From contig OZ004613.1 in assembly GCA_963924565.1 (NCBI GenBank), forward strand, positions 4,588,001 to 4,652,000: a DNA stretch of 64,000 bases, given 5' to 3'. The notes below the pieces were generated by a model. It saw nothing but the letters and a program-made list of their open reading frames with translations, was not told where the DNA came from and made no database searches. This DNA is from Ascidiella aspersa. Taxonomy: Eukaryota. This document shows, piece by piece, positions 1 to 64,000 of the stretch (its first letter is position 1; the number at the start of each line of letters is the position of its first letter). The position numbers and the translations under genes were made by a program.

Positions 1-1220
1 TTTGACCTGAGAGAGTTATTTCTGGAATGTTTTTTCTGGTAAATTATTGGAATATAGTCCACTAAAAATTTCATTGAGAGAATCGTTTTCTTGTTTGCGT
101 TTTTTCAAACTCATAACGCAGGCCCGTAACTACCACGGGTTCAACCGATGAATCAGGACTCAGCTCATTAGATTTTATTATGAAATTAAAAGGTTGAAAA
201 TTATGCGCTTTTTATTATTTCATTTAGTTAGAACACACACGTCTAATCTTTTGATGTGGCTTTTTTGTTTATTGCATGGTGTTGCCTTAACCTCATAAGA
301 GCCCCGTTTTAAACACTTATGGGACTGATTTGTTTGTAATAAGTTTAGCATAATTTTTAGTATTCGCAGATATAAATTTTCGGCAATAGACTTGTCTGTT
401 TCTTCGCAGATATTATTCTGAAGACAAAAAATTTGCCTAAACTGAATAATAATAAACAACGGCCATAATGAGTTTGAACCGGAGCCCAAATTGACAAAGT
501 TACCTTGCTTTAAGGTGCGCCCGCTTTCCAATTGCACCACTATATGTTTCCAAAACTCTGTCTCTCGAGTCTATATTAAACCATGTGTGACGCACTGGGG
601 AACTTTAGTTCGCATCGCGAGGGCTTTTATCAATCGATATCATTGGCTGACCGTACAACTGAGATCACAATCGAAGTATAAGTAACCCCTATACTCTGTT
701 ATTAATAAGGCCAAGGTGCTTTTTGTACCTGAAATACTTTGCTGTGGAGACAAGCCACTGCCAGTATAGGACAAAAAGGTCGATACTGATGGATAATTTT
801 TCATCTGCTACAAAACTTCACTTGTTCGATAAATTTTAATCCGATATTAATTGGAAGGGTGCTAAGTTATCAGTTGAATTCCTAAATTGCGACCCTTCGA
901 CAAGTGTAGTAGGTTCCTAAACACCTTATTGAAATGCAAGAATCGAACATCTTGAAATGAAATTCCTCTTGCAGAAAACCTTAAGGTGTTTCGCCTATTT
1001 AAATCCTAATATCTTTCAGTAAACCTTTTATACTTGTGAACTTAATTCCATTTGAAAAAAACGTATTATTTCTACACAACATATTTCCATTGGGCTATGT
1101 TTAATAATTTTTGTTTATTATTTTTGTCATCTTCACGTATTTTTGCCCGAAATGACCAATATTTAAAGAAAAGGCGCATGATTTTCTTAAAACGTTTTTA
1201 ACTTTTCTTAGCCAGCCTAA

Positions 1221-1295
1221 ATGGCCATGGCGGCAACTTGCGATATTTACCAGTGCCGGAATTGTTTTGTTAAACCTGTGAACATTCTCTTAATG
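1221..1295 (+). CDS. Candidate first coding exon of the calmodulin-like gene
   Basis: Open 25-codon frame ATG...ATG ending at a phase-0 GT (ATG|gtaaag), compatible with the phase-0 acceptor at 2677. Calmodulin-family genes often have an intron just after the start codon. No other support. Confidence 0.25.
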
Positions 1296-2240
1296 GTAAA
1301 GTCATTATTAGGTGATTTTTGTATCATTAGGTGATGTTTTAAGTGTGAACGTTGGGTGTCTAACATACCTTTTAAAAAATTAAATTTTTTTTCTGACCTT
1401 AATAGAACAATTTTTTGTCCTCTGCGGTTTGTTTAAATAAGTAAAAATGTTGAAGGGTAAATGATCCATACATTCAAAACTTTCCCAAAACCTAATACCA
1501 CGTCTGGAAGCTTTATTAAGGCAATAAAGAAATGTAACGAGTGATTTTTGCCTTATTTTGTTGCGTTAGGCACTATACTTAGAAACAACTACGGCGTTGA
1601 TTCAATTTATTCTATTTTTGCTCACCTTCTGACTTTACCGTGAGGCGTCTACCTTCATTTCTGATGTAATCTTTTTACGGACTCCCAATAAAATCCGAAA
1701 TAAACTTTTTTATCTTCGGCGAACCGGTAAATCCATTATAATTCGATTTTGTACCTCAGGCATTCAAACTTGATGCCACGTGATGCGATTAAGGCTCTTA
1801 ACACGTGGGTGACGTTTGCGCCTTTTTCGCTTTCGGCTAAATATTAGGGTTATGCGTGGCGAAAACAGTTTATTTGTTTCAATTTATGATGAACTGAACT
1901 ATTTTCGGTGTTCTCCGCCCACACAAGTCAACAACCAATACTGGATAAACTTAGCACATGCTTAGGGAACCACATACGTTTTCATAGCCATTTTTTTTAT
2001 GATACTTCAGTGTTTAAAAAAATAAACCGAGTTGGCCAGACGACTTAGACCTCAATAGTGGCCGGTTGAAACAAGTTGTGCTTATTTAATGGATAATATC
2101 TTGTGTGGTTTATTGTGTATACATTTCGAAAGACACCAAAGTCTTAGTGCTTAGGGCCTCTAAAAGGCAAGGTCCGAACAAGTTTAAACGGAGGTCTGCA
2201 CTTAACAAGTACATTTTGTGTACAAAAGCGTGCTTTATGA

Positions 2241-2532
2241 CGGTGCTACTTTTTTAGTTTTGTTCACCACTAGCATCTATCTCCAGATTTCATTCACCCT
2301 TGTCTCATGATATGATAAAACTATCTCGTCTATATATATAAAAGCACAAAATGGCTTTAGTTGTTTCGAATTTTTTAAGCTATGAAAGCACAAAAACACA
2401 GAAAATTCGCCCTGCTCGCAAGCTATTTTCCATTTCTGATAGTTCACCGTTATTCACCCCTTTTGGTTGGTTCACCCCTGCAAAAATTTTAGTTACCCTG
2501 GGGTGAACTATTCACCTGATTAAGAAACACTG
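2241..2532. mobile_element. hAT-type MITE, family A copy 1
   Basis: Right end TTAAGAAACACTG; TSD CTTTATGA/CTTTATGG; closely similar to 11230-11475. Confidence 0.75.
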
Positions 2533-2676
2533 CTTTATGGCACAGTGTGGCATGAAACCTTTAATCAGATGTAGCAAGGTTGTACGAAAGTTTGTTAGGA
2601 TTTTGGTTTGAAGTAAAACGCACGTTTCTAGCAAGACATTTAATATAATGCTATTAACTGGTGTTTGTCGTTTCAG

Positions 2677-5600
2677 GGAATCTTCGAAGACATTCTTTGT
2701 GAAATGGGCGAAGCTAGAATCATTCAGTACAAAGACGCCTTCGCAAAATTTGACAAGGTTTGTCAACATGGCCGTAAAATTTGATTAAAACATAACTCAT
2801 ATTCGAGCAAAATCGTGCCCCTCAACTATTTTTAAGACTATCATACAAACAGAACAAGGTGTATCTTTAATCTTTTTGTGACTGACAGTACAAAAGTATT
2901 TAGAGTCTATACAAGGGGGACACCACTCACGAACGTTTGATTGCGCTATCCAGGGTTACCATCTGCTAAGACCAAAAAATAAGGACACTTTTGATAAGGC
3001 GGGCGGACCCAGGACTTTGTTGTGGGGAGGCATCCAAATACAATACTCTCAAAAACCTTGTTGTTAGTTATGAACCTTAAAGCAAAAGTTCAAGAAAAAA
3101 ATAGTTTTGTTAGGTTCAATTGGCGAAACTTCCGTTATGTATTTGGCCAGGGTTCACCAGTAATTGAATAATACTGTTCGAACAGTAATTGAATAATAAA
3201 TTCTGTATATTAATAGTGAACAGTATATTGAATAATAAATTCTAAAATAAGACGAACTAAACACACAACTCAAAAATAAGCACGTTTCCTAGAAATAGGC
3301 ACATTTATGTTTTCTAAGACACTGTCATCAAAAATAAGCACAAATCTGAGAAATAAGCACGGTATGGTAACCCTGGCTATTCCCTTTAAATTTTCGCAAG
3401 CACTTTGCTCTTACTCCCACTTTGCTCCTCATTCTGCGCCCTCCTCTTTCGACCAATAGGATCGCTCGACATTCACCCGCGTGTAATTATCACCAGGGAT
3501 CAATAGTTCGAACATTGTCCGTCGGTACGCGGCAAAATGTCGCTTCCCCCGCCCCTAATGCCCCAAGGCGACAAGCGTAAGTTGGCTTGAGTGATTTCGG
3601 GCGACACAATATTTCCAACGTATTGATTCCAGCGGAAACTTGTCGCTAAACAGACGAGCTTTGAATTACTTTGCCAAAGGTCAGCGGAGACGCCCTTTAA
3701 GAAGATTTTTGTATATATTTTGTTCTGAAATCCGTGTCTGGCTAAAGCTTTTAATTATTATGCGTCCGAGCGTGGCAGTAAAATACGCCAGCTTGTGTTT
3801 TAAGGCATTTGAAAGCCATATATTTATTCACTGTTCAAAACGAGTAAGGTTAAAATAAAAAATGTAACTCATTTTTTGTTAAAAATTGCATTTTAGTTCC
3901 AGGGGTTGACCTTAGCCTAAAGGCCAAGATCGAATAGCGTAAAAATCAAATTAATTTCAATATAAGGTTGTTTTAAAAGTTCGGAATCTATTCCACGTTC
4001 AAACTGATTACAGGTTAATAAGTCGGTCTCACGGGTGACCATAGGCTTTTTCACAACCCCCTTTCTGCAATACATACATAACCCCAGTTCAAATCAAAAG
4101 TAAACGTTTTGTTACTGAACACTATTGTCCAAACAAACTTCTTTCGGTTGAATACAAGTGTATTTTTATCGCTGGTAATAAAATATTCACAAGGCGATTG
4201 CTGATCGAAAACGTTCACCAATATAGCACATGGTGTCGATATCCGATAACAGATGTATTTGAACAACCAGTATCGCGGTGCGATCTAATATCAGATGACA
4301 TAATTGTGCTTAAACAAGCAAAATAGGTCAATTTGAATATTTACCTTTATCCGCAGAATTCCAATTTTAAGCTGCACAAACATATCGCCTTGCAATATCC
4401 AAAGTTTCCAATCTGGAATATTTACGTTAAGCAATGGTCAAACAAATTGTTTCGGTTCGAATAGTCAGGTGAACACTGAACATACTTGGAAACCTTAGCA
4501 CCTTTTACAACTCACTTTGAACTTTGCATTTATTCGCAGGATTCGAGTGGGATCATCAGCTCCAAGCAGCTTCGTCGTCTGCTGCGAACCTTGGGTCACA
4601 ATCCCAGCGATATTGAACTGAGGGAACTGGTCAACCAGGTCTGTACTGATTACTAGGGATTTCCGATAATGTCGATACCCGATGCAAGTTGTAGTATCGG
4701 TTAAAGTTCGATACTAGGGTTGTATCCAGTGGTGGAATTCAGCCGGTTCGCACCGGATCTATAGAACCGTCCCACGAAGGTTTTTGAGATCAGCAAACCA
4801 GTTAGCACTACTGGTTAATGTCAATGAACTTTTGCATCTTATCTATTGAATTTTGTGATAGAACCGGCTGACAAAAAAATTGAATCCCACCACTGGTTGT
4901 ATCGGCGCCGATTTGATAACAAATTAATTTAAAAAATTACAGCCACCATTTGCGATAAAGTTCAGCTATCCAACTTTAAAAGATAAATTTATTGATAAAT
5001 AGTAGCCCAGACTAACAACCGAAAGTAACTTAACTTTTTTAGAACTTTTCAACGCAAAGCAAATTTTACCCTAATAGCCTTGAAAAATACATTTAAAGGT
5101 TTAAATTTCATTTATTTTGCTTGTTTGACCATAGTAATGACGTCATTTGGTACCGGATCGCGATATTTTTCCTCCCAAATATCGGGTATCGTTGTCGGAA
5201 TAAAATGTCAAGTATCGACAACCCTACTGGTGACGTACGATAATATCGGATCGGTGCCGATACCCTAAGCTAAATGGTAGTATCGGTACAAGTTTGATGC
5301 TAGGATGTTATGCGTGTCGAGCAGCAAATAGCAAGAAAATATTTAATATTCAAAAGATGGGATAGATTTAACATTAAATTTATTTTTATGCATCTTTGCA
5401 AACATTGAAAATAAGATAGCATAAAATAACACAAGGACAGCGAAAGGGCTTTACGTTCAACGAGTAGATCTGCCCACGGATAAATAACTAACTTTATTAA
5501 AAGTATTTCATAAAAACACTTAATTTTAAAGTCGAGTAATTTTGCCCGAAAGACTTAAATTAAATCAAGTCAAGTTGTGGACAACAGAGACTTAATTGCA

Positions 5601-8600
5601 CTAAAGTCAAGTCAAGGACTTAAGTCATTACAACCCTGTCCACTGCGGTCGGAAAACCAAGTAAATCTACATACTACATTATTCTTATACAGGTCGACAT
5701 GGATGAGAATGGAAAGATTGACTTCAACGAGTTTATCATCATGATTGGATAGTGAGTTGAAAATTGTTTTGTTTTTTAGCTCAGTTCCACCCGCAAATTA
5801 TGGAAATAATATGGGCTTTACAAGCATCCTGAAGTATTTACATTTTTCGTCACTCGCCAGAGTATTTCAAAACGCGAAATTTTCTGTCTAAACTTTTTCA
5901 TCCCATTATTACATTTGGGTAAACAAAATTTACTCCAAAATTTAATGAATTGTAAACTAAGTTAATGTCTTTCCCAAAAACCAAAACATATTTAAAACCA
6001 AATATTTTTCGATTTTTCTTGTAATAATAAACCTTTTTTTTAAACAAAACTGCGCAACAGTAGGAATATTAATTTCATCTATATGAATATATCTGTCGCG
6101 TACCTATGGGACTCGTTTTATAAGACCTGCAGAGTATTAATTTCACGCTTTTAAACGCCTTGCCTTTAAAAGGATGACAAACGAGCAATAACGACTATCG
6201 ATGTGACCGCAGGGAACAGGTAAATTGCCGATACAATGTTGCGGCTATAAAACTACCAGCGCCAAAGTCAACATTCCAAGGGACAAATTATCCCCTAATT
6301 CCAATCTTCTAAGTAGGCTTAGCGGGAACCTTAAAGGCTTAGCTTGAAGCGACGGGGGAGTTTTGTAAGCTGTAACCTGAAGGGCATAGGACGAAGAAAC
6401 GCGGTTTCAATTGGGAAACTTGATCGCTATTCATCAGCTTAGGATTTAATAAAGACGAATGGTTATAGGAAGCTCATTTAGTAGAGTGCTTGAGCCAGGG
6501 AACGTGAGACGAAACTCACCTGTGGGGGAGAATGCTTAGGCGTAAATCTACTAGCCACGCTGTTCTCAAACTGAGAAAGTTTCCAAGGGTTCGCAGAGAA
6601 TCTTTTAATAAAGAATATCTAAATTGATTTGGTCTCATTATAATGTTAATGATTTACATTTCTCGTACAGTTTTTTTTTATATTTTATCTTGGTTATGTT
6701 TTTTTTTCACCAGTCCAGCCCACCATCTCTTTAAACGTATTAGGATTTCAGTTTGCGTATTGGTGAACTGAATGGAGCGATAACCTTAGTTTTCCTACGG
6801 TCACTTGTATTACGTAACTTGGTCGGTAAAAAAAATCCGTCTACTTTTCGGTAAAAATCATTTTAGATTCGAAATCATTCTACTTTTAGGTAAAAATTCG
6901 TTCTACTTAAACCTCTGATATCAAGTGATTCAAAGTTCTTCTAATCAAAACCCTCCCAAAGGATCCTCACATCCATTTAAAACAAAGCGACAAAAACAAA
7001 AATATGTCCGTCCTTGAAATGCCTCCTTCTCGCAAGTCCATTACAGCAGCGCAAACTTTTGCAGCCGAGGGTGCTTTCCCGCCCACCTTTGGCCGGTGTT
7101 GCTTGCGGTGCAGACAGTTATTATTGTATCAAATATTCATTCCTGGGACGCAACCTTCCGCCAAAAGGAAAGGATCAATAATTCATAAGCCGGGAAAGTC
7201 TTTACCGTTTGTTTTGTTTACAGCCCCTGAGTTTTCCAGATCGGAGGAAAATTACTTTCCCGGTGTTGGCGCCAACTTCTCGAGTGCAATAAAGTCCCCG
7301 GGGTTTAGGGCGCCGCTATTAAGGGGCGATTAGGGGGCTAGACTCCCCCATGTCAGACTTGGAAAACTAGACAATTTTAGTTTGGTACACTATGCACGGA
7401 TCTCTAATGTCTTAATCAAGATGCTGTCGATTTACTCGACCTTTTTGGCTTTGCAATTCATTATCTAGATAATTTTTGTTTTCTAATTCTATGAATTATA
7501 GCAAAATGCGACTAATTCTAGTTCTAATCTAATTTGGGTTTTACCAAAAATGATATTTTGTCCAATGGCATTTTTTATTCTGTCTGTCAAAACAAAGAAC
7601 TTCATTTAAAATGTAGTTAATTTTACATTCAGCAACTGCTAAACAGTATAGAAGTTGGGACTAACATATTTACAACATTCTTTTTAGAATAATTTGTGGT
7701 TTAAATTAAATTGATTGTAAACAATTATATGTAATTCCAGTTAAAATTCTAGGCAAAATTTGTCTTTTTAGAAATTCGGTTCCAATTCTTATCTAATTTG
7801 ATAAAACTTAAATATTCCAATTCTAATTCCAATTTTAATTTATAAAAGCCAACATAAAATATAGTTGTCTACGTCTGCCCCCCTAAAATTGCTCTTCCGG
7901 CAATTATTTTTTTATTAAATATACCGCCGTTTCGTTATCATTTCCCTGATGAATATTCCCTGCATAGGTTATCGAAACGTCATATATTAATTAAAAATGA
8001 ATTGCCGAAAGGACAGTTTTACAGTTGATGCACTGCCTGGCTGCGACAGGGTGTTTATTCGTTTACCAACTATGATATTTTAGAAATAACGATTTCACAG
8101 AACTTTTTTTTCGGATTTTTGCCTTTTTTACCGTAACATGAAAAGATGGTTGATAAAAAGTTAAATCTAAACCGTTACGGTTAACGTATAAAAGAACTGT
8201 TAATTGACCTGAAAATGTGTTAAAAGCTTGAGAAGCGCACCGCTCCGAACAAAAATCAGTCAGCAAAGTTCTAAAACTTTTAATACAAATATGCATTTCG
8301 CCATATAATTGGCATCATCAGTTTGTCTGTACAAATATATAGTAAAAAATTAAAATATTAAAATGTTAAATAAAACAAAATTATTAAAAATTTTAGAACT
8401 TTGATCGTCGGCATGATGTGTTCTGTTGAGGCAAGATTCTGTTGTGAATACACATACTAAGCTTATAGCATGTGTTAATTGGAATTTATTAAGTTGTTAA
8501 AATGTTATCCTCTTGAAGAATATTTTCAGTACGGTACCCTGAATATTGATCCGACAAGGCGTGAATATCTGACCTTTGAGAGAACCGTGACTAAAACCTT

Positions 8601-11222
8601 ATCTTCGTTTCGGATCTAAAGGCGCTAATTTTAGTGCCTAAACTTTTAAAAGACTGTTTTCACATCCCTTAGGGTTTACTCCCAAGAGATGGCGCGGTGT
8701 TCCAAAAAAGCAATCACTCATCCTTTAAATATAGTCGGGTGCGGCTTGAGTGTATGTGACTAACTTCGGTGTCGTTACATCGTCTTCTTTTCCTGTTAAT
8801 TTTGTCCTTTTTTCTTTTGTGCGTGTTTTGACGTTTTTATCTTCACTTGTATTTTCACACTGATTATGGCATGAGGTATTGCCGAAACGTTTGTAACAGC
8901 GAAATGTCGATTTTATCGAATAGGCCTATAATGACTTTAATATTTTTATTAAAATCGGTTTGTTGATTTGGCATTTTTTACTACAGGGGTGTCCAAACTA
9001 GGGCCCGCGTGGTAAATTTGACAGCCCTCGCATCCCTCGGAATTTCCCCTAGTGAGATAAAATATATTTGAAATGTTGTCGGATGCATTTACAAACTTAA
9101 GTTGTTTGATTTTTTTCAACGACAAATTCCCAAAAGCTTAGTAGCCTACAGTCTTTTGTAAAATAAAAGTTATAAACAGTTTTACTTTCTAAGAGTTATA
9201 AAAAACTACTACATATAAAAGCAATCGTTCGTAGTTTTTTTTTTATAATATTCTGCAACAAAACCTAATCAGGTCAAGTCAATATCGTTTTCTTTTTAAA
9301 AAAGTTTCCTAAATCATTATAACCACATGGAACAGAGGAGGGATGCTTAGTACTTAATGGATACTTAAAAAGTAACCTGATTCATTAAAACCTTGGAAGG
9401 GATTGTACAAATTCATTTCTTGGCAGTTTCGACAAGGCTAACAACGAAGACGAGGACTTATGCAACATCTTTCGGGTCTTCGATCGAGATGAAAAGGGAT
9501 CCATCGACGTCAACGACCTCCGCAACATCTGGAACGACTTCCTCACAGAGATGGCTCCCCTCGATGAGGTATCTTGCATTTACTTGGTTTAAATGTTACG
9601 CCAAAAATACTGTTCGTGCTTAACGGCCTGTCGCTGACCTCGTGTACGCACACAACTAAATTAGAGAACTTATTTATTGTAAACTTATATATTGTAGTGG
9701 CGCGAACGCCAACGATGGCTTTTTCTTGAGCGAATGCAGCTAGCGCGCACGCTACTAGCTTGATCCAAAAACGTGACCAACCCACACCACAACTAAAACA
9801 AGACTGCTTTCGTTCTCTCAAACGGTTTGCATCCAAAACGAAGGAATGTCCTTCTGGGCCAAAACAAAAGTGTAAAACAATGAGTGATTAGAAGTGAAAA
9901 CGCAAAGGTGTAACGGAAAGAAACGAACTGAGACAAAAAGTGAAGTGCAGTGAAGTAAATCAAATTAAACCAAGAAAATCAACAATAAATTACACAACAC
10001 AAATAGGCAAACAAACGCCTTTTTTTTGGAGGGGGGTCATACCAACGCTGCAAACCCCCTGGATCCGACCCTGGTTCCCAACCTTCCGAAGAGCTCACGT
10101 GATAAATTGCTGTGGCAATCGTCACATGGTCAGATTTATTGCTATTGCTTTGGTAAATCTTCCTACAAAATTTGAAAAAATCCAACAGCTATCGAAAGAC
10201 GAGGAGCATTTTAAATTAATTTGAATGCGCTAATGCTATTGTCCCATGGCAAACTGAATGTTTAAAATATGAAATATGTCTCCTCGCCCTTACACGATTT
10301 GCGATGAGCTTTTGTTACCAGGCGTAATACCAATCAAAAATGCGCCTTTTTCACCCGACCATTGTATATTCTTGCACAGAGCATAGAACACGGTTAAACA
10401 CTTCGAAATATGTAGACAAGGCATACTTGTTAAAAATCAGATAACTGAAAACAGGCCAGACAAAATTCCACGCGCCCGCGGCTGATTTTCCGTGTTGTTA
10501 AGTAGCAGTAACTCTACGTTGTTATCCTGATTTGGGAATATTTGATTGAAGAATTTACACTTGTAAAGTTGTAAGGCAACTTCACAATTATTTTAGAGCT
10601 TTCTTTGAAAAAGATTCCAACATTTTTTTGGATTCGCTTTTTGACCCGGCCCTCCCAAGAAATTTTGTTATTCGCGTGCAACCTCTTGTCAAAAAATGTC
10701 CACACATGCTATTGGGGAATTTTGTGTGACGCTAGTATTTGACTGACAATAAGTATAACCCCTAATTTTTTGTATTCAGGAATTTTCGCAGTTTTTATTA
10801 AAAAAGATTAAGATGTTGAAAAAAATAACCGTTTTTATTCCCAAACTTTCAAATTGGTACTTACTGATGTACGGGCTTTATATTTTACATCTTACTACAA
10901 TTTCCAGCCATTATCTTAGGATTGATTCAAAATATTTACAAAATGTTAGGCTACCTACTTCCGTCAGGGCTTTGACATTCAATCTACGTCTAACTATAAC
11001 CTCCAGAAATTATCCTGAGATTTATTCGAAAAGTTCACAAAATGTAACCTATACTTCTGCATGCGCCTTGATATTCATTCTATTGTAAAGTTCCACAAAC
11101 TGCTTCCCCCTTATACTCACGTGTTTATTTTCTAGTTCGAGGAAATGATCAAGTTTATCGACGACGATGGTAACGGGGAAATCAACCGAGTCGAGTTACT
11201 CGAGATGCTGAGTACGAGATGA
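2677..11222 (+). CDS. Calmodulin-like four-EF-hand protein; exons 2677-2757, 4540-4638, 5693-5751, 9427-9568, 11136-11222 (5' end unresolved)
   Basis: All exons have AG/GT boundaries and compatible phases (0,0,2,0). Spliced translation: GIFEDILCEMGEARIIQYKDAFAKFDKDSSGIISSKQLRRLLRTLGHNPSDIELRELVNQVDMDENGKIDFNEFIIMIGYFDKANNEDEDLCNIFRVFDRDEKGSIDVNDLRNIWNDFLTEMAPLDEFEEMIKFIDDDGNGEINRVELLEMLSTR*. It shows four EF-hand loops with calmodulin spacing and an LGxNP linker. The start is either the in-exon ATG at 2704 or an upstream exon. Confidence 0.9.
4654..5226. mobile_element. TAGGG-ended MITE with CCGATA/ATCGG subterminal motifs (host of a nested MITE)
   Basis: Imperfect TIRs TAGGGATTTCCGATA / TATCGACAACCCTA; 6/8 TSD. 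Related pieces at about 28690-28766, 31560-31851, 37025-37097. Confidence 0.6.
4727..4895. mobile_element. hAT-type MITE (169 bp) nested in the element above
   Basis: 15-bp TIRs with one mismatch, CAGTGGTGGAATTCA / TGAATCCCACCACTG; perfect 8-bp TSD GTTGTATC. Confidence 0.9.
7368..7871. mobile_element. AATTCTAATT-rich MITE-like repeat; second copy at about 54335-54816
   Basis: Two dispersed similar copies; imperfect TIRs TAGACAATT / AGTTGTCTA; interrupted by a hammerhead-family retroposon fragment at 7384-7464. Confidence 0.55.
8285..8326 (-). ncRNA. Minimal Type I hammerhead ribozyme
   Basis: Minus strand ACAAA CUGAUGA U GCCA auuaua UGGC GAAA ugca UA UUUGU: intact core, paired stems I and II, palindromic stem III (AUGCAU). 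Confidence 0.8.
8854..8896 (+). ncRNA. Degenerate hammerhead (core CUGAUUA), same repeat family as 61021-61064
   Basis: About 8835-8955 aligns by eye with about 61003-61118; stem II GGCA/UGCC, GAAACGUU; G8 changed to U. Confidence 0.6.
9693..9999 (+). mobile_element. Possible solo LTR
   Basis: Begins TGTAGTG, ends CACAACA, with AATAAA just before the 3' end and an A-rich 3' half; no convincing TSD. Confidence 0.3.
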
Positions 11223-11229
11223 TACAGAG

Positions 11230-11475
11230 CAGTGCTTCTTAAACTTTTTTAGTTTTGTTCACCCCTAGCATCTATCTCCAGATTTCATTCACCCTTGTTT
11301 CATGATATGATAAAACTATTTCGTCTATATATAACAGCGCAAAATGACTTAGGTTGTTTCGCAAGCTATCATCCATTTCTGACGGTTCACCCTTATTCGC
11401 CCCTTTTGGTTGGTTAACCCCTGCAAAAACGTTATTCACCCTGGGGTGAATCATTCACCTGATTAAGAAACACTG
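11230..11475. mobile_element. hAT-type MITE, family A copy 2, 8 bp after the calmodulin-like stop codon
   Basis: TIRs CAGTGCTTCTTAA / TTAAGAAACACTG; TSD not clean. Confidence 0.75.
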
Positions 11476-11831
11476 CTTATATAGAGCAAGTACGATTAGC
11501 AACGAGTAACGCGAGTGCACGGACATCGCTGTGCAACGAAAGTTCTGGTTCGCACATTTGCTCGCCAAGAAACCCACAAAGATTTCGTTGTTTTTGTTGG
11601 TTTACAACCATAGATAACCGAAATATAAACCACATAGCAGAATGCCCGCCTGACTACTAAAATATTGCCCGTAAAATAGCCGAGTGATTTAATTATAAAT
11701 ATCCACGCTACCCTGATTACGTATTTCCAGTTGTGCTATCAATTGTAATCTTTCGTAGTTCACAGAATCTTTGAAATCTTTTAAAATCATTCAATCCCCT
11801 TCACTTCCAACACACGAACATAATGTTAGAC

Positions 11832-12141
11832 CAGGGGTTAAACTTTTTACCGCGGACCCCTAATTTTTTTTTGCTTAGCATGGACCACGGTAGGCGAGAA
11901 ATTTTTAAAAATGACGTCATAAATTGACGCCACAATACCGATCTGCCGTCTTCGGTCCAAAAATTGTGAAAGTATAATGGAGTCTACATTCAGCACAAAA
12001 CCGTTTTAATTTTAATTAAAATTATTTTAAAAATTAATTCCTTCTTAAATATACAGTACTATTTCCATTAGGCCCTCATGGGCCCCTAAAACTAGTTCAC
12101 GGACTCCCAAGAGGTCATGGACCCTAATTTAAGAACCCATG
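11832..12141. mobile_element. hAT-type MITE, family B copy 1
   Basis: CAGGGGTT...AAGAACCCATG; perfect TSD TGTTAGAC. Confidence 0.85.
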
Positions 12142-15100
12142 TGTTAGACCAAACAGATATGAATTTTATTTTTATAAAACTTCTGACATCCCGACATGGT
12201 TGCACTTCTAAATAACATTCTACATTTTTTATATTTGTTTAATTCGAAGTTTACCAGACATAGATTGCATTTGGTAAAAGTATTGCTGTGTTCTTGGCCA
12301 TAACTGAATTAGCCTAATAACATGACTTCAAAGACTTGCAATATAGTTAATGGACAGTATTCCAAATATTTCGTTTATCTATCGCTGCATTTACCAGTGA
12401 ACACATTTCTACTATTTTACCTTTAATGAATTCAGTACCTCTAATTTGAAATTTTGCAAACAATACGTTCAGTGCATAATACTTGATCAAAGTACGCCTG
12501 TTGGTTGTACACTTGGTCAGAGTAGATTGACATGTCATACACTTGGTCAGAGTGAAATACCATAAAATGCCCTTTTGCCTAATCCTTTAAACCTGACTGT
12601 GTTTTCATTGACTTTTCTTCTTCTATTGTACTTTACCAAATGTTGCATGTTCCAGTTGTTTCCGAATATGATTGTCGTTACTTTTCGTGTAACCATTCCC
12701 GACAAATAAAGATCCTTTTTCCTGCTGAAAAATAGAGTCTTTTTGAGATCAAAAAATGGTATTTTTGCCACATTGGCTACTTTTACTTTCACATCTATAT
12801 AGCTAGTCGTAAATTGATATTAATGGCAAGACTTTGGTACGCTATGAAGAATCTGTAATGTAGCTTGGTAATGAATTGCAAAGCTAAAAAGGTCGAGTAG
12901 ATCGACACCAATTTGATTAAGACGTTAAGAAGAGATTATAACTTCTATCGAAAAAAATGTTATTTTAAAATTTGCTGTAGGCCTACTGCAATCGGAAGTT
13001 TAAATAATATGAAATAATTTTAAAAACAAATGTACAATATTAATATTAAAACAAATGTACAAGGTGCTAAATAATGTTTCAGTATTTATTGTCACCTACA
13101 GCGGCGACAAGCCGTTCGACGCAAGCGGTGTTTTCTTGAAATTTTAAATTGTTTTTGAAAAAATCTATGATATTGACAAATAGAACATAAATAAAAGGTG
13201 ACTGCAAAAACGTTTTACCTTTTTTTTCTTTTTTTGATACAGGAAAGTGTTTGCATAGTAAACATTTAAACTTTAACCTTGTGTAAAAAAAGATTCATCG
13301 ATAAATAAAATCTACATAGCTCACTTACGCCACCTTACAGTTAAACAATCTTTGCCTTTTTGTTTGCCAAGTTTGACTAATAGTGGCTGATTATATCGCT
13401 GTAGCTTAAAGTTAAAGGTCACAGTTAGCAGTGACAGGGGTCGGCAACCTACGGCTCGAAGTCTGACAATGCAAATTATCCGGCGCGCCGCCTCTTAATG
13501 GGCATAAGTTCCTATATTTTTGGCTATTTTAAATAAACTTGTAGCTGTTGTGTGGACTCAAATTTTTAAACAAACAAATGCGTTTTATTCGAGCTTCGCG
13601 CAAACTTACCTAGCATACAATTAGACACATTTTTAAATGCAAAAAGTCTGATATGCCAACTTAAAACATATGTTTCAATTGAATCCTAAAATTGCATTTT
13701 AACTTAACTACAAAAAATTATAATTTTAAATTTATTATGGCTGGCCGAGGCCTCTCTGAGAATGGAAAATGGCTTTGGCCCGCGACATTACCGCGGGTGG
13801 GAAAATGTTACCGCCCCTGTTGATAATATCAATAGGCCTATCTATATACCCGGTAGGCCTACTTGAAATTTGCAGCAATAGAAAAACATCAAAAACGTTT
13901 GTTAAGCTATTTAGCATTAGAAATAAAATTGTTCTAAACGCCCTATCATACAATACATACTCTTTGGTAGATTCATTTGAAATTGTATTATTTTGTCTAA
14001 ACTTTAAACGTCACCCAAAGAGATTGAAACCAAAGTCTCTTTGCGTCACCTTACTGGTTTAGTAGCTTATTGGGGTAAGTCCCAGTTGTCTTTTTTCGTG
14101 ATGTTCCAAAAAAAAACCAAGGCGAGGAAGTTTTACGTTTTGTTTGCACTTCTGGCTCGCCACCCGGCGCCAGGTTTTATCTTGCAGATGGATTTATTGC
14201 GTTGTTGCAGCGTTGACAGGTTGCGTTGCCGTTTTTGTGGCAATAGATCAGCAGGTGTTCATAATTCCTGAAGTAACTGTTTAATCAAGTTTTTTGTTTT
14301 GTTCTGTTGTTCTAAGTTTGCGGCCTTTTTTAAAATTAAATTTATGCAATGCGTTTAACTTGCTATTGGAGTTAATGGCGTTTATTTTAATATGTTGTAG
14401 AAAGTTAAAACGATTTTAAGCACTTGGTTTAGTTAAGTTTTTCTGTTATTTGGTTCTGTAACAAAGCTTCAAAAACTCAATCAGTTCGTAATGCAAAGCA
14501 GCTTTCAGCAGTTTACAAAAATCCTTTCAATTTACAAAAATGCAGCAGTGTGAAAAATTAACTGTGAACAATTCAGTCAAGAAAGTATGACATGTGTTGA
14601 CCCACATTGGAAACTTTTACATAATTTGTGGCCACCAAGGATTTACGCCCTAATTTTGTCGGCTGAATTCCCACACCCAAATCTACAGTTTTTGTGGTAA
14701 ATTTACTGGTCGTATTTTACGGCGAAAATGTGGTCAAATTCTAGTCCAGCTTAAAAATACCTTAAAAAAATCAGATTGACTTTGTGCACTTAAAGTCAAA
14801 AGTGCATGGATATCCTGCTTGTTAAACATGTGGAATAATTGAGTACCATTTCGATTTTTTTCTCTTATCAGAAAATTTGTAATGATATATCTGTATACAT
14901 TGGAAAAACTAGCCTCGTACCCAGTTTGTATTATGTGGCAAGCTTACACCGGAGATTTGTTGCAAAGCAAATTGTGTACAAACCTGAATTAGTATATTTC
15001 CCACCTAAATTTGAAAAAAAGTCTAGCTGGTGGGATTCCTATTATAAGGTGTACATGAGACCTTAATAAAAAATAAATTAGCAAGGCGTTTTTTTGTTCT

Positions 15101-15202
15101 TAAGCTGGTTAACAAAGCAAATAAAAGACAACGCGATTTACGATTTCATAATTTTAATTTGCCAACTTCCTTGTTTTTTTTTTTTTGTAGGATATTTTAA
15201 AC

Positions 15203-18200
15203 ATGGCTCTAATGATAACAATGACAGGGGGTTCCCCTTGGGGTTTTAAGATGAAGGGTGGAAAGGATTTTCATCAACCACTCGCAGTCGCCAAGGTATG
15301 GCTAGTCAATTGATGAGATATTAACAGTATACCTTTGTTTTGATTAAACTTTCTTGTAACACATTTGAAACAACTGTGGAAACATAAATTACTCTATTTT
15401 TCGTTAAAAGTTTATATGTATATTTTCTATAAAATTTTAAAGAAATGTTGTTTTTTTTTGTTGGTTTTTTACATTTTTAGCCTTTGAAATTCCTTGCACA
15501 AAAAATATAAACAACCAATAGATATAAATTTGGCCATTTTTTAAATATTTGTGAAATATCATTAAATCAATTTATTGTTTATCAAAATTAAAAAACAAAT
15601 TTATCATTCAATAATTCGGGTTTAATGCGCCTTAATACAGTAAGTCCTATCGATCAGTTTACACTTCTAATTTGTTCATAATGAAACATACACATACAAT
15701 CATATATACTCTCAACTTTACGAGGTTTTCTGGCACGCAACAGTCATGCCTTGGGGGGGAATTATCCAGCCCTTTTAGAAAAAGTTTTGTGACCTCTAGT
15801 GTAATTTGCATCCTCAGGTGACGGCAGGAGGAAAAGCTTCGAGGTCCGGAGTTGTTGAGCGCTACGTGATCGAAAAAGTTAACGGGGAAGATTTCTCCAA
15901 CCTCGGCCACCACGAGGCTCAGAACAAGATTAAGAACGCAGGCTCGACCTTAGTTCTGCATTTGAGGTGAATTTGATTAACTTAGCTAATTTGTGAGAAT
16001 ACTGGTTCGATGTTGTAGTAAGACATAGTAGAAATATTAAAGAAAGTAACTGAAACATTCGTCTACAAAATGTGTATTCTGTAATCAAGCCATTCTGGAG
16101 TCCTTACTGGAAATGCAGATGTTAAAAATGAATAAAGTTATTTGAAATATTCAAAGTGCTACCTATCTTCAGTATGGGCTTGATAAGTCTTTACTTTGTT
16201 GTTGTTACAAACAACATATACACATTGTACAATCTGTTACAAATATGTAGTTAGAATATCAAAGCCTTTCAACGAAAATGAATAAAGTGATATTTGAAAT
16301 GTTCAAAATGCTACCTACTTCTATATGGGTTTTGATATTCTTACTACATACATCTTAAATTTATTTCTTTTTAATATTTATGAATTTAGTTCTTATTAAT
16401 ATTTATAACTTTGCAATATTTCATGGAAAATATTTTCAATCTGTATCACCAACATGTTAATTTCAATTTTGTATTTGCATGAATGGCAAAAAAAAGGTAT
16501 TAATTGAATAACAGTATGTAAATAATTTATATATGTAAATAATTTAATGCTTAGTTTTTCTGCTAATAGCTGTGAACTTAGTATAGCATTGTGATATTGC
16601 TGAAATTTGCATCTTCTCGAACTATAGGGTGATACTTTCAGGTATAATATTTTGTAATGTATATTTGTGCAAAGTAACTTTATTTACAGGTAAAAGTTTT
16701 ATTCAACTACAAAATCAACCAAAAAAAAGTATATAATAAACAGTGTAAGACAAAAATCTCTTCCCATTGAAATGAATTAACCACTTACTCAAATTACTCA
16801 TCTGTTATATTTGAGTGTCCACCAAATGAGGTGTGACTTACACCAGGTCATGGCTGTTTAAATAGTAGGTGTAATCAACACTATTCATTCAATCAGTGTG
16901 TAGAAGAGAGAGAGTGGTACTTAGCTGCCGGCCAGACACAAGCTCAAGTTTGCTTTAGGCACTTTGCAGAGCTCCTTATATGGGCAACAGCAATCTGTTG
17001 TAATTTTCTCCTGATTTCTCATAACAGCCAGTTCGTGCTGGTATTAGTTACGCTGCGCGGTAATCCAGGCCAATATGGCAATTCGGCTGCTTGCATTTCC
17101 TGTGTATACGTCACTTCAAGCCACCGTGTCATTTCTGCCCAATCCCCTTTAAAAGTTTGTTTTGATCACTTCTGCATGTTTGCAAAACGTGCCTCTTGTT
17201 TCTCCCACATTAATTAAATTGAAACACTCTGTTCATCAGCTGTAGCAAATAAATTTCCAACTAGAAAAATGTATACAAATTTGGAAGCAAATGTTAGTTT
17301 TAATTAAAAAAATATTTTTATTGGAATTACTAAAAAAAAACTGTGTATTGTGTTCCAAAATGCTGTCTTATAAGAAAAAAAAAAACTCCTAAAAAGTTAC
17401 TTTTCTGCATATTATAATGTCAATTTTTGTAACAGTGCTTTCATAAACATGTTTTCGTTTCATTTTTTCCATTTTAATGTTTCGTTTATGTTTCTAGTAA
17501 ACCGAAGCCAGCGGGTGCACCACCTGTAGCAAACACAGCGTATATTGATACAACTCCTAAAGTCAGGTACTTATTTTATGTTAACATATTAGTATAAATT
17601 TCTTTCGAGCATAATGGCTTGAGGTTGTGGTTGGACGCCAGTCTGCATTCTGTGGCAAGTGCACACCTGATATTTGTTTTTTAAAGAAATTTGTGTGCTA
17701 ACCCAAATTACACGCCTAGAAATTTCGGGCTGCACACCCGAGATCTTGCCATGCCATGAAATGCAGACTGCGTTGGATTTAGAATTAATATACACAAAGC
17801 TTGGCCATGTTAAATGTGAAATAAGATTCATTCAAAAGGTTCAAAATATGTTACTAACTTCTGTATGAGCTTTGCTAATTGACTTGTTTTACGTAAAGCT
17901 CTTTGAGTTTTTATGCTGTTAGTGAACTTCATAAACACATATAGTTGACTTATCTGTTTTTTCAATGCAAATTGTTTGTGAGTTGTTGTGGTGCATTTGA
18001 AGTTCAAATAGTTTAAAATAATATATTAGCAATTGGATATCATTTTGACAATACTCAAAACTTTAAAATTTGTTTAAAATTCTTATCCCGTTACATCTAA
18101 CAAAATTAAACCTTAACACCAAAAACATTTTAAGATTAAAAAACATGTATTTGTTTTAACACTGCAGAGTTTAGCATCTTAAAATCAAGCAAAAAGTTAA

Positions 18201-21200
18201 AATTGTGTAAATAACTTAATAGGCTTTGAAAAACATTTTTTAACAATAATAACTTAATCTAACCTAAACGCAAATTCTACCCAAACAAATAAAGTTATTT
18301 TAAAATTACAAAAATAATTTGTTTAATTTGCATAGATCGTGGAACAAGAAAAAAGTCTTACTAAACAGTTTCAAGTCCGTTTTTTAGCCAATAAGGAGAA
18401 ATACCAAACAATACAATATAAACCACGTGTGATTTTTGCAGACGCTATGTCATTTCATTGGAATGTCCAGCTTATGAAAGAGTAAATTCATATATGTATG
18501 CCTTAGCCCCAATATAACACTCATAACACACTTCCTGTGGCTAACATGATATTTGCCCTGGAAGTAAATGCCTTGAATCACACTTGTTGTTTTAGTTCAC
18601 TCATTTTGCCCACTTTGAGCGTATAGGCAAAAATTGGGGATATTTACCAGCTATGTAACGGTGTCCTAAGAACTAAACCTGTCATTGTTCGAAAAATGTT
18701 TAAATATAAAACTGGCATAATTCTAAAAAAGTGTCTGTAAGCTAAACATGCTTGCTTTGCATTAAGATAATAGAATTTATTATTTTAAAAAAACCAACCA
18801 GTTAAACTACAATAGTTATAAAGAAATACTATAGTTGATTAAAGTTTAACTGATAAAAACTGATGACTCCTAAGAGAGGTTGCCTTTTTTATAAGTCTGT
18901 GTTTAAACCAACTGGGGAGAGTTATGGCTATATGTATCTTATGAAAATTCTTGGAGATTCTTAGCAAGTTTTTGAATTTTTTTATTTTTTAGTGACACAT
19001 CGTACAAGCCAGGAGAGTCGCGCTACACAAAGTATGACAACCCGGGAGATTGGCAAAAAGATGGACCTATCCAACAGTCGAAAGCCATGAACAAAGCTCT
19101 CGTCAAACCATACAGAGGTGTGTGAAGCAAAAAGTGGGCTTTATTAACCTATAAAAGTCCAAGGTATTTGTCAGTATTTCTTTTTAAGAATATCTGCTGT
19201 TTAAAATTTATTTATACAAGCAATGTTGCCAGTAACTGCTTTCTGTGGGTATTGATATTTGTGTTAGCATGTTTTTTTAACTGTGTGCTGCCACATTGTA
19301 AAAATCAAGGCAATTTAAATAAAGACATAATTGAGTTTTTTAGTGATTAAGAGTGGGTGCATTTGTAAATGTTTTCCAAGGTTTGTGTTTTAAACTTATG
19401 AAATTAGGCTTCAATTAAATGTGATTTAAAAATCGTTTTTAAATGATGCACTTATATTTTTCTAACTGTGATGTCATAATGTGATCAGCGCCCATGGGAA
19501 GTGACGAAACAAAAACAGTGACGATTACTCCGGAGATCAAAGAAATGCTGGAAGAAGAAGAAAGAAGCAAAGAGGCGCCACCCGGTGGAATGAAAGCGAG
19601 TGAAATTAAAACGTGGCCGACACACGAAAACAGGTTTGTAGTTTTTACAAAGTTTAGAAAGTTTATTAAGAAATTTGCAAGCAGTTAAACTAACTAAGTT
19701 TATCAACATTAAACCTAGAACAGTAAGTCTTTTTTAAATTTGTAGATATATAGTTAAGTACTTTATGATGTGTTTTGTGTCCGTTCTTCAATTTTTATTA
19801 TTTTTTTGTACATTTGTTCTTTTGGCTAGTTTTATGAACGTGACAAAGCATCATTAATTTTATATAAATAACCAATTCATGTTGAACTAACAACCAACGG
19901 AAATTCCCATCCTGTGTGTTACAAATTGCATTAGGTTTGATTGTGTTTTACAATTCTACTAAAGACTTTCAGTTGTATTCAAAATTTCATATTAATAATT
20001 ATAATAATTATTATCATTACATCACTACATACCTCACCTATTGTGTATCATACATGAATCGTATCCCTGAAAGAAACTCTTGTAAAATTGTGACTCATAA
20101 TGAGTGACAATTACATATATAACATTTTAACACCTCACCCAAATAACTTTGGTAAATTTTAATTACTTTTTAACAGAATGACATAAAAGTAATTCTTTGA
20201 CATAATAAATCATTTGTTTCCAAAAATATCTAAAATCAGTTATACTATAAACTTGTGTCACTTAAAACTTTGGTATTAGATTTTATTACATGTTATCTCA
20301 TTTTAGTAATAAATTATTTATAGTGAATTGCATCATGTTTCCAGTGTATAGGGAGCTACTCTTACAGCAACCTGAGTGTCTGAGGACTTCTTTGACCAGA
20401 TATTTGAATGCCATTAAAACCAACTAACTAAAAGGCCAATGTCATATTTTATGTTATTGAGGGTTAGGGTAAAATTAGGCTTTTATGCATAATTTTAACC
20501 AGAAAAAAATGTCTAAATTTTGTTTAAAAGAGTTGTTTAAAAGTAATTCTTAAATTGTTAAACTGATCTTAACATAATAATTACTTTCATTTCAGTTGTT
20601 TTTGATGATTCAGTAAATAATTTTTGTTTTACATTAATTAGATTGTAATTTCCAAATTATTTTGCTCTAAAATGTTTTTAAACCATTGCATGGCTTTTAT
20701 AATTAACTTCATTATTCTATTACATCATTTGTGGATGCCACACTTGTTGTTAAGTGCCACTAGGGTGTTATTCACCAGCCAATCAAATATCAAGAACATG
20801 GGACTTTTAACAGTTTGTCTTGGCTGTTTAGTGTGAGATACTTGCCTTGTTTGTTTTACACACATGTCATTCCCCTAGCCACCATGGAATGTACTTTGTT
20901 GTGCCGCTCAGCCAAGAGCTCTCAATGCCCCCGATTGTTTGCATTCCAGAGTCGTTGTTTTGCTATTGTGATGTCACAATACACTGGCAGTGAATGGGCT
21001 CTCAGTGGGCAATTATAGTACTTCTGTGCTTGGGACAAGTTGTAGTAAATCAGCCTGAAACATTGTCATTGTGGGAATTTATTAAAATACATTACAACAT
21101 TCTTGTGGTGAAATTTAACTTCTGAGCATTCCCCTTGGCACTATGACAAACTTAAGTGTAAATTTTTAAGTTTTAAATAAATGGGCTTTGATTGTCTAAG

Positions 21201-24200
21201 TTGAAATATTGAAGCCCCCATATAAAGAAGTAACTTTTGAACTTGTCTTGTAACTCTTTATTCATTTTTAACACGGATAAAGTCATGAAACTATAAAATG
21301 TTCCCTCCTTCATCTGGTCTTTGATGTTCCTACGCTAGCTAGACCTCCAACCATTACGCTATTAAGGCTTTATATTGCTGTAATCGTTCCTAAAAAAAAA
21401 AGATTTTTTTTAAAGTTTTTCTAAAGATATCTTGGTATATATTTAGTACAGTAGGTGTTTATATTCGTTGTGCAAACTTAGTGTTGACATTTGGATTATT
21501 CAACTTTATTTTCTTTTTATTTGGCAAGATAAAAACATTTTTGAACAAACTGGAAAATGGTTTTACCTTTAAATTGGTCTAATACAATTTATATACTTTT
21601 TTTTATATAGTTGTAAGGCACATAAGTAAATTAAAGTAATTTCCTTTTTCCTAATGAACAGGTAATATTAAATAAAACTTAATATATAATTCAGGCCATA
21701 AAGTGTTAGACGTCTGTGCACTAATAAAAAAAACATGATGGTTGTTGTAATATAATTTTTTTTACATTTTTAACATACTATTGATTTTTTGACATGTACA
21801 ACATGGAAAATTAACTTATTACATTTTACTAGACAGCTAGACCGTGTGTTTGATTTAGTAGTTCCACGACAAACGGTGTTTCACCACAACCCCCCGCCCA
21901 AGTTGAGAATGGCGAACGAAGCAAAGCTGTCGGCAACATCAGCAAGTTCTTTCAAGGCTCCGCCGCACCGAGATACGGTGAACCTACTTTTGCAAAGGTA
22001 AGAATTCCCTTAATTACGAATGTCAAAGCCAAAAAGGTCGATTAAATCAACATCATCTTGATAAAGATACTTCGATAACCACTTGTAGAATCATCAGCAT
22101 TGCGTTCCACCTTTTATAAGAGGTTTGCATATATTTTAGTCGCATTAACTGATGATGATCGAATGCAAAAATGTCTTTATCAAGTGTATGTTGATTTACT
22201 CAACATTTTTGTGTAATGACAGTCATATTTTAGATACATAACAGATCTGTACATAGTGTACCTCAGAAATCCACTTGTTTTCAACAAAGTATCTTAAAAG
22301 CTGACTGAAAACTAATGGATCCGATCCGATACTGAAGTCTTTATCAGTGTACACGTACAGGAATTTATTAAAACACGTAAAGGCTTAAACAAGTGGATTC
22401 CTTAATTCGAATGAATCCAATACAAAACAATGTTTTAAACAGAAACAGAATCAGTAAGTTAAACATCATTGCCAAACACTTACAAGTAACTAACAACACG
22501 AGCTCCTACCGCGACAAGGTAGTAACACCAACTGCCGTAAGGACAACTACAATGTCAAGGCACCATGTGCTCAGTGACCTTTGACCGCAAGTCATAGAAT
22601 GATCACACAATTAAATAGGTCATAAAGTACTTACATAAAAATGCGGTTTAGCAAGCTCACTGTTAATCTTAACAAACTCACTGTTATTTTTTTCTTAAAA
22701 AAGTGAATCGCAACGAATAGAAAGATTAACGAACACTCGGCAATGTATAGCAAACGCAAGAATAGAAACATAACAGTCCGTCCCAACACCAACTCATTTA
22801 CTGCGTTGATGTGACACGCACAATAGGGGCCGTCAGTACAGCAATGCACCTTGGCTCCCTCATATACCATCACAGCAACCGATCAACCTCAAGTTGACAG
22901 GACGTAAAGTAAGAACCCGATGATATGTTGACGAACTCATCTGTCGCTCGACGACCACCGTACTTATATCATCTGGGCGAAGCATCCAGCCATTGGATAT
23001 ATTTCCTTTTACCTTCTTGCATTCTTTACACGCGTTGAAGTAATATCGATTCCGCTCATCATTGGAGAGATGTGGACATTCACCACAGTCTTCGTACTGC
23101 GCTGCATCTGTGATTTTACTGATTACACGCACAACTCGTTTAGTGTGCTCTTTACTACGTTCGCTAACCTTAGGTACCACTCTTACTGGGCACGACGATC
23201 TGGCCAAATTGCCAGGGCTTTTCCATTTCTTCCGACCATGGAAGTGGTTGTCACCAGGGTTGTGTCTCCTCGGGATAACACCAACACAGTAGTGACCACT
23301 CGACGACAAAAACAGTTCAACGTCTTTGTTGAACATTGTTGCTCGACCACGAGCAAGATCAAGTACAGCACCTGCTTTCTGGAGTGACGACCTGCTAAGT
23401 AACAGAGGCAAGTCGTTCTTGACGACAGAAACGTCAATGCTGCACAATTTTCCACCAACACAAGCAGGAATTAGGGCTTGGGATTTGGAAATGACTTTCT
23501 TTCCGTCACCAAACTTAAAAACTGTACGCGAAGGAGTGATTTTAACGTCACGTTTATACTTGGAATGTAAATTGAATAAATAATTTCGCAGCCACCGTTC
23601 ACCACAGACAGTTTTCGAACAAGCAGCGTCTATAACTGCCGACTTGTAGGTTTCAGCTACGCAGCTGTTGGTAACACTTGAAAATAGCACAATGTTGACT
23701 TCACCGTCTGAAACATCATTAGTAGACGTATTACAACTTTTGTGAGGACATTTTGCCGCCCAATGCATTTTAGAATCACATATGACGCATCTAGATATTT
23801 TCCCAAACTTATCAATAGGATTGAACTTTCTTTTATCAAAACCTTTTCGATGTATTGGATTACTGGCTACGTAAGATTCTTCTTTGACGTCAATATATTG
23901 TGACAGTTTATCAGAAATTGGGCTTTCAGTAAATATGCGTTTTAGAGCAGACTTCATGGATTCAAACCTAAGATCACTTGCAAATGTCAAAGCCAATTGT
24001 CGTTCTTTAGAAGTTAAATTTGCGCCATCCAACAGTTTAAAAGAAAGAATTGTATCTGGCAATTCCATCTCGTGAAACGTCATCTTATGCGATAAATGTT
24101 CAAACTCTAAAATGTAGTCAATCATCGTCATATCAGTACTTTTATCAAACCTTGTAAACTTGGTGTATGTAGAGTACGCATCATCTACAGACTCCGTCTT

Positions 24201-27200
24201 AAACGCTGCATCGAGTTTTCCAATCAACGTGGACATTCCACTCTCTGCGTGTAGTTCCTCGCGCGTTAATTGCGAAACAGCCTTTTCCGCTTTCGAGTTG
24301 CCCTCTAGGCTCTCCAGTAGAACAATAATTGCTTGTTCTTTCTTGACGACGCCCGTGACAAGCTGCCACATTTGTACCTTGTTTTTCCATGCAGAATAAG
24401 GCAAGTCGTCTTTAAACTTTGGTGGAGATCTCTTTGCACTTGTTGCCATCTTGTGTGTTTACAGCTGGTTTCCTGTAACCATCCTCTGCTACCATGAAAA
24501 CTAATGGATCCGATCCGATACTGAAGTCTTTATCAGTGTACACGTACAGGAATTTATTAAAACACGTAAAGGCTTAAACAAGTGGATTCCTTAATTCGAA
24601 TGAATCCAATACAAAACAATGTTTTAAACAGAAACAGAATCAGTAAGTTAAACATCATTGCCAAACACTTACAAGTAACTAACAACACGAGCTCCTACCG
24701 CGACAAGGTAGTAACACCAACTGCCGTAAGGACAACTACAATGTCAAGGCACCATGTGCTCAGTGACCTTTGACCGCAAGTCATAGAATGATCACACAAT
24801 TAAATAGGTCATAAAGTACTTACATAAAAATGCGGTTTAGCAAGCTCACTGTTAATCTTAACACTGACAATATTTAAAAATTCAAGTATATGTTTGTTTT
24901 TGTGTCAATTTAATTTTGAAAATTGATATTGTTGTTTTCTTTAGGCCTTACCCTTTTAATACATTTCAGTAACAGCTAAGGGGGTTTGAGTTATATTTAA
25001 AGACTTCTTTTTTTATAAATTGTCTTACTATGATTGATTAAAAGCATTGTATTTTGCCCCATGGCCATTTGTGGTCTCTTATGCTTTCAAAAGACATTAG
25101 TTTTGTTTAAATCTGTTTATTTTCAAATTTCGTCGGTGTCATAGTAACATGGTATTTAAGCTTACAACGGTTATCTAAATTTTAGCTATATTTTGCAGTA
25201 TATGGGTTAAAGGTTTTAGACATATTATGTTGTCAAAGTTCATGTAAAACTTTAAAATGCCCACTTCTCTAATTCTGTATGGGCTTTTATATTAGTTTGT
25301 CAAAATGGTAACAATGGCATAATAATTGATTTATTTTAGTTTGTAACGGGGTGACTTGGTAAAAGTAAGAGCCACAACCTATACATTTGCCCTAAATAAA
25401 TGTCACCCCATTCTATACATATACCTTTGCTCAGCTAGGTTCCTTCCAGCAGTTTAACAGCTACGTAATTGGTTAGGCTATTTTCGAGTCACTAGTTATT
25501 TACACTAGAAGATTTGCTAAATAAATGCAATCACTCTGCTGAAGCTCCTAAAATCTATTTACTTATACGATCATCAATGATAGGTTATGAGTTTAATCCG
25601 CAATATTAACAACTTATACCAGAGGTCAGCAACTCGATCCCCACTTAAAATTATTGAGCGTGTTGCCTATTTTACCAACTGGTCCATGAGGCTATTACCC
25701 ACATTTTTGTATAGGTAACTATTAACAATACTTCCATTGTAACTTAGTATGTTAGAATTTTTTTCATTGCAATTCGCACAAATTCGTTTCGTGTTTAAAC
25801 ATGAACATAACATAGAGAGTTTAACGGCCCGCAAATTACCCCAGAAACTATTGATTATAGTGAAAAATTATCGTGTTTAAGTTTTTTATTACACCATTTT
25901 AATAAGAGTATTGATAAAGCCTTATAGACTTCAAGTTAAAACAAATAAATACAATTATTTTTGGGATTTAAAACACTTTCTAAGTGAATGTCATTAAACC
26001 TATTTTCCATTACAAACAAAACTCTATGTCCGCCTCTCATTAACTGTTGGTAGGATTAAAAGCCCGAAAACTACACGTTTTAACTACAACATTGCCAATT
26101 CAAATGTTTTACGGCCCACCAAAAGGTTCTGAGTTTTGGTTTTTCCTGCGTCTAGGAAAATATTGCGACTAAAAACATTATTGGAACGCTTGAGGATGTT
26201 TTAAAGAGAACCTTAACTGTCGTTGCAAAAAAATAAGTTTATCAGCGCATTTCTTTCGAAAACGAAATGAACACACCCAGTCTGTGCTTAATGAAAGGCG
26301 TCTAGAAATGTAAGGATATTATATAATAAGATCACCCGAATAAAATATCAACCGACAAAATCGCTTTTCTAGTGTAAACGAACTTATATATTGACGTTCA
26401 GCACACCGCCGATCTTAAACAGCTGTGGGCTGGTTATTTCTGGCCTATGCATAACCACAATACAACAATACACGTATGATATTTTCACCCAGGAATTGAA
26501 GGACATTTATTCCCCCCTTGGTGACCCTGCTGTACTTGAGATACGACTTGGTTCAAATATGCCCACCCCCACCGTACATTGGTATCACAACAACAGGCCC
26601 GCCAGGGAATCAAAGGACAAAGACATACGCTTCTTAAGCAACGGTAAGTCGTGTTTTATACTTGCTGCTTGAACGCTTTCTAACAAATTGTCGTTGTTCA
26701 GTTGTTATCAATGTTCGTCTTTTTTTAGTAGTAGATGTTTTTATTTTAGGGCACAATTTAAAACTTACACCATAAATTCCTTAGTTTAACTGGAATACCT
26801 TTTAAACCACTGCCGTTTTGACTTAGTTTATTTTTCACACATATAACTTGTTCAACAATAAATAATTGTCGGAAGAACCCTCTTTATAATAATAGATAAT
26901 TGTCGGAAGAACCCTCTTTATAATTAATATAATGCCTGGCAGCAACACTATATTCATATAACTTTTATTATTTTTTTTTAAGTTACAAAGCAACTTAAAC
27001 GTTTCCTAAACTTTCAATTCTCTATTAAAAAAACATTACACCGACTTCTTGAATTTTAATTTTGAAGATGTCATATTAACCAATCAAACTAGAATTAATT
27101 TAGAAGAGTTCATTAAATTCCCAATAAGATGCACACAAAAGTGGACCTCTGAAATTGTCCGACATAAACATTAATACAAAACCTTCTATCAAATCCAAAA

Positions 27201-30200
27201 AAATGTGTTATACTAAAAATCCCTTCTAAAAAGGTGTTACTCTAAATCGTATAACACCATGTTAATTTCATGGAACTTTCAGGTCCCGTCCACACAGTTG
27301 TGCTTGGTGAGCTTTCCAATGAGCTACTGGGAACTTACACCTGCACCATTATGAACAAGTATGGGTCAAAATCTTGCAGATGCAAAGTTGCCATCAAGAA
27401 TGACGGCGAACATGTAAGAAGCCAGTTTTTTTATTTTATTATATTCTGTAATGTGGGATGTATTGTTCCCTTGTACTTAAAATCATATTTATTACCGTGA
27501 CTTTGTAGTTTTATAATAAAAGAGTTAACTTATTTTCAATTTTGTAAATTGTTAATATCATGCCCGAATTATAGTTGTTATATTTCTCCGCAATTTTTTT
27601 TCAATAATATTTATAAACATAAAAATTTACGAAAATTTGAAGCAGCATTTCGCATTTAGCCGTTTTTTTATTAGTAAGGACATCGATGGGCTTTGCTTGT
27701 ATACCGGTACAATTTTAACCCTTACCCTCTTCCTATTAAATTTCTGAACAATGCAAATATCCATTCTGAAATTTTGAAAAGCATTTTTAGCGCTTTCTTA
27801 TCAGCAAAAACTTTTAGTTCTACAGTTTTCGTGTTTTCGAATATCAAAATTAAAACCGGATTTTATGCCCCTATTTTTTTTCTCTTTGCTTTTGGTTTTA
27901 TGAATTAAATGACCAAAGTTCTTTTTCAAATAAAATGACCCCCTATTTTTGTTTTGACTCCCGATTTTTGTTTTTTCTACTCCCGATTTTCCTTTTTCAA
28001 ACACCCCTATATTTTCTTTTTTGTGACCCCCTAATTTTTCTGGCAGCAACCGAAGCCCACCCCCAGCTATGCGCCCCCTGGTGTCAAGGATGCAAAGAAA
28101 GTGATCCCAAGCACTTCGTTGGGTCTCTACTCCGCCCAGAACGCCCAGCAGTCATACCAAGGACAAATTAAGTCGAATTCATCGAGGTTTGTGCGAAGTT
28201 TGAGTCTGTGAAACAAAATAAGGATTTGTTAGTCCATTTCTAGAAAGGCAGTTGTTGTGCTCTTGACATTTTATCATGTTACCGATACCCTATGATTTAG
28301 AATTTAGACAGTAAGGAAAAAAACAAGAAATTGAAACGTTCAAAAAGTATTTTTAGGTTAGTGGGCCAAATTTTACTTTATACATCAGAAGTTTGGTTAC
28401 TTCCAGTTGTTGAGATGTGTTAAATAGATGCAATCACTTCTAAATATATTAACTTGATTCTACCATAAATGATAGGTTATAAGTCGGATCCGGCAAATAT
28501 TGACAACTTAACCCAGGGGTCGGCAAACTCTGCATCTCTTCCAAACTGGGTCATGAGGCTATTCCCCACGTTAGTTACTTCCTGTTGTTAACTTAAAAAT
28601 TTACCCTTTAAGGGTATAATCCCTGCATTGGATCGCCAAATATGTCTGACATTTGTGTGTTAAACTGGTATCAGATGGACGCCCATACGACTCTAGTATC
28701 AGACGTGTACCGATACTACTACTTCGCATCGAGTGTCGTCACCGATCCGATATTATCGGCATCCCTATTACTAGTTGCACAGCAAACGTTTCACAGCTTA
28801 TTTCGGCCGTACAACATTTTTTAATAATTGGGTCGCCGCCCAAAACGGTTGAAAAACACTGATCTATTTCACCTTTAGGAATGCATAAAAACGCTTTTTA
28901 AAGTTAGTAGTAGTTTTGTTAGTTTGCCGGAGAATGTGGGTTCAATAAACGATAGAAAAACACAGTCTCATATAGATTTGTCACCTAACCACCAACTCAC
29001 ACATAACATTAAACTCAATAATTATGTTTGCAAGTTTCACAACTGATCTCCGCAAAGAACAAAAACGAAGTGAAAGGCTTTTTCATATTTGATTTGTGAT
29101 GCTAAACCCGAAATAATCGTGTGGCCATATCTTGATTCAAATTTAGTTTGCTGAAAATCAAACTGTATTTAAAAAGTATTTTTGACTTCTGCTTTTGATA
29201 CATAAATACTTTTGTTTATGTATTGCTTGGCAGAAATCACTTTTAACGCTGTACATTGTGTAACCGTGGCGTGTTCTGAAAACGGTTATGTTGGTTATAT
29301 TACAATGACTCATTCCCCGAATTTAGCAACGCTTGTATATACTTCCAGTAACACAGGAAGTAGTTTTACACCCACGTATTATCTCACAAAGTACAACAAA
29401 GCGTTGCCTTACATGGAAACAACCCTCAAATAAATTATTCCTGTAAATAACATTAACACCATTTTACTTTTCAATAGTATGCAAAGAATTAAGTAAACAT
29501 GGCGTTTGTTGTAAAACACACAATACTTGAAGTCAATGTATTAATTGGGTTTCTTTTTAATTGCAAGTATCTAATCTTATCTTAAGGTTTCCATTTGAAA
29601 TAAGATACTTAAATGCTCGCAAAGAATGAAACATATTTACCGTATACCTTCTAAACCAGTGGTTCTCAACCTTCGTGGCCAATTTCGTTGTACAAAAATT
29701 CTGTGGCCCAAAAAATTTTTATGAAAGAACAAACTATAAAAAGGTTTAGAACAAAATATAGCGAAGCGTATAACAATAAATTTACATTCCTACTCAATTC
29801 CTCCCCAAGCCATTATTCCTGTAAAATTAGGTATAGTGACAAATGAAACTAAATTCTTTAATAAATCCAGCTTTTTTTTAATTGGTCTGTGGCCCATCTA
29901 AAAAGTTTCCATGGCCCACCAATGAGCCATGGCCTACTGGTTGATAACCGCTGTTCTAAGCAAAGTGATCTACAGTTCCAAGCCTTGTACTTATAGTTTA
30001 ATATATTTGACGTGCAACCAGAAAAAATGTTTTTTTTACCATTTTTCTTTTATTAAAACAAAAAATATTTTTGCCCATCCAAATTACACGAAAAGCCGTT
30101 TTAAAAACTTCAGGCACATTATTTTATTCAAAAGAAAAAATATTTAAAACTGTTCGAAATGCAATTTTCAGCATATTTCCGTCAGGCTGAACGCTAATAT

Positions 30201-30956
30201 TTCTTAATACAAATTTCGCAACTCTGTGTTGGAACGCATCTCGGATCCATGTTTTACCGACAATAAAATTTAAAGTTAAAAAACCCGATTCAAAACAGTA
30301 TCAGACATTTTTTATAGGAATATATATTTCACCCATACTGGCATCGTCAGTTCCTTTATTCGAATATTCCTCAAAAAATGTTTCTTTCTGGTTTTACTCT
30401 AGTTTTTGAAGTTTAAGTTTTATTGTTATTATACGCGCCAGCGGAACAGTGATCGACAAGCAGAAACTTGCTGCCAACGGTTTTGGATTCGCTTTTTTGT
30501 AAGCGAAAAAATAATAAGAAAATCCTGGAAATATGTTCAAATATGTTTATGTGATCACAGAAAATCTACTTTCTTACCAAAGCCTATGCAGAAATAGGTA
30601 GCATTTTGAACGTGTTGAAAAAAATGTATTCGAAACGTTCACAAAATGCTACCTACTTCTGTATGAGCTTTGATATTCATTCTACGTCTAACTACAACCT
30701 CCAGCTATTATCTTAGGATTTATTCGAAATGTTCACGAAATACTACCATCCTCTGTATGGGCTTTGATATTCTTATCACAGCTGAAATATAGTTTATATG
30801 TGCATACATGTTTTACCGACAAATAGGGAAGACAGTGGAGAAGAGTCGGAAGTTCTTAAAGCTCTCCGCGAAGAAAGTCCGCACAAGAGCTATCCGCAAA
30901 CTCGATCCATGAAGTACCTGGAGGAAAGTCTTCTTCCGGAGAGCGACGATCTTTGA
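15203..30956 (+). CDS. ALP/Enigma (ZASP/PDLIM-like) protein, PDZ + Ig I-set + ZM + AM motifs, no LIM, 423 aa; exons 15203-15295, 15818-15966, 17498-17566, 18993-19117, 19489-19633, 21859-21997, 26493-26643, 27283-27413, 28047-28186, 30827-30956
   Basis: Ten GT-AG exons join into one 1272-nt frame ending in TGA. The N-terminal PDZ (GGSPWGFKMKGGKDFHQPLAVAK|VTAGGKA...HHEAQNKIK) has the PWGF and HxEAQNKIK signatures of PDLIM/ZASP. Ig I-set: PTFAK|ELKD...PTPTVHWY...GTYTCTIMNKYG. ZM-like: SLGLYSAQNAQQSYQGQ. AM-like: SEVLKALREE...PQTRSMKYLEE. Confidence 0.88.
16974..16983. promoter_or_regulatory. Consensus CArG box (SRF site) in intron 2 of the PDZ gene
   Basis: CCTTATATGG fits CC(A/T)6GG; lies in non-repetitive sequence with a CAGCTG E-box near 17237. 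Confidence 0.45.
22306..22674 (-). repeat. 3' LTR (369 bp)
   Basis: Direct repeat of 24495-24863; contains a minus-strand AATAAA. Confidence 0.95.
22860..24449 (-). CDS. gag: Gag-protease polyprotein (529 aa) of the LTR element
   Basis: Copia-type Gag N-terminus (PPKF...YSAWKNKVQMW), CCHC knuckle CVICDSKMHWAAKC (23789-23748), and aspartic protease AVIDAACSKTVCG...FKFGDG...LPLLLSR. A ~135-aa non-canonical tail follows. Confidence 0.9.
   Translation of the reverse strand: MATSAKRSPPKFKDDLPYSAWKNKVQMWQLVTGVVKKEQAIIVLLESLEGNSKAEKAVSQLTREELHAESGMSTLIGKLDAAFKTESVDDAYSTYTKFTRFDKSTDMTMIDYILEFEHLSHKMTFHEMELPDTILSFKLLDGANLTSKERQLALTFASDLRFESMKSALKRIFTESPISDKLSQYIDVKEESYVASNPIHRKGFDKRKFNPIDKFGKISRCVICDSKMHWAAKCPHKSCNTSTNDVSDGEVNIVLFSSVTNSCVAETYKSAVIDAACSKTVCGERWLRNYLFNLHSKYKRDVKITPSRTVFKFGDGKKVISKSQALIPACVGGKLCSIDVSVVKNDLPLLLSRSSLQKAGAVLDLARGRATMFNKDVELFLSSSGHYCVGVIPRRHNPGDNHFHGRKKWKSPGNLARSSCPVRVVPKVSERSKEHTKRVVRVISKITDAAQYEDCGECPHLSNDERNRYYFNACKECKKVKGNISNGWMLRPDDISTVVVERQMSSSTYHRVLTLRPVNLRLIGCCDGI
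24477..24494 (-). promoter_or_regulatory. Primer binding site for initiator tRNA-Met
   Basis: Minus strand TGGTAGCAGAGGATGGTT directly after the 5' LTR; 18-nt complement of the metazoan tRNA-iMet 3' end AACCATCCTCTGCTACCA. Confidence 0.92.
24495..24863 (-). repeat. 5' LTR (369 bp)
   Basis: Direct repeat of 22306-22674 with TG...CA ends; abuts the PBS. Confidence 0.95.
29657..29953. mobile_element. hAT-type MITE
   Basis: TIRs CAGTGGTTCTCAACC / GGTTGATAACCGCTG; TSD TTCTAAAC/TTCTAAGC. Confidence 0.8.
30316..30355 (-). ncRNA. Minimal Type I hammerhead ribozyme
   Basis: Minus strand AGGAA CUGACGA U GCC aguaug GGU GAAA uaua UA UUCCU: intact core; stem I AGGAA/UUCCU. Confidence 0.75.
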
Positions 30957-33538
30957 AACTTGGAAGCTTGTTGTCCGAAAGGAACCAACATCGCCGCGAA
31001 AATATCAGCATGCGTTAATTACGCGCTGCGCCTAACGGGAGATTTGCTTTTTGTTTCTGTGAAACTTCCATGTAAATATGTAGAGTGTAGCTATTCCCCA
31101 ATTCTGCACACTTGTTTTTACTGTAAATTTACCGCGTTTTGTGACCAAATTTTACTTTTTAAAATGACAGTATATTTTACTCCTTTAAATTTTAAAAATT
31201 AGGATTTTATCAATTTTAATAATTTTTCGTTATATTTTCACTGATTTAAGTGATTTAATTTCTATTTTTCGATGATTTTTTGGTCCCCAGCACTTTGTTT
31301 GACTTCTGTACATTGCCGTTAGTTTTTATAACCCCGCTTGTTTCTGTACATAATGAAATAATGTGTACATAGTGACGTAATCTGTACATTATGACGTAAT
31401 CTGCTGCAGTTGGGGCCTTGTCGTCATGACAACGCCCCCGCTAGATCACAACACAAACATCCTAGACAGTTTCTGTAAACAATAGTATTATTGTTTCTAT
31501 GTAAACTTTTTTATTCTCGACTATAGTTTGTTTCTTCCTATATATGCGTGTTGTTTATCGAAATGTCCGATACTTTAAATTTTGTTCCCATACCGATACC
31601 CGATATTATCGTATCGCCGTTTTATCCGATTTGCGAAAGAAAGCTGAAATTAGTGAAATACCTGGACTTGAAGCATGTAAAGTTCGAAAAAAATGGTTTA
31701 ACTGTATTTTTTTCGCAAATTTAAATTCGTTTTTAAAATTATATTTGTTACAAAAATAGCTTTGGCTAAAAAATGCGTTATTGGATCGCTAAACGCTTTT
31801 ACGAACAAGTATCGGGTATCGGCTTCGATCTGATAATATCGGACAAATCTGTTAATGTTCTACATACGAAAATATTTCTGCTTTTTCCCAAAAACGTCCC
31901 ACGCAACGACGACAAGGCTAAAAAGATGAATGATTTGAAAACGGAAAAGTTTAAAGCTTGGTTGCTGTTACTTTACTAACATTTCTGTTGAACTTTTTGA
32001 TATTTTTCAAAAAGTTAAATTTAGTTTTTTCTACCAAGTTGTTTAATTACGAGCAACTGGAATATTAGCAACTATAGATTATGGTATTATGTCTCTCTAA
32101 TTCAAAATCTTTTCTTTCTAATTTAGAAATGTTATGTATTATTAATTTGGAATCCCGAAATTATAATGTGCAAGTTATCTTACTTTTAGTTATGTTCTTA
32201 TTAATTTGCTTCAGCTAAAAATGCCCCGGTTAGTTAAGAATCGCAGCTACTTCATTTGTGTTATCCCAAATGTGTTAACGAACCATTTAAACTGCCTTCC
32301 CTCTAATTTCAGTGTTAAGCTCGCCAAAGTCACATTCCCAATCACATATTCACGTTTATCTCACAAACCCACTTCACTCTCTGAATCTCTAAGTTCAATT
32401 TATCTCCGTGCAAAACCCGCTTGCCAAACACTTTTCATTCCATCAACGCACATTCTTCCTAACGCGTAAATTCTAATTAACGTCAATTTATTTTTTTCGT
32501 AACAGTGGCCACCAAACACTTTTTTATAAATGACTGGATAACTGTGATAACTGGCCATTGTAGTAATTACGATCGCGGGCCGGTAAAAATTGTTTCGAAC
32601 TTTATTAACAACTTAATTATCGTTATGCGAAACAAATATAAAAAGTACATGCATTAAAACTAAATTATTAGCTTTAATAAATTGTCATTCAGCCTAAAAT
32701 TACATAAAATTTAATTTTGAATTGCATTCGACAACATTCAAAGTGTAGTTTATCTTTATGTTGCACTGAATATGTGAAAAATAGAAATCACCTTGACCCT
32801 TGCAAAATAAATGTCGACCTTAATTCCTGATCAGTAACAGCAAAATAATCTAGCAAAGCTAGAAATTCAGGTCCGACACATTCTGTTAGTTTATCTTTAT
32901 TAAGGAAATGGGCCGCGGGACAGATTAATTGACCCGCGGCCGTTGTTTGGTGATCCCTGTTGTATGGTAACCTATTCAAAAATTGTTGGTTGTTTTATTG
33001 AAACAGCATTTCTTTCAGCCAAATTTCCAATATATTTTTTTTGCATTTTCAGATAGAACGTAAATATTCCAGTTATTTGGGGCAAAAACACTCAATAACA
33101 TAGTCCCCTTCACAGGGAGAGTGCAATTCTGTTTTCTGTTTCAGTTTTTTTTTGTTGCATCATATTCCAAGTAGTCTAAACATAAATCTATTAAATCGTA
33201 CGATTATGTAAAAAAATCTGAAAAAACAACGTAATATTTCCATTTTTAAAACAAACACTTTTTCGAAAATTTTACATTTATTTCTTTTTTTCCATGTTTT
33301 AAAGTTGTTTTTCGTTTCAATTTTAGCGAAATAATGATTAGCTCGATTATGACAAAGTGCCTTACTTGTTTTATCGTTCAAGTTTCTGCGTTATCTTATG
33401 CTTATCATGTAACCAGTTGTACATAACAGTTTCATATGCACTATTTCCAATAGCTCTCAAGTGTATAATATATATAGACTCGTTGGAAAATTGACTGTGC
33501 TGTTTTCGCAATTTAAATGTTATAATTGTGTGTAATCT

Positions 33539-33695
33539 TGATAATGAATTGCAAAGCCAAAATGTTCCACATTAATTGAAGATGATACGAGTTCGTATCG
33601 AAACGTCTTAATCAAGATGCTGTCGATCTACTCGACCTTTTTGGCTTTGCAATTCATTATCAAGCTACATTACAGATCCGTGCATAGTCTACCCA
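33539..33695 (+). mobile_element. Short Penelope-like retroposon with hammerhead and 5'-inverted arm
   Basis: 12-bp TSD TGTGTGTAATCT (33527-33538, 33696-33707). Inverted arm about 33537-33562 pairs with 33639-33664. Relatives at 7384-7464, 12836-12926, 22012-22262, 36631-36810, 47845-48003 and short pieces near 39375 and 55420. Confidence 0.75.
33571..33612 (+). ncRNA. Near-intact minimal hammerhead (core UUGAAGA)
   Basis: AUUAA UUGAAGA U GAUACG aguu CGUAUC GAAAC GUC UUAAU; stems I and II fully paired; C3 changed to U. Confidence 0.65.
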
Positions 33696-34699
33696 TGTGT
33701 GTAATCTGTTTTGCAAGCTAATTTAGCCCTTTTTCCCCGACCCCTTAACCCTGTTCTGACTGTAACCCTGACAACGATTTTGTGAAGCACAACTCACATT
33801 TAGTCGAAAAACAAACTTGTGTAAATTTAAAGTAAAAAAACAAACAAAAAACAACCGCTAGTCAGCGCTAGTAAGCAGCTGCCGTTGGCTTAAAACCTTT
33901 TTACTAAAAAAGCCCTTTAATCAGATTTCATAGCGCTGTATAAACGCGTGCACACAATGCTAATTATTCCGTCCGCGTCTGCATGTCATCTTTGCATGTT
34001 TTGTCCAAGTATAGCCGCTAAAAGGGCCCGACGACTTGAAATGATTAGGTGATGTTACGGCAAGAATACCAATCTCTGCATTCAAAACTATGAGCTATAG
34101 CCACCTTAAGTGTGATCTACGGTAAACCCACATAATTGCCTTTACCGTTTGCAGCGAAAATAGACATGCAAGCGAGTCTGTTTGTTTAATTGGTGAATTT
34201 TCGTATTGCCGTTGTTTTTTAACAACTTACCCCTTTTCAAGTTTTAAAATTTTATTTTCAAGTTTTCGAAATTTCGTTTTCAAGTTTTCTAAAAGATGCA
34301 TGTACTGTCCAAAAACCTAAACACCATGTTCCTTATACGAGTCTTGCAACCTTTGTTTATTGCCAGTCTATTTTCGTCGCTGTGTTTTTCAGTTAAGCAC
34401 GAACCCAGCATCAAATCTAACCTGTTTAACTCTTGCACTCCCGCAACATATTAGCCTGTATACAGCATCGAAAAGTTGATCGTTTTGTAACTTTTTGCTG
34501 TACACATCGAACGTAAGCGTTGTAACTGCCGCATATTGTTCACTTCAGTAGTGATTGCATACCGTCGCCTTTGCTTATATCCTTATGCCAATAAAGCATT
34601 TATTCCCTCCTTTCTGTAGTTTGACGTCATGTGTTGCCAAAGGAGTAGCCAAACTGTGTCTCGTTGAGATTGTATACATGCGTTTTGAACTACGGATAT

Positions 34700-35210
34700 C
34701 AGTGTTGTAAACAAGTCATTTTGAAATAACTTGAGTCCCAGTCAAGTCATTTGAAAAATAACTTAAGTCCAAGTCAAGTCTTTTGCAAAAATAACAAGTC
34801 AAGTCCCAGTCCAAGTCATCGGTTGCGCAAGTTAAGTCCCAGTCAAGTCATAATTAGAACAAGTCAATTTCAAGTCATGTCATTGACATAAAAGTAAATT
34901 GTTAAACTATTGAAATTGGTAAAATTGTCCGATTATAAGCAACATTTTAACTAAAAAACTAACACAAACGCAATATACAGCACTTAAAGTGTTTAATGTG
35001 CAAAACTTAAAATAAATTTTAATGAAAAACACTTAATTTAATCCCAAGTTATTTGACATAATGACTTAAGTCCAAGTCAAGTCATTTGTCCAAAAGACTT
35101 AATCAAGTCAAGTCATTTTGGTCAAAAGACTTAAGTCAAGTCAAGTCGTTTGAAAACAGTGACTTAAGTGCACTTAAGTCAAGTCAATGACTTAAGTCAT
35201 TACAACACTG
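34700..35210. mobile_element. hAT-type MITE with many subterminal AAGTC repeats
   Basis: TIRs CAGTGTTGTAA / TTACAACACTG; perfect TSD ACGGATAT. Partial relatives at about 5510-5638 and 40707-40830. Confidence 0.9.
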
Positions 35211-38200
35211 ACGGATATACATTGAAGTGTTTTCACTCACCTTTTTATTTTTCGAAAAGCTCTTGAAAAAACGTTTTAGCAAGTACGGGTATTTACTTAG
35301 TCTTAGATAAAAGATAAAACTATTTAGAAATTATCTAGAAAATAACTGTTTTATGGCGGTTAAATATACTGATTTGTGTAGAATTAATTATTTTTTGTAA
35401 GAATACACATAATAAATCTAAGTCAGTGCTTCTCAATCTTTTTTCGCGGCCACCCAAATACTAAGCGTAAATTTAACAGCAAAGGTTTGGCAATTCAATT
35501 CTCTTCACTAAACGTTTTGTAAGCTTACAGTGAACGAAACGCATGTAAAGCAAGAATAGCTTCAATAATTCGCATTTACTAAATATTAGCCATATGTAAG
35601 TATTGCTTTGGTTAATTTAGTGTTCGGAGAAATGTTGCTTAGAACCAATTTAAATAAGTCACACCACGTGAACAACTGTCGTTGATTCAAATCAAATTAA
35701 ACTGTCGCCCAATTCTGACAACCCTAAGCATGCGCAATGCTCTACTTCAAGGCACAGTTTTTCGGTAGTGTGCAGGGACAGGGTAGAAAAGCGTTTCCCG
35801 ACCGTGGCCCTCGGCCCCCCTGCATGTCCTATTTTGAATATTAGCCAGTTAAACAAAAATTTGTTGTTTTCATTATGACTTTAGAGACCTCTCTTGTAAC
35901 ATTATGCGCAGTAATTATGTGGTTTGTGAACAAGGGGGGCCGCAGAGTATTTAGTGTAAATGATAGGGGGGCGCGACTCATGAAAGGTTGAGAACCACCA
36001 GGGTAGACTGTGGTGCCAGTGTCGCACCAAAGCGCTGCACCTAAACCGCTAACAACAGCGGTAGCGGCACGCTGGATAGGATAACAAACATGTATCAAAT
36101 TTATTTGTCGTTTCGAAGTTTCAATTGACATTTTTACAACTTTTAGAGGATTGAAGACACCAAGCGGGCCGCAGAAACACCATCGTATTCCATCGTACAA
36201 GTCCAAGCATAAAGGGCGATTTTATCTAACTCGAACTGTTAAAACGTACAACGCACTGTATTGGAGCTTTATTGTGAAGTGCTAAATCACCAGGGCGAAA
36301 CAATATTGCACCTTTAAACGTATACACAACCACAGATATAATTTATTCCTATTATGAGAACCTTTATAAAAGTGTGTAAAACTCCAAGCATACACAAGAA
36401 AAAAAGTGTTGATATTTGTAAAGTTGTAGTCGCATGGGGCGCTCTTGAGCTACCTTATTTGGTAAAAATAAATAATGATTGATTGACAAGCGTTTGTAGA
36501 TTAATCAATAAATGAAAAAAATTGCAATCATTAGTCAGTTTTTGTCTGGTCTCAACACTTGTTATTTACTTCTATTTGGAGCCATTTTAAAAGTTATTCA
36601 TAAGGGTGTAGTGATATACTTGGGCGCACCATGCACGGATCTGTAATGTAGCTTGATAATGAATTGGGAAGCCAAAAAGGTCGAGTAAATCGACATCGTC
36701 TTGAATAAGACGTTTCGATACGAACTTGTGTCACATTTACTGAAAATGATGCAAGTTCGAAAACGTCATTATCAAGATTGTGTCGATTTACTCGACCTTT
36801 TTGGCTTTGAATTTGATTTTAAAGCGATATGTTTTAAGGAACTTGTAAAGTGATTGTTTAATCTGGTCCTCCGCAGTTAGTTTTTTTGCAAAATATTCGC
36901 CTATGTGATACGAAATAACGCCATACCCATAAAAAAAAAAGTAAAAAAAAAAGTAGTAAAAAATTGTCACTTGTTCCGAGAATTACGGCTGAAATGCTTT
37001 AATTAATTTGAAACGAATCGGAAACGATACCACCCTAGTATCGGATGCAACTCAGTATCGATATTTGCTTCGGTCCGATATTATCGAACACACCTATAAG
37101 TACAAATAGATTTTGCAAATATCCCTTACAAAGAAAGTCTGGTGCATTTCAAGCATAACAACGCCCTTTTGTGACGAATAAACGCATTACGTTCGGCTCG
37201 ATTATTGCGTCACAGTGGGGGGTTTGACCTTTGCAGAGTCAGTGGTGAAAAGGCCAAGCGCATTAAGAAGACTTGACACAGCGAATCCAGCGATTATCTG
37301 CCAGGATTTCGGGGAACTGTTTCATCTGAAAGACGGCTTTTTACGGCTTAGGCAATTTTCCGCCAATGCCTTGACGCTTTGCCCCGAAATCACCGCGGTT
37401 CGCTACATTTGTGACGGGTCGTGAATTCGCTGTTTTGGCGACACCACAAGTCAGCAGCTGCCTGCCAGCCTTTTTGCAGCGCAGCTGACACCTGATGCGA
37501 AACTTGTGGGCGTCGGTGCAGAGGAAAAAGGCCGTTTCGACTGTTAAAAGGATCATTTTTTGTTTGACAGGCGCACAATTTTTTGTTTGGAGGTAAAAAT
37601 TTTAAAACCAAAAACAACATTGTTCTTTAAAAATACGCATTTTTTGTTCCATCTAGGGTTCAAATTTAAAACTGAACATACAGCTCTTGTGCAATAATAG
37701 ATCGCTTGGCACTATTTTATTTCAGTTCCTATTTTAGATCCGCGTAAGCTTTGCGAGAAAAAAACATTAGGCGTATACGCTTTCTTATATAGTGGAACTT
37801 TTTACGTTTTGCGTGGCAGCAAGTTTCTTTGAAAGCCCCCTAGTATAAATATTTTGCAAAACCGAGGTTACGGGGTACACTTTTTGTAAAAAAAACGCAA
37901 AGTTCGGTTTAAAGTTAAATTTAAATCGATTGTTGATACACTTTTAAAAACCACACCTTTTCGTTCAAAATTGACGTGAAATTTGTGAACAAATAAAAAT
38001 AAGTTGTGGACTTTGTTGTTCCAAGTTGAGCGACTTTTTTTGTAAGTAAATTTTGATGACTGCTTTTAACCAATTAAGGCAATGAATCTTTCTTAAACAA
38101 TGCGGCTTAATCATTTAAAATTTTGTTGTGCTGACCTTTTTTCTCACATTCCACTTTTTTCGTAAACTTTCGTCGAAAAAAAGCATCTCTAAAAATTTCG

Positions 38201-38723
38201 CATAAAACAAACAAAAAAACGATGACGTAAGACAATGCCATGAAAGCGCTGCCATTGTTTTCGGTTAGAGGGGTCACGGGGTCGTTACCCCCACTTTGGG
38301 GGGCCTGGCCTGGGTCCCAATTTTGCACGTGCCCCCCTCCGGCGTTGCGGAATGTTAAACGAGGTGGTTGACTTCGCTTTTTGGACCCTCTCTTGTACGA
38401 AGATACGATTTGAGATGAAAGGCGTGTTTGGGAAATTTGAAACCAGTTTTAGACGAGAGCGCGAATCTAGGAATAGCGCAGCAAAGTTTGCTGCATGCGA
38501 GCTGTCAACAGAAGCTGATTTGTGCGTTTGTTTTGGGGATGCGAAAAAAAAATGCTGACTGGGCGATAATCCGACTGCAATATTTGACGCATTTTTGTGT
38601 CTCTCTGTTTTCAAAAAATTAAGCAAAAGTTTTCGTCTCCCTCTTGCGTAAAAACGCTGAATGCTGCGCGTTGCCATTTCAACCACTGCAAAATCCACGT
38701 GTTTTGTGTCTCTCTGTTTAGTT

Positions 38724-39062
38724 CAGGGGTTCTTAAACTGGGGTCCATGGACCCCTTGGGGGTCCGTGAACTAGTTTTAGGGGGTCCATGAAAGCCTAAT
38801 TGAAATATTAGTGTATATTAAAGGAGTTACCATTTTTTCAAAGAAAACAATTTAATTAAAAATAAAATGGATTTGGACTGAATGTATTGAGACTCCATTT
38901 CACATTTTCACATTTTTGGACCGAAATCAGCAGATTTATGAAGGTTATTTGTATTGTGACGTCAATTTAGGACGTCATTTTTTATTTTTTTCCCTACGTG
39001 GTCCACGCGAGGCCAAAAAGGAATTTTAGGGGTCCGCGGTAAAAAAAGTTTAAGAACCCCTG
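38724..39062. mobile_element. hAT-type MITE, family B copy 2 (opposite orientation)
   Basis: TIRs CAGGGGTTCTTAA / TTAAGAACCCCTG; perfect TSD GTTTAGTT. Confidence 0.9.
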
Positions 39063-41764
39063 GTTTAGTTAAACGTTTACTTTTTTAGGAGATTTGTTTT
39101 CCCTGAAAGATACGCGCCAACTGGATACCGTTCCGGGTACAATATTTGAAGCATTTTTTGTTCTCTCGTTTTTTTTTAAAGGTTTTTAGATGTTAAGAAT
39201 GTATACCTTCAAGAGATGTTACCCCTGAGAAACAAGCGCCAACTGAATGCAATTATGACTGATTTTCGGCGTTTTTTTACAAATTAATTATGGGAAACTA
39301 AATAAAAACAGATAATAAACCAAAATTTAAAATGTATGGTAGACTTATAGGTATACACTAGAGTAAACACGTATCTGTAATGTACCTTGATACTGATTCT
39401 CAAAGCTAAAAAGTTCTAGTAATTCGACGTAAACTTTATTGTCAAGCTATATCAGACGTATGTTTTTTATTCACACGTTTCGGCAATAAGGTGTTTAGGC
39501 TTTATATTTTTTGGGAGGTTGTAAAAACAAAGTGTCTTCTGGCGTTATTCTGACCAAAATATCGACAAACTCTAGCAAAGCAATGATCGTTTATTTCGGT
39601 ATACACAAGAAGCCGGGACAAACGATAAACTCGTATGCTTTTTCTCTGCTTTAAAATGTTCCGACAAACAGTGAATATTTTTAAACTTGTTGCCATAAAA
39701 CGTGTATCGTGTTCCAAGGATGATATAGCTGTGCATAAAACTTCAATACGGCGTCTATTGTTTGTTTGCCAACCAGCTTAATGCAGTGATGCGAACAGTC
39801 GACCCACACGTGCGTGAAGAAACATTTTTTTTGTTTTTTCCCGGATCAAGAATTAACATAGGTCAAGTATTTCGGTGTTCAATCCATATGAAGTCCTCTT
39901 TTAACTAAAATATTTTTGTCCATTTTGAACTTGCAACGACCTTGTGTTTATTGTTTTCAAAGTCTGATGCAGATGGGTTTCAATGTTTTTCTAAGGTTTG
40001 TTAAAGATTATTCTGTTGTCGTACATAAATCGCTCGAAACACGCTACATATTGATTAGTTCGCTCTCAACATCGTAGTCTATACAAGTCTAAAAAAGCAT
40101 TATTTTTCAAAATAACAAAACTTTTCACGGCGCACCTGAGAAATCTCTCGAAGCTCATTCCTTAGTTTGAAGCAGACAGTTTTTAAATCACGGGACTACT
40201 TGCTTTTAACAAGTTAATTTTGCAAAAAAATAATTTTATAAACGCGGCAAATCAAAAAAAAATAATCCTATAAAATAATCGCGTCAAAAGAAAATTGATG
40301 CGCGTACATATTCGATTCAATACGACAAAGCAGAAAGCCCAAGAAACCACAAGCTGTCAAAAGAATAACCACATGAGTCGAAGTTTGCAACAGCACACCA
40401 GTAGCTTTCACCGTGCAAGAAAAACAAACATAGTTAAGGCACTTCAATACTGTTGACGAAAATACCTCGTCTCCACAAAGCTTTGGGAACTGACCTTTAC
40501 CTGGGTTTAAAGTGAAAGTGTTCTTTGTTTGGTTCAAGGCCGCGACCCCAAACTATACGGTTACTGGGGTTTTGCTTTGGCCCCCAACGTGGGTAAATTT
40601 ACCCCCATTGGCGAGCACGTTGGGCTTAGGGAATATCCTACTCATGACGTTTCCATCAAGTTGGTTGTAGTTTTCCGCCTAAAGTGGTGGTAAACGAAAA
40701 AGGCCGTGACTTGACTTAAATGCACTTAGGTCGCTGTTTTAAATGACTTAAAGGCGTTTTGCTAAAATGAGTCAACTTAACATAAGTCTTATGGACAAAT
40801 GACTTGACTTGGACTTATATTCATGGCGTTAAATGGTTTTATTTCCATGTTTTTTTAAATTTCAGCTATTTATCTCAAGTTTTGCGCCTAAATCATTAAA
40901 TTCCAAGCATAATGGCAGATTGAACATTGTTTATGCAATTTATGGTCAAACAATTTGCAAACAACTCCAGCCGGTTGCCATAAGAATTCATAAAGAACAC
41001 ATATTAATTAGAAAAAGTTTAAGTATTTCTTATCGTCTTGGTTTTACTTTGTAATCCTAATATTATTTTAAGTTTGGTTTACGGCTGGGCGACGGGCGCG
41101 CAACAAACGTAATGGTTAAGATTAAGAAAAAAAGCGAATTTCAGGATTAATTGTTGTTTGTAGCATAATGGCTAGCGGATATATTTAGACGTAAAATGAG
41201 TATCAAACCACAAAATTCAACTTACTCCTGTATAGGATTTGTAATTATTAAGGTATTTATATTTTAAGGCGTTTTTTGTTTTCTTAACTTCGCTTGTTAA
41301 TCTACCCGTTGTTCATTTTCCAAAATTCCCAAACTGTTTCACTTAAATCGCCAAAGGTGCGAATGAAATTGCGGCGATCGCTGGTTGCTCAAAGCAGCCA
41401 CCCAAAACCTCACCCGCTTAGGTGGTCCCGTTTGAAATCCAATCACTTTCTCGTTTTCTGCCTGATGGAACCGTCAGTCCGCTAGTAGTGACGGCTCCAG
41501 TCTGCACCGCCAGTTCTTGCCATTCATGTGGCCACGGCAAAGCGTTAAAACCAGTGAATTTCCAAGTTTATGGCCTCGCTGTTTTCTTTGTGTACGCAGA
41601 GCACTTGAAGCCACAAATACTCTACGCATGGGGTTCTTTTAAATTCTGAGGACAAAATTTTGTAGAAAAATGCGGTATTTTGCTTTTTAACTCCAGCTTT
41701 AAATCGAACATTTAGGAAAAAACATTATCACTTTTTTAATAAGAGGTTTATTTATTTTTATTTG

Positions 41765-42040
41765 GCATCAGTCGAGCAAGACTAAAACAAAGAATACTAA
41801 CCGGTCAGTTACAAAAAGCAAATTCCGCAGCTATAAAGTACGTTTTTGAAGTGATAAGACTTGTTATCAGATTAAGGTAGGAAAAAGACTGTTTTCTTAA
41901 ATGACCACTCGATTTTTTTTTTGTTTATCTTGCATCAGTTATGCAGGACTAAAAAAAGACTAACGATAAGTTACCGAAAGTAAAATTCTGTAGCTATAAA
42001 GTACGTTTTGTAGGTGATAAGACTTGTTATCGGATTAAGG
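41765..42040. repeat. Local duplication of a ~110-bp unit (41765-41877, 41932-42040)
   Basis: Both copies share GCATCAGT...AGCTATAAAGTACGTTTT...GTGATAAGACTTGTTATC.GATTAAGG. Confidence 0.8.
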
Positions 42041-43519
42041 AATAAAAACAAGTTAGAACATAATCTGTTATGTTTTCCAATACAACCAGCCTAATCAGGT
42101 GCTAATGACTAATCGTGCTTTAATATTGACAAGATTTAGCGTTTCTGCATCACTTTTTGAATATCCTGTTGTATAACACCACTATAAAATTCCCGCTACA
42201 GAGACCTTGGGTTAACTAAACACAATAATCTGGTCTCAATGCTTTAAGACGCTTGGTACGTTCTTAAAACCACATGGCATCGTCAAACGTTGGTATTGTG
42301 CCGGTAAGCCTAAGCTTCTAAATGACGTTGTAGCCTATGAAGTCGTATCGTCTATAGTGGTGTTAAATGACGTTATATAATCCAGTTAGGCATTTTATGA
42401 CGTCAAATGATCCACTGGGCCATTTAATGACGTCATATTACCCAGGATGACCTATTTTATAAAGTCAACAAACCAACAGGCAAACTCGTAACGAAACCAA
42501 ACTAGACTAGGAAGAAAACGGTGCCGGCCTTGGTCGAACGGCCTCGAAATGTGGCCGAGTAAGTGTGATGTTGAAGGGCGTTAACCGACAGCTGGCCCTG
42601 TGCTGTCAGTCTCATGCCAGAGAGAAGCTGTGAGTTTACAAACAAGTTGAAAGCCGCCACAACATCGCCTTTGATCCCCGCGAGCAGTTTGAAGCTCCGA
42701 GTTTAAAGACCTCACTTCTGCGAACCAGCAGCGGCAGTGGTAAACCGCAATGCTGAATGTCGTCGCTTCATCGACCTGTAGGCGCTACATTTTATTTTCA
42801 TCTTGGCTTGGCGGGAGGCGTAGCGTCTAAAAGTAAAACGAGCAATTTCTTTAACACTTTTGCGTCGCATTTATGGCAAATTGTCCAGTTGTTTTTCCTA
42901 CAACATTGGTATTTATCCATCTAAGTACTACGCAATCTCGAGGTCGTTTTACTATTTCGCCTTGTGATAGATTGTTTAATATTTAAGTGTGCACTGTAAA
43001 AAGTTAATACCTTTATTCTTGTGCCTCTATTGGATTGAGTTGACCTTAAAATAATATGAAGAACGAACATGTGGAACAAGATATATTTTTTGATGTTGAA
43101 AATGAATAAAGACTTATTCGAAACGTTCAAAATGATACCTACTCCTGTATGGCCTTTGATATTCTTATTACGTCTTACTACAACCTCCAACCATTATGCT
43201 CCAAAATATTAACAGCAAATTCATCATTATACTAATTATATATCATAAATGATACTAAATTAACAATGTGTATTGTTTTTTGTATGTTAATTGAGTATTA
43301 AAAACGATTTTATAATTTACTTAAAAAATTTGTACTGCTGGTAAAAGTAAGCCGAACTTCGGTAAAGAACTTTTGCAGGTACGTTGTGCCGGTAAAAAAC
43401 GTTCTGTTTTACCAGGTCATCCTGTCATCCACTTTAATGTGTTTAAACTAAAATAGTAGCATATTTGGGCACTACATCGAACAAAAGCCCCAGGTTTAGT
43501 ACGATAACTTGTTTTAGAC

Positions 43520-44086
43520 TAGCGGTTCTTAACCTTTTTTCCCTTATTACCCATTTCTGTCCAGATCAAAATCCCATTAACCAAAATCTAGTTTTATCTA
43601 TTTTGCTATTTTGCCACACTAAAAATATAAAACAGCGTTATTCAACAAAAACAACATTTAATGTAAAGAATGACATCATTAGGGTTAGTGAGACATTTGC
43701 TCTTGTCTTTTGCATACAATCGATGCAATATTAGGCGCGATTTTAGATACTGAACGCAAATCTGACTCCAGAACTTACAGCTTGTTGCGGAATTTTGTTT
43801 TTAAAGCAACACTATGACAAAACAATTGTTAAAATGATAACATATCACAGTGCTTGTTTGGTTGTTTCAAAAGCACTCAAAACAGCTAAAAAATAATAAA
43901 ACAACTTTTTACTTATAGGCTTATAGCTGTGACGTTTTTTGTTACATCTATAATTCTAAATATTCTGGTTCAGCAGATTACAGCTGTGACATTGTTTGTT
44001 ACAACTGTAATTCTAGTTCAGCTGATTACCCACCTGCTATCCCTGAAATTACCCACATGTGGGTACCCATAGGTTAAGAACCGCTG
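43520..44086. mobile_element. hAT-type MITE
   Basis: TIRs (T)AGCGGTTCTTAACCT / AGGTTAAGAACCGCTG; perfect TSD TTTTAGAC. Confidence 0.88.
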
Positions 44087-47000
44087 TTTTAGACAAAGGT
44101 TCGTCCGTTACGACATAACTTTGTGAGGTCATCTTAAAAAAGGTGTGCGCTCCGGTATATTTTTTTTCATCGTTACTGTATAAATTATTCTATTTTCACC
44201 AATTAACACTAGTAACCCTGTGGTATACTTCTCTCCTAATTTCACCCCACGAATAAGGCCCTAGAAAATACGTAATTATGTGGTTATATGTTGACTGGGA
44301 CACACCGCATCTTAAATCCTAAAGTTTGTCCATATTCCATTTTAAGAACTCTTCTCTTCTCGGAAGAAGCTGGATTTCTTTACTAATCCGATGTTTGTCA
44401 TTTTCCCGGCACCAGGTGGTTTTACCTGTGATGTAGCACTCCAGTTTTAGCCGGTCTTGTCGCGTGCCAGTGATTATCTTGAGCGATCGACTTGAAAGTG
44501 AAATAACTTCGCTTTAACGTCATTTTCAGGCTGCTGCGTTTGGCTTGTAAACAATGAGACGCTATAGTAGGTTGTAGGGCTATAGGTCAGGAACTTAATT
44601 CCTTTGATTTTGTTGTGCTTTATTTTTGACACCAACGTGCAGATCAAAATTACAGCGTAATGGCTGAAGGTTGTAGTTAGGCATAGAATAACTGTACAGA
44701 AGTGGAATGTTGTTTTTTCGAAAAAAAATGGATTTGGAAATCATTGCACACCACTTAAAGCTTGTTTTCTGACGAACGTTGTTTTTATTTTTATTTCTAC
44801 TTGTTATCAATGTTGTCAATCACCTTCCAACTTACTGTTAAGAAACGCAATATCAACATGGAAATATGTCGCTTGGTGAATGGTGACTAAAGTGAGGTAG
44901 TACAAATATACGGGCGATATTTGTCAGCATGCACTTTAATCTGTTCAGCATACAAGAAAACCTATTTTAGGACTTTAATTGACGTTTCAGTGATGACGCC
45001 ATATCTAAAACCCGGTGACGTCATTCTTTGTTAAAAAAATGCCTCAAATCCTATTAATTACCTGATAAACTCAACAAACTCCAAAAATTGAAATTCCCGT
45101 ATGAAGCACCGAAAAGAAATTAGCTGCAGCGGTGACACACAGGCCCTTTATTGCGTCAACAAGCCCTAACAAAGGCATATGTTGCGTGTCAATAGGAGAT
45201 TACTAGTTGCTGGAACGGAATTCGGGCTCGTTCCAAACCTATATGTGCTATGTGCTGTCAGCTCTCTTGGGTTGGTTAACGTGGGGAGAAACACGTTGAG
45301 GCTTCAAGGTGGGATGCAAAGTTTCCAGGGGCATCAAAAGGGGTAGGTGTTGGGGGCTGGTTCTACTTTTATGCCTGGAACCCCCTACAAAAGTAAAGTT
45401 ATGTTGGTAACCACAAAAAAAAGAAAAATTACTTTGAAAACCCCTTAAAATTGCAAAAGTCCTTCAAATCTATAAATGAGTAGTTATAAGCCATCTTAAA
45501 ATACTGAGGAAAATTGTTTCTCCTTCGCGGGTATGAGTCAAAATAAAAACCTCCGACAACAAAACACAGGACCTTCGAATATATTACAAATGCTGCTGTT
45601 TTTTTTCTTTTTAGAAGTGGAATAAGTTTTTCTGCATTGCCCTATGGATTTTATTTAGTTTCATAACAGCTTGTTGGTTAAGCCCCGTATTTGCTCTGGT
45701 ACGACAATAAATATACGTTCACCCCTACTTTAAACCCTCTAAATGCAGTCTTCAATAAGGAATTTTAATTCGATGTAGCTCAAAAGCAGATAGAGAGTTC
45801 ACAGCAGGACTTCAACCAGGTCTGGCATAATTGGCTGGCACGCGCACACGTTCTCTGCCAAGATGAACTCGTCAGCTTTCAAGCGGCGATGATAAGTTCC
45901 CACCTGGGAATGTTGTAGGCTAGAGCCGCTGACAACCTTTTGTGGTTTGCTTGCGTGAACTGCTGGTGTGATGTAGCGGCTATACGCCATTAGGGCGACT
46001 GCGATGTCGAATGTATATATATAACGATGACGATAATAGAACGCGGTACCGTGAACACTCTGGGATAATTTGTGAAAGCTGTTTGACATTTCAGTACATA
46101 ATGCTTTGACATTTTAAAACATATTCAGCAGTATTTCTCTACCTTTATCTGACCCAAATACTAAGCGTACAAGTATAAAAGATCCAAACAGAACTTCAAA
46201 GGGCACAAAAATATCCAAAACAACCTATATCAAAAAGATCAGAATACTATGATTACGCAAAATGCATCACCAGTTCTGCTTAATCAACATTAAGTTAACA
46301 GCGATGCTTTGGCGACCCGAGTCTGTTCACTGGACCCTTTTTAAGTTTAAAGTGAACACAACACAACAACAAGCAGTTTATTTTTATTGCCCTGTGTTAG
46401 TGATTTAACATCCTCATAACTTGGGGTTGTTGTTATCAATCTGCACAACGCCATGATGCCGAAACGTTGCTGCAAGATGTAACAGTCTAGTGACGCCAAT
46501 GCAAAAGTAGGTTTCATTGCGTGATTTCGAGCAACTTAATCCTAACTAACATGTTGCTAGAAAGTAATGAAGTGATCCAGTCATCAATTTAGGAAGCAAG
46601 AGTATAAAAAAAGATATATATAGGCGACTGGGAATGTTGAAAGAGGCGCTTCAAGCGAAAGTACCTCGCCCAAGTTAACCTTAAAAAATACCACGTCCAT
46701 GCGGCAGCATGTTAGCATTGCTTCAATTTAGTAATACAACAAACGTTTTTGAGAACTTTACAGCTAAAACTAGCAGAAAGCAATATGCCGAAAATCCATC
46801 GCACATTATAACACATATGAGTGCGTGTCTTTCATTAACAGAAAGCAAGTTACAAATTTTTTAAAAAGTTTTGCAAAAATCCAAATTCCTTGTTTTAGTT
46901 TAGCATAGCGTATGCACAAGCCCCAGTAGTAGTTAAAAATCAGAATAGAATGAAAAAAGCAAACTTCAGCCTTCACAATCCGGAAGAAAAAACGCGAGCG

Positions 47001-48823
47001 CGGAAGATGAAAGAAGTTCTTCTGGCGAAAGTAACTCGACTCAGCTAATCTCATTAGTTCTAATCCGACCCCAGTTCTGCGCGTGCCACCGCGCCTTTGT
47101 TCTCAGCCAGCCATGCGTGACGCAAAGAAATACCCCCTGGCGCCCCCTAATTAGCTCTGTTTGTTGCCCCCTCCCCCCTACCTACAACTTTTTACCCCCT
47201 CTCTCGTTTGCGGTTTGCTAGTTGGCGCAGGGCGAAAGTCTGTTTGTTTTCCGGAGAGCTTACGTTTGTTTGCTACACAAGGCGATATCCCGGTGGCTTC
47301 GATCTGCTGAGGAAGTCAAGTTTGGCGAAAGACGTGAAACGCTCGCTGAAAATGAGTTTTAACCTCGCACGAAAACACTGCTTTTCTGCAAAATTCAGCC
47401 AATATTTTTGCTTAAACTTAAAATGATATATAGGGCGGTTAAATACTTTCTGATGTCAAAAATATTGCAATTCGGCTAAATGGGTAAAAATCTATTAAGT
47501 GATATTTCAGAAAACTCTAATTCACTCTGCAACACCCGCCACATTTTTTGGTGATCTTTTTCTACAATCACCGAAGCACAGGATCATACAACGTTTAAGA
47601 AATTTATATATGCCATCAGTTTTTGCATCGATGAGTAAGTGTAAGCATGATAACATTCATTTTTAAACATAATCAGTATGTTTAGAAATGATTGAAGAGT
47701 TAAGAGTCTACACTTGTTGTTTAGATCAAAGCAAACGTGAGTTATATAAGACTTGGTCTTACGCTTAAGCCTAGTAAGGACGCAAAATCGTTTCATGTTG
47801 TTATTTGTTTCTATAGGCTGATGTTAAACTTCCACTAATTTGAAATCTGTAACGCAGCTTGAAAATGAATCTCAAAGTCAAAAAGGACGAGTAGATCGAC
47901 ACCGTCAAGTGATAATGATGCAAGTATGTATTAAAACGTCTTTATCAAGATAATGTCGATTTACTTGACGTATTTGACTTTGAGATTCATTATCAAGCTG
48001 CATCATTTTTAGGGTTTTAATGAATTTTTGACTACAGCTTTTGTAAAACTGTAGACTTCGAATAAATTCCTCGATATCAACATCTTGTTTTTCGAAGCCG
48101 TCGTTGTTATTGCTAAAGTGGAGAAATCAGGCGGCACTGTTGAAAGAAAAATTCTAATGAATTTCGATTCAATACAATTGGTCTTTCACAGTGCCACCTA
48201 ATTCCTGTAGTTGAAAAATTAGACAAATACGGCTTTTGACAACGATTACTACAGTGGAATTTAAACATATTGGTTACGGTTACTTAATAGCAAAAGTACC
48301 TTCAATGTTTAAGACCCCTTAACAATCAGGAAGCCGATCCTACCCCATTGTTTTGTTTTGTAACCAAGTTCGCAGAACCTGTTGTGGTGAGGCCACAAGT
48401 ATGTGTGCTATACTTCCAAGAAAACAGCAAACTTCTGGATACGGCCAACTGGACTCTACAAAAAGTAACCTTCACAAACGTGACGTTGTTGATCGATGAC
48501 ATGCACAAATATGAAACTAAAAGCTTAGTTTAAATGCATTTAAGGGGATAGCTGAATACAGCCTTGTAAAAAAAAACATATACGGGTTAATTTTTTTTAC
48601 AGATACGGCGTAAATTTTTTAAGGTACCTATGCGGTGAATTTTTTGGAGCGGTAATTTCTGTTTACCTTAGTAGAATAATTTTTTTAGCGAAACGCATGG
48701 TAATCTTCAGAGATGACGTCACAATATTAAGTTATGATAGATTTTTAAAACAAGTAACCCAATAGGACACCTGAGCTTATCGTTCGATGTTGTTTACAAA
48801 TATGCGAATGAAATCTAAAATAC

Positions 48824-48976
48824 GTAATAAGAATATCAAAGCCCATACAGAAGTAGGAACATCTGATGTTGAAAATGAATAAAGACTTATTCGAAACGTT
48901 CAAAATGATACCTACTTCTGTATGGGCTTTGATATTCTTATTACGTCTTACTACAACCTCCAACCATTATGCTCCA
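48824..48976 (+). mobile_element. Short Penelope-like retroposon with hammerhead-like motif and 5'-inverted arm
   Basis: 13-bp TSD AAATCTAAAATAC (48811-48823, 48977-48989). Inverted arm 48822-48857 pairs with 48911-48946. Relatives at about 10930-11085, 16060-16345, 30530-30780, 43091-43207, 59672-59885, 63275-63349. Confidence 0.72.
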
Positions 48977-51842
48977 AAATCTAAAATACATTTAGGAAAG
49001 ATAGTGAGTTGACCTAGTAAAAAAGAACATTTTTACTGATAAACGGTGTACCTTTAAATTTTGTTTCTCGGAACATTATTTAAGACCGTTCCGGATTACT
49101 TTCACCAATGTTGAAGTGCAGGACATGGTAGTAAAGGGTGTAATTAAAAAATTGCGTCGAACTTTATTAGTTTAACTATGATATAAACGAAGGAAACCTT
49201 GATAACTATTAAACAAAAAGTGAGTTGTATGAAATTGTCGTTTGGGGGATTATTTTGGAATTACGAATTATTTTGGAATTGTATCTGACAACTTTTTATG
49301 TGTGTTTTTCATTACTGGGCCGCATTTGACCAGCGGGTTGTCTGACTTCTAAACTGGATTATGTCATCTGGTAAGGCAAAACTTCACCTCAATTTCACAA
49401 GTCAATCAGGGGCTTCCCGGTGGTTGTTTATATTTCCTGGAGGGTTGTTTACATTTCCTTGAAGACTGATGTTAACATAATCTTCCACAATTACCTCACT
49501 TGATGTGTGCATTGTTCGTGTTGGCCATCATTATTTTAGAAATTCTATATCACGGTTGTAAACACGTATGTCGTGTACAAAGTTTTAGCTGCTAAACCTG
49601 GATAAGTACGTCATACCTATCAATGACGTCACCGCCGTTTGGGGCCCTGTTCACTGACGAAAAATCCAATCGTTTGCAAACCAACTTTACCAATCTTGGC
49701 CGACACCCAATGCCAAGTAGTAGAACTGGACTAAAGAACAGTGGTAAATTACGTGGGTAAGACTAAAAATAGAAGATAAATAGGCTTCCTAGAGCAAAAG
49801 CAAATTTCAGCCTAATACTTTAAAATCATTGCGATGGAACTTTTCAGTTTTATGAATTCCCCTTATTCAACCCGAATACTAAGTGTAAATAGAGCGACCT
49901 TATTCTAATCACTGAATTTTTTGTAATTAAACACAACATAAGAATTTAGCTTTAAAAAGTTCGAACAAAATTTGTATAATAATCCTTGTATTCGTATTGA
50001 TTTCGCAATTATCTTCAATTGTTAGGAAATCTTGCTCCGAATCAATTGAAAAAAAACATATTGATTGAAGAAAAACAATTCGTACCCAGTTTTTTTTTAT
50101 ATTCACGAGGTTTATTTTTTTATTCGAACAGAAACTTTGATTGGCTTTTACTTCTCTGACAAGGTTAAGGGGAAATCGTTAATAGACTTTTTGCTTTGCG
50201 ATTCTGGCTTTTTTTGTAGCGTATTCGTAACCAGTTTGTCGAGATGTTAAAGAGAATATACTTCACTCCATGGGAGCATCATTAGTTAGAAAAAATCGCT
50301 AGAGGAAGCATTACAAATCGCCTGTCCTCTATTACATCCAAAGACACAGAATTCTGTTGAATTCGATTCTGTTCGGACATCCCGATTTCAATCTCTTCGA
50401 ATCTCTCACTTTATTTAACACTGTGCATCACTTTTTGTTAGATTCTCTTATATTTTGATGTAAATTCTTCCCAGTGTGCACTATTGAGTTATTACGTGTT
50501 GTTCCTGTAATTTGTTACCCGTTGTATATGGCGTCACGACAAAAAGTTTGCTTCGGTCGCAAGACTGCCACCTGATTGTCGTTAAATCAGTAAAAAAAAC
50601 GAAAAACAGCACAGATGTGAAGAGCAATACAGTAACATTAAGACCAGCCCCAATGATTCAAGCTCGTCTCGAGAGCTGTGGCGAAACGACTGTTTGGGTT
50701 GAGTCACCAGAGAACAAGCAGGGACGGCTGTAGACTAAACATCCAGCGATCAACTGATGTGTTTTACCCCTGACAGGGAAAGCGCCTTTCAGACAAGGCC
50801 AATCTGTTAGAGCAAACCTGCTGTCACTCTGCGCCCTTTCCCACACAAAGGAATCTGTATTTCGGGTGAAGTCAACGACGCCGGTAAGTGCCCCTGTGGG
50901 CGTGTGGTCATCGCCGCGGCGTTTTGGTGTTTCTCGAGGCTGTTACGTCACCTTTTTCAATTGTTTGCCTACAAAGGTCGGGCGCTAAAAATAACAAGGT
51001 CGGCGGGAGTCCAGGGTGGGGATATTTTCATCTTAAATCCGCCTGAAAAGGTGCGATTAGGACTCGATTGTGGGTTGCCTGAATAAGACGTGGATCAATT
51101 TGATGTGGCTGGGTTCTTTGTTACCAAGTATACAGCGTTTTTGTTTGTTTTTGCGGGGGAGAAGGTGATAAAGAGTGTTGCAATGGGGGTCGAATGGTTC
51201 TCAGGGCATTTAACAATGATCTATTTTAGTCCACCCAACGTTTAAACACCTACAGTGAGAAGGGCTTGTGTTACACCACAGCCTTACTAGATTTTTTCTG
51301 GATTGTTTTTGCTTGCTTTTGAACGTGGTTAGCAAGTAAACAGGCATAAGTTTGGGAAAACTTAAACTATAGTTCATTTTTTATGAGTTTAACGCCACAA
51401 AAAGACGAAACTTTTAGCATGGGGTCCACTGTAAAGGTTGCATGTAAGTTGAATCTGCCGCATCCGTATGTCGAAGAAGATTACTGAAACAAAACTCCCA
51501 AAAGACTCTTCTTCTTTAATGCTAAATCGTTCAAACAGTTCACATCCACATGAGAGCTCGATAGAAATCGTTTTCTTAACAAGTGTGAATCATACCCAAC
51601 TATAATAATAACAAATCTTTTAATGATTGCGCCAAATTGGTCACACGAAACTCTTGTTGACTGATAAAATCTTATCTTTTTGTTGCCCATTATTCGTTTT
51701 GTTATAGGTCGTTCTAACGTAGTCATAACATCGGCCCAAAACGTTTTAGATCACAAGGAGTCATTGCTATATGTTGATATTTAACCCAGATTAGTCATTT
51801 CTATACAAACACCAGGTCATTTTCTATGGATAGCCATTAGAC

Positions 51843-52179
51843 CAGGGGTTCTTGAACTTTTTTTACCGCGGACCCCTAAAATTTTCTTTCATCTCGCGTG
51901 GACCGCTGTAGGCAAAAAAAATTAAAAAATTACGTCATAAATTGACTTTACAATACAAACAGACTTCATAAATTTGCTGATTTTGGTCCAAAATGTGAAA
52001 GTGAAATTGAGTTTAAATACATTCAGTGCAAAACCGTTTTATTTTTGATTAAATTGTTTTCTTATAATAATCTGATTACTTCTTGAATATACATTAATAT
52101 TTTAAGTATACCTTCATGGACCCCTAAACTAGTTTACGGACCCCCAAGGGGTCCATGGACCCCAGTTTAAGAACACCTG
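51843..52179. mobile_element. hAT-type MITE, family B copy 3
   Basis: TIRs CAGGGGTTCTT / AAGAACACCTG; TSD CATTAGAC/CATTAGTC. Confidence 0.85.
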
Positions 52180-55000
52180 CATTAGTCAATCTTGTTGTAA
52201 GATTAACATTATGGGTAAAGCGAGAATAAAAATCAAATTTAGACACCCTTTGAATCGGTAAAAGTAGCTATAGTTAAGTTATTCCAAGCTTGCTAACAAA
52301 AGGCATTGTTATATAATATATATGATAAAATCGTCATATAATGTCGAATGTATCAAATGGCACTATCAAATAATGACGCATACGCTACGGTAAAGCTAGT
52401 TGTTCCTTACATTTTTATGCCCAGTTATGAACGTGAAATAAATAACCCCGTTTTAAAAATGCCGTGATCTTCAATCCAGAAATAATAAATCCAACACTAA
52501 AAATTACAAATTTTCATTACAAATTTAAACAATTCTAACACTTATATTGCTCTATCTTTTCCTTTTAAAAAAATAGCATTTCTTACATCATTGTCAAATT
52601 TACCCTTATAAATTACACAGGTTTAGAATAACTACCTCTAGCGGTGTACAAGGCTATTGATTTTACCCAATTCCCCTGAATATGTCAAACGCACCCCACA
52701 CCAAATGCTTGACAAACGGCCGAAAGGCAGAAGTGAAAACGTCCCATCTTTCAACAGCGGTCGTGTGAACGTGGTGAATTGACTCTTACACGTGGTGACT
52801 ACATAGGGGCTAAAAATAACCTACACGGCCTCTCTGGGCGATTACGTCGTGCCCAAGCTCTATTAGGCGTGACTGAGTGAAGACAACATCAACAGCCTGT
52901 TCACACGACCACCCCAAAGATCCAGCGCCAGGTTAAAAAGTATGCCCTGTGGCACACACATTCGAATTATTATAATAAAGGAAAACATTGTTGCACTTCA
53001 TTTAAAGCCCGGCAAATTTTAGCATTAATTTTATTACAACATTTTAGCATTAATTTTTATCACAACAGGTTTTATGCTGCTTAAACATCTTCTGCGCGGC
53101 TGGGGCTATTTTTAACCGTTCTGTTGAGTTGTATTTACTCCTATATCTTTATATTTACGGCTTTAATAATAATTTCAGCTCACGTTATTTAAAATATTTT
53201 TATTTTTTTGCTGTGTTTATCGTACCTTAAGTATAGATGTCCGATAAAAATGAAATACACAGCATCGAACATTCCTATCTTTCATAGTAACATGAAATGC
53301 CCTTGAAGCTTAAAGTTGTTTTAAAAGGAGCTTGCAAAGCGGCCACATCAAACTAGTCTTCCCTCGACCCACGTGTTTTGTTGACCTTCCCATGACCTCT
53401 ACCGTCCCTGGGCTTGTCGACTTAAAGCTCCATATATAGATATATACAAGAAGCTTCAGTTTATCGACGCCGTAAGATTAACGGTTGGTGATCGAATGAA
53501 GGGCGGACAGGTAGTTGTCTTTCACGTGCGTTTTGCCTTTACGTCATACGCGTTTCGCACGTACGCAATCTTCACGCTATACGCTTACGCAAGCATCGCA
53601 TTCGCGTAACGAACTAAATATAAAATATTTATGGCAATTTGGCGCAACTTTTGCAATGAAGTTTTGTTGTGTTATTACATAGTTGTATTTTGACCTTTTC
53701 CCGCCACTGCGATAGAATGGGGCTTACATAACTTTAACTTTACTAGAATTAACAAAAATGGAATTAATATTTAATATCACGCTCCTAATTTCGATAGTTT
53801 TTAATGCTTCACATTTAACGGTTCCATTTTAATTGCGTTCTTGCTTTTAAGAAACACGGAAAACATAAACGCCACATATGAAGGTATTTACACACTAATA
53901 AGACCTCATTGACAGAATGATTTCTTCTATCGAATTAAACTACAAAGTATAGGACGTTTACTCCGTCAAAACCACCACACAAAATCCGTTTCCACAACAC
54001 AGCTATTGCTTATACTGCCCGTGACTGTAGCACAAAAAACACAGCGCTTCAAGCAATCGGCATTTCAATTACGTAGACGCGAAGCAGCTGATTGGATCTG
54101 TGTGTTACCTGTGCTGCGTATTCGCCCAGGTTTGTTGTAGCTGTGTTGTTCCTGTGCTCATAGTAACTCGCCAGTCTCACCGACTCAACGCTTCGTCCAA
54201 TGCCAATGACCTGCGACTTAAGGAAACAAAGTTTGACGTCGCTGTGTTTCTATGTAAGCCGGGGTTGCGATTTGGATTCAGTACCAGAGGGTAATCCCTG
54301 ATTATTTTTGCGTGCACGTGTAGACTCGCACACCCAGATAATTTTAGTTTTCTTATTTAATAAATTGGAACAAAATGCGGTTAGTTCTAATTTTAATTTA
54401 GTTTGTTAATTGTTTGTGGCTCTCTAGTATTGTAGTTGTAATCTAATTTGTGTTTTGCCACAAATGCTACTTTGCCCAACGGTATTTTAACCACTCAGTC
54501 GAAACAAAGATTTTAAATTAATGCGCTTTGTTCGACACGACTTGTAGATATTTTTTCCAATATGAAAATTATATGATTGGCTGAATCGTACGAAAATTAG
54601 AACACCTATACTTGCCATTCACATTCTTATAAGATAAATATGGATTTAATCTAAATAGATTGTGAATGATTAAATGTCATCATAGTTCAAATTCTAGTTT
54701 AAATTCTGTTTTTCATGAATTCGGTAATTCTAATTTTAATCAAATTTGAAAAGCGGAAATGCTCTAATTTTAATTCCAATTTAATTATGAAAAGTCAATA
54801 TAAATCTAACTGTCCAAGAGTTTGTTGTCATTAAAAAGTTGCGCTGTTGCCTATAACCTCCTGAAAGTTCACCATATTCCTGAATGCACCGCAAATATGC
54901 ATTAGAAGACGCTGTGTTGTGATTGTGTTATGTGTTATCCACAGATTTGGACTTTCCTACTCGCAACCATGTTTAATGTTGCTGTCAAAACACCATACTG

Positions 55001-55375
55001 CAGCGGTGGCCAAACCACGGCTCTCAAGGCACATGTGGCTCTTCAACCAGTCAAAAGCGGCTGTTAATTTCAGGTTGTATTCCAGTTTTCTTATTATGTC
55101 TAGTGTCGATTCTTGTGTGCTTAATTTGGGCCTATTTTAACTACTTAAATGAAACTTGCCTAACTTTGCAATGTGTCTTAACCCCTTCAAAAAATCTTGT
55201 CAGCAAAACAGGATTTTAGAAACTTGGATAGCGTGATGACATTTATTAAAAAAGTTTTACAATCTAAATAAGAAAAAAAACATTTTATTTCTACTGATGT
55301 ATTAGGTGTGGTTTTTCGTGGTTACCCAAATATAAGTAATGTGGCTTTTTGTCTCTGGCTGGTTGGCCAACCCTG
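55001..55375. mobile_element. hAT-type MITE
   Basis: TIRs CAGCGGTGGCCAAACC / GGTTGGCCAACCCTG; perfect TSD CCATACTG. Confidence 0.85.
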
Positions 55376-56078
55376 CCATACTGCTTCAAATCAAAAAATC
55401 AAAACAACATCTATTGTAACTTGATAATAGTTTTCTACATTACAGATCCGTGCATAGATTACCCAAACTTCTATTATTCTTTCAATTTATTCGCGTCATG
55501 AAAATTGCGAAAAGAACGAAGGTTGCGAACAAACGACTGACATCTGTGCATACGCGACAACACGACAATATAGAACGAACGGGCGTGAAAATATTAAACA
55601 CCCGCGCTGTTGTCGAAAAATACAAACGTAACAGGAGAAAGAATAAAAGCCAAAGTGACGTAATAACCAGGTCCCCGAGAAGTAATGCAACGTGACTCCA
55701 AATTTTAATCAATTTTGGAAGATACTTTTATAAATATTTTAACATCCAGGTGCATTTTCAATTAATATATTTTTTTAATATTTAAGATTTTATTTCCGTA
55801 GCAATAAAAGAAAATTTATATTTTCACTCATTTTAAAATTCCAAACTTCAATTCCATAGGATCGATAAAGAATGTCGCATAACGCTCACATCGCCCAGCG
55901 ATTCAAACCAAAACAAAACAACAATCGAACAAACAAAAAACAAACGCGGAACGGTGACGTCATAGTCCAGCTTGTTACGTCGACAATGGCCCTCTTGTGC
56001 TGTACAGCCCCTTCGCTGCGACCCACCGCCCATCCAGCGCGTTAATGACGTCATTGTGATGACGTAAGTGCCTGGTTA

Positions 56079-57644
56079 TCACGTCACGACTTGGCAGGTG
56101 AAGTGGCGTCGTGGTGGTGCGCCACCTAGCTGCGTGGGGGCGGCGCAGTGGAGCCCGGGGGCGCAGGGACACTGCTGGTACCTCTGGGGGCTGCGGCGAC
56201 GGTCAAACGATTTCGGGCAAATCTGGAATTAAATCGTTTTGTTTTTTTTAATTTGAAGTGTAAACCTTATTTCAGCTGATTTTTAGTGGGTGCTTAACTG
56301 GCTTTTAAATTTGCGAATACAACGGATGTTCAGTCAGAGTTTTTAATTTAAGTGAAAAAATTTAATTTTTTGGGGAAAAATTGAAAAAAGTGGCAACTCC
56401 TATAGTTCAATTTGTTTAAAATCTGAATTCTTTCTATTCGCATTTTGAATTTCCAAATCTTCAAACTGGTGTTCGACAAAACAAAATAGCGTTTAAAATT
56501 TTCACTTCGACTTTTTTCTTAAAAAAAACATTAGTTATTTTATATTACAGCTAACGTTCAGCAAGAAAACTTTAATCATTTCGCCCAAACATTTCACTCA
56601 ACGACTATAATGGTTAAAATATTAACAAAATCTAACTATAATTACCTGTCCCTGTTGTACCATGGGCTTGCATATCTTGTGGTCGTGATAACGCGCACAG
56701 CAAAGTCCTTCCTTGCATTCGTCCATACTTTCACATTTCTCTTTCTCATCTGGAAAGAAAGTGACAACAATTTAGTCTAAGTTTCAATTAGAGCCTAAGT
56801 TAAGTTTCAGCTCGGTAAAGTGTTCAGCTGCTTGATTAAGATTTATTCAAAAGATAAACAAATTTTATAAGATAAATGAGTTGTACTTATTCTGTATACT
56901 TTATATCACAAGTTCATTCTAGAATTTGTTAGGTATTACTTAAAAATCGGCCATTTCTCATCACAAATATCAAGGGGTTCTTATCCCTACTATTTTGGTA
57001 ATTGTCAAATCTGCATGTCTTCATGTCCCTATTTACGAGCTGTATTAAAGATGTTGACCATTTTTTAAATTTTCGAAGACAGGTGAATTGTCTTTTTCAT
57101 AAAAATTGGGGAATTTTTTAATAGTTTTATTACAATGGAAAGATTTTTAACTGTTTTAATATTATTGTTTTGCAAAATACGTGAGTTTTAATTTTTTTAT
57201 GCATTTAAACTAAAATAGGACGATTTTCATTTTTTTTCTAAATTTCAATAAAATAAGAGAATTTTCGGTGTTTTTTTGTTATTTTTAGATTTTTTTTTTG
57301 TATAAATTTTAATGAAGAATTACTAATATTTTTGTCATTTTCTCACCTTTCTTCGGCGGCGGCGGCGGTGTTGTAGACGTGTTTTTGGGCGGGGTCTTAT
57401 TGTTGGGCGAGGGGGTGGTCGGGATCCGGGGCCATGGCCCCTTGTTGGTGCACCTTTGGTTCTTTTTTTCACACTTCCTGGTTTTCCTGCGGAAGCAGCG
57501 CAACTTCTTCCTTCCCTTGCATTTACGATCTCTCTTCTTGATGCATCGTGCCATCTTCTTCTTACAGGAGCGGTGCAGCTTGGCCAGCAGCCTCTGTGCC
57601 TTCTGGTGCTTTTGACAGGATCTACGGTTTCCTGTGCAGCGAAT
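56079..57644 (-). CDS. dkk: Dickkopf-related secreted protein (Dkk1/2/4-like CRD2), 3' partial; exons 57644-57347, 56749-56646, 56222-56079
   Basis: GT-AG exons with phases 1 and 0 give a 10-Cys colipase-fold CRD2: CESMDECKEGLCCARYHDHKICKPMVQQGQICPKSFDRRRSPQRYQQCPCAPGLHC...HFTCQVVT*. This matches the Dkk pattern CxxxxDCxxGLCCARxxxxKICKPxxxxGQxC. It is preceded by a Pro/Thr linker and a basic Cys-rich segment. The signal-peptide exon(s) were not found. Confidence 0.9.
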
Positions 57645-60003
57645 CTGTAAAGAAGACGTAGGGTTAGTTTCGTTGGCTTGTTGGAGCTTTTAGAAATGGT
57701 GAAAGTAAGCCGAGACCGTAAAAAACGCCTCTGGTAAAATAATTGCTGACGGAATTTCAGTCAAAATAATTAAAGGTTTGCCATACCGGTAAAAATGTTT
57801 TTTACCAGGCCCTTTTTCTTTTATACCAGGCAATCCCGCCACCTCTTTAAATGTATTTAAAGTCTAAACTAACCTATCAGTTGCATTTTTGTGTAATAGA
57901 TTGAATGATAATCTCAAGTTTCGTTTTAGACGTCTATTTATCACGTCATTGTGTGACGTCTTCTTAAAAACAGGTTTTTGTTTTGCTGTTTTTTATGTTT
58001 GGTTTCACATTCTGAATGAAACCTGTCTTGTTTACATCTTAAAGTAGACGTTCCCGTTTTTACGACTCCACCAAATCTCTTCATAGAGTCTGACAGGTAC
58101 TTTTCGCTGGCGGAATTGTTACAAAACAACACACGAACGCTTTCGATTCGAAACTTTCAGCGAGGCCCTTACATTTGACCTTCAAACGTCCTTCAGTCTT
58201 GGCCGCCGTTGGCCCAAGAAACTTGAAGCGTCTAATTACCTCAACCTCAAACCGTTTCGTGTTTACCTCTAAAATTGGTAAACAGCGAGATTTACTTTTT
58301 CTTTCGATTTGGGTCAACTGTTATAGGTGGCTGACAAAAAGTGGCATTTTTAGGAAAAACGAATTAAATAAATCCGCAATCTATTATTATAGGAAATTTA
58401 AAACCACTAAGATTGGATATCCTCGTACAAAACAAGAGTCTATTTTAACGTTCTGGTTTTATATGCCTATATGTGTTTTTTATAAATTTTAGTGAAGTCA
58501 AAACGGTCTCATTAAACTTTCAGTTGTAAAGCCGTACTCTGAAAATATCTGTAAGAGGAGAAAAACACCAAAGTCCATAAGTTACCATTGTGCGAACGTT
58601 CCAATAAAACAATCGTTATTATCGACGTCATAGAGGTTGAAGTTTGCAGTTTGAAATTGGATAAACAACAGGGTCTATACAGAATTTTACAAACACTTCT
58701 AAATAATGTTTACATTTTTGTAGCTTTAAACCGTTCACATAACGTTACTGGTTAAATTTCGAAAAAATAATATGTGTTCGCTGTCTCGCAAAACCCGTTT
58801 TATTGCGCGAGGGTTAAGTGGCGGTTGTGAGGAAATTCAACTCGAAGCGTCCTGTGTTTAGAGCGGTAGAGCTTCTGCTGTGTAAACTCTCCCGAATTTC
58901 CTCCCGCTACTGGAAGTTCCCCGTTCTACGAGTCTGCGGCCAAAACTTCGCCAAAGCCCACAAAACAAATTATTCGGTTGTTTTGGCGATGTGGAAGAGT
59001 TTCAAATAAACGCAAAACCTCCGTGTTTTGATTGGTCATTGCATCATTCTAAAAAAACGGTAAAACTACGAGTTCCATGTCAATGCTTCAGTCTGCACAT
59101 TGGGAGTTTAAAGCCTATTACCGCCATAACAAAACTTGTACCATTATTGCATTTCCACTGCTTGTATCCTTCCCTTTTATTTAGTGAAATGTAGCCGCAT
59201 TAGAATACATTTTGTCTTTTTATGAGCAGTAATAAATTACTCGTGTAAAAAATCATACTCAGCTTGGACCACAAATGTTGCATTGTAATATCAATACGCT
59301 ACGTTTTCTCACAATTGCGAAATAGTTTTATCTATTTCAATACAGCCTCGGGCAAAACGAGAAACTGTCTTAACTCGCTCAAAAACATCTTTCAAAGCCA
59401 CGAGACAAAATGTCCACCGAGTTCAGCCGAATTATCTCGACGGCGCAGCTTGATTACTCAAGGCCAAACTTCGATTGCGCAATGACAGGTGACCATCCAC
59501 GCCATTTTGTTTTATGAGCCTGGCTTTCCGGTGTCAGTGATAAGGCCTTCCTGTCCTAACAAGCAAGCGGATACAAACTTGTCAAGGTATCAAACTTAAT
59601 CAGTGAACCCGTGGCCTTACTTTTATGAGAACCAGCTAAACCCGTGGTATGCGACTTTAAATAAACTTTGAAGCATAGTGGTTGGAGGTTGTTGTAAGAC
59701 GTAATAAGAATATTAAAGCCCATACAGAAGTAGGTATCATTTTGAACGTTTCGAATAATTTTTTATTTATTTTAAACATGGTTGGAAAACAAAAAGAAAA
59801 CAGAGATATTCGAAACGTTCAAAATGCTACCTTTTTCTTTATGGGCTTTTCTCATTACGCTTTAATATAACTCCCAACTATTGATGCACTGTAAATGGGC
59901 CTAAAAAGGTGACTTTATAAATATTTTCGCCCCTTTCCCAAATACAGCAAAATAATCTAGCAAAACTAGCAATTCAGGTCAGACACATTAGCCAGATCTC
60001 AAA

Positions 60004-60047
60004 AGATATATATATATTTCACCAACTAAGGCATCGTCAGTATATCT
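60004..60047 (-). ncRNA. Minimal Type I hammerhead ribozyme (inverted arm)
   Basis: Minus strand AGAUAUA CUGACGA U GCC uuaguu GGU GAAA uaua UA UAUAUCU; 7-bp stem I. Confidence 0.8.
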
Positions 60048-60126
60048 GTAACTATTATTTTATTTTGTTTTATTTAATCTTTAATGTTTCTGACTCATTC
60101 TTATACTGTTGCGTTTGTTTTTATTC

Positions 60127-60170
60127 AGATATACTGACGATGCCTTAGTTGGCGAAATATATATACATCT
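60127..60170 (+). ncRNA. Minimal Type I hammerhead ribozyme (direct arm)
   Basis: AGAUAUA CUGACGA U GCC uuaguu GGC GAAA uaua UA UACAUCU; one stem I mismatch; predicted cleavage after 60163. Confidence 0.78.
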
Positions 60171-61020
60171 TTTAAGATCTGGTTAATGTGTCTGACCTGA
60201 ATTGCTAGCTTTGCTAGATTATTTTGCTGTTACTGATCAGGAATTAAGGTCGACATTTATCTTGCAAGGGTCAAGGTGATTTCCATTTTTAACATATTCA
60301 GTGCAACCTTTCCCAAATAGGTACGGTTAGAACGGAGGCGTTGTTGGATAACTAAAGGCAATAGCTTTGCATATTACGATTTGTTTTGAAAAGTGCTTTA
60401 AAAGCGTTGCTGCATTTCATTGAGTACAATAATGTTTGCACTGCTCACGTTTTCTTGTGAAACAACTTTTCCGCGATTTTTTCACCTGGCTGATTCGCAG
60501 GGGTGTTACCTTATTTGTTACGTAATGTGGGTGACAATTGTCCTGTCACCCCGCCGCCCCTATGTTTGTCCACGTCGTACCACAGCGATCACGGTGCTTT
60601 GATATTGCGTCTTAGCTGTGACGTCACACTGATCTAAATGGGCGACTGGGCGTGTCGCAAGAATGGGGGTCGTAGGACGAAGGATTTCCTTGCTTCAGTT
60701 GCAAAATGGCCGGCTGAAAACAACCTGACTTTGGCAACAAGGTTTAAAGGCAACGTTTCTTTGAACGTTGTTGTTTGTTGTTGAGCAAAGATAACAGAGC
60801 AAGGCAAACAGGCCTCGGGTTTGTCGGAAAACACGACTTAGCCTCCCTAACAGCGCTTTTTGTGTCTTATCGCGTCCATCGCTGAGGTCCTTGACTTTTC
60901 CTGCATGTTCGCGCTTTGCATACTACTTTCGTGGAATTCGTGTTGAACGTGCCCTTGAAACAAGATCTCTGTCTGTTTTCTTTTCTTTTATGTTTTATCG
61001 CTATGATCTTCACTTGGATT

Positions 61021-61064
61021 TTTACACTGATGATGGCATGAGTTATTGCTGAAACGTCTGTAAA
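61021..61064 (+). ncRNA. Minimal Type I hammerhead ribozyme
   Basis: UUUACA CUGAUGA U GGCA ugaguuau UGCU GAAAC GUC UGUAAA: 6-bp stem I, GUC triplet (cleavage after 61058), palindromic ACGU stem III. Confidence 0.82.
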
Positions 61065-62078
61065 CTGCGAAATGTCGATGTTATCGAATATTATGGCTTT
61101 CATATTTTTATTGAAATTACTAAAAAAACGTCTATTGTCTTCCAAAGATCTGTGGGTTTCGTGAGTTCTTCCAACGCGTACAGATTTATTGGATTATATA
61201 AGCTTTAAAAAATAAAAATATCTTAGAGAGACAAGCTTAGTTTTGTTTCGAAAACAATAATGGGATCACAATGAAAATTCCCACAAGAGCCAATTCTTAC
61301 AGATTTATTGGATTGCATAAGTTTTATTTAATAAACAATCACTTCTTAGAATGCCTGTGATTTTTGTACAGTCCTTTCTATCTGTTTTAAACCAACTTGA
61401 AAATATCTCGAAAATGCAAAGCAGCTGTACACAGTTACGTAGAAATGTTTAAGTATTTAATCAATATTTAACCTTTTTTACTTCTCTGCAGGTTTTTTTT
61501 TTTTAAGGTTTGGTTTGGGTGAACGCTAAGTAGTTTTAAGAGACCGCAAGTGTTTCATTTAAATACCAAAAAGTTGCAAGTCCAAATTTGGGAAACCGCT
61601 GGAGAAATTTGGGGGACCGTTTCGGTCCTCCAAAACACCTTAAAAAAACACTGCTTCCCCATAGCAAAAATGGCAAAACTGTCAAACGCAAAGCAATAAA
61701 ACGCTTTCCAGATGCGTTCATCAAAGCCAACTCATCATTTCGGGGAAACTCGCTTCTTATCACGCATCAGAACATCGAAATCGGTTCAGGGCAGCGGAAT
61801 GTTAAACGCCGAACCCGGGTCAGGGCAGGGGAAGGTATGTTGATGCGTCAATCAGCGGCATTTAATTCGGAAGAGCCGCGCGACGCCGTTTGTCAAAATC
61901 GCGCCATAACGCGATCGGAAATCGTCGGTCCGCGAAAAGAGCTTTTTCCTGTTCGCAGCGATGACAAATTGGAGACAGGAATGACAATTGGTCGCCGCTT
62001 TTCTTTTTTCGGGGGAAGGGGGTGCGTTATTTAAACGTATCGTGACGTCACGCCTTTGCTTACGCGTTGACAAGTGCT

Positions 62079-62977
62079 CTTTGAAGGATGTTGTTGGAAA
62101 AATGTGATCTTGTTTCAACTTTGGGTTGTTTATGAAAAAACGCATTTCCCTGTAAACATTGTTGGTTTCTCAAATCACTATCGTACTTTATAAAAACAAA
62201 TGTAACAAATCTTCAAGAGTTTAGCGTTAATATCGACAATTTATTTTTATAAAGCATATTGTTGTTATAACAATTTTCCTATTGTGGTTGCATTAGTTGT
62301 ATTTTAATCGAAATGTTTTTGGACAAATGAAACGTGAGTTTTGTAACAATCCGTTGAGATTCCTAGACCAAGAAGGCATTGAAATAAATATATTCAGACA
62401 GAAGTACAAATTACAGGTGAAGGTTCAAATACAGGGCGTTTTTATGGCGGCGGGGAATTCTACCCTTTTTAGGCACATCCTTTTTCAAAGCGGCTTTTCG
62501 TTTTTTCTCAGAGTAACAATTTCAGTAAAGCTAATGTTTACCCAAAGTCGATCCGTCTGACAATAAAGGGACAACATTTGCATTTTGCTCGAAAGCGGCG
62601 TCTTTGAAGGCGATATAACACGATCCCATCATTAAATGGAAGAAACTATAGAATCTTGAAAGGCGGTAAAACCGTCTCTTGTCGCATCTTATATCATCAT
62701 GAAACCTTCTTGATAACTGAAGAGTTTGTCTCTAAGCTCAAGTGGTTATTTTATCAATCAAAGAACGGTCTGTTCAAACATGCAGTGCAGTGGGGGGTCG
62801 TTTATTGAAATCAAACTGAACCAAACCCGAGTCAAAATCGTTTGTTGTGGCTCTTCCAAATTTGATTAAATGATTTTCGGAACTATTCATTCGCGCACAA
62901 TTCTAAAGTTTCGCACAGTGTTTTCATACCATCTTCAGAACTTTAAAAGTTAAAAGTCATGTCATATAAACTTTGAA
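62079..62977. promoter_or_regulatory. TCF/LEF site cluster 5' of the identified dkk exons
   Basis: CTTTGA(A/T) on either strand at 62079, 62484, 62602, 62757, 62971; Helper-type GCCGCCA (minus strand) at 62445-62451. Confidence 0.45.
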
Positions 62978-64000
62978 GTCACCGTTTTCCCCACCCTCTC
63001 ATACAGTCACGATTCCAGTTAAGAGGTTAAACAAGCCCTATCTTCAGTACACGGAAAAACGCCATAAAGACCGGCGGCAAATCCCTTTGTGGTTTCGACA
63101 GTTCGAAAAAACCCGCAGATTTGCGTAAACATAGGTCATAATATTTAAATAAATATTAAATCAAGTTTAAAGTCATTTTTCCCATAAACTGTTTAGAGTG
63201 GTAAGAATAGCAAAGCCCAAACAGAAGTTTTCGATTTCACCATCGAAAATCAATAAAGAGATCTGCGAAAATTCCATATGATACCTATTTTTGTATGGGC
63301 TTGGCATTCTTAATACGTCAAACTACAACCTCCAACCATTATGCTCCAACGGTTAAAACACCATTTTTGTTTTCATAACCTGCCCAGATAAAATGATGCT
63401 GTTTGGTCGTTTTTTGGATTTGTGGTCACGCTTTTACCAAAGACACTTTGTTTTTTGAACTTCAATATTGGAGACTGGGCCTAAAACTTTTTGGAAACTG
63501 GGGCTAAAAAGGTAAAAATGTACCCGCTCAAAAATACAGCGGTTTTAAGAGTCGGTCACCGCTATATCCACGGGTGGAAATTTCCCGGCCAATATGTGCG
63601 AGAATTCTCGGGGAGGCGGCACTTAAGATGCGACGTGAAAACAAACACAGCAATCGACAGGCGGCGGCGTCTAGCCAGGAGTATTTTGGCCAGGTCAAAC
63701 GGCCGACACCATGAAGCCCGACACCATTTTTTTAAACTTAACAAAACAAAAATGGTCTAAACACATAAGAACTCAATAAATCCATGGCAACTGATTAAAA
63801 GGCAAAACCTGTCCAAAATCGTTAGTTGGCCAGTTTTAATTGTTGTTATTTAACAGTTTGTATTCTCAGTTAGAACTTAAGAAAACAAATCGATTAGTAA
63901 CTTTTTCACAAAAGGCCACAATACTCGACAGAAAGATGAAATCAGCACCAAAACCTTCCGAAAAAAACCCGCTTTAAGATAGCGGCCGCGAAATTTGGCC

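What the first reader, a model, noticed from the sequence alone, without database searches (positions are those of the whole stretch)
7384..63349. Several unrelated repeat families share one design: minimal hammerhead, short tail, 5' inversion, 12-13 bp TSD
Seen: three inserts with unrelated sequence (33539-33695, 48824-48976, 59945-60306) all show TSD - inverted copy of an internal segment - direct arm beginning near a hammerhead motif - TSD. Each has 1-2 nt of microhomology at the inversion junction. Further inverted pairs lie at 7384, 22012, 30530, 36631, 47845 and 59672. Stem I differs between motifs but stays paired (ACAAA/UUUGU, AGGAA/UUCCU, AGAUAUA/UAUAUCU, UUUACA/UGUAAA, AUUAA/UUAAU), and stem III is always palindromic (AUGCAU, AUAUAU, ACGU). 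Roughly 20 family fragments in 64 kb imply very high genomic copy numbers. Inference: a diverse ribozyme-based retroposon system integrating by TPRT with second-strand (twin) priming. It would be easily misannotated as MITE-like because of the inverted repeats.
Basis: partly seen in the sequence, partly recalled or inferred. Interest (0 to 1): 0.8.

Follow-up and report, generated by a model that had tools for sequence, protein, structure and literature searches.

The report
Short end-pieces of Penelope-like retrotransposons
The window is peppered with about 30 very short terminal copies of Penelope-like retrotransposons, each carrying the small hammerhead motif, flipped 5' copy, one-sided tail and short target duplication already described for this class, so it is real but ordinary.

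Summary
Three inserts have exact 12-13 bp target-site duplications (TSDs), an inverted internal piece and a direct arm. Six minimal hammerheads occur against 0.43 expected, and about 30 related loci lie in the 64 kb.

The families are not an unknown system. They are terminal repeats (pLTRs) of Penelope-like elements (PLEs) from this genome.
- The family A unit sits 90 nt after the stop of a GIY-YIG endonuclease ORF.
- Window 8221-8467, 30260-30427 and 48171-48251 match the ends of elements with endonuclease ORFs (reverse transcriptase also found in two of the three families).
- Family D lies 75 nt after an endonuclease match, in a family with open frames up to 880 aa.
- A, B and D are collinear and share the ORF start, so they are not unrelated.

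Across 60 genomic copies the inverted arm has variable inner ends. Its outer end is fixed and stops 29-31 nt (76 nt in C) short of the 3' end. That is the published PLE "tail", and it fits priming on both strands from two start sites. Unit ends do not coincide with the ribozyme cleavage site, and RNA reads show no pile-up there.

All these features are published (Cervera 2014; Arkhipova 2013; Craig 2021; Frangieh 2024). First-stage readers of this scan noted the same swarm on other pieces of this genome. Masters for B and C were not located. Interest is low.

The parts
7385..7471 (-). Family A (PLE pLTR) copy of the non-duplicative type: inverted body (unit positions about 38-100) joined to the direct 28-nt tail (100-125). 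Flanked by a 12-bp TSD with 1 mismatch at 7367-7378 and 7465-7476.
8221..8467 (+). Terminal piece of the ATGCAT-type PLE (92% to L080-L084). Inverted arm 8221-8379 equals element positions 2310 down to 2154, and includes the hammerhead at 8285-8326(-). Direct arm 8381-8467 equals positions 2308-2397. 9-bp TSD at 8215-8223 and 8470-8478.
8824..8955 (+). Family D-like pLTR fragment (82%).
10812..11076 (+). Three old family B-like fragments (76-81%).
12837..12926 (-). Family A fragment, unit positions 35-125 (88%).
15995..16347 (.). Family B-like fragments, including the inverted pair 16244-16350.
22024..22261 (+). Old family A-like inverted plus direct pair.
30260..30427 (.). Head-to-head pair of the ATATAT-type PLE terminus (about 80% to L079), with a hammerhead at 30316-30355(-).
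30575..30711 (+). Family B-like inverted arm (30575-30622) plus direct arm (30627-30711).
32761..32882 (-). 5'-truncated family C copy (unit positions 131-252, 96%). Exact 14-bp TSD at 32746-32759 and 32887-32900.
33539..33695 (+). Family A insertion. Inverted arm 33537-33562 (unit positions 97-72), 5-nt join, full 128-nt unit 33568-33695 with the hammerhead at 33571-33612 (core mutated to UUGAAGA). 12-bp TSD.
36627..36825 (-). Family A pair. The tail-bearing arm is 36627-36733 (unit positions 16-122). The tail-less arm is 36732-36825 (positions 1-98).
43091..43203 (+). Family B complete 113-nt unit without an inverted arm (97%).
47845..48003 (.). Old family A-like inverted pair.
48121..48251 (.). 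Small head-to-head fragment of the AGCT-type PLE terminus (80-86% to L068-L076).
48824..48976 (+). Family B insertion. Inverted arm is unit positions 86-48, then the palindromic join AACATC/t/GATGTT, then the full 113-nt unit 48864-48976 (U3/A8 core variant). 13-bp TSD.
59669..59887 (.). Two family B and B-like copies head to head (93% and 78%).
59945..60306 (+). Family C insertion. Inverted arm 59944-60048, direct 252-nt unit 60055-60306 with a 76-nt tail. Hammerheads at 60004-60047(-) and 60129-60164(+). 13-bp TSD.
60990..61146 (+). Family D pLTR with the hammerhead at 61021-61064. Elsewhere in the genome this unit sits 75 nt after a PLE endonuclease domain.
63202..63348 (+). Family B copy with a short inverted arm (63202-63228) and a direct arm (63245-63348, 85%).

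Best explanation
WHAT IT IS. The repeats are pLTR-only retrocopies of several Penelope-like element (PLE) lineages. A copy is 113-252 nt long. It holds the minimal, dimer-type hammerhead, then the start codon and the first 20-25 codons of the PLE ORF, then a 3' tail.

HOW IT INSERTS (inferred). The PLE reverse transcriptase / GIY-YIG endonuclease makes staggered cuts that end up as a 9-14 bp target duplication. The bottom strand primes cDNA at the very 3' end of the RNA. The top strand primes at a second, internal site about 30 nt upstream (76 nt in family C), helped by 1-5 nt of microhomology with the target. This produces an inverted arm that always lacks the tail. The two cDNAs are then joined by template switching or self-priming, which leaves a short palindrome at the junction and variable inner breakpoints.

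THE 5' END (inferred, for family A). The discrete 5' end of the short unit lies 3 nt after a TTATAAG...TCAGT (TATA-like plus initiator-like) motif in the long copies. The short units are therefore probably cDNAs of transcripts that start at a pLTR promoter and are reverse-transcribed from the first start site reached.

THE HAMMERHEAD. It is a conserved passenger in this leader. It does not define the element's ends.
For: SHOWN.
1. Long family A copies are 5'-truncated at different points (about 300, 420 and 708 nt). They run upstream into an ORF with a GIY-YIG / CCHH region that stops 90 nt before the A unit.
2. The genome has at least 151 matches to that domain (the best 150 of 673 first-look candidates were scored), in several families with open frames of 816-880 aa.
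3. L067 has RVT_1 and GIY-YIG in one ORF. Loci with GIY-YIG carry the same minimal hammerheads 185-385 nt after the stop (measured in L067 and L081), often on both strands.
4. Window 8221-8467, 30260-30427 and 48171-48251 match those PLE ends. Family D lies 75 nt after an endonuclease match.
5. A, B and D are collinear and share an ATG plus a hydrophobic reading frame that stays open to the 3' end. The window holds no reverse transcriptase or endonuclease coding pieces, only pLTR parts.
6. In 60 genomic loci the inverted arm's inner ends vary: unit positions 1-72 in A and 26-54 in B. The outer ends cluster at a median of 97 of 128 in A, 84 of 113 in B, 181.5 of 258 in C (query coordinates), and 125-140 of 157 in D.
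7. Exact TSDs of 9-14 bp occur in 20 of 30 B copies, against a control maximum of 7. In 18 of the 19 B copies tallied for this the left TSD overlaps the inverted arm by 1-5 nt (mean 2.5).
8. Two window copies are inversions without duplication, broken exactly at the tail boundary.
9. The junctions are palindromic.

LITERATURE. The same architecture is published.
- Inverted pLTR shorter by a 31-bp tail, palindromes at the junction, solo pLTRs, TATA plus Inr in the pLTR (PMC3846280).
- Inverted 5'-truncated copy and a 30-40 bp tail (PMC8557442).
- Both strands cleaved and extended, with two reverse-transcription start sites that bound the tail (PMC11167929).
Against:
- The priming order, the two start sites and the promoter-defined 5' end are inferred from footprints, not observed.
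- The duplicative copies need two templates or a template switch. The self-priming hairpin model of Arkhipova 2013 explains the palindromes equally well.
- The internal deletion seen only in B's inverted arms (about positions 10-45) is unexplained.
- RNA reads cover the elements on both strands, but 98% run on into unrelated flanks and no discrete ends were seen. There is therefore no evidence for a discrete short RNA.
Confidence: 0.88

Rival explanations
1. The inverted arm is made by self-priming, not by top-strand (twin) priming. The first-strand cDNA (or an antisense template) folds back at the RNA's 5' end and copies itself. The product is then captured by the upstream target end.
For: In most B copies the junction is a 3-11 nt palindrome with a 0-3 nt loop placed exactly at the unit's 5' end. 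Arkhipova et al. 2013 read such palindromes as self-priming. This model also explains why the direct arm is always full length while the inverted arm duplicates it.
Against: A hairpin always duplicates sequence. It cannot give the two non-duplicative inversions broken at the tail boundary (7385-7471 and 8221-8467). It does not by itself explain why the outer end is fixed about 30 nt from the 3' end. PAc extends both strands in vitro. Both routes may operate.
Confidence: 0.3
2. The families are free-standing non-LTR retrozymes. They would be non-autonomous elements that spread through hammerhead-processed, circularised RNA, not truncated or solo PLE pLTRs.
For: There are thousands of short copies with hammerheads. 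Animal retrozymes have been related to PLE pLTRs. No coding master was found for B or C.
Against: - The copies are dispersed single units, not head-to-tail tandems.
- Unit ends lie at position 1 and at the tail, not at the cleavage site (A about position 38).
- The hammerheads are the minimal type, without loop-loop contacts.
- The most abundant family (B) has only 2 bp of helix I.
- RNA reads show no ends or back-joins at the cleavage sites.
- Family A runs directly into a PLE ORF.
Confidence: 0.06
3. They are MITE-like or foldback DNA transposons, recognised by their inverted repeats.
For: Inverted repeats of 26-105 nt flanked by direct repeats.
Against: - The right end carries a non-inverted tail of 29-76 nt.
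- The inverted arm's inner ends differ between copies.
- Some copies have a TSD but no inverted arm (L029, L049).
- TSD length varies from 9 to 14 bp.
- Long copies are 5'-truncated and continue into a PLE endonuclease ORF.
Confidence: 0.01
4. They are SINEs mobilised by a LINE, with L1-style twin priming.
For: TSDs of 11-14 bp and 5' inversions are also typical of L1-mediated insertions.
Against: There is no poly(A) or simple-repeat 3' end. The 3' ends are shared with PLEs that have GIY-YIG endonuclease ORFs, not with LINEs. Most inversions duplicate sequence, unlike L1 twin priming.
Confidence: 0.02

Closest known systems
Endonuclease-containing Penelope-like elements and their pseudo-LTRs, for example Pen2a_Av of Adineta vaga (Arkhipova, Yushenova & Rodriguez 2013, PMC3846280; Craig et al. 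2021, PMC8557442)
   Same: - A terminal repeat that includes the ORF start.
[quoted passage not shown]
- A tail of about 31 bp at one end only.
- A palindrome at the inverted junction.
- A short TSD, 5' truncation and solo pLTRs.
- A TATA plus initiator motif in the pLTR.
   Different: Almost all copies here are pLTR-only (113-252 nt). They reach thousands of copies per family. TSDs are somewhat longer (9-14 against 8-10 bp). Family C has a 76-nt tail.
Minimal hammerhead ribozymes of PLE pLTRs (Cervera & de la Pena 2014, PMC4209133)
   Same: - CUGANGA / GAAA core.
[quoted passage not shown]
- A G10.1-C11.1 closing pair.
- A helix III reduced to a 4-6 nt palindrome, implying dimer activity.
- A U3-A8 variant.
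- Compensatory variation between families.
- Thousands of single motifs, and pairs on opposite strands.
   Different: Nothing essential differs. Self-cleavage was not tested here.
PAc (Poseidon of Anolis carolinensis) in vitro mechanism (Frangieh et al. 2024, PMC11167929)
   Same: The genomic footprints fit its findings. Both strands are primed. There are two reverse-transcription start sites whose spacing equals the tail. The 3' end lies about 100 nt into the ORF. Hammerhead cleavage is not needed, and RNA-seq shows no ends at the cleavage site.
   Different: Here everything is inferred from insertions in another animal. No biochemistry was done.
Animal non-LTR retrozymes (Cervera & de la Pena 2020, PMC7229834; Li, Clavereau & Pollet 2026, bioRxiv 10.64898/2026.07.22.740005)
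   Same: Short, non-coding repeats that carry a hammerhead and are related to PLE pLTRs.
   Different: Retrozymes are tandem arrays with canonical type I hammerheads and circular RNA. These are dispersed single units with minimal hammerheads, and their ends are not at the cleavage site.
L1 twin priming (my own knowledge of the L1 literature, not read here)
   Same: The second-strand 3' end primes internally on the RNA through microhomology and gives a 5' inversion. Two window copies are exactly of this non-duplicative kind.
   Different: Most copies duplicate the inverted segment, and the internal priming site is fixed. In L1 the site is variable.

Membership tests
Penelope-like element (EN+) terminal repeat | Full-length relatives encode a reverse transcriptase followed by a C-terminal GIY-YIG endonuclease. 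| tested here: met
   L067 has RVT_1 and GIY-YIG in one 488-aa frame. L081 has them in adjacent frames. The family A upstream ORF aligns to the GIY-YIG core, and its atlas neighbours carry GIY-YIG / HTH_animal. Family D is adjacent to an endonuclease match in a family with 848-880 aa open frames. Not located for B and C.
Penelope-like element (EN+) terminal repeat | An inverted, truncated copy adjoins the 5' end and forms inverted repeats. | tested here: met
   Found in 29 of 30 B loci, 13 of 30 A loci, 10 of 40 C hits, and at least 13 pairs in the window.
Penelope-like element (EN+) terminal repeat | A 30-40 bp tail is present at only one end of the insertion. | tested here: met
   The tail-less inverted arm stops 31 nt (A), 29 nt (B) and 17-32 nt (D) from the 3' end. 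It stops 76 nt short in C, which is longer than published.
Penelope-like element (EN+) terminal repeat | The pLTR contains the ORF start and a hammerhead motif. | tested here: met
   In A, B and D an ATG after the hammerhead opens a frame that runs to the 3' end. Window 8389-8467 matches the N-terminal frame of the ATGCAT-type ORF. Hammerheads are shown.
Penelope-like element (EN+) terminal repeat | Short TSDs of variable length, and variable 5' truncation. | tested here: met
   TSDs of 9-14 bp. Long A copies are truncated at about 300, 420 and 708 nt. A C copy is truncated at position 131.
Minimal hammerhead ribozyme (PLE type) | Conserved core CUGANGA ... GAAA with a non-G base at position 17. 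| tested here: met
   Six window sites and all PLE loci. The window's A copy has C3 changed to U, while other A copies read CUGAAGA.
Minimal hammerhead ribozyme (PLE type) | Helices I and II stay paired through compensatory changes. There is an unpaired nucleotide between 9 and 10.1. Helix III is palindromic. | tested here: met
   Across 7 motif types, every helix I and II position tallied (5 in helix I, 3 in helix II) shows 2-4 pair types. All have an extra U or A after A9. Helix III is always a 4-6 nt palindrome. Caveat: the motif finder required pairing, so the shuffle test is the unbiased control.
Minimal hammerhead ribozyme (PLE type) | Self-cleavage at position 17. | tested here: inconclusive
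   RNA-seq shows no pile-up of read ends at the predicted sites. That library would lose short RNAs, and PLE minimal hammerheads cleave poorly even in vitro.
Animal non-LTR retrozyme | Head-to-tail tandem monomers with one canonical type I hammerhead each. Unit-length linear and circular RNA bounded by the cleavage site. | tested here: not met
   The units are dispersed singles with TSDs. Their ends lie at position 1 and at the tail, not at the cleavage site. The hammerheads are minimal. Reads show no back-joins.
MITE / foldback DNA transposon | Terminal inverted repeats at both ends and a TSD of fixed length. | tested here: not met
   The right end carries a non-inverted tail. The arm breakpoints vary. 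TSDs are 9-14 bp. Some copies lack any inverted arm.

The most novel reading that the evidence does not exclude
The thousands of pLTR-only copies may form a distinct, SINE-like product class of PLEs. Under this reading, transcripts start at a pLTR initiator and are reverse-transcribed from the first start site reached. Their footprints would then give in vivo, genome-wide support for the mechanism so far seen only in vitro for one lizard element, namely priming on both strands from two start sites. The footprints are a fixed tail boundary, microhomology between the inverted arm and the TSD, pure inversions, and palindromic joins. The arm-specific internal deletion in family B would point to an extra template-switch step that has not been described.
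Probability: 0.3. Interest if true: 0.45.

Novelty: new member of a known kind. Interest (0 to 1): 0.22.

Why it matters
For annotation: these inverted-repeat mini-elements should be labelled as PLE pLTR fragments. They are not MITEs, microRNA hairpins (Rfam gave only weak miRNA look-alikes) or a new class of ribozyme retroposon.

For mechanism: the genome offers thousands of young, short, easily aligned insertions. They could be used to map PLE reverse-transcription start sites, second-strand priming and junction resolution statistically. That would complement the single in vitro study available. It does not open a new question.

Tried and rejected
- Rfam at gathering and at E up to 10 found no hammerhead family, only weak miRNA-like hairpins over the inverted repeats. 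Minimal hammerheads lack helix III, so I used a motif parse with a shuffle control instead.
- The MAFFT alignment of the hammerheads came out of register and included one wrong-strand row. I replaced it with a structure-based table. No covariance model was built.
- Within-family conservation of core against flank was uninformative. All positions are 90% or more conserved in young copies.
- Pfam alone did not recognise the family A endonuclease ORF. It was placed by pairwise alignment to Pfam-positive PLE endonucleases and by atlas neighbours.
- RNA reads gave no discrete 5' ends, no cleavage-site ends and no circular joins.
- MITE, LINE-dependent SINE and retrozyme readings were considered and rejected (see the rival explanations).
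- The organism is only given in coded form ('organism A'), so I made no comparison with Repbase or Dfam.
I sent read laying 1901 letters.
Full report
SETTING. The window is part of chromosome-scale contig C7 of a 308.6-Mb animal genome. It is 64% A+T and contains no N. The organism is given only as 'organism A'.

OBSERVATION: THE INSERTS.
- I read the three inserts directly. Each has an exact 12-13 bp TSD: 33527-33538 / 33696-33707, 48811-48823 / 48977-48989, and 59932-59944 / 60307-60319. Shifted-flank controls gave none.
- Each consists of an inverted copy of an internal segment, a few joining bases, and a direct arm that runs on past the repeat into a non-inverted tail.
- The repeat finder confirms these pairs and those near 7384, 22012, 30530, 36631, 47845 and 59672.

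OBSERVATION: THE HAMMERHEADS.
- A motif parse required a core, helix II, GAAA, a short closed helix III, a non-G base at position 17 and helix I.
- It finds six sites: 8285-8326(-), 30316-30355(-), 33571-33612(+), 60004-60047(-), 60129-60164(+) and 61021-61064(+).
- The expectation is 0.43 sites on average (maximum 3) in 200 first-order Markov random sequences made from the window.
- Rfam sees none of them, as expected for hammerheads whose helix III is only a 4-6 nt palindrome.

GENOME-WIDE ANATOMY: UNITS AND INVERTED ARMS.
- Searching the assembly with inserts A and B gave 2447 and 1135 first-look candidates. Families C and D gave 1343 and 870.
- In 60 fetched loci the direct arm is a unit with discrete ends: 128 nt in A and 113 nt in B. 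C has a 252-nt unit, and 29 of 40 hits start at the same base.
- The inverted arm differs from copy to copy. Its inner end ranges over unit positions 1-72 in A and 26-54 in B.
- Its outer end clusters at a median of 97 of 128 (A), 84 of 113 (B), 181.5 of 258 (C, query coordinates) and 125-140 of 157 (D).
- The inverted arm therefore always lacks the last 31, 29, 76 and 17-32 nt. The arms are made anew at each insertion. This excludes a MITE with fixed ends.

GENOME-WIDE ANATOMY: TSDS AND JUNCTIONS.
- Exact TSDs of 9-14 bp (mostly 10-14) flank 20 of 30 B copies, against a control maximum of 7.
- Copies without any inverted arm also have TSDs (L029, L049).
- In 18 of the 19 B copies tallied the left TSD overlaps the outer end of the inverted arm by 1-5 nt (mean 2.5; chance would give about 0.3). 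This is the footprint of microhomology where the upstream target end meets the element.
- The junction between the arms is usually a 3-11 nt palindrome with a 0-3 nt loop, sitting exactly on the unit's 5' end.
- In B this means the inverted arm carries an internal deletion of roughly positions 10-45 that the direct arm never has. I cannot explain this asymmetry.
- Two window copies are of a second kind. In 7385-7471 (A) and 8221-8467 the direct arm is only the tail and the inverted arm starts exactly where the tail begins. These are inversions without duplication.

IDENTITY: FAMILY A.
- Many family A hits continue upstream. The long copies are 5'-truncated at about 300, 420 and 708 nt. One of them is again preceded by an inverted, tail-less copy.
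- In L061 a 202-aa ORF ends 90 nt before the A unit. It contains ...VVYKLSCSCGASYIGQTRRNLLTRVKEH...CRHLLQNSDH....
- Pfam alone missed it. It aligns at the GIY-YIG core of Pfam-positive endonucleases from this genome. Its atlas neighbours are GIY-YIG / HTH_animal clusters (a lead only).
- That ORF has at least 151 matches in the genome (the best 150 of 673 first-look candidates were scored). Several families have open frames of 816-880 aa, some in tandem.

IDENTITY: THE OTHER FAMILIES.
- A Pfam GIY-YIG search found three further families. L067 has RVT_1 and GIY-YIG in one frame.
- The loci of these three families carry a minimal hammerhead (all except the short-match locus L074), 185-385 nt after the stop where measured (L067, L081), often also on the opposite strand nearby.
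- Two of these hammerheads are the ones in the window. Window 8221-8467 is 92% identical to the end of the ATGCAT-type element. Window 30260-30427 is 81% identical to the ATATAT-type. Window 48171-48251 is 80% identical to the AGCT-type.
- Family D lies 75 nt after an endonuclease match at C3:19496730-19497305.
- A, B and D align collinearly: helix I, core, helix II, GAAACGUY, ATG, then a hydrophobic frame open to the 3' end. The frames read MLSIYSTFLALQFIIKL..., MIPTSVWALIFLLRL... and MLSNIMAFIFLLKL....
- They are diverged homologues, not unrelated families. Each unit is a PLE pseudo-LTR that includes the ORF start.
- The window itself has no reverse transcriptase or endonuclease coding pieces, only about 30 pLTR-derived loci.

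THE HAMMERHEADS IN DETAIL.
- Across seven motif types the core is constant. A single unpaired U or A follows A9. Helix II closes with G-C or G-U.
- Every helix I and II position tallied (5 in helix I, 3 in helix II) shows 2-4 different pair types. Helix III is always self-complementary (ACGU, AGCU, AUGCAU or AUAUAU).
- These are the published hallmarks of PLE minimal hammerheads, including the U3-A8 core variant that B carries (PMC4209133). That paper also reports a 2-bp helix I in Drosophila virilis Penelope, so B's short helix I does not disqualify it.
- Unit ends do not coincide with the cleavage site. In A that site is at about position 38, inside the unit.
- The most abundant family, B, has the weakest motif.

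READS.
- One RNA run and one DNA run of the same species were laid on 59500-61400.
- DNA depth over the B, C and D segments is roughly 2700x, 600x and 340x the single-copy flanks.
- RNA reads fall only on the elements, on both strands. The RNA to DNA ratio is similar for all three, and 98% of reads run on into unrelated sequence. This looks like read-through of many embedded copies.
- No place shows many molecules beginning or ending, so there is no support for cleavage or for circles. The library would lose 113-128 nt RNAs, so this is weak negative evidence.

MECHANISM (INFERRED).
- The fixed tail boundary, the TSD microhomology and the pure inversions fit priming from both target strands. 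The bottom strand primes at the RNA's 3' end. The top strand primes at an internal site about 30 nt upstream.
- This matches the in vitro behaviour of the lizard element PAc, which cleaves and extends both strands and starts reverse transcription at two sites that bound the tail (PMC11167929).
- The palindromic junctions fit either end-to-end template switching between the two cDNAs or the self-priming proposed for rotifer Penelope (PMC3846280). I cannot separate these two.
- For A, the long copies carry TTATAAG, about 20 nt, then TCAGT immediately before the unit. Some short copies retain the GT or AGT of that motif.
- A TATA plus initiator arrangement is reported in rotifer pLTRs. I therefore think the short unit's 5' end is a transcription start. 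This is untested.

COMPARISON AND VERDICT.
- Every element of the 'shared design' is already described for Penelope-like elements: inverted pLTR, one-sided tail, short TSDs, solo pLTRs.
- Thousands of single minimal hammerheads, and pairs on opposite strands, have been interpreted as truncated PLEs.
- Retrozymes have been related to pLTRs.
The claim of a new ribozyme-based system of unrelated families is not.
- First-stage readers of this scan made 39 hammerhead-related notes on other pieces of this genome.
- What remains of some interest is the sheer dominance of pLTR-only copies and the clean statistical footprints they offer for the PLE mechanism.

Noticed in passing
genome places listed (for example C1:3358, C1:59050, C4:59076, C3:73111, C2:326565, C3:39430875, C2:39747124): More than half of the best family D hits (about 26 of 40) lie within roughly the first or last 1 Mb of chromosome-scale contigs. 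This suggests subtelomeric arrays of an endonuclease-containing PLE. Telomere association is otherwise known for endonuclease-deficient PLEs.
   Followed up: no
window 22860-24449 (-): An intronless 529-aa ORF with no Pfam match. Its protein-atlas neighbours are unnamed mollusc clusters and zf-CCHC / gag-like retrotransposon proteins. It is probably the gag of an LTR retrotransposon.
   Followed up: partly
L080-L082 (G000:C2:30627252-30640808) and C9:23488030-23493863: Head-to-tail PLE arrays with periods of 3422 bp and about 2671 bp. The second has repeated 816-aa open frames and is a possibly active master array.
   Followed up: no
L001-L030, inverted arms of family B: The inverted arm nearly always carries an internal deletion of about unit positions 10-45 (the hammerhead-like hairpin). 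The adjacent direct arm is intact. No model considered here explains this.
   Followed up: partly
L065 (G000:C35:38221-38427) and L066 (G000:C11:3588-3803): The two strongest GIY-YIG matches lie on small unplaced contigs and have no hammerhead nearby. They may be another element type or foreign DNA.
   Followed up: no
window 30577-30673 and 59721-59843: The PLE inverted pairs give weak Rfam hits to plant and animal microRNA precursor models (E 0.02-0.8, far below the gathering scores). This is a likely source of false miRNA annotations.
   Followed up: yes
L021 (G000:C2:34865743-34868887): A compound array of five or more family B units in alternating orientation, which shows nested or concatenated insertion events.
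   Followed up: no

Follow-up and report, generated by a model that had tools for sequence, protein, structure and literature searches.

We found that the 64,000-nucleotide window of Ascidiella aspersa DNA analysed here contains a real, spliced gene; direct observation covers how it is built and spliced, the order of its domains, the family of its PDZ, the lack of LIM domains and its conservation. Its 423-aa product consists of an ALP/Enigma-type PDZ domain, a disordered linker, one I-set Ig domain, a degenerate ZM, an AM-like motif and the stop. We consider it probable that the gene belongs to the ALP/Enigma (Zasp) family as an old, LIM-less paralogue present throughout the ascidians, and that it carries an extra Ig and a PDZ-binding-type tail and serves as a multivalent alpha-actinin adaptor at muscle Z-discs or dense bodies. 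To our knowledge, ALP/Enigma proteins have been described as built of PDZ, ZM, AM and LIM only. A literature search that included accession and locus names found no published description of the gene or of its layout.

The gene comprises ten exons with GT-AG introns of matching phases, which form a single open frame on the forward strand from the ATG at 15203 to the TGA at 30956. The start of exon 6 was corrected to 21859, the acceptor supported by the transcript and used for the protein length given above. A transcript-like contig of 2,192 nt spanned all ten exons at the record positions predicted by the gene model, and in this contig the PDZ exons were spliced to the Ig exons, as had been proposed. 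Among the differences listed between the contig and the codons of the window, nine of ten were silent and the tenth gave the Gly present in the orthologues. In one RNA run that covered each exon with a few reads, raw reads supported 5 of the 8 listed exon joints, and no raw read supported the other three, that between exons 6 and 7 among them.

The PDZ is encoded by the first two exons. Exon 1 (15191-15295), where the contig also starts, contains 12 nt of 5' UTR and the first part of the domain (aa 1-31), and is followed by a phase-0 intron common to three paralogues. Exon 2 (15818-15966, aa 32-80) encodes the remainder (Pfam PDZ, 25.3 bits), and its joint to exon 3 was present in the contig and in 9 RNA reads. 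Pfam detected the PDZ above cut-off in two full-length orthologues (42-46 bits). When PDZ structures were searched by sequence, the best 15 matches were all domains of PDLIM1-7, several of them solved with alpha-actinin or myotilin tails bound. In the PDZ tree nine Ig-bearing PDZs formed one clade (98/97) inside the ALP/Enigma PDZs, and they grouped with the PDLIM PDZs (100/99) against three multi-PDZ outgroups. Pfam, structure matches and tree thus agree on an N-terminal PDZ of the ALP/Enigma family. The alpha-actinin of the A. aspersa genome ends in ESDL.

The linker starts with the proline-rich exon 3 (17498-17566, aa 81-103), both joints of which were found in the contig and in 9 and 6 RNA reads. 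Exon 4 (18993-19117, aa 104-145; contig piece) has in the alignment a conserved QS-P/K-A/S-M/F stretch that loosely resembles the second half of the AM/Enigma motif. As an Enigma-type QSRSF motif this exon was rejected: a profile of the vertebrate motif gave no match in the window, and the best orthologue reached 3.0 bits vs 3.9 for shuffles. Exon 5 (19489-19633, aa 146-193; contig piece) encodes a conserved acidic helix, predicted at 159-170 in the Phallusia orthologue and containing a Glu invariant in the alignment. Exon 6 (21859-21997, joints in the contig) encodes a second helix (approximately 21929-21952), conserved and amphipathic in the alignment, which has hydrophobic residues at 4 and 8 of a 1-4-5-8 pattern and Gly or Ser at 5. 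Its likeness to the alpha-actinin neck is weak: 113 of 15,045 background 14-mers match the score of the real neck (top 0.8%), and among the 14,177 scored in its own locus the real neck comes 53rd. Neither this helix nor the C-terminal tail had been mentioned in the initial annotation.

The Ig begins at 21983 in exon 6 and continues through exon 7 (26493-26643, aa 241-290; contig piece; Pfam I-set and Ig_3), which contains the first half of the I-set, and exon 8 (27283-27413, aa 291-334; Pfam I-set, joints), which contains the second; the joint between exons 7 and 8 was seen in 6 RNA reads. In two full-length orthologues the I-set was complete (positions 1-90 of 90) and above the Pfam cut-off (40-45 bits), and its pLDDT in a predicted orthologue model was approximately 75-85. 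There is one I-set stretch per protein, not the tandem Ig of the myotilin/palladin/myopalladin family. The domain is of the intracellular sarcomeric type. Among single PDB domains palladin Ig2 (26.0 bits) and APEG-1 (25.9 bits) matched it best, with titin similar, and Foldseek ranked titin domains first. In the ESM Atlas the C-terminal half retrieved generic I-set clusters with scores below 0.9, and the whole protein gave no usable feature match. A search for the Ig donor in a 192-kb MLCK-like multi-Ig locus reached 40.6 bits at best, with no common intron evident by eye; a titin locus was listed on the same contig as the gene. The proposed origin by exon shuffling was not borne out: three exons share the Ig, and no gene is conspicuous as its donor.

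After the Ig follow two stretches that are motif-like only in their sequence. Exon 9 (28047-28186) contains a degenerate ZM (approximately 28095-28169), in which GLYS is kept and YNxP is lost. A vertebrate-only ZM profile scored 12.2 bits in the window vs a best score of 6.4 in 1,400 shuffles, and 8 of 14 sequences matched at the same place with 0 bits or more. The Pfam ZM family (PF15936) stayed below its cut-off in two full-length orthologues (15.3 and 12.7 vs 28.7 bits), and the exon-9 ZM was nearest to the first ZM of the C3 paralogue described below. The coding part of exon 10 (30827-30956; present in the contig where the record is expected to have it) contains an AM-like two-helix motif (approximately 30840-30932), the tail and the stop. 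With a vertebrate AM profile the window scored 6.1 bits vs 7.5 for the best shuffle, and four orthologue sequences scored 11.4-12.7; the match was always C-terminal. The claim of a single PDZ, I-set, ZM-like and AM-like protein ending right after AM was thus confirmed by the open frame, Pfam and the transcript contig.

An acidic C-terminal PDZ-binding tail is a general pattern of the myotilin/palladin/myopalladin family. The present protein ends in ESDDL (30939-30953), which in sequence is a match to the ESEEL-like type of myotilin, and the pattern E/D-S-D/E-D/E-L was kept in 8 of 10 orthologues. The other two end in QSDDN or QSDDY and therefore lack a tail of PDZ-binding type. Binding of the myotilin ESEEL tail by the ZASP PDZ is described in the available part of PMC5479843, and the title of PDB entry 4ydp names the same pair.

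We did not detect a LIM exon near the gene, in agreement with the initial annotation. Among 60 genomic candidates scored there were 48 LIM matches, the nearest of the same contig at 1.39 and 31.06 Mb vs 4.6 Mb for the gene. A local LIM profile run over 3,525 frames of the window reached at most 10.2 bits vs 18-48 bits for four true LIM exons of a paralogue. The protein lacks the C-terminal LIM of the ALP/Enigma family and hence is not a canonical PDZ-LIM protein; it has the PDZ and ZM of the LIM-less Zasp group, and differs from that group in its additional folded domain, the complete I-set. The absence of LIM is ordinary, because two Ig-less paralogues in the same genome (C3 and C8) also lack it; in both, as here, the AM-like motif lies in the last coding exon after a phase-2 intron. 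Short LIM-less Ciona 'ZASP-like' PDZ-ZM genes were reported in 2007 (te Velthuis et al., PMC1781342), and the supplement of that paper contains four Ciona PDZs of the ALP/Enigma type, of which none belongs to the present gene.

Full-length orthologues with PDZ and I-set were found in Phallusia (CAB3264640), Ciona (XP_002127748; LOC100177804), Clavelina (XP_076819190), Styela (XP_039273110) and plankton contigs, with whole-length identities of 37-71% across at least four ascidian genera. Their labels are automatic (palladin-like, uncharacterized, PDZ and LIM domain protein 5-like). The gene is therefore ascidian-wide and old, and no local novelty. The combination had been regarded as unknown and lineage-specific; the layout was indeed seen only in ascidians and plankton contigs, but it occurs in at least four genera and stands in databases as 'palladin-like'.

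Drosophila Zasp66 and Zasp67 and the Ciona 'ZASP-like' genes (PMC1781342) resemble the present gene in their N-terminal ALP/Enigma PDZ, their ZM and the lack of LIM, but have no Ig; C3 and C8 have neither Ig nor ESxDL tail. The vertebrate ALP subfamily (PDLIM1-4) and the short ZASP/LDB3 isoforms have a PDZ 34-46% identical and the same order PDZ-ZM-AM. The ALP members, however, carry one terminal LIM, none of the matches had an Ig, and by contrast the ZM is degenerate here. Myotilin, palladin and myopalladin likewise have intracellular I-set Igs, an acidic C-terminal tail and possibly a 1-4-5-8 helix, but two to five Igs instead of one. The present gene differs from them also in carrying PDZ, ZM and AM, and its Ig is no nearer to theirs than to titin or MLCK.

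A self-linking adaptor on alpha-actinin is likely, since a Zasp/ALP PDZ is combined with a titin-type Ig and a tail of the kind that PDZs grab. By analogy with the family, the PDZ would grip the ESDL end of alpha-actinin and the ZM would help to target the protein. LIM-less Zasps block Z-disc growth via ZM, according to the accessible text of PMC6910826; here the ZM may be held by the LIM domains of a PDZ-3LIM paralogue and recruit no further copies, as is the case for fly 'blocking' Zasps. The ESDDL tail could bind an ALP/Enigma PDZ, its own or that of a paralogue, leading to chaining or fold-back. The Ig may provide a further, rigid site for docking; the pre-Ig helix, judged by its residues, might bind actinin EF3-4. 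We infer that a PDZ-ZM-AM gene was duplicated and then, before the divergence of the ascidian lineages sampled, gained the Ig from some multi-Ig gene of the sarcomere. A bolder version is unlikely: tunicates would have fused two vertebrate binding partners, a ZASP/ALP PDZ-ZM adaptor and the EF3-4-binding helix, Ig and ESDDL tail of a myotilin-like protein, into one that clamps alpha-actinin at several sites and polymerises head to tail via its own PDZ, so that Z-discs would be built or sized independently of LIM.

Other explanations were weighed against this adaptor reading. Two neighbouring genes or a mis-assembly could have been read as one protein, as intron 6, which splits the Ig, contains an LTR retroelement and raw reads lack that joint. 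The contig joins across this intron and four independently annotated ascidian proteins share the layout, which refutes this possibility and leaves it practically no probability. The element (22306-24863, reverse strand; identical 369-nt LTRs, 5-nt target duplication, ORF 22860-24458) is spliced out and lies outside the protein. It is also improbable that the layout is older or wider than tunicates and was missed. Two large searches required shared 5-residue words, scored part of the candidates and covered no amphioxus or echinoderm genome; an exhaustive search of representatives used a 49-aa PDZ-exon query, too short for distant reach, and gave 23 matches, with one new PDZ and I-set protein among 20 scanned. 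Six orthologue clusters, from plankton, bear no species name. However, among the candidates scored no named non-tunicate protein had the layout, all four named matches with PDZ and I-set were ascidian, and I-sets were present in 0 of 9 and 0 of 11 PDLIM-type matches of the two large searches. The plankton sequences tested lie inside the Ig-bearing PDZ clade, and the available portion of a 2022 review of the ALP/Enigma family mentions immunoglobulin 0 times.

The label 'palladin-like' suggests a derived gene of the myotilin/palladin family that captured a PDZ, which we find distinctly unlikely. Palladin Ig2 is among the top single-domain PDB matches (26 bits), each of the two Atlas structure searches put a palladin cluster first (TM 0.36 and 0.57, below the bar for naming), and the tail and pre-Ig helix resemble features of myotilin. 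Against such an origin speak the single Ig in place of a tandem pair and the equally good matches of titin, APEG-1, telokin and MLCK domains (18-27% identity). Both ends of the gene are moreover ALP/Enigma-like, because ZM and AM follow the Ig and the tail lies inside the AM exon. A non-muscle actin adaptor at stress fibres or junctions, or in notochord or epidermis, similar to PDLIM1/2/4 and palladin, is unlikely. ALP/Enigma proteins are active outside muscle too and bind many non-muscle partners, as stated in the available text of PMC9751615, and read depth was low in the single RNA run. Yet the available parts of PMC6910826 and PMC9751615 describe ZM as muscle-specific and Z-disc-linked, the sarcomeric intracellular type of the Ig speaks against a non-muscle role, and the low depth of one run whose tissue is not given carries little weight.

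Tunicates are the sister group of vertebrates. An ALP/Enigma member that combines an Ig with a putative PDZ ligand of its own, and is kept across ascidians, adds a new layout in that sister group. In Ciona the gene would allow a direct test of whether a single fused protein can do the work of vertebrate ZASP and myotilin together, and of whether self-assembly is open to Zasps that lack LIM. According to the accessible part of PMC5888912, tunicates have simpler Z-discs than vertebrates, and that study could not resolve the trees of PDLIM, LDB3, myotilin, myopalladin and palladin. If the protein is just one more Zasp of the blocking type whose Ig is superfluous, its value is chiefly for annotation.

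In the rest of the window, 12 further long frames had no Pfam family match, and Rfam gave no match. The 3' UTR extends from 30957 to approximately 32810 on the forward strand, with AATAAA at 32676 and 32806. It is covered by the 2,192-nt contig up to 31855, by a second contig (31929-32787) and by RNA reads on the sense side.

The gene under study lies on the plus strand of the window. Reading of 14,500-32,500 together with splice-site testing gave ten coding exons, from the ATG at 15203 to the TGA at 30956, with GT-AG introns and matching phases. Exon 6 has a tandem acceptor, the first AG of which is used in the transcript; with this acceptor the coding length is 1,272 nt (423 aa, internal stops absent). 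The protein contains a PDZ domain (aa 1-81), a low-confidence linker and an I-set Ig domain (about aa 235-329), followed by a ZM-like part, an AM-like part, ESDDL and the stop. The order of domains in one frame agrees with the initial annotation. This annotation had also placed the stop right after the AM motif; the AM-like part is indeed near the C-terminus, but the overlooked ESDDL tail precedes the stop. In the predicted structure of the Phallusia orthologue the PDZ and Ig were the sole folded parts (pLDDT mostly 75-90), and pLDDT was under 50 at 205 of 424 residues.

We compared four sequencing runs with the window. Run X2 (transcript-like contigs, library type not on record) contained a 2,192-nt contig of depth 26.4, and eight exon-exon joints, exon 1-2 through exon 8-9, were listed at that depth. 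In a contig of equal length and depth, exons 7 and 10 lie at record positions 733 and 1155, as predicted by the model. From length, depth and coordinates we infer that both are one contig; the ninth joint falls outside the stretch giving the eight listed ones. Raw RNA reads of run X4, of which about 6% was sampled, backed five of the eight listed joints, sense-consistent reads numbering 9, 6, 2, 6 and 2; in this sample none of the reads at listed joints crossed exons 1-2, 4-5 or 6-7. The Ig exons are thus joined to the PDZ exons in the X2 contig. The evidence covers at least the joints listed, and rare isoforms may also occur. Nine of the ten codons with listed differences between transcript contig and window were silent. 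Arg46 of the PDZ, encoded at 15860 in the window, is Gly in the transcript contig and in the aligned orthologues; the difference is either allelic or a base error. The contig begins exactly behind a poly-T/AG acceptor (15150-15191), 12 nt before the ATG, which points to trans-splicing at this site or to alternative exons further upstream. Intron 5 also has a small number of sense RNA reads (19810-20290); five molecules share the ends 19920 and 20262 and may be duplicates of a single molecule or stem from a repeat.

The protein had been described as lacking LIM domains, and this held. A genome search scored 60 candidates for LIM and found 48 matches, all away from the gene. A profile built from 20 vertebrate LIM domains recovered the four LIM exons of the PDZ-3LIM paralogue on contig C9 at 18-48 bits; in the window it gave nothing above 10.2 bits. 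The transcript contig extends about 900 nt beyond the stop.

At least three further ALP/Enigma genes are present in the genome: the C9 gene and two LIM-less PDZ-ZM genes with AM-like last exons, on C3 (29.81-29.82 Mb, L005; two ZM motifs) and C8 (10.73-10.75 Mb, L008-L009). No Ig match was found in the stretches examined of these three loci. The C3 and C8 genes correspond to the short PDZ-ZM genes that te Velthuis et al. 2007 (PMC1781342) described in Ciona as "ZASP-like"; in the accessible text, the four Ciona ALP/Enigma PDZs include matches to C3, C8 and C9 and the gene under study is absent. All four genes of this genome share a phase-0 intron within the PDZ, and in C3, C8 and the gene under study the AM-like terminal exon stands behind a phase-2 intron. 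The degenerate ZM scored 49 with the first of the two C3 ZMs, on a par with the Styela orthologue (48), versus 8-29 with canonical ZMs. A separate PDZ tree (24 rows) united the nine Ig-bearing rows in one clade (support 98/97), its sister group without resolution, and placed the gene near Phallusia (94/92). So the frame of the gene appears to be ALP/Enigma and the Ig the added part.

The Ig showed 18-27% identity to sarcomeric I-sets, with none favoured: titin I21, titin M4, telokin, MLCK, APEG-1, palladin Ig2 and myotilin scored similarly. The genome has a single copy of it, and the next match lies within an MLCK-like multi-Ig gene. Ig modules spread by shuffling usually have phase 1-1. Here exon 6 encodes the first residues of the Ig, and exons 7-8 as a pair are phase 0-0; therefore exon shuffling, proposed initially, is possible only. 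On C9, 7.45-7.98 Mb (L099-L116), we noted a titin-like gene whose open frames reach 5,899 aa; a multi-Ig gene that has an MLCK-type kinase exon lies close by on the opposite strand. Intron 6 holds a minus-strand LTR retroelement (22306-24863), whose identical 369-nt TG..CA LTRs and 5-nt target duplication indicate recent insertion. Its one frame, of 532 aa, shows by eye a gag-type zinc knuckle and a motif resembling a protease; neither reverse transcriptase nor integrase was seen. The element is multi-copy and covered by RNA reads. Introns and flank are also filled with short tandem arrays and with members of a high-copy family of short interspersed repeats (34712-35169, 16266-16347, 17815-17877, 30613-30779).

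The gene is real, expressed and conserved. A search with the Ig exon retrieved two of eight candidates, from Phallusia and Clavelina, both PDZ+I-set proteins. The Phallusia protein gave 18 matches and a profile 20, in each case seven with both domains; an I-set was found in none of the PDLIM-type matches (0/9 and 0/11, respectively). Exhaustive search contributed one further, Styela-like protein. The named PDZ+I-set matches are four ascidians (identity: Phallusia 71%, Clavelina 57%, Ciona 57%, Styela 38%), and the remaining plankton contigs are probably pelagic tunicates. Within these limited searches the layout is consistent with the lineage-specific novelty initially proposed, but it already sits in databases and is not local to Ascidiella. 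It is apparently undescribed: we found no publication on the gene, which Ciona expression tables may include under other ids, and immunoglobulin is unmentioned in the accessible text of a 2022 family review, by which part of AM is family-wide (PMC9751615). Judged by sequence, the gene belongs with LIM-less ALP/Enigma adaptors as a variant, rather than with canonical PDZ-LIM proteins or palladin.

The ESDDL tail pattern occurs in 8 of the 10 orthologues, and the final Leu is missing from two related plankton sequences. The ZASP PDZ is bound by myotilin ESEEL (PMC5479843) and by the termini of alpha-actinin and FATZ (PMC5479843; PMC8163081), and alpha-actinin of this genome terminates in ESDL. 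The tail is therefore a likely ligand for ALP/Enigma-type PDZs, which puts a PDZ of the family and its probable partner in one protein. A helix 15-27 residues ahead of the Ig was kept in 10 of 11 sequences examined. Its amphipathicity equals that of the actinin neck, but its neck likeness, noticed post hoc, reaches only the top 0.8% of background. Helices of the 1-4-5-8 type in titin, myotilin and palladin bind actinin EF3-4 (bioRxiv 2020.09.25.310029). A growing/blocking model exists for Zasps (PMC6910826); background also came from PMC8002584 and PMC5888912. We somewhat favour a putative role as an alpha-actinin-bound Z-disc adaptor, whose tail may link to itself or to paralogues. The layout offers a testable mechanism. 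The alpha-actinin gene (C6, 21054222-21056185, L015) has two similar adjoining exons at the end of the actin-binding domain, which are probably mutually exclusive.

Follow-up and report, generated by a model that had tools for sequence, protein, structure and literature searches.

A recent insertion of a long-lived Pol-less GalEa-type Copia family in Ascidiella aspersa, probably mobilised with the enzymes of autonomous GalEa elements

How can a Copia-type element that carries a Gag-protease reading frame and no polymerase or integrase have inserted recently? The question is raised by the window analysed here, a 64,000-nucleotide stretch of the Ascidiella aspersa genome (contig OZ004613.1, positions 4,588,001 to 4,652,000), in which a 2,558-bp GalEa-like element oriented on the minus strand occupies, together with its target-site duplication (TSD), positions 22301..24868. 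A first-pass annotation had reported identical LTRs, a perfect TSD, a perfect 18-nt primer-binding site (PBS) and an uninterrupted 529-codon ORF, and each of these observations proved correct. The 5′ LTR (24495..24863) and the 3′ LTR (22306..22674) are both 369 bp long, show 0 differences on comparison and read TGTTAA...TTTTCA from end to end on the minus strand. Inspection of the sequence places the TSD, CTGAC, at 22301..22305 and 24864..24868. The PBS for tRNA-iMet (24477..24494, minus strand) adjoins the 5′ LTR and is perfectly complementary, over all 18 nt, to the 3′ terminus of a tRNA-Met(CAT) gene in the same genome. A PPT-like A-rich signal ending in GAGTT (22675..22696, minus strand) adjoins the 3′ LTR and is similar in families A and C, two of the autonomous families described below. 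The element lies antisense inside a plus-strand host intron (21998..26492) predicted from splice signals rather than spliced reads; the surrounding exons predicted in the same way (ending at 21997, then 26493-26643 and 27283-27413) would encode an in-frame immunoglobulin I-set domain.

The single ORF (24449 to 22860, like all its domains on the minus strand) encodes Gag and protease followed by a tail. Pfam returned no significant match for the 529-aa product, and the domain assignments therefore rest on homologues and fold. The capsid domain (23910..24449) has a predicted fold nearest to the Drosophila Copia capsid (residues 6-180, Z 11.0, rmsd 5.2, 163 aligned); the Ty1 restriction factor Drt2 is also among the predicted matches, a likeness of fold only. 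The nucleocapsid zinc knuckle C-x2-C-x4-H-x4-C (23748..23789) was recognised by its motif and occurs in 21/21 copies of the family. Motif and predicted fold both point to a retropepsin-type protease (23280..23651; residues 268-385, Z 9.9, rmsd 2.5, 102 aligned). Its predicted catalytic Asp codon is at 23628-23630, within a motif that reads DAAC in the window copy, a detail missed in the first pass; among 21 two-LTR copies the motif is DTAC in 14, DIAC in 4 and DAAC in this one, and 2 are unmatched. The frameshifted end of the ORF had also been missed: a 2-nt insertion near 22965, absent from 157 of 185 raw reads, alters the last ~35 residues of the tail, and most intact sister copies have an ORF of 527 aa rather than 529.

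The integrase core, RT and RNase H are missing, as first described: Pfam gave no significant match, and when 7 copies, translated in all six frames, were searched with a Pol profile derived from 39 natural proteins, none emerged either (the best, on the antisense strand, had E 0.13). Nor did tblastx and the profile detect a Pol remnant in the 3′ untranslated region (22697..22859, minus strand). The C-terminal tail (22860..23279, ~135-139 aa) is specific to the family. A conserved zinc-binding domain (CxxCxH...CxxC) was considered and rejected, given an omega of 0.85-0.96, a low-confidence model (pLDDT under 50) and no database or Atlas match, one of the database searches with the tail covering proteins of 290-926 aa only. 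An origin as integrase remnant or as an out-of-frame end of a spliced RNA is likewise unsupported (tblastx best E 0.10, Pol profile E 0.13); either origin might still hold after long drift. Among 82 homologues from other species, drawn from ascidian, fish, mollusc and coral records, we recognised no Gag-protease-tail protein like that of this family. Two of the homologues (P0045 and P0075) have long non-Pol ends after the protease or the early integrase.

The same layout recurs across the assembly, where 21 two-LTR copies were found on 8 contigs. Eighteen of them have their own 5-bp TSD and distinct flanks, 7 have identical LTRs, and an ORF of at least 525 aa (525-529 aa) is open in 10. TSDs also flank 8 of the 9 solo LTRs examined. 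The copies are mosaic. The exact PBS occurs 53 times in the assembly (control 1): 25 occurrences follow the LTR of the Pol-less family, 11 belong to family A, 7 to B, 6 to C-like elements and 2 to the chimeras described below, the remaining two being a tRNA gene and a divergent LTR remnant. The Pol-less family thus accounts for about half of the GalEa PBS sites in the genome and outnumbers each autonomous family. The window copy had been called very young. This holds for the copy, with its identical LTRs, and not for the family, whose decayed copies and solo LTRs reach down to 68-78% identity. Although its LTRs are identical, 48 differences separate the window copy from the sister closest to it in the assembly, showing that source copies are unsampled. 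Reads of other individuals contain the empty site, seen at the left flank, which suggests that the insertion is polymorphic, as had been anticipated. The family is real and long-lived, and the window insertion is recent.

To identify possible sources of Pol, we scored all 40 of 40 candidates in an RT search and obtained 29 RT-bearing loci, which fall into families A, B and C. Each family includes copies with identical LTRs and open Gag-Pol frames of 1,392-1,428 aa, with integrase before RT. A quick tree (42 of 55 rows) places the Pol-less family and A as sister lineages (SH-aLRT 97). The two are distantly related: synonymous sites are saturated (pS 0.74-0.86), gag-protease DNA is 64-74% identical, and the present LTRs do not align beyond short motifs. 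PBS, PPT and LTR termini are common to the Pol-less family and A, B and C, and a whole LTR in common is seen with A alone, in two old copies. One of them (L078, with its own TSD AAAGC) has an LTR 82-88% identical to A LTRs, and the other (L080, with no recoverable 5′ end or TSD) one of 81-86%. Both are decayed, and their capsid and protease DNA is 87-94% identical to the Pol-less family as against 63-74% to A. Such chimeras are the trace expected if the two families had been packaged together. They would record past contact with A and do not identify today's partner. Some reads link the PBS to the end of a family-A LTR (13 in X22, and one contig in X3); since family A itself could yield them, they were not counted as modern chimeras.

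On this evidence, we favour the view that the window copy inserted recently and belongs to a long-lived Pol-less GalEa-type Copia family mobilised with autonomous GalEa enzymes, most likely those of its sister A, and give it a probability of roughly 0.7. The borrowing of Pol from a partner, as first proposed, is compatible with the assembly, in which no Pol lies beside the present LTR and the chimeras carry A LTRs; it is likely, A being the probable lender. The further expectation of a full-length partner sharing both LTR and PBS is borne out for the PBS in all three families and fails for the LTR, as none of the 29 RT loci, decayed ones included, carries this LTR or gag. Two candidates for hidden coding capacity were discarded: a 5.8-kb insert in L077 has no Copia Pol similarity, and L100, L103 and L104, considered as autonomous parents, have no coding match after their PBS.

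The same non-autonomous family could instead depend on B or C, or on a segregating autonomous parent with its own LTR, which an assembly of one haplotype could miss. B and C are also active, with identical-LTR copies and open frames, and have the PBS and termini in common with the family. B, like the Pol-less family, joins its LTR to the PBS without the spacer present in A and C, and C has TGTTAAG and a U5 motif in common with it; the unsampled source copies would also leave room for a missing parent. Such a parent, however, has left no fossil among the RT loci, and raw reads of another individual cover gag, protease and tail to an even depth, while the loose ends listed do not pile up where the protease ends. 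Both chimeras, moreover, have A-type LTRs. We regard this alternative as unlikely.

Selection along the ORF was estimated as omega on 20 copies, with a fixed tree and with each region's own tree. The capsid gave 0.23/0.27 (2dL 66/48), the nucleocapsid 0.32/0.38, the protease 0.52/0.48 and the tail 0.85/0.90 (2dL under 1), values that mosaic copies can bias. Segregating sites by codon position number 23/15/50 in the capsid and 18/21/21 in the tail; for the protease, the model-free codon-position test was not significant (p 0.14). In the 11 youngest copies, private changes outside the capsid are mostly nonsynonymous. The capsid is thus under purifying selection, nucleocapsid and protease are under weaker selection, and the tail is neutral. 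Three copies at separate sites (L017, L018 and L020) nevertheless share gag stops, and the DIAC protease motif is common to copies at three sites. Insertion can proceed without an intact Gag or an unaltered protease of the copy's own: as Gag-dead and protease-altered copies have inserted at new sites, both proteins are used at least partly in trans. The claim that the element builds its own capsid accords with selection on the capsid; capsid building itself is what we infer from it for the family, and Gag-dead sublineages have also moved.

These mobile Gag-dead and protease-altered sublineages would also suit an ORF that is a bystander, the element being pure RNA cargo and its selection signal a legacy of an autonomous past or of recombination. 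A neutral tail of 135 codons is still open, and an open frame alone therefore proves little. Omega, however, measures change within the family since Pol was lost, and it is not uniform across domains (for 17 copies, 0.26 in the capsid and 0.96 in the tail); old copies sharing this tail have 3-6 stops, whereas 10 of the 21 young ones are open. We consider the bystander reading very improbable. Slightly less credible again is a Gag that acts on other elements, either as a mutualist that provides single-ORF GalEa elements with extra Gag, or by poisoning partner capsids in the manner of truncated Ty1 Gag. Single-ORF Copia elements are described as needing a Gag excess, met in several ways (PMC5580714), a cooperative function has been suggested for Sabrina and WHAM of wheat (PMC9744471), and both the abundance of the family and the fold match with Drt2 would accord with such a role. 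The copies are nevertheless dispersed, mobile and polymorphic rather than one fixed host gene, and packaging of the element's own RNA explains capsid selection equally well. A one-off post-insertion deletion or an assembly collapse, either of which would have undone the first description, can be dismissed, as 21 copies at independent sites share layout and tail and the raw reads of another individual cover the whole internal region at ~30 times single-copy (flank) depth.

Under mobilisation by autonomous GalEa enzymes, the element RNA would be packaged into mixed particles and receive RT and integrase from an autonomous family, most likely A. The shared tRNA-iMet PBS, the similar PPT, the LTR ends (TGTTAA...TTTCA) and the U5 motif would suffice for the partner's enzymes. 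Own Gag is likely favoured for best packaging of own RNA, and Gag and protease of a sibling or partner may substitute. The A-LTR copies probably arose by template switches at PPT and PBS in a particle with one RNA from each of the two families. RNA-seq reads of one raw run cover the internal region with a strand bias of 2.2:1, which would match sense transcription of the element provided that the library, whose strandedness is not on record, was of dUTP type. Depth is ~25 over ~30 copies, per copy close to the host-intron background (0.5). The family's Gag may be made and used in particles, of which this low-level RNA and the capsid omega give an indirect indication. A bolder extension, which we hold improbable, is a two-part retrotransposon: an old Gag-protease lineage that outlived its autonomous parent, retains a promoter in its own LTR, is more numerous than its helpers, builds joint capsids with a Gag-Pol ~64% identical, swaps LTRs with it and supplies Gag to single-ORF GalEa elements.

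Surveys that count by RT would miss families of this kind. The system comprises a single parasite and three possible helpers, preserves a putative fossil of joint packaging and shows a gradient of selection along one ORF. Being small and tractable, it suits the questions of whether a retained Gag works for its own RNA, assists a partner or acts against it, and of how far two Gags can diverge and yet assemble into one particle.

Metazoan GalEa elements, among which GalEa1, CoRex1-2, Zeco1 and Cico1 are named (PMC5445492, PMC3587641), are characterised by TGT...CA LTRs, a 5-bp TSD and a tRNA-Met PBS beside the LTR (PMC5445492). The first-pass classification as GalEa-like with tRNA-iMet priming agrees with this list. 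The PBS is identical to the published GalEa PBS, TGGTAGCAGAG(C), over the first 11 nt; the 12th base is G, matching the host tRNA, and the site ends in ...GAGG where that of GalEa ends in ...GAGC. The C2C4H4C knuckle is also shared. The protease motif is of the DT(G/A)C type and resembles the published DTG(C/A) without matching it literally: DTAC is found in 14 of the 21 copies, in A, B, C and in most database homologues, and the window copy has DAAC. The integrase (HHCC, DD35E), RT (KARLVA, YVDD) and RNase H (TRPDI, ADxxTK) of GalEa are absent from the element, which is 2.56 kb long against ~4.9 kb and has the family-specific tail in their place. The partner families A-C have integrase before RT, and A has these motifs with TRPDV for TRPDI. 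By its motifs, the element is a GalEa-derived non-autonomous element rather than a canonical member.

Animal LTR elements that lack Pol and depend on helpers include the mammalian MaLR elements, which keep a Gag-related ORF, and the ETn/IAP deletion derivatives; as generally described, these belong to the retroviral class and not to Copia. A 2010 study reportedly found a non-autonomous internal region between the LTRs of its partner, as in our chimeras. Here, by contrast, the Pol-less family and A are saturated at synonymous sites, the chimeras number just two, both decayed, and it is the lineage with its own LTR that thrives. Recombination during reverse transcription has been put forward as the mechanism for partner-LTR chimeras (PMC6894440).

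Comparable designs come from plants. The notion that Gag-only non-autonomous elements are mainly a plant phenomenon stands for the Gag-protease and Gag-only examples known there; no non-autonomous GalEa or animal Gag-only Copia was described in the literature searched, which lay outside subscription papers, Repbase/Dfam and supplements (the word "autonomous" is absent from PMC11889832 and appears a single time, within a reference, in PMC3587641). An ORF of 525-529 aa open in 10/21 copies sets the family apart from TRIM and LARD elements, described as having no coding capacity (PMC4350172, PMC6934838). TR-GAG elements are under 4 kb, with LTR, PBS, PPT and a single ORF, often with no similar autonomous element in the genome (PMC4350172), and 28 GAG/PROT families are reported from sugar beet (PMC13570524). 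Like these, the Pol-less family has LTRs, PBS, PPT, a 5-bp TSD, one ORF and RNA reads, here at a low level; it is also under 4 kb and has more than the two copies that define a TR-GAG (Chaparro 2015). TR-GAGs are defined by Gag similarity without aspartic protease, whereas this animal family keeps a protease, by motif and predicted retropepsin fold, under some selection. It resembles the "semi-autonomous" GAG-Pro elements RLG_Sabrina_SA and RLG_WHAM of wheat and barley (PMC9744471) and RLG_Quinta (PMC11302176): like them, it has an intact Gag(-protease) ORF in many copies and no full polyprotein, and has long existed alongside an autonomous partner that has diverged from it. The plant elements are Gypsy-type and number thousands of copies, Sabrina_SA being 8 kb long; ours is a Copia element of an animal, 2.6 kb in length and present in ~30 copies, and its current LTR is not that of the probable partner. 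The Gag-protease semi-autonomous design known in plants is thereby extended to an animal GalEa Copia.

The Gag-protease-only LTR element described in the first-pass annotation is real. The window copy, a GalEa-type Copia element at 22306-24863 on the minus strand (2,558 bp), carries two LTRs of 369 bp each that are identical (0/369 differences), and the TSD CTGAC is present on both flanks. An 18-nt PBS adjoins the 5' LTR, and its sequence is exactly complementary to the 3'-terminal 18 nt of a tRNA-Met(CAT) gene located elsewhere in the genome. The single ORF (24449-22860, minus strand) encodes 529 aa, for which a Pfam search gave no significant match. Its structure was predicted from a 55-row alignment. 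Fold comparison showed that residues 6-180 of the model resemble the Drosophila Copia capsid (Z 11.0, rmsd 5.2, 163 aligned) and residues 268-385 the retropepsins (Z 9.9, rmsd 2.5, 102 aligned), while most of residues 401-529 have a pLDDT below 50. The best named homologue comes from Styela clava (49%), which makes an ascidian host likely. The element lies in antisense orientation within a predicted host intron of an Ig I-set gene. About 100 bp to the left of the insertion is an imperfect inverted repeat (22030-22211, arms of 43 nt, 81%), whose raw DNA depth of 220-460 against about 6 identifies it as a high-copy MITE-like repeat. An exon-sized frame at 9389-9589 (plus strand) contains an EF-hand motif (Pfam E 1e-5).

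The Pol-less layout is not private to the window copy. At least 21 two-LTR copies share it, across 8 contigs of the 308.6-Mb genome; since the best 40 of about 460 candidates were scored in the DNA searches, copy counts are lower bounds. Flanks are distinct and 18 of the 21 copies have a 5-bp TSD. The three exceptions are two copies that are duplicates of each other and end in a T-run, and a further copy whose LTR is interrupted by an insertion. The LTR pair is identical in 7/21 copies and the ORF reaches at least 525 aa in 10/21. The family also includes truncated, nested and internally deleted copies as well as solo LTRs, 8 of the 9 examined having a TSD. In raw DNA reads of another individual, a mean depth of 194 inside the element against 6.2 in unique flank corresponds to about 30 copies. 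The description "very young" thus suits the window copy but not its family, in which older copies share the tail and the LTR type at 68-78% identity and solo LTRs are found at 77-87%.

Several derivatives were observed. Loci L017, L018 and L020 form a subfamily about 9% diverged, at three sites with their own TSDs; the LTRs of L020 are shortened to 185 bp. A single-copy TRIM-like derivative of 1,034 bp (L083, 3184-4217) keeps both LTRs, lacks most of the ORF and has no TSD. At L100 (648-1035) and L104, unrelated DNA begins after an LTR and no more than 18 (or 16) nt of PBS, and no TSD was seen; either deletion or plus-strand strong-stop synthesis could explain these structures. Near a contig start, L103 (640-1060; G000:C7:25639-26059) holds a single divergent LTR remnant with PBS, 80-88% identical in patches to the family LTR. 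One family copy contains a nested 5.8-kb element (L077, 1406-7230) that is bounded by short terminal inverted repeats (CCCAGTC...GACTGGG), has two frames, of 425 and 324 aa, and may resemble animal CMC/EnSpm transposons; a duplicate of this locus lies at a distance of about 123 kb.

The first-pass annotation suggested looking for a full-length partner sharing LTR and PBS. An RT search (40/40 candidates scored) gave 38 matches at 29 loci, all of which were fetched, and the window-copy-family LTR is absent from all 29. They sort into three autonomous families, A (4.94 kb, LTR 298 bp), B (4.97 kb, LTR 398 bp) and C (4.94 kb, LTR 334 bp), with L094 assigned to C solely from the length of its LTR and its RT identity. 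Copies with identical LTRs occur in all three families, as does an uninterrupted Gag-Pol frame (1,392-1,428 aa) in which integrase precedes RT. The PBS, unlike the LTR, is common to A, B and C: 53 exact matches fall next to LTRs of the window-copy family (25), A (11), B (7) or a C-like type (6), in two chimeras, in one tRNA gene and in one divergent remnant. In a quick-search Gag-protease tree of the 42 of 55 rows with at least 330 aa, the window-copy family and A are sisters (support 97, branch lengths 0.37 and 0.30), and synonymous sites between them are saturated. The family therefore did not arise by recent deletion from any of the elements now in the genome. As separate observations, the family-A copy at L067 is flanked by a 1,354-bp direct repeat starting with the LTR (130-1483 and 5832-7185, 98.8% identical), and L099 (1-6701; G000:C3:6129200-6135900) packs 33 His, Gln and Met tRNA genes into a 6.7-kb tandem array, one of the tRNA-Met genes being followed by a genomic CCA.

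Two decayed chimeras, L078 and L080, link the sister families. Their leader, gag, protease and tail belong to the window-copy family (84-94% identical), while their LTRs are 81-88% identical to those of A; their coding DNA is only 63-74% identical to A. L078 is flanked by a TSD of its own, whereas the 5' end of L080 is missing and a complete PBS comes after an incomplete one at its junction. The LTRs are too close to A to date from the lineage split and were hence exchanged later. The switch points are located at the PPT and PBS. Copying of one RNA each of A and the window-copy family within one particle would produce switches at these two positions, by the mechanism described in PMC6894440. 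Judged from two chimeric copies, such co-copying probably took place. Because B and C also share the PBS, the termini and features of the PPT, A ranks as the likeliest helper without being proven. The proposed mechanism, a non-autonomous element supplied with Pol by a partner, largely holds.

Selection along the ORF was analysed with codon models on 20 copies, leaving out one of the duplicated pair and treating stops and frame breaks as gaps. Omega was 0.23-0.27 in the capsid (2dL against omega 1 of 48-66), 0.32-0.38 in the nucleocapsid, 0.48-0.52 in the protease and 0.85-0.90 in the tail; without three copies sharing stops, the values were 0.26, 0.39, 0.41 and 0.96, respectively. A model-free count of third positions agrees for capsid (50/88, p 5e-6) and tail (21/60), and is not significant for protease (26/64, p 0.14). 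Region-specific trees fit far better than a single tree, showing that the copies are mosaic. The stops, at codons 61 and 249, are common to L017, L018 and L020 at separate sites. Four copies at three sites carry DIAC at the protease active site, where the window copy has DAAC; work on HIV protease indicates that the residue next to the catalytic Asp may be important for dimerisation of retropepsins. The shared gag stops, the DIAC copies and the DAAC of the window copy count against a strict cis requirement for the element's own ORF.

Eight alleles of the window copy occur in 0/20 sister copies. In sample X22, a homozygous insertion would be expected to give about 6 reads with the window base and a heterozygous one about 3, yet 0/209 were found at 23158 and at most 1/181 at 23627; at other private sites the non-majority reads numbered up to 3-5, and at one of them up to 13/138. 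In sample X1, a 701-nt contig follows the left flank to exactly 22305 and contains another 249 nt. These data, with junction evidence from the left flank, suggest that the site is empty in both samples and that the insertion is polymorphic, as first proposed. In RNA run X23, mean depth over the internal region by first-mate strand was 17.4 against 7.9 (unique flank, 0 against 0.5), as would be seen with transcription in the sense direction, provided that the library is dUTP-type; depth per copy was near intron background. Run X3, labelled as another organism (organism B), gave internal-region contigs with few differences (21000-24494), reflecting either a relative or a labelling difference.

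Compared with the GalEa feature set, as given in PMC5445492 and PMC3587641, the window-copy family matches in termini, TSD, PBS and knuckle and differs by the absence of Pol. GalEa elements are found in tunicates, according to PMC11889832, and in the main texts searched no GalEa family was described as non-autonomous. As TR-GAG is defined without protease in PMC4350172, the window copy strictly falls outside that class. Single-ORF Copia elements require extra Gag, as stated in PMC5580714. The Pol-less Gag-protease design is already known from plants: the closest is wheat RLG_Sabrina_SA (PMC9744471), together with RLG_Quinta (PMC11302176) and 28 GAG/PROT families of sugar beet (PMC13570524). 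To these the present family adds an animal Copia example that has its own LTR and dominates its presumed helpers. It also preserves a fossil trace of LTRs exchanged with a sister family from which it has diverged deeply, and selection along its ORF follows a clear gradient.
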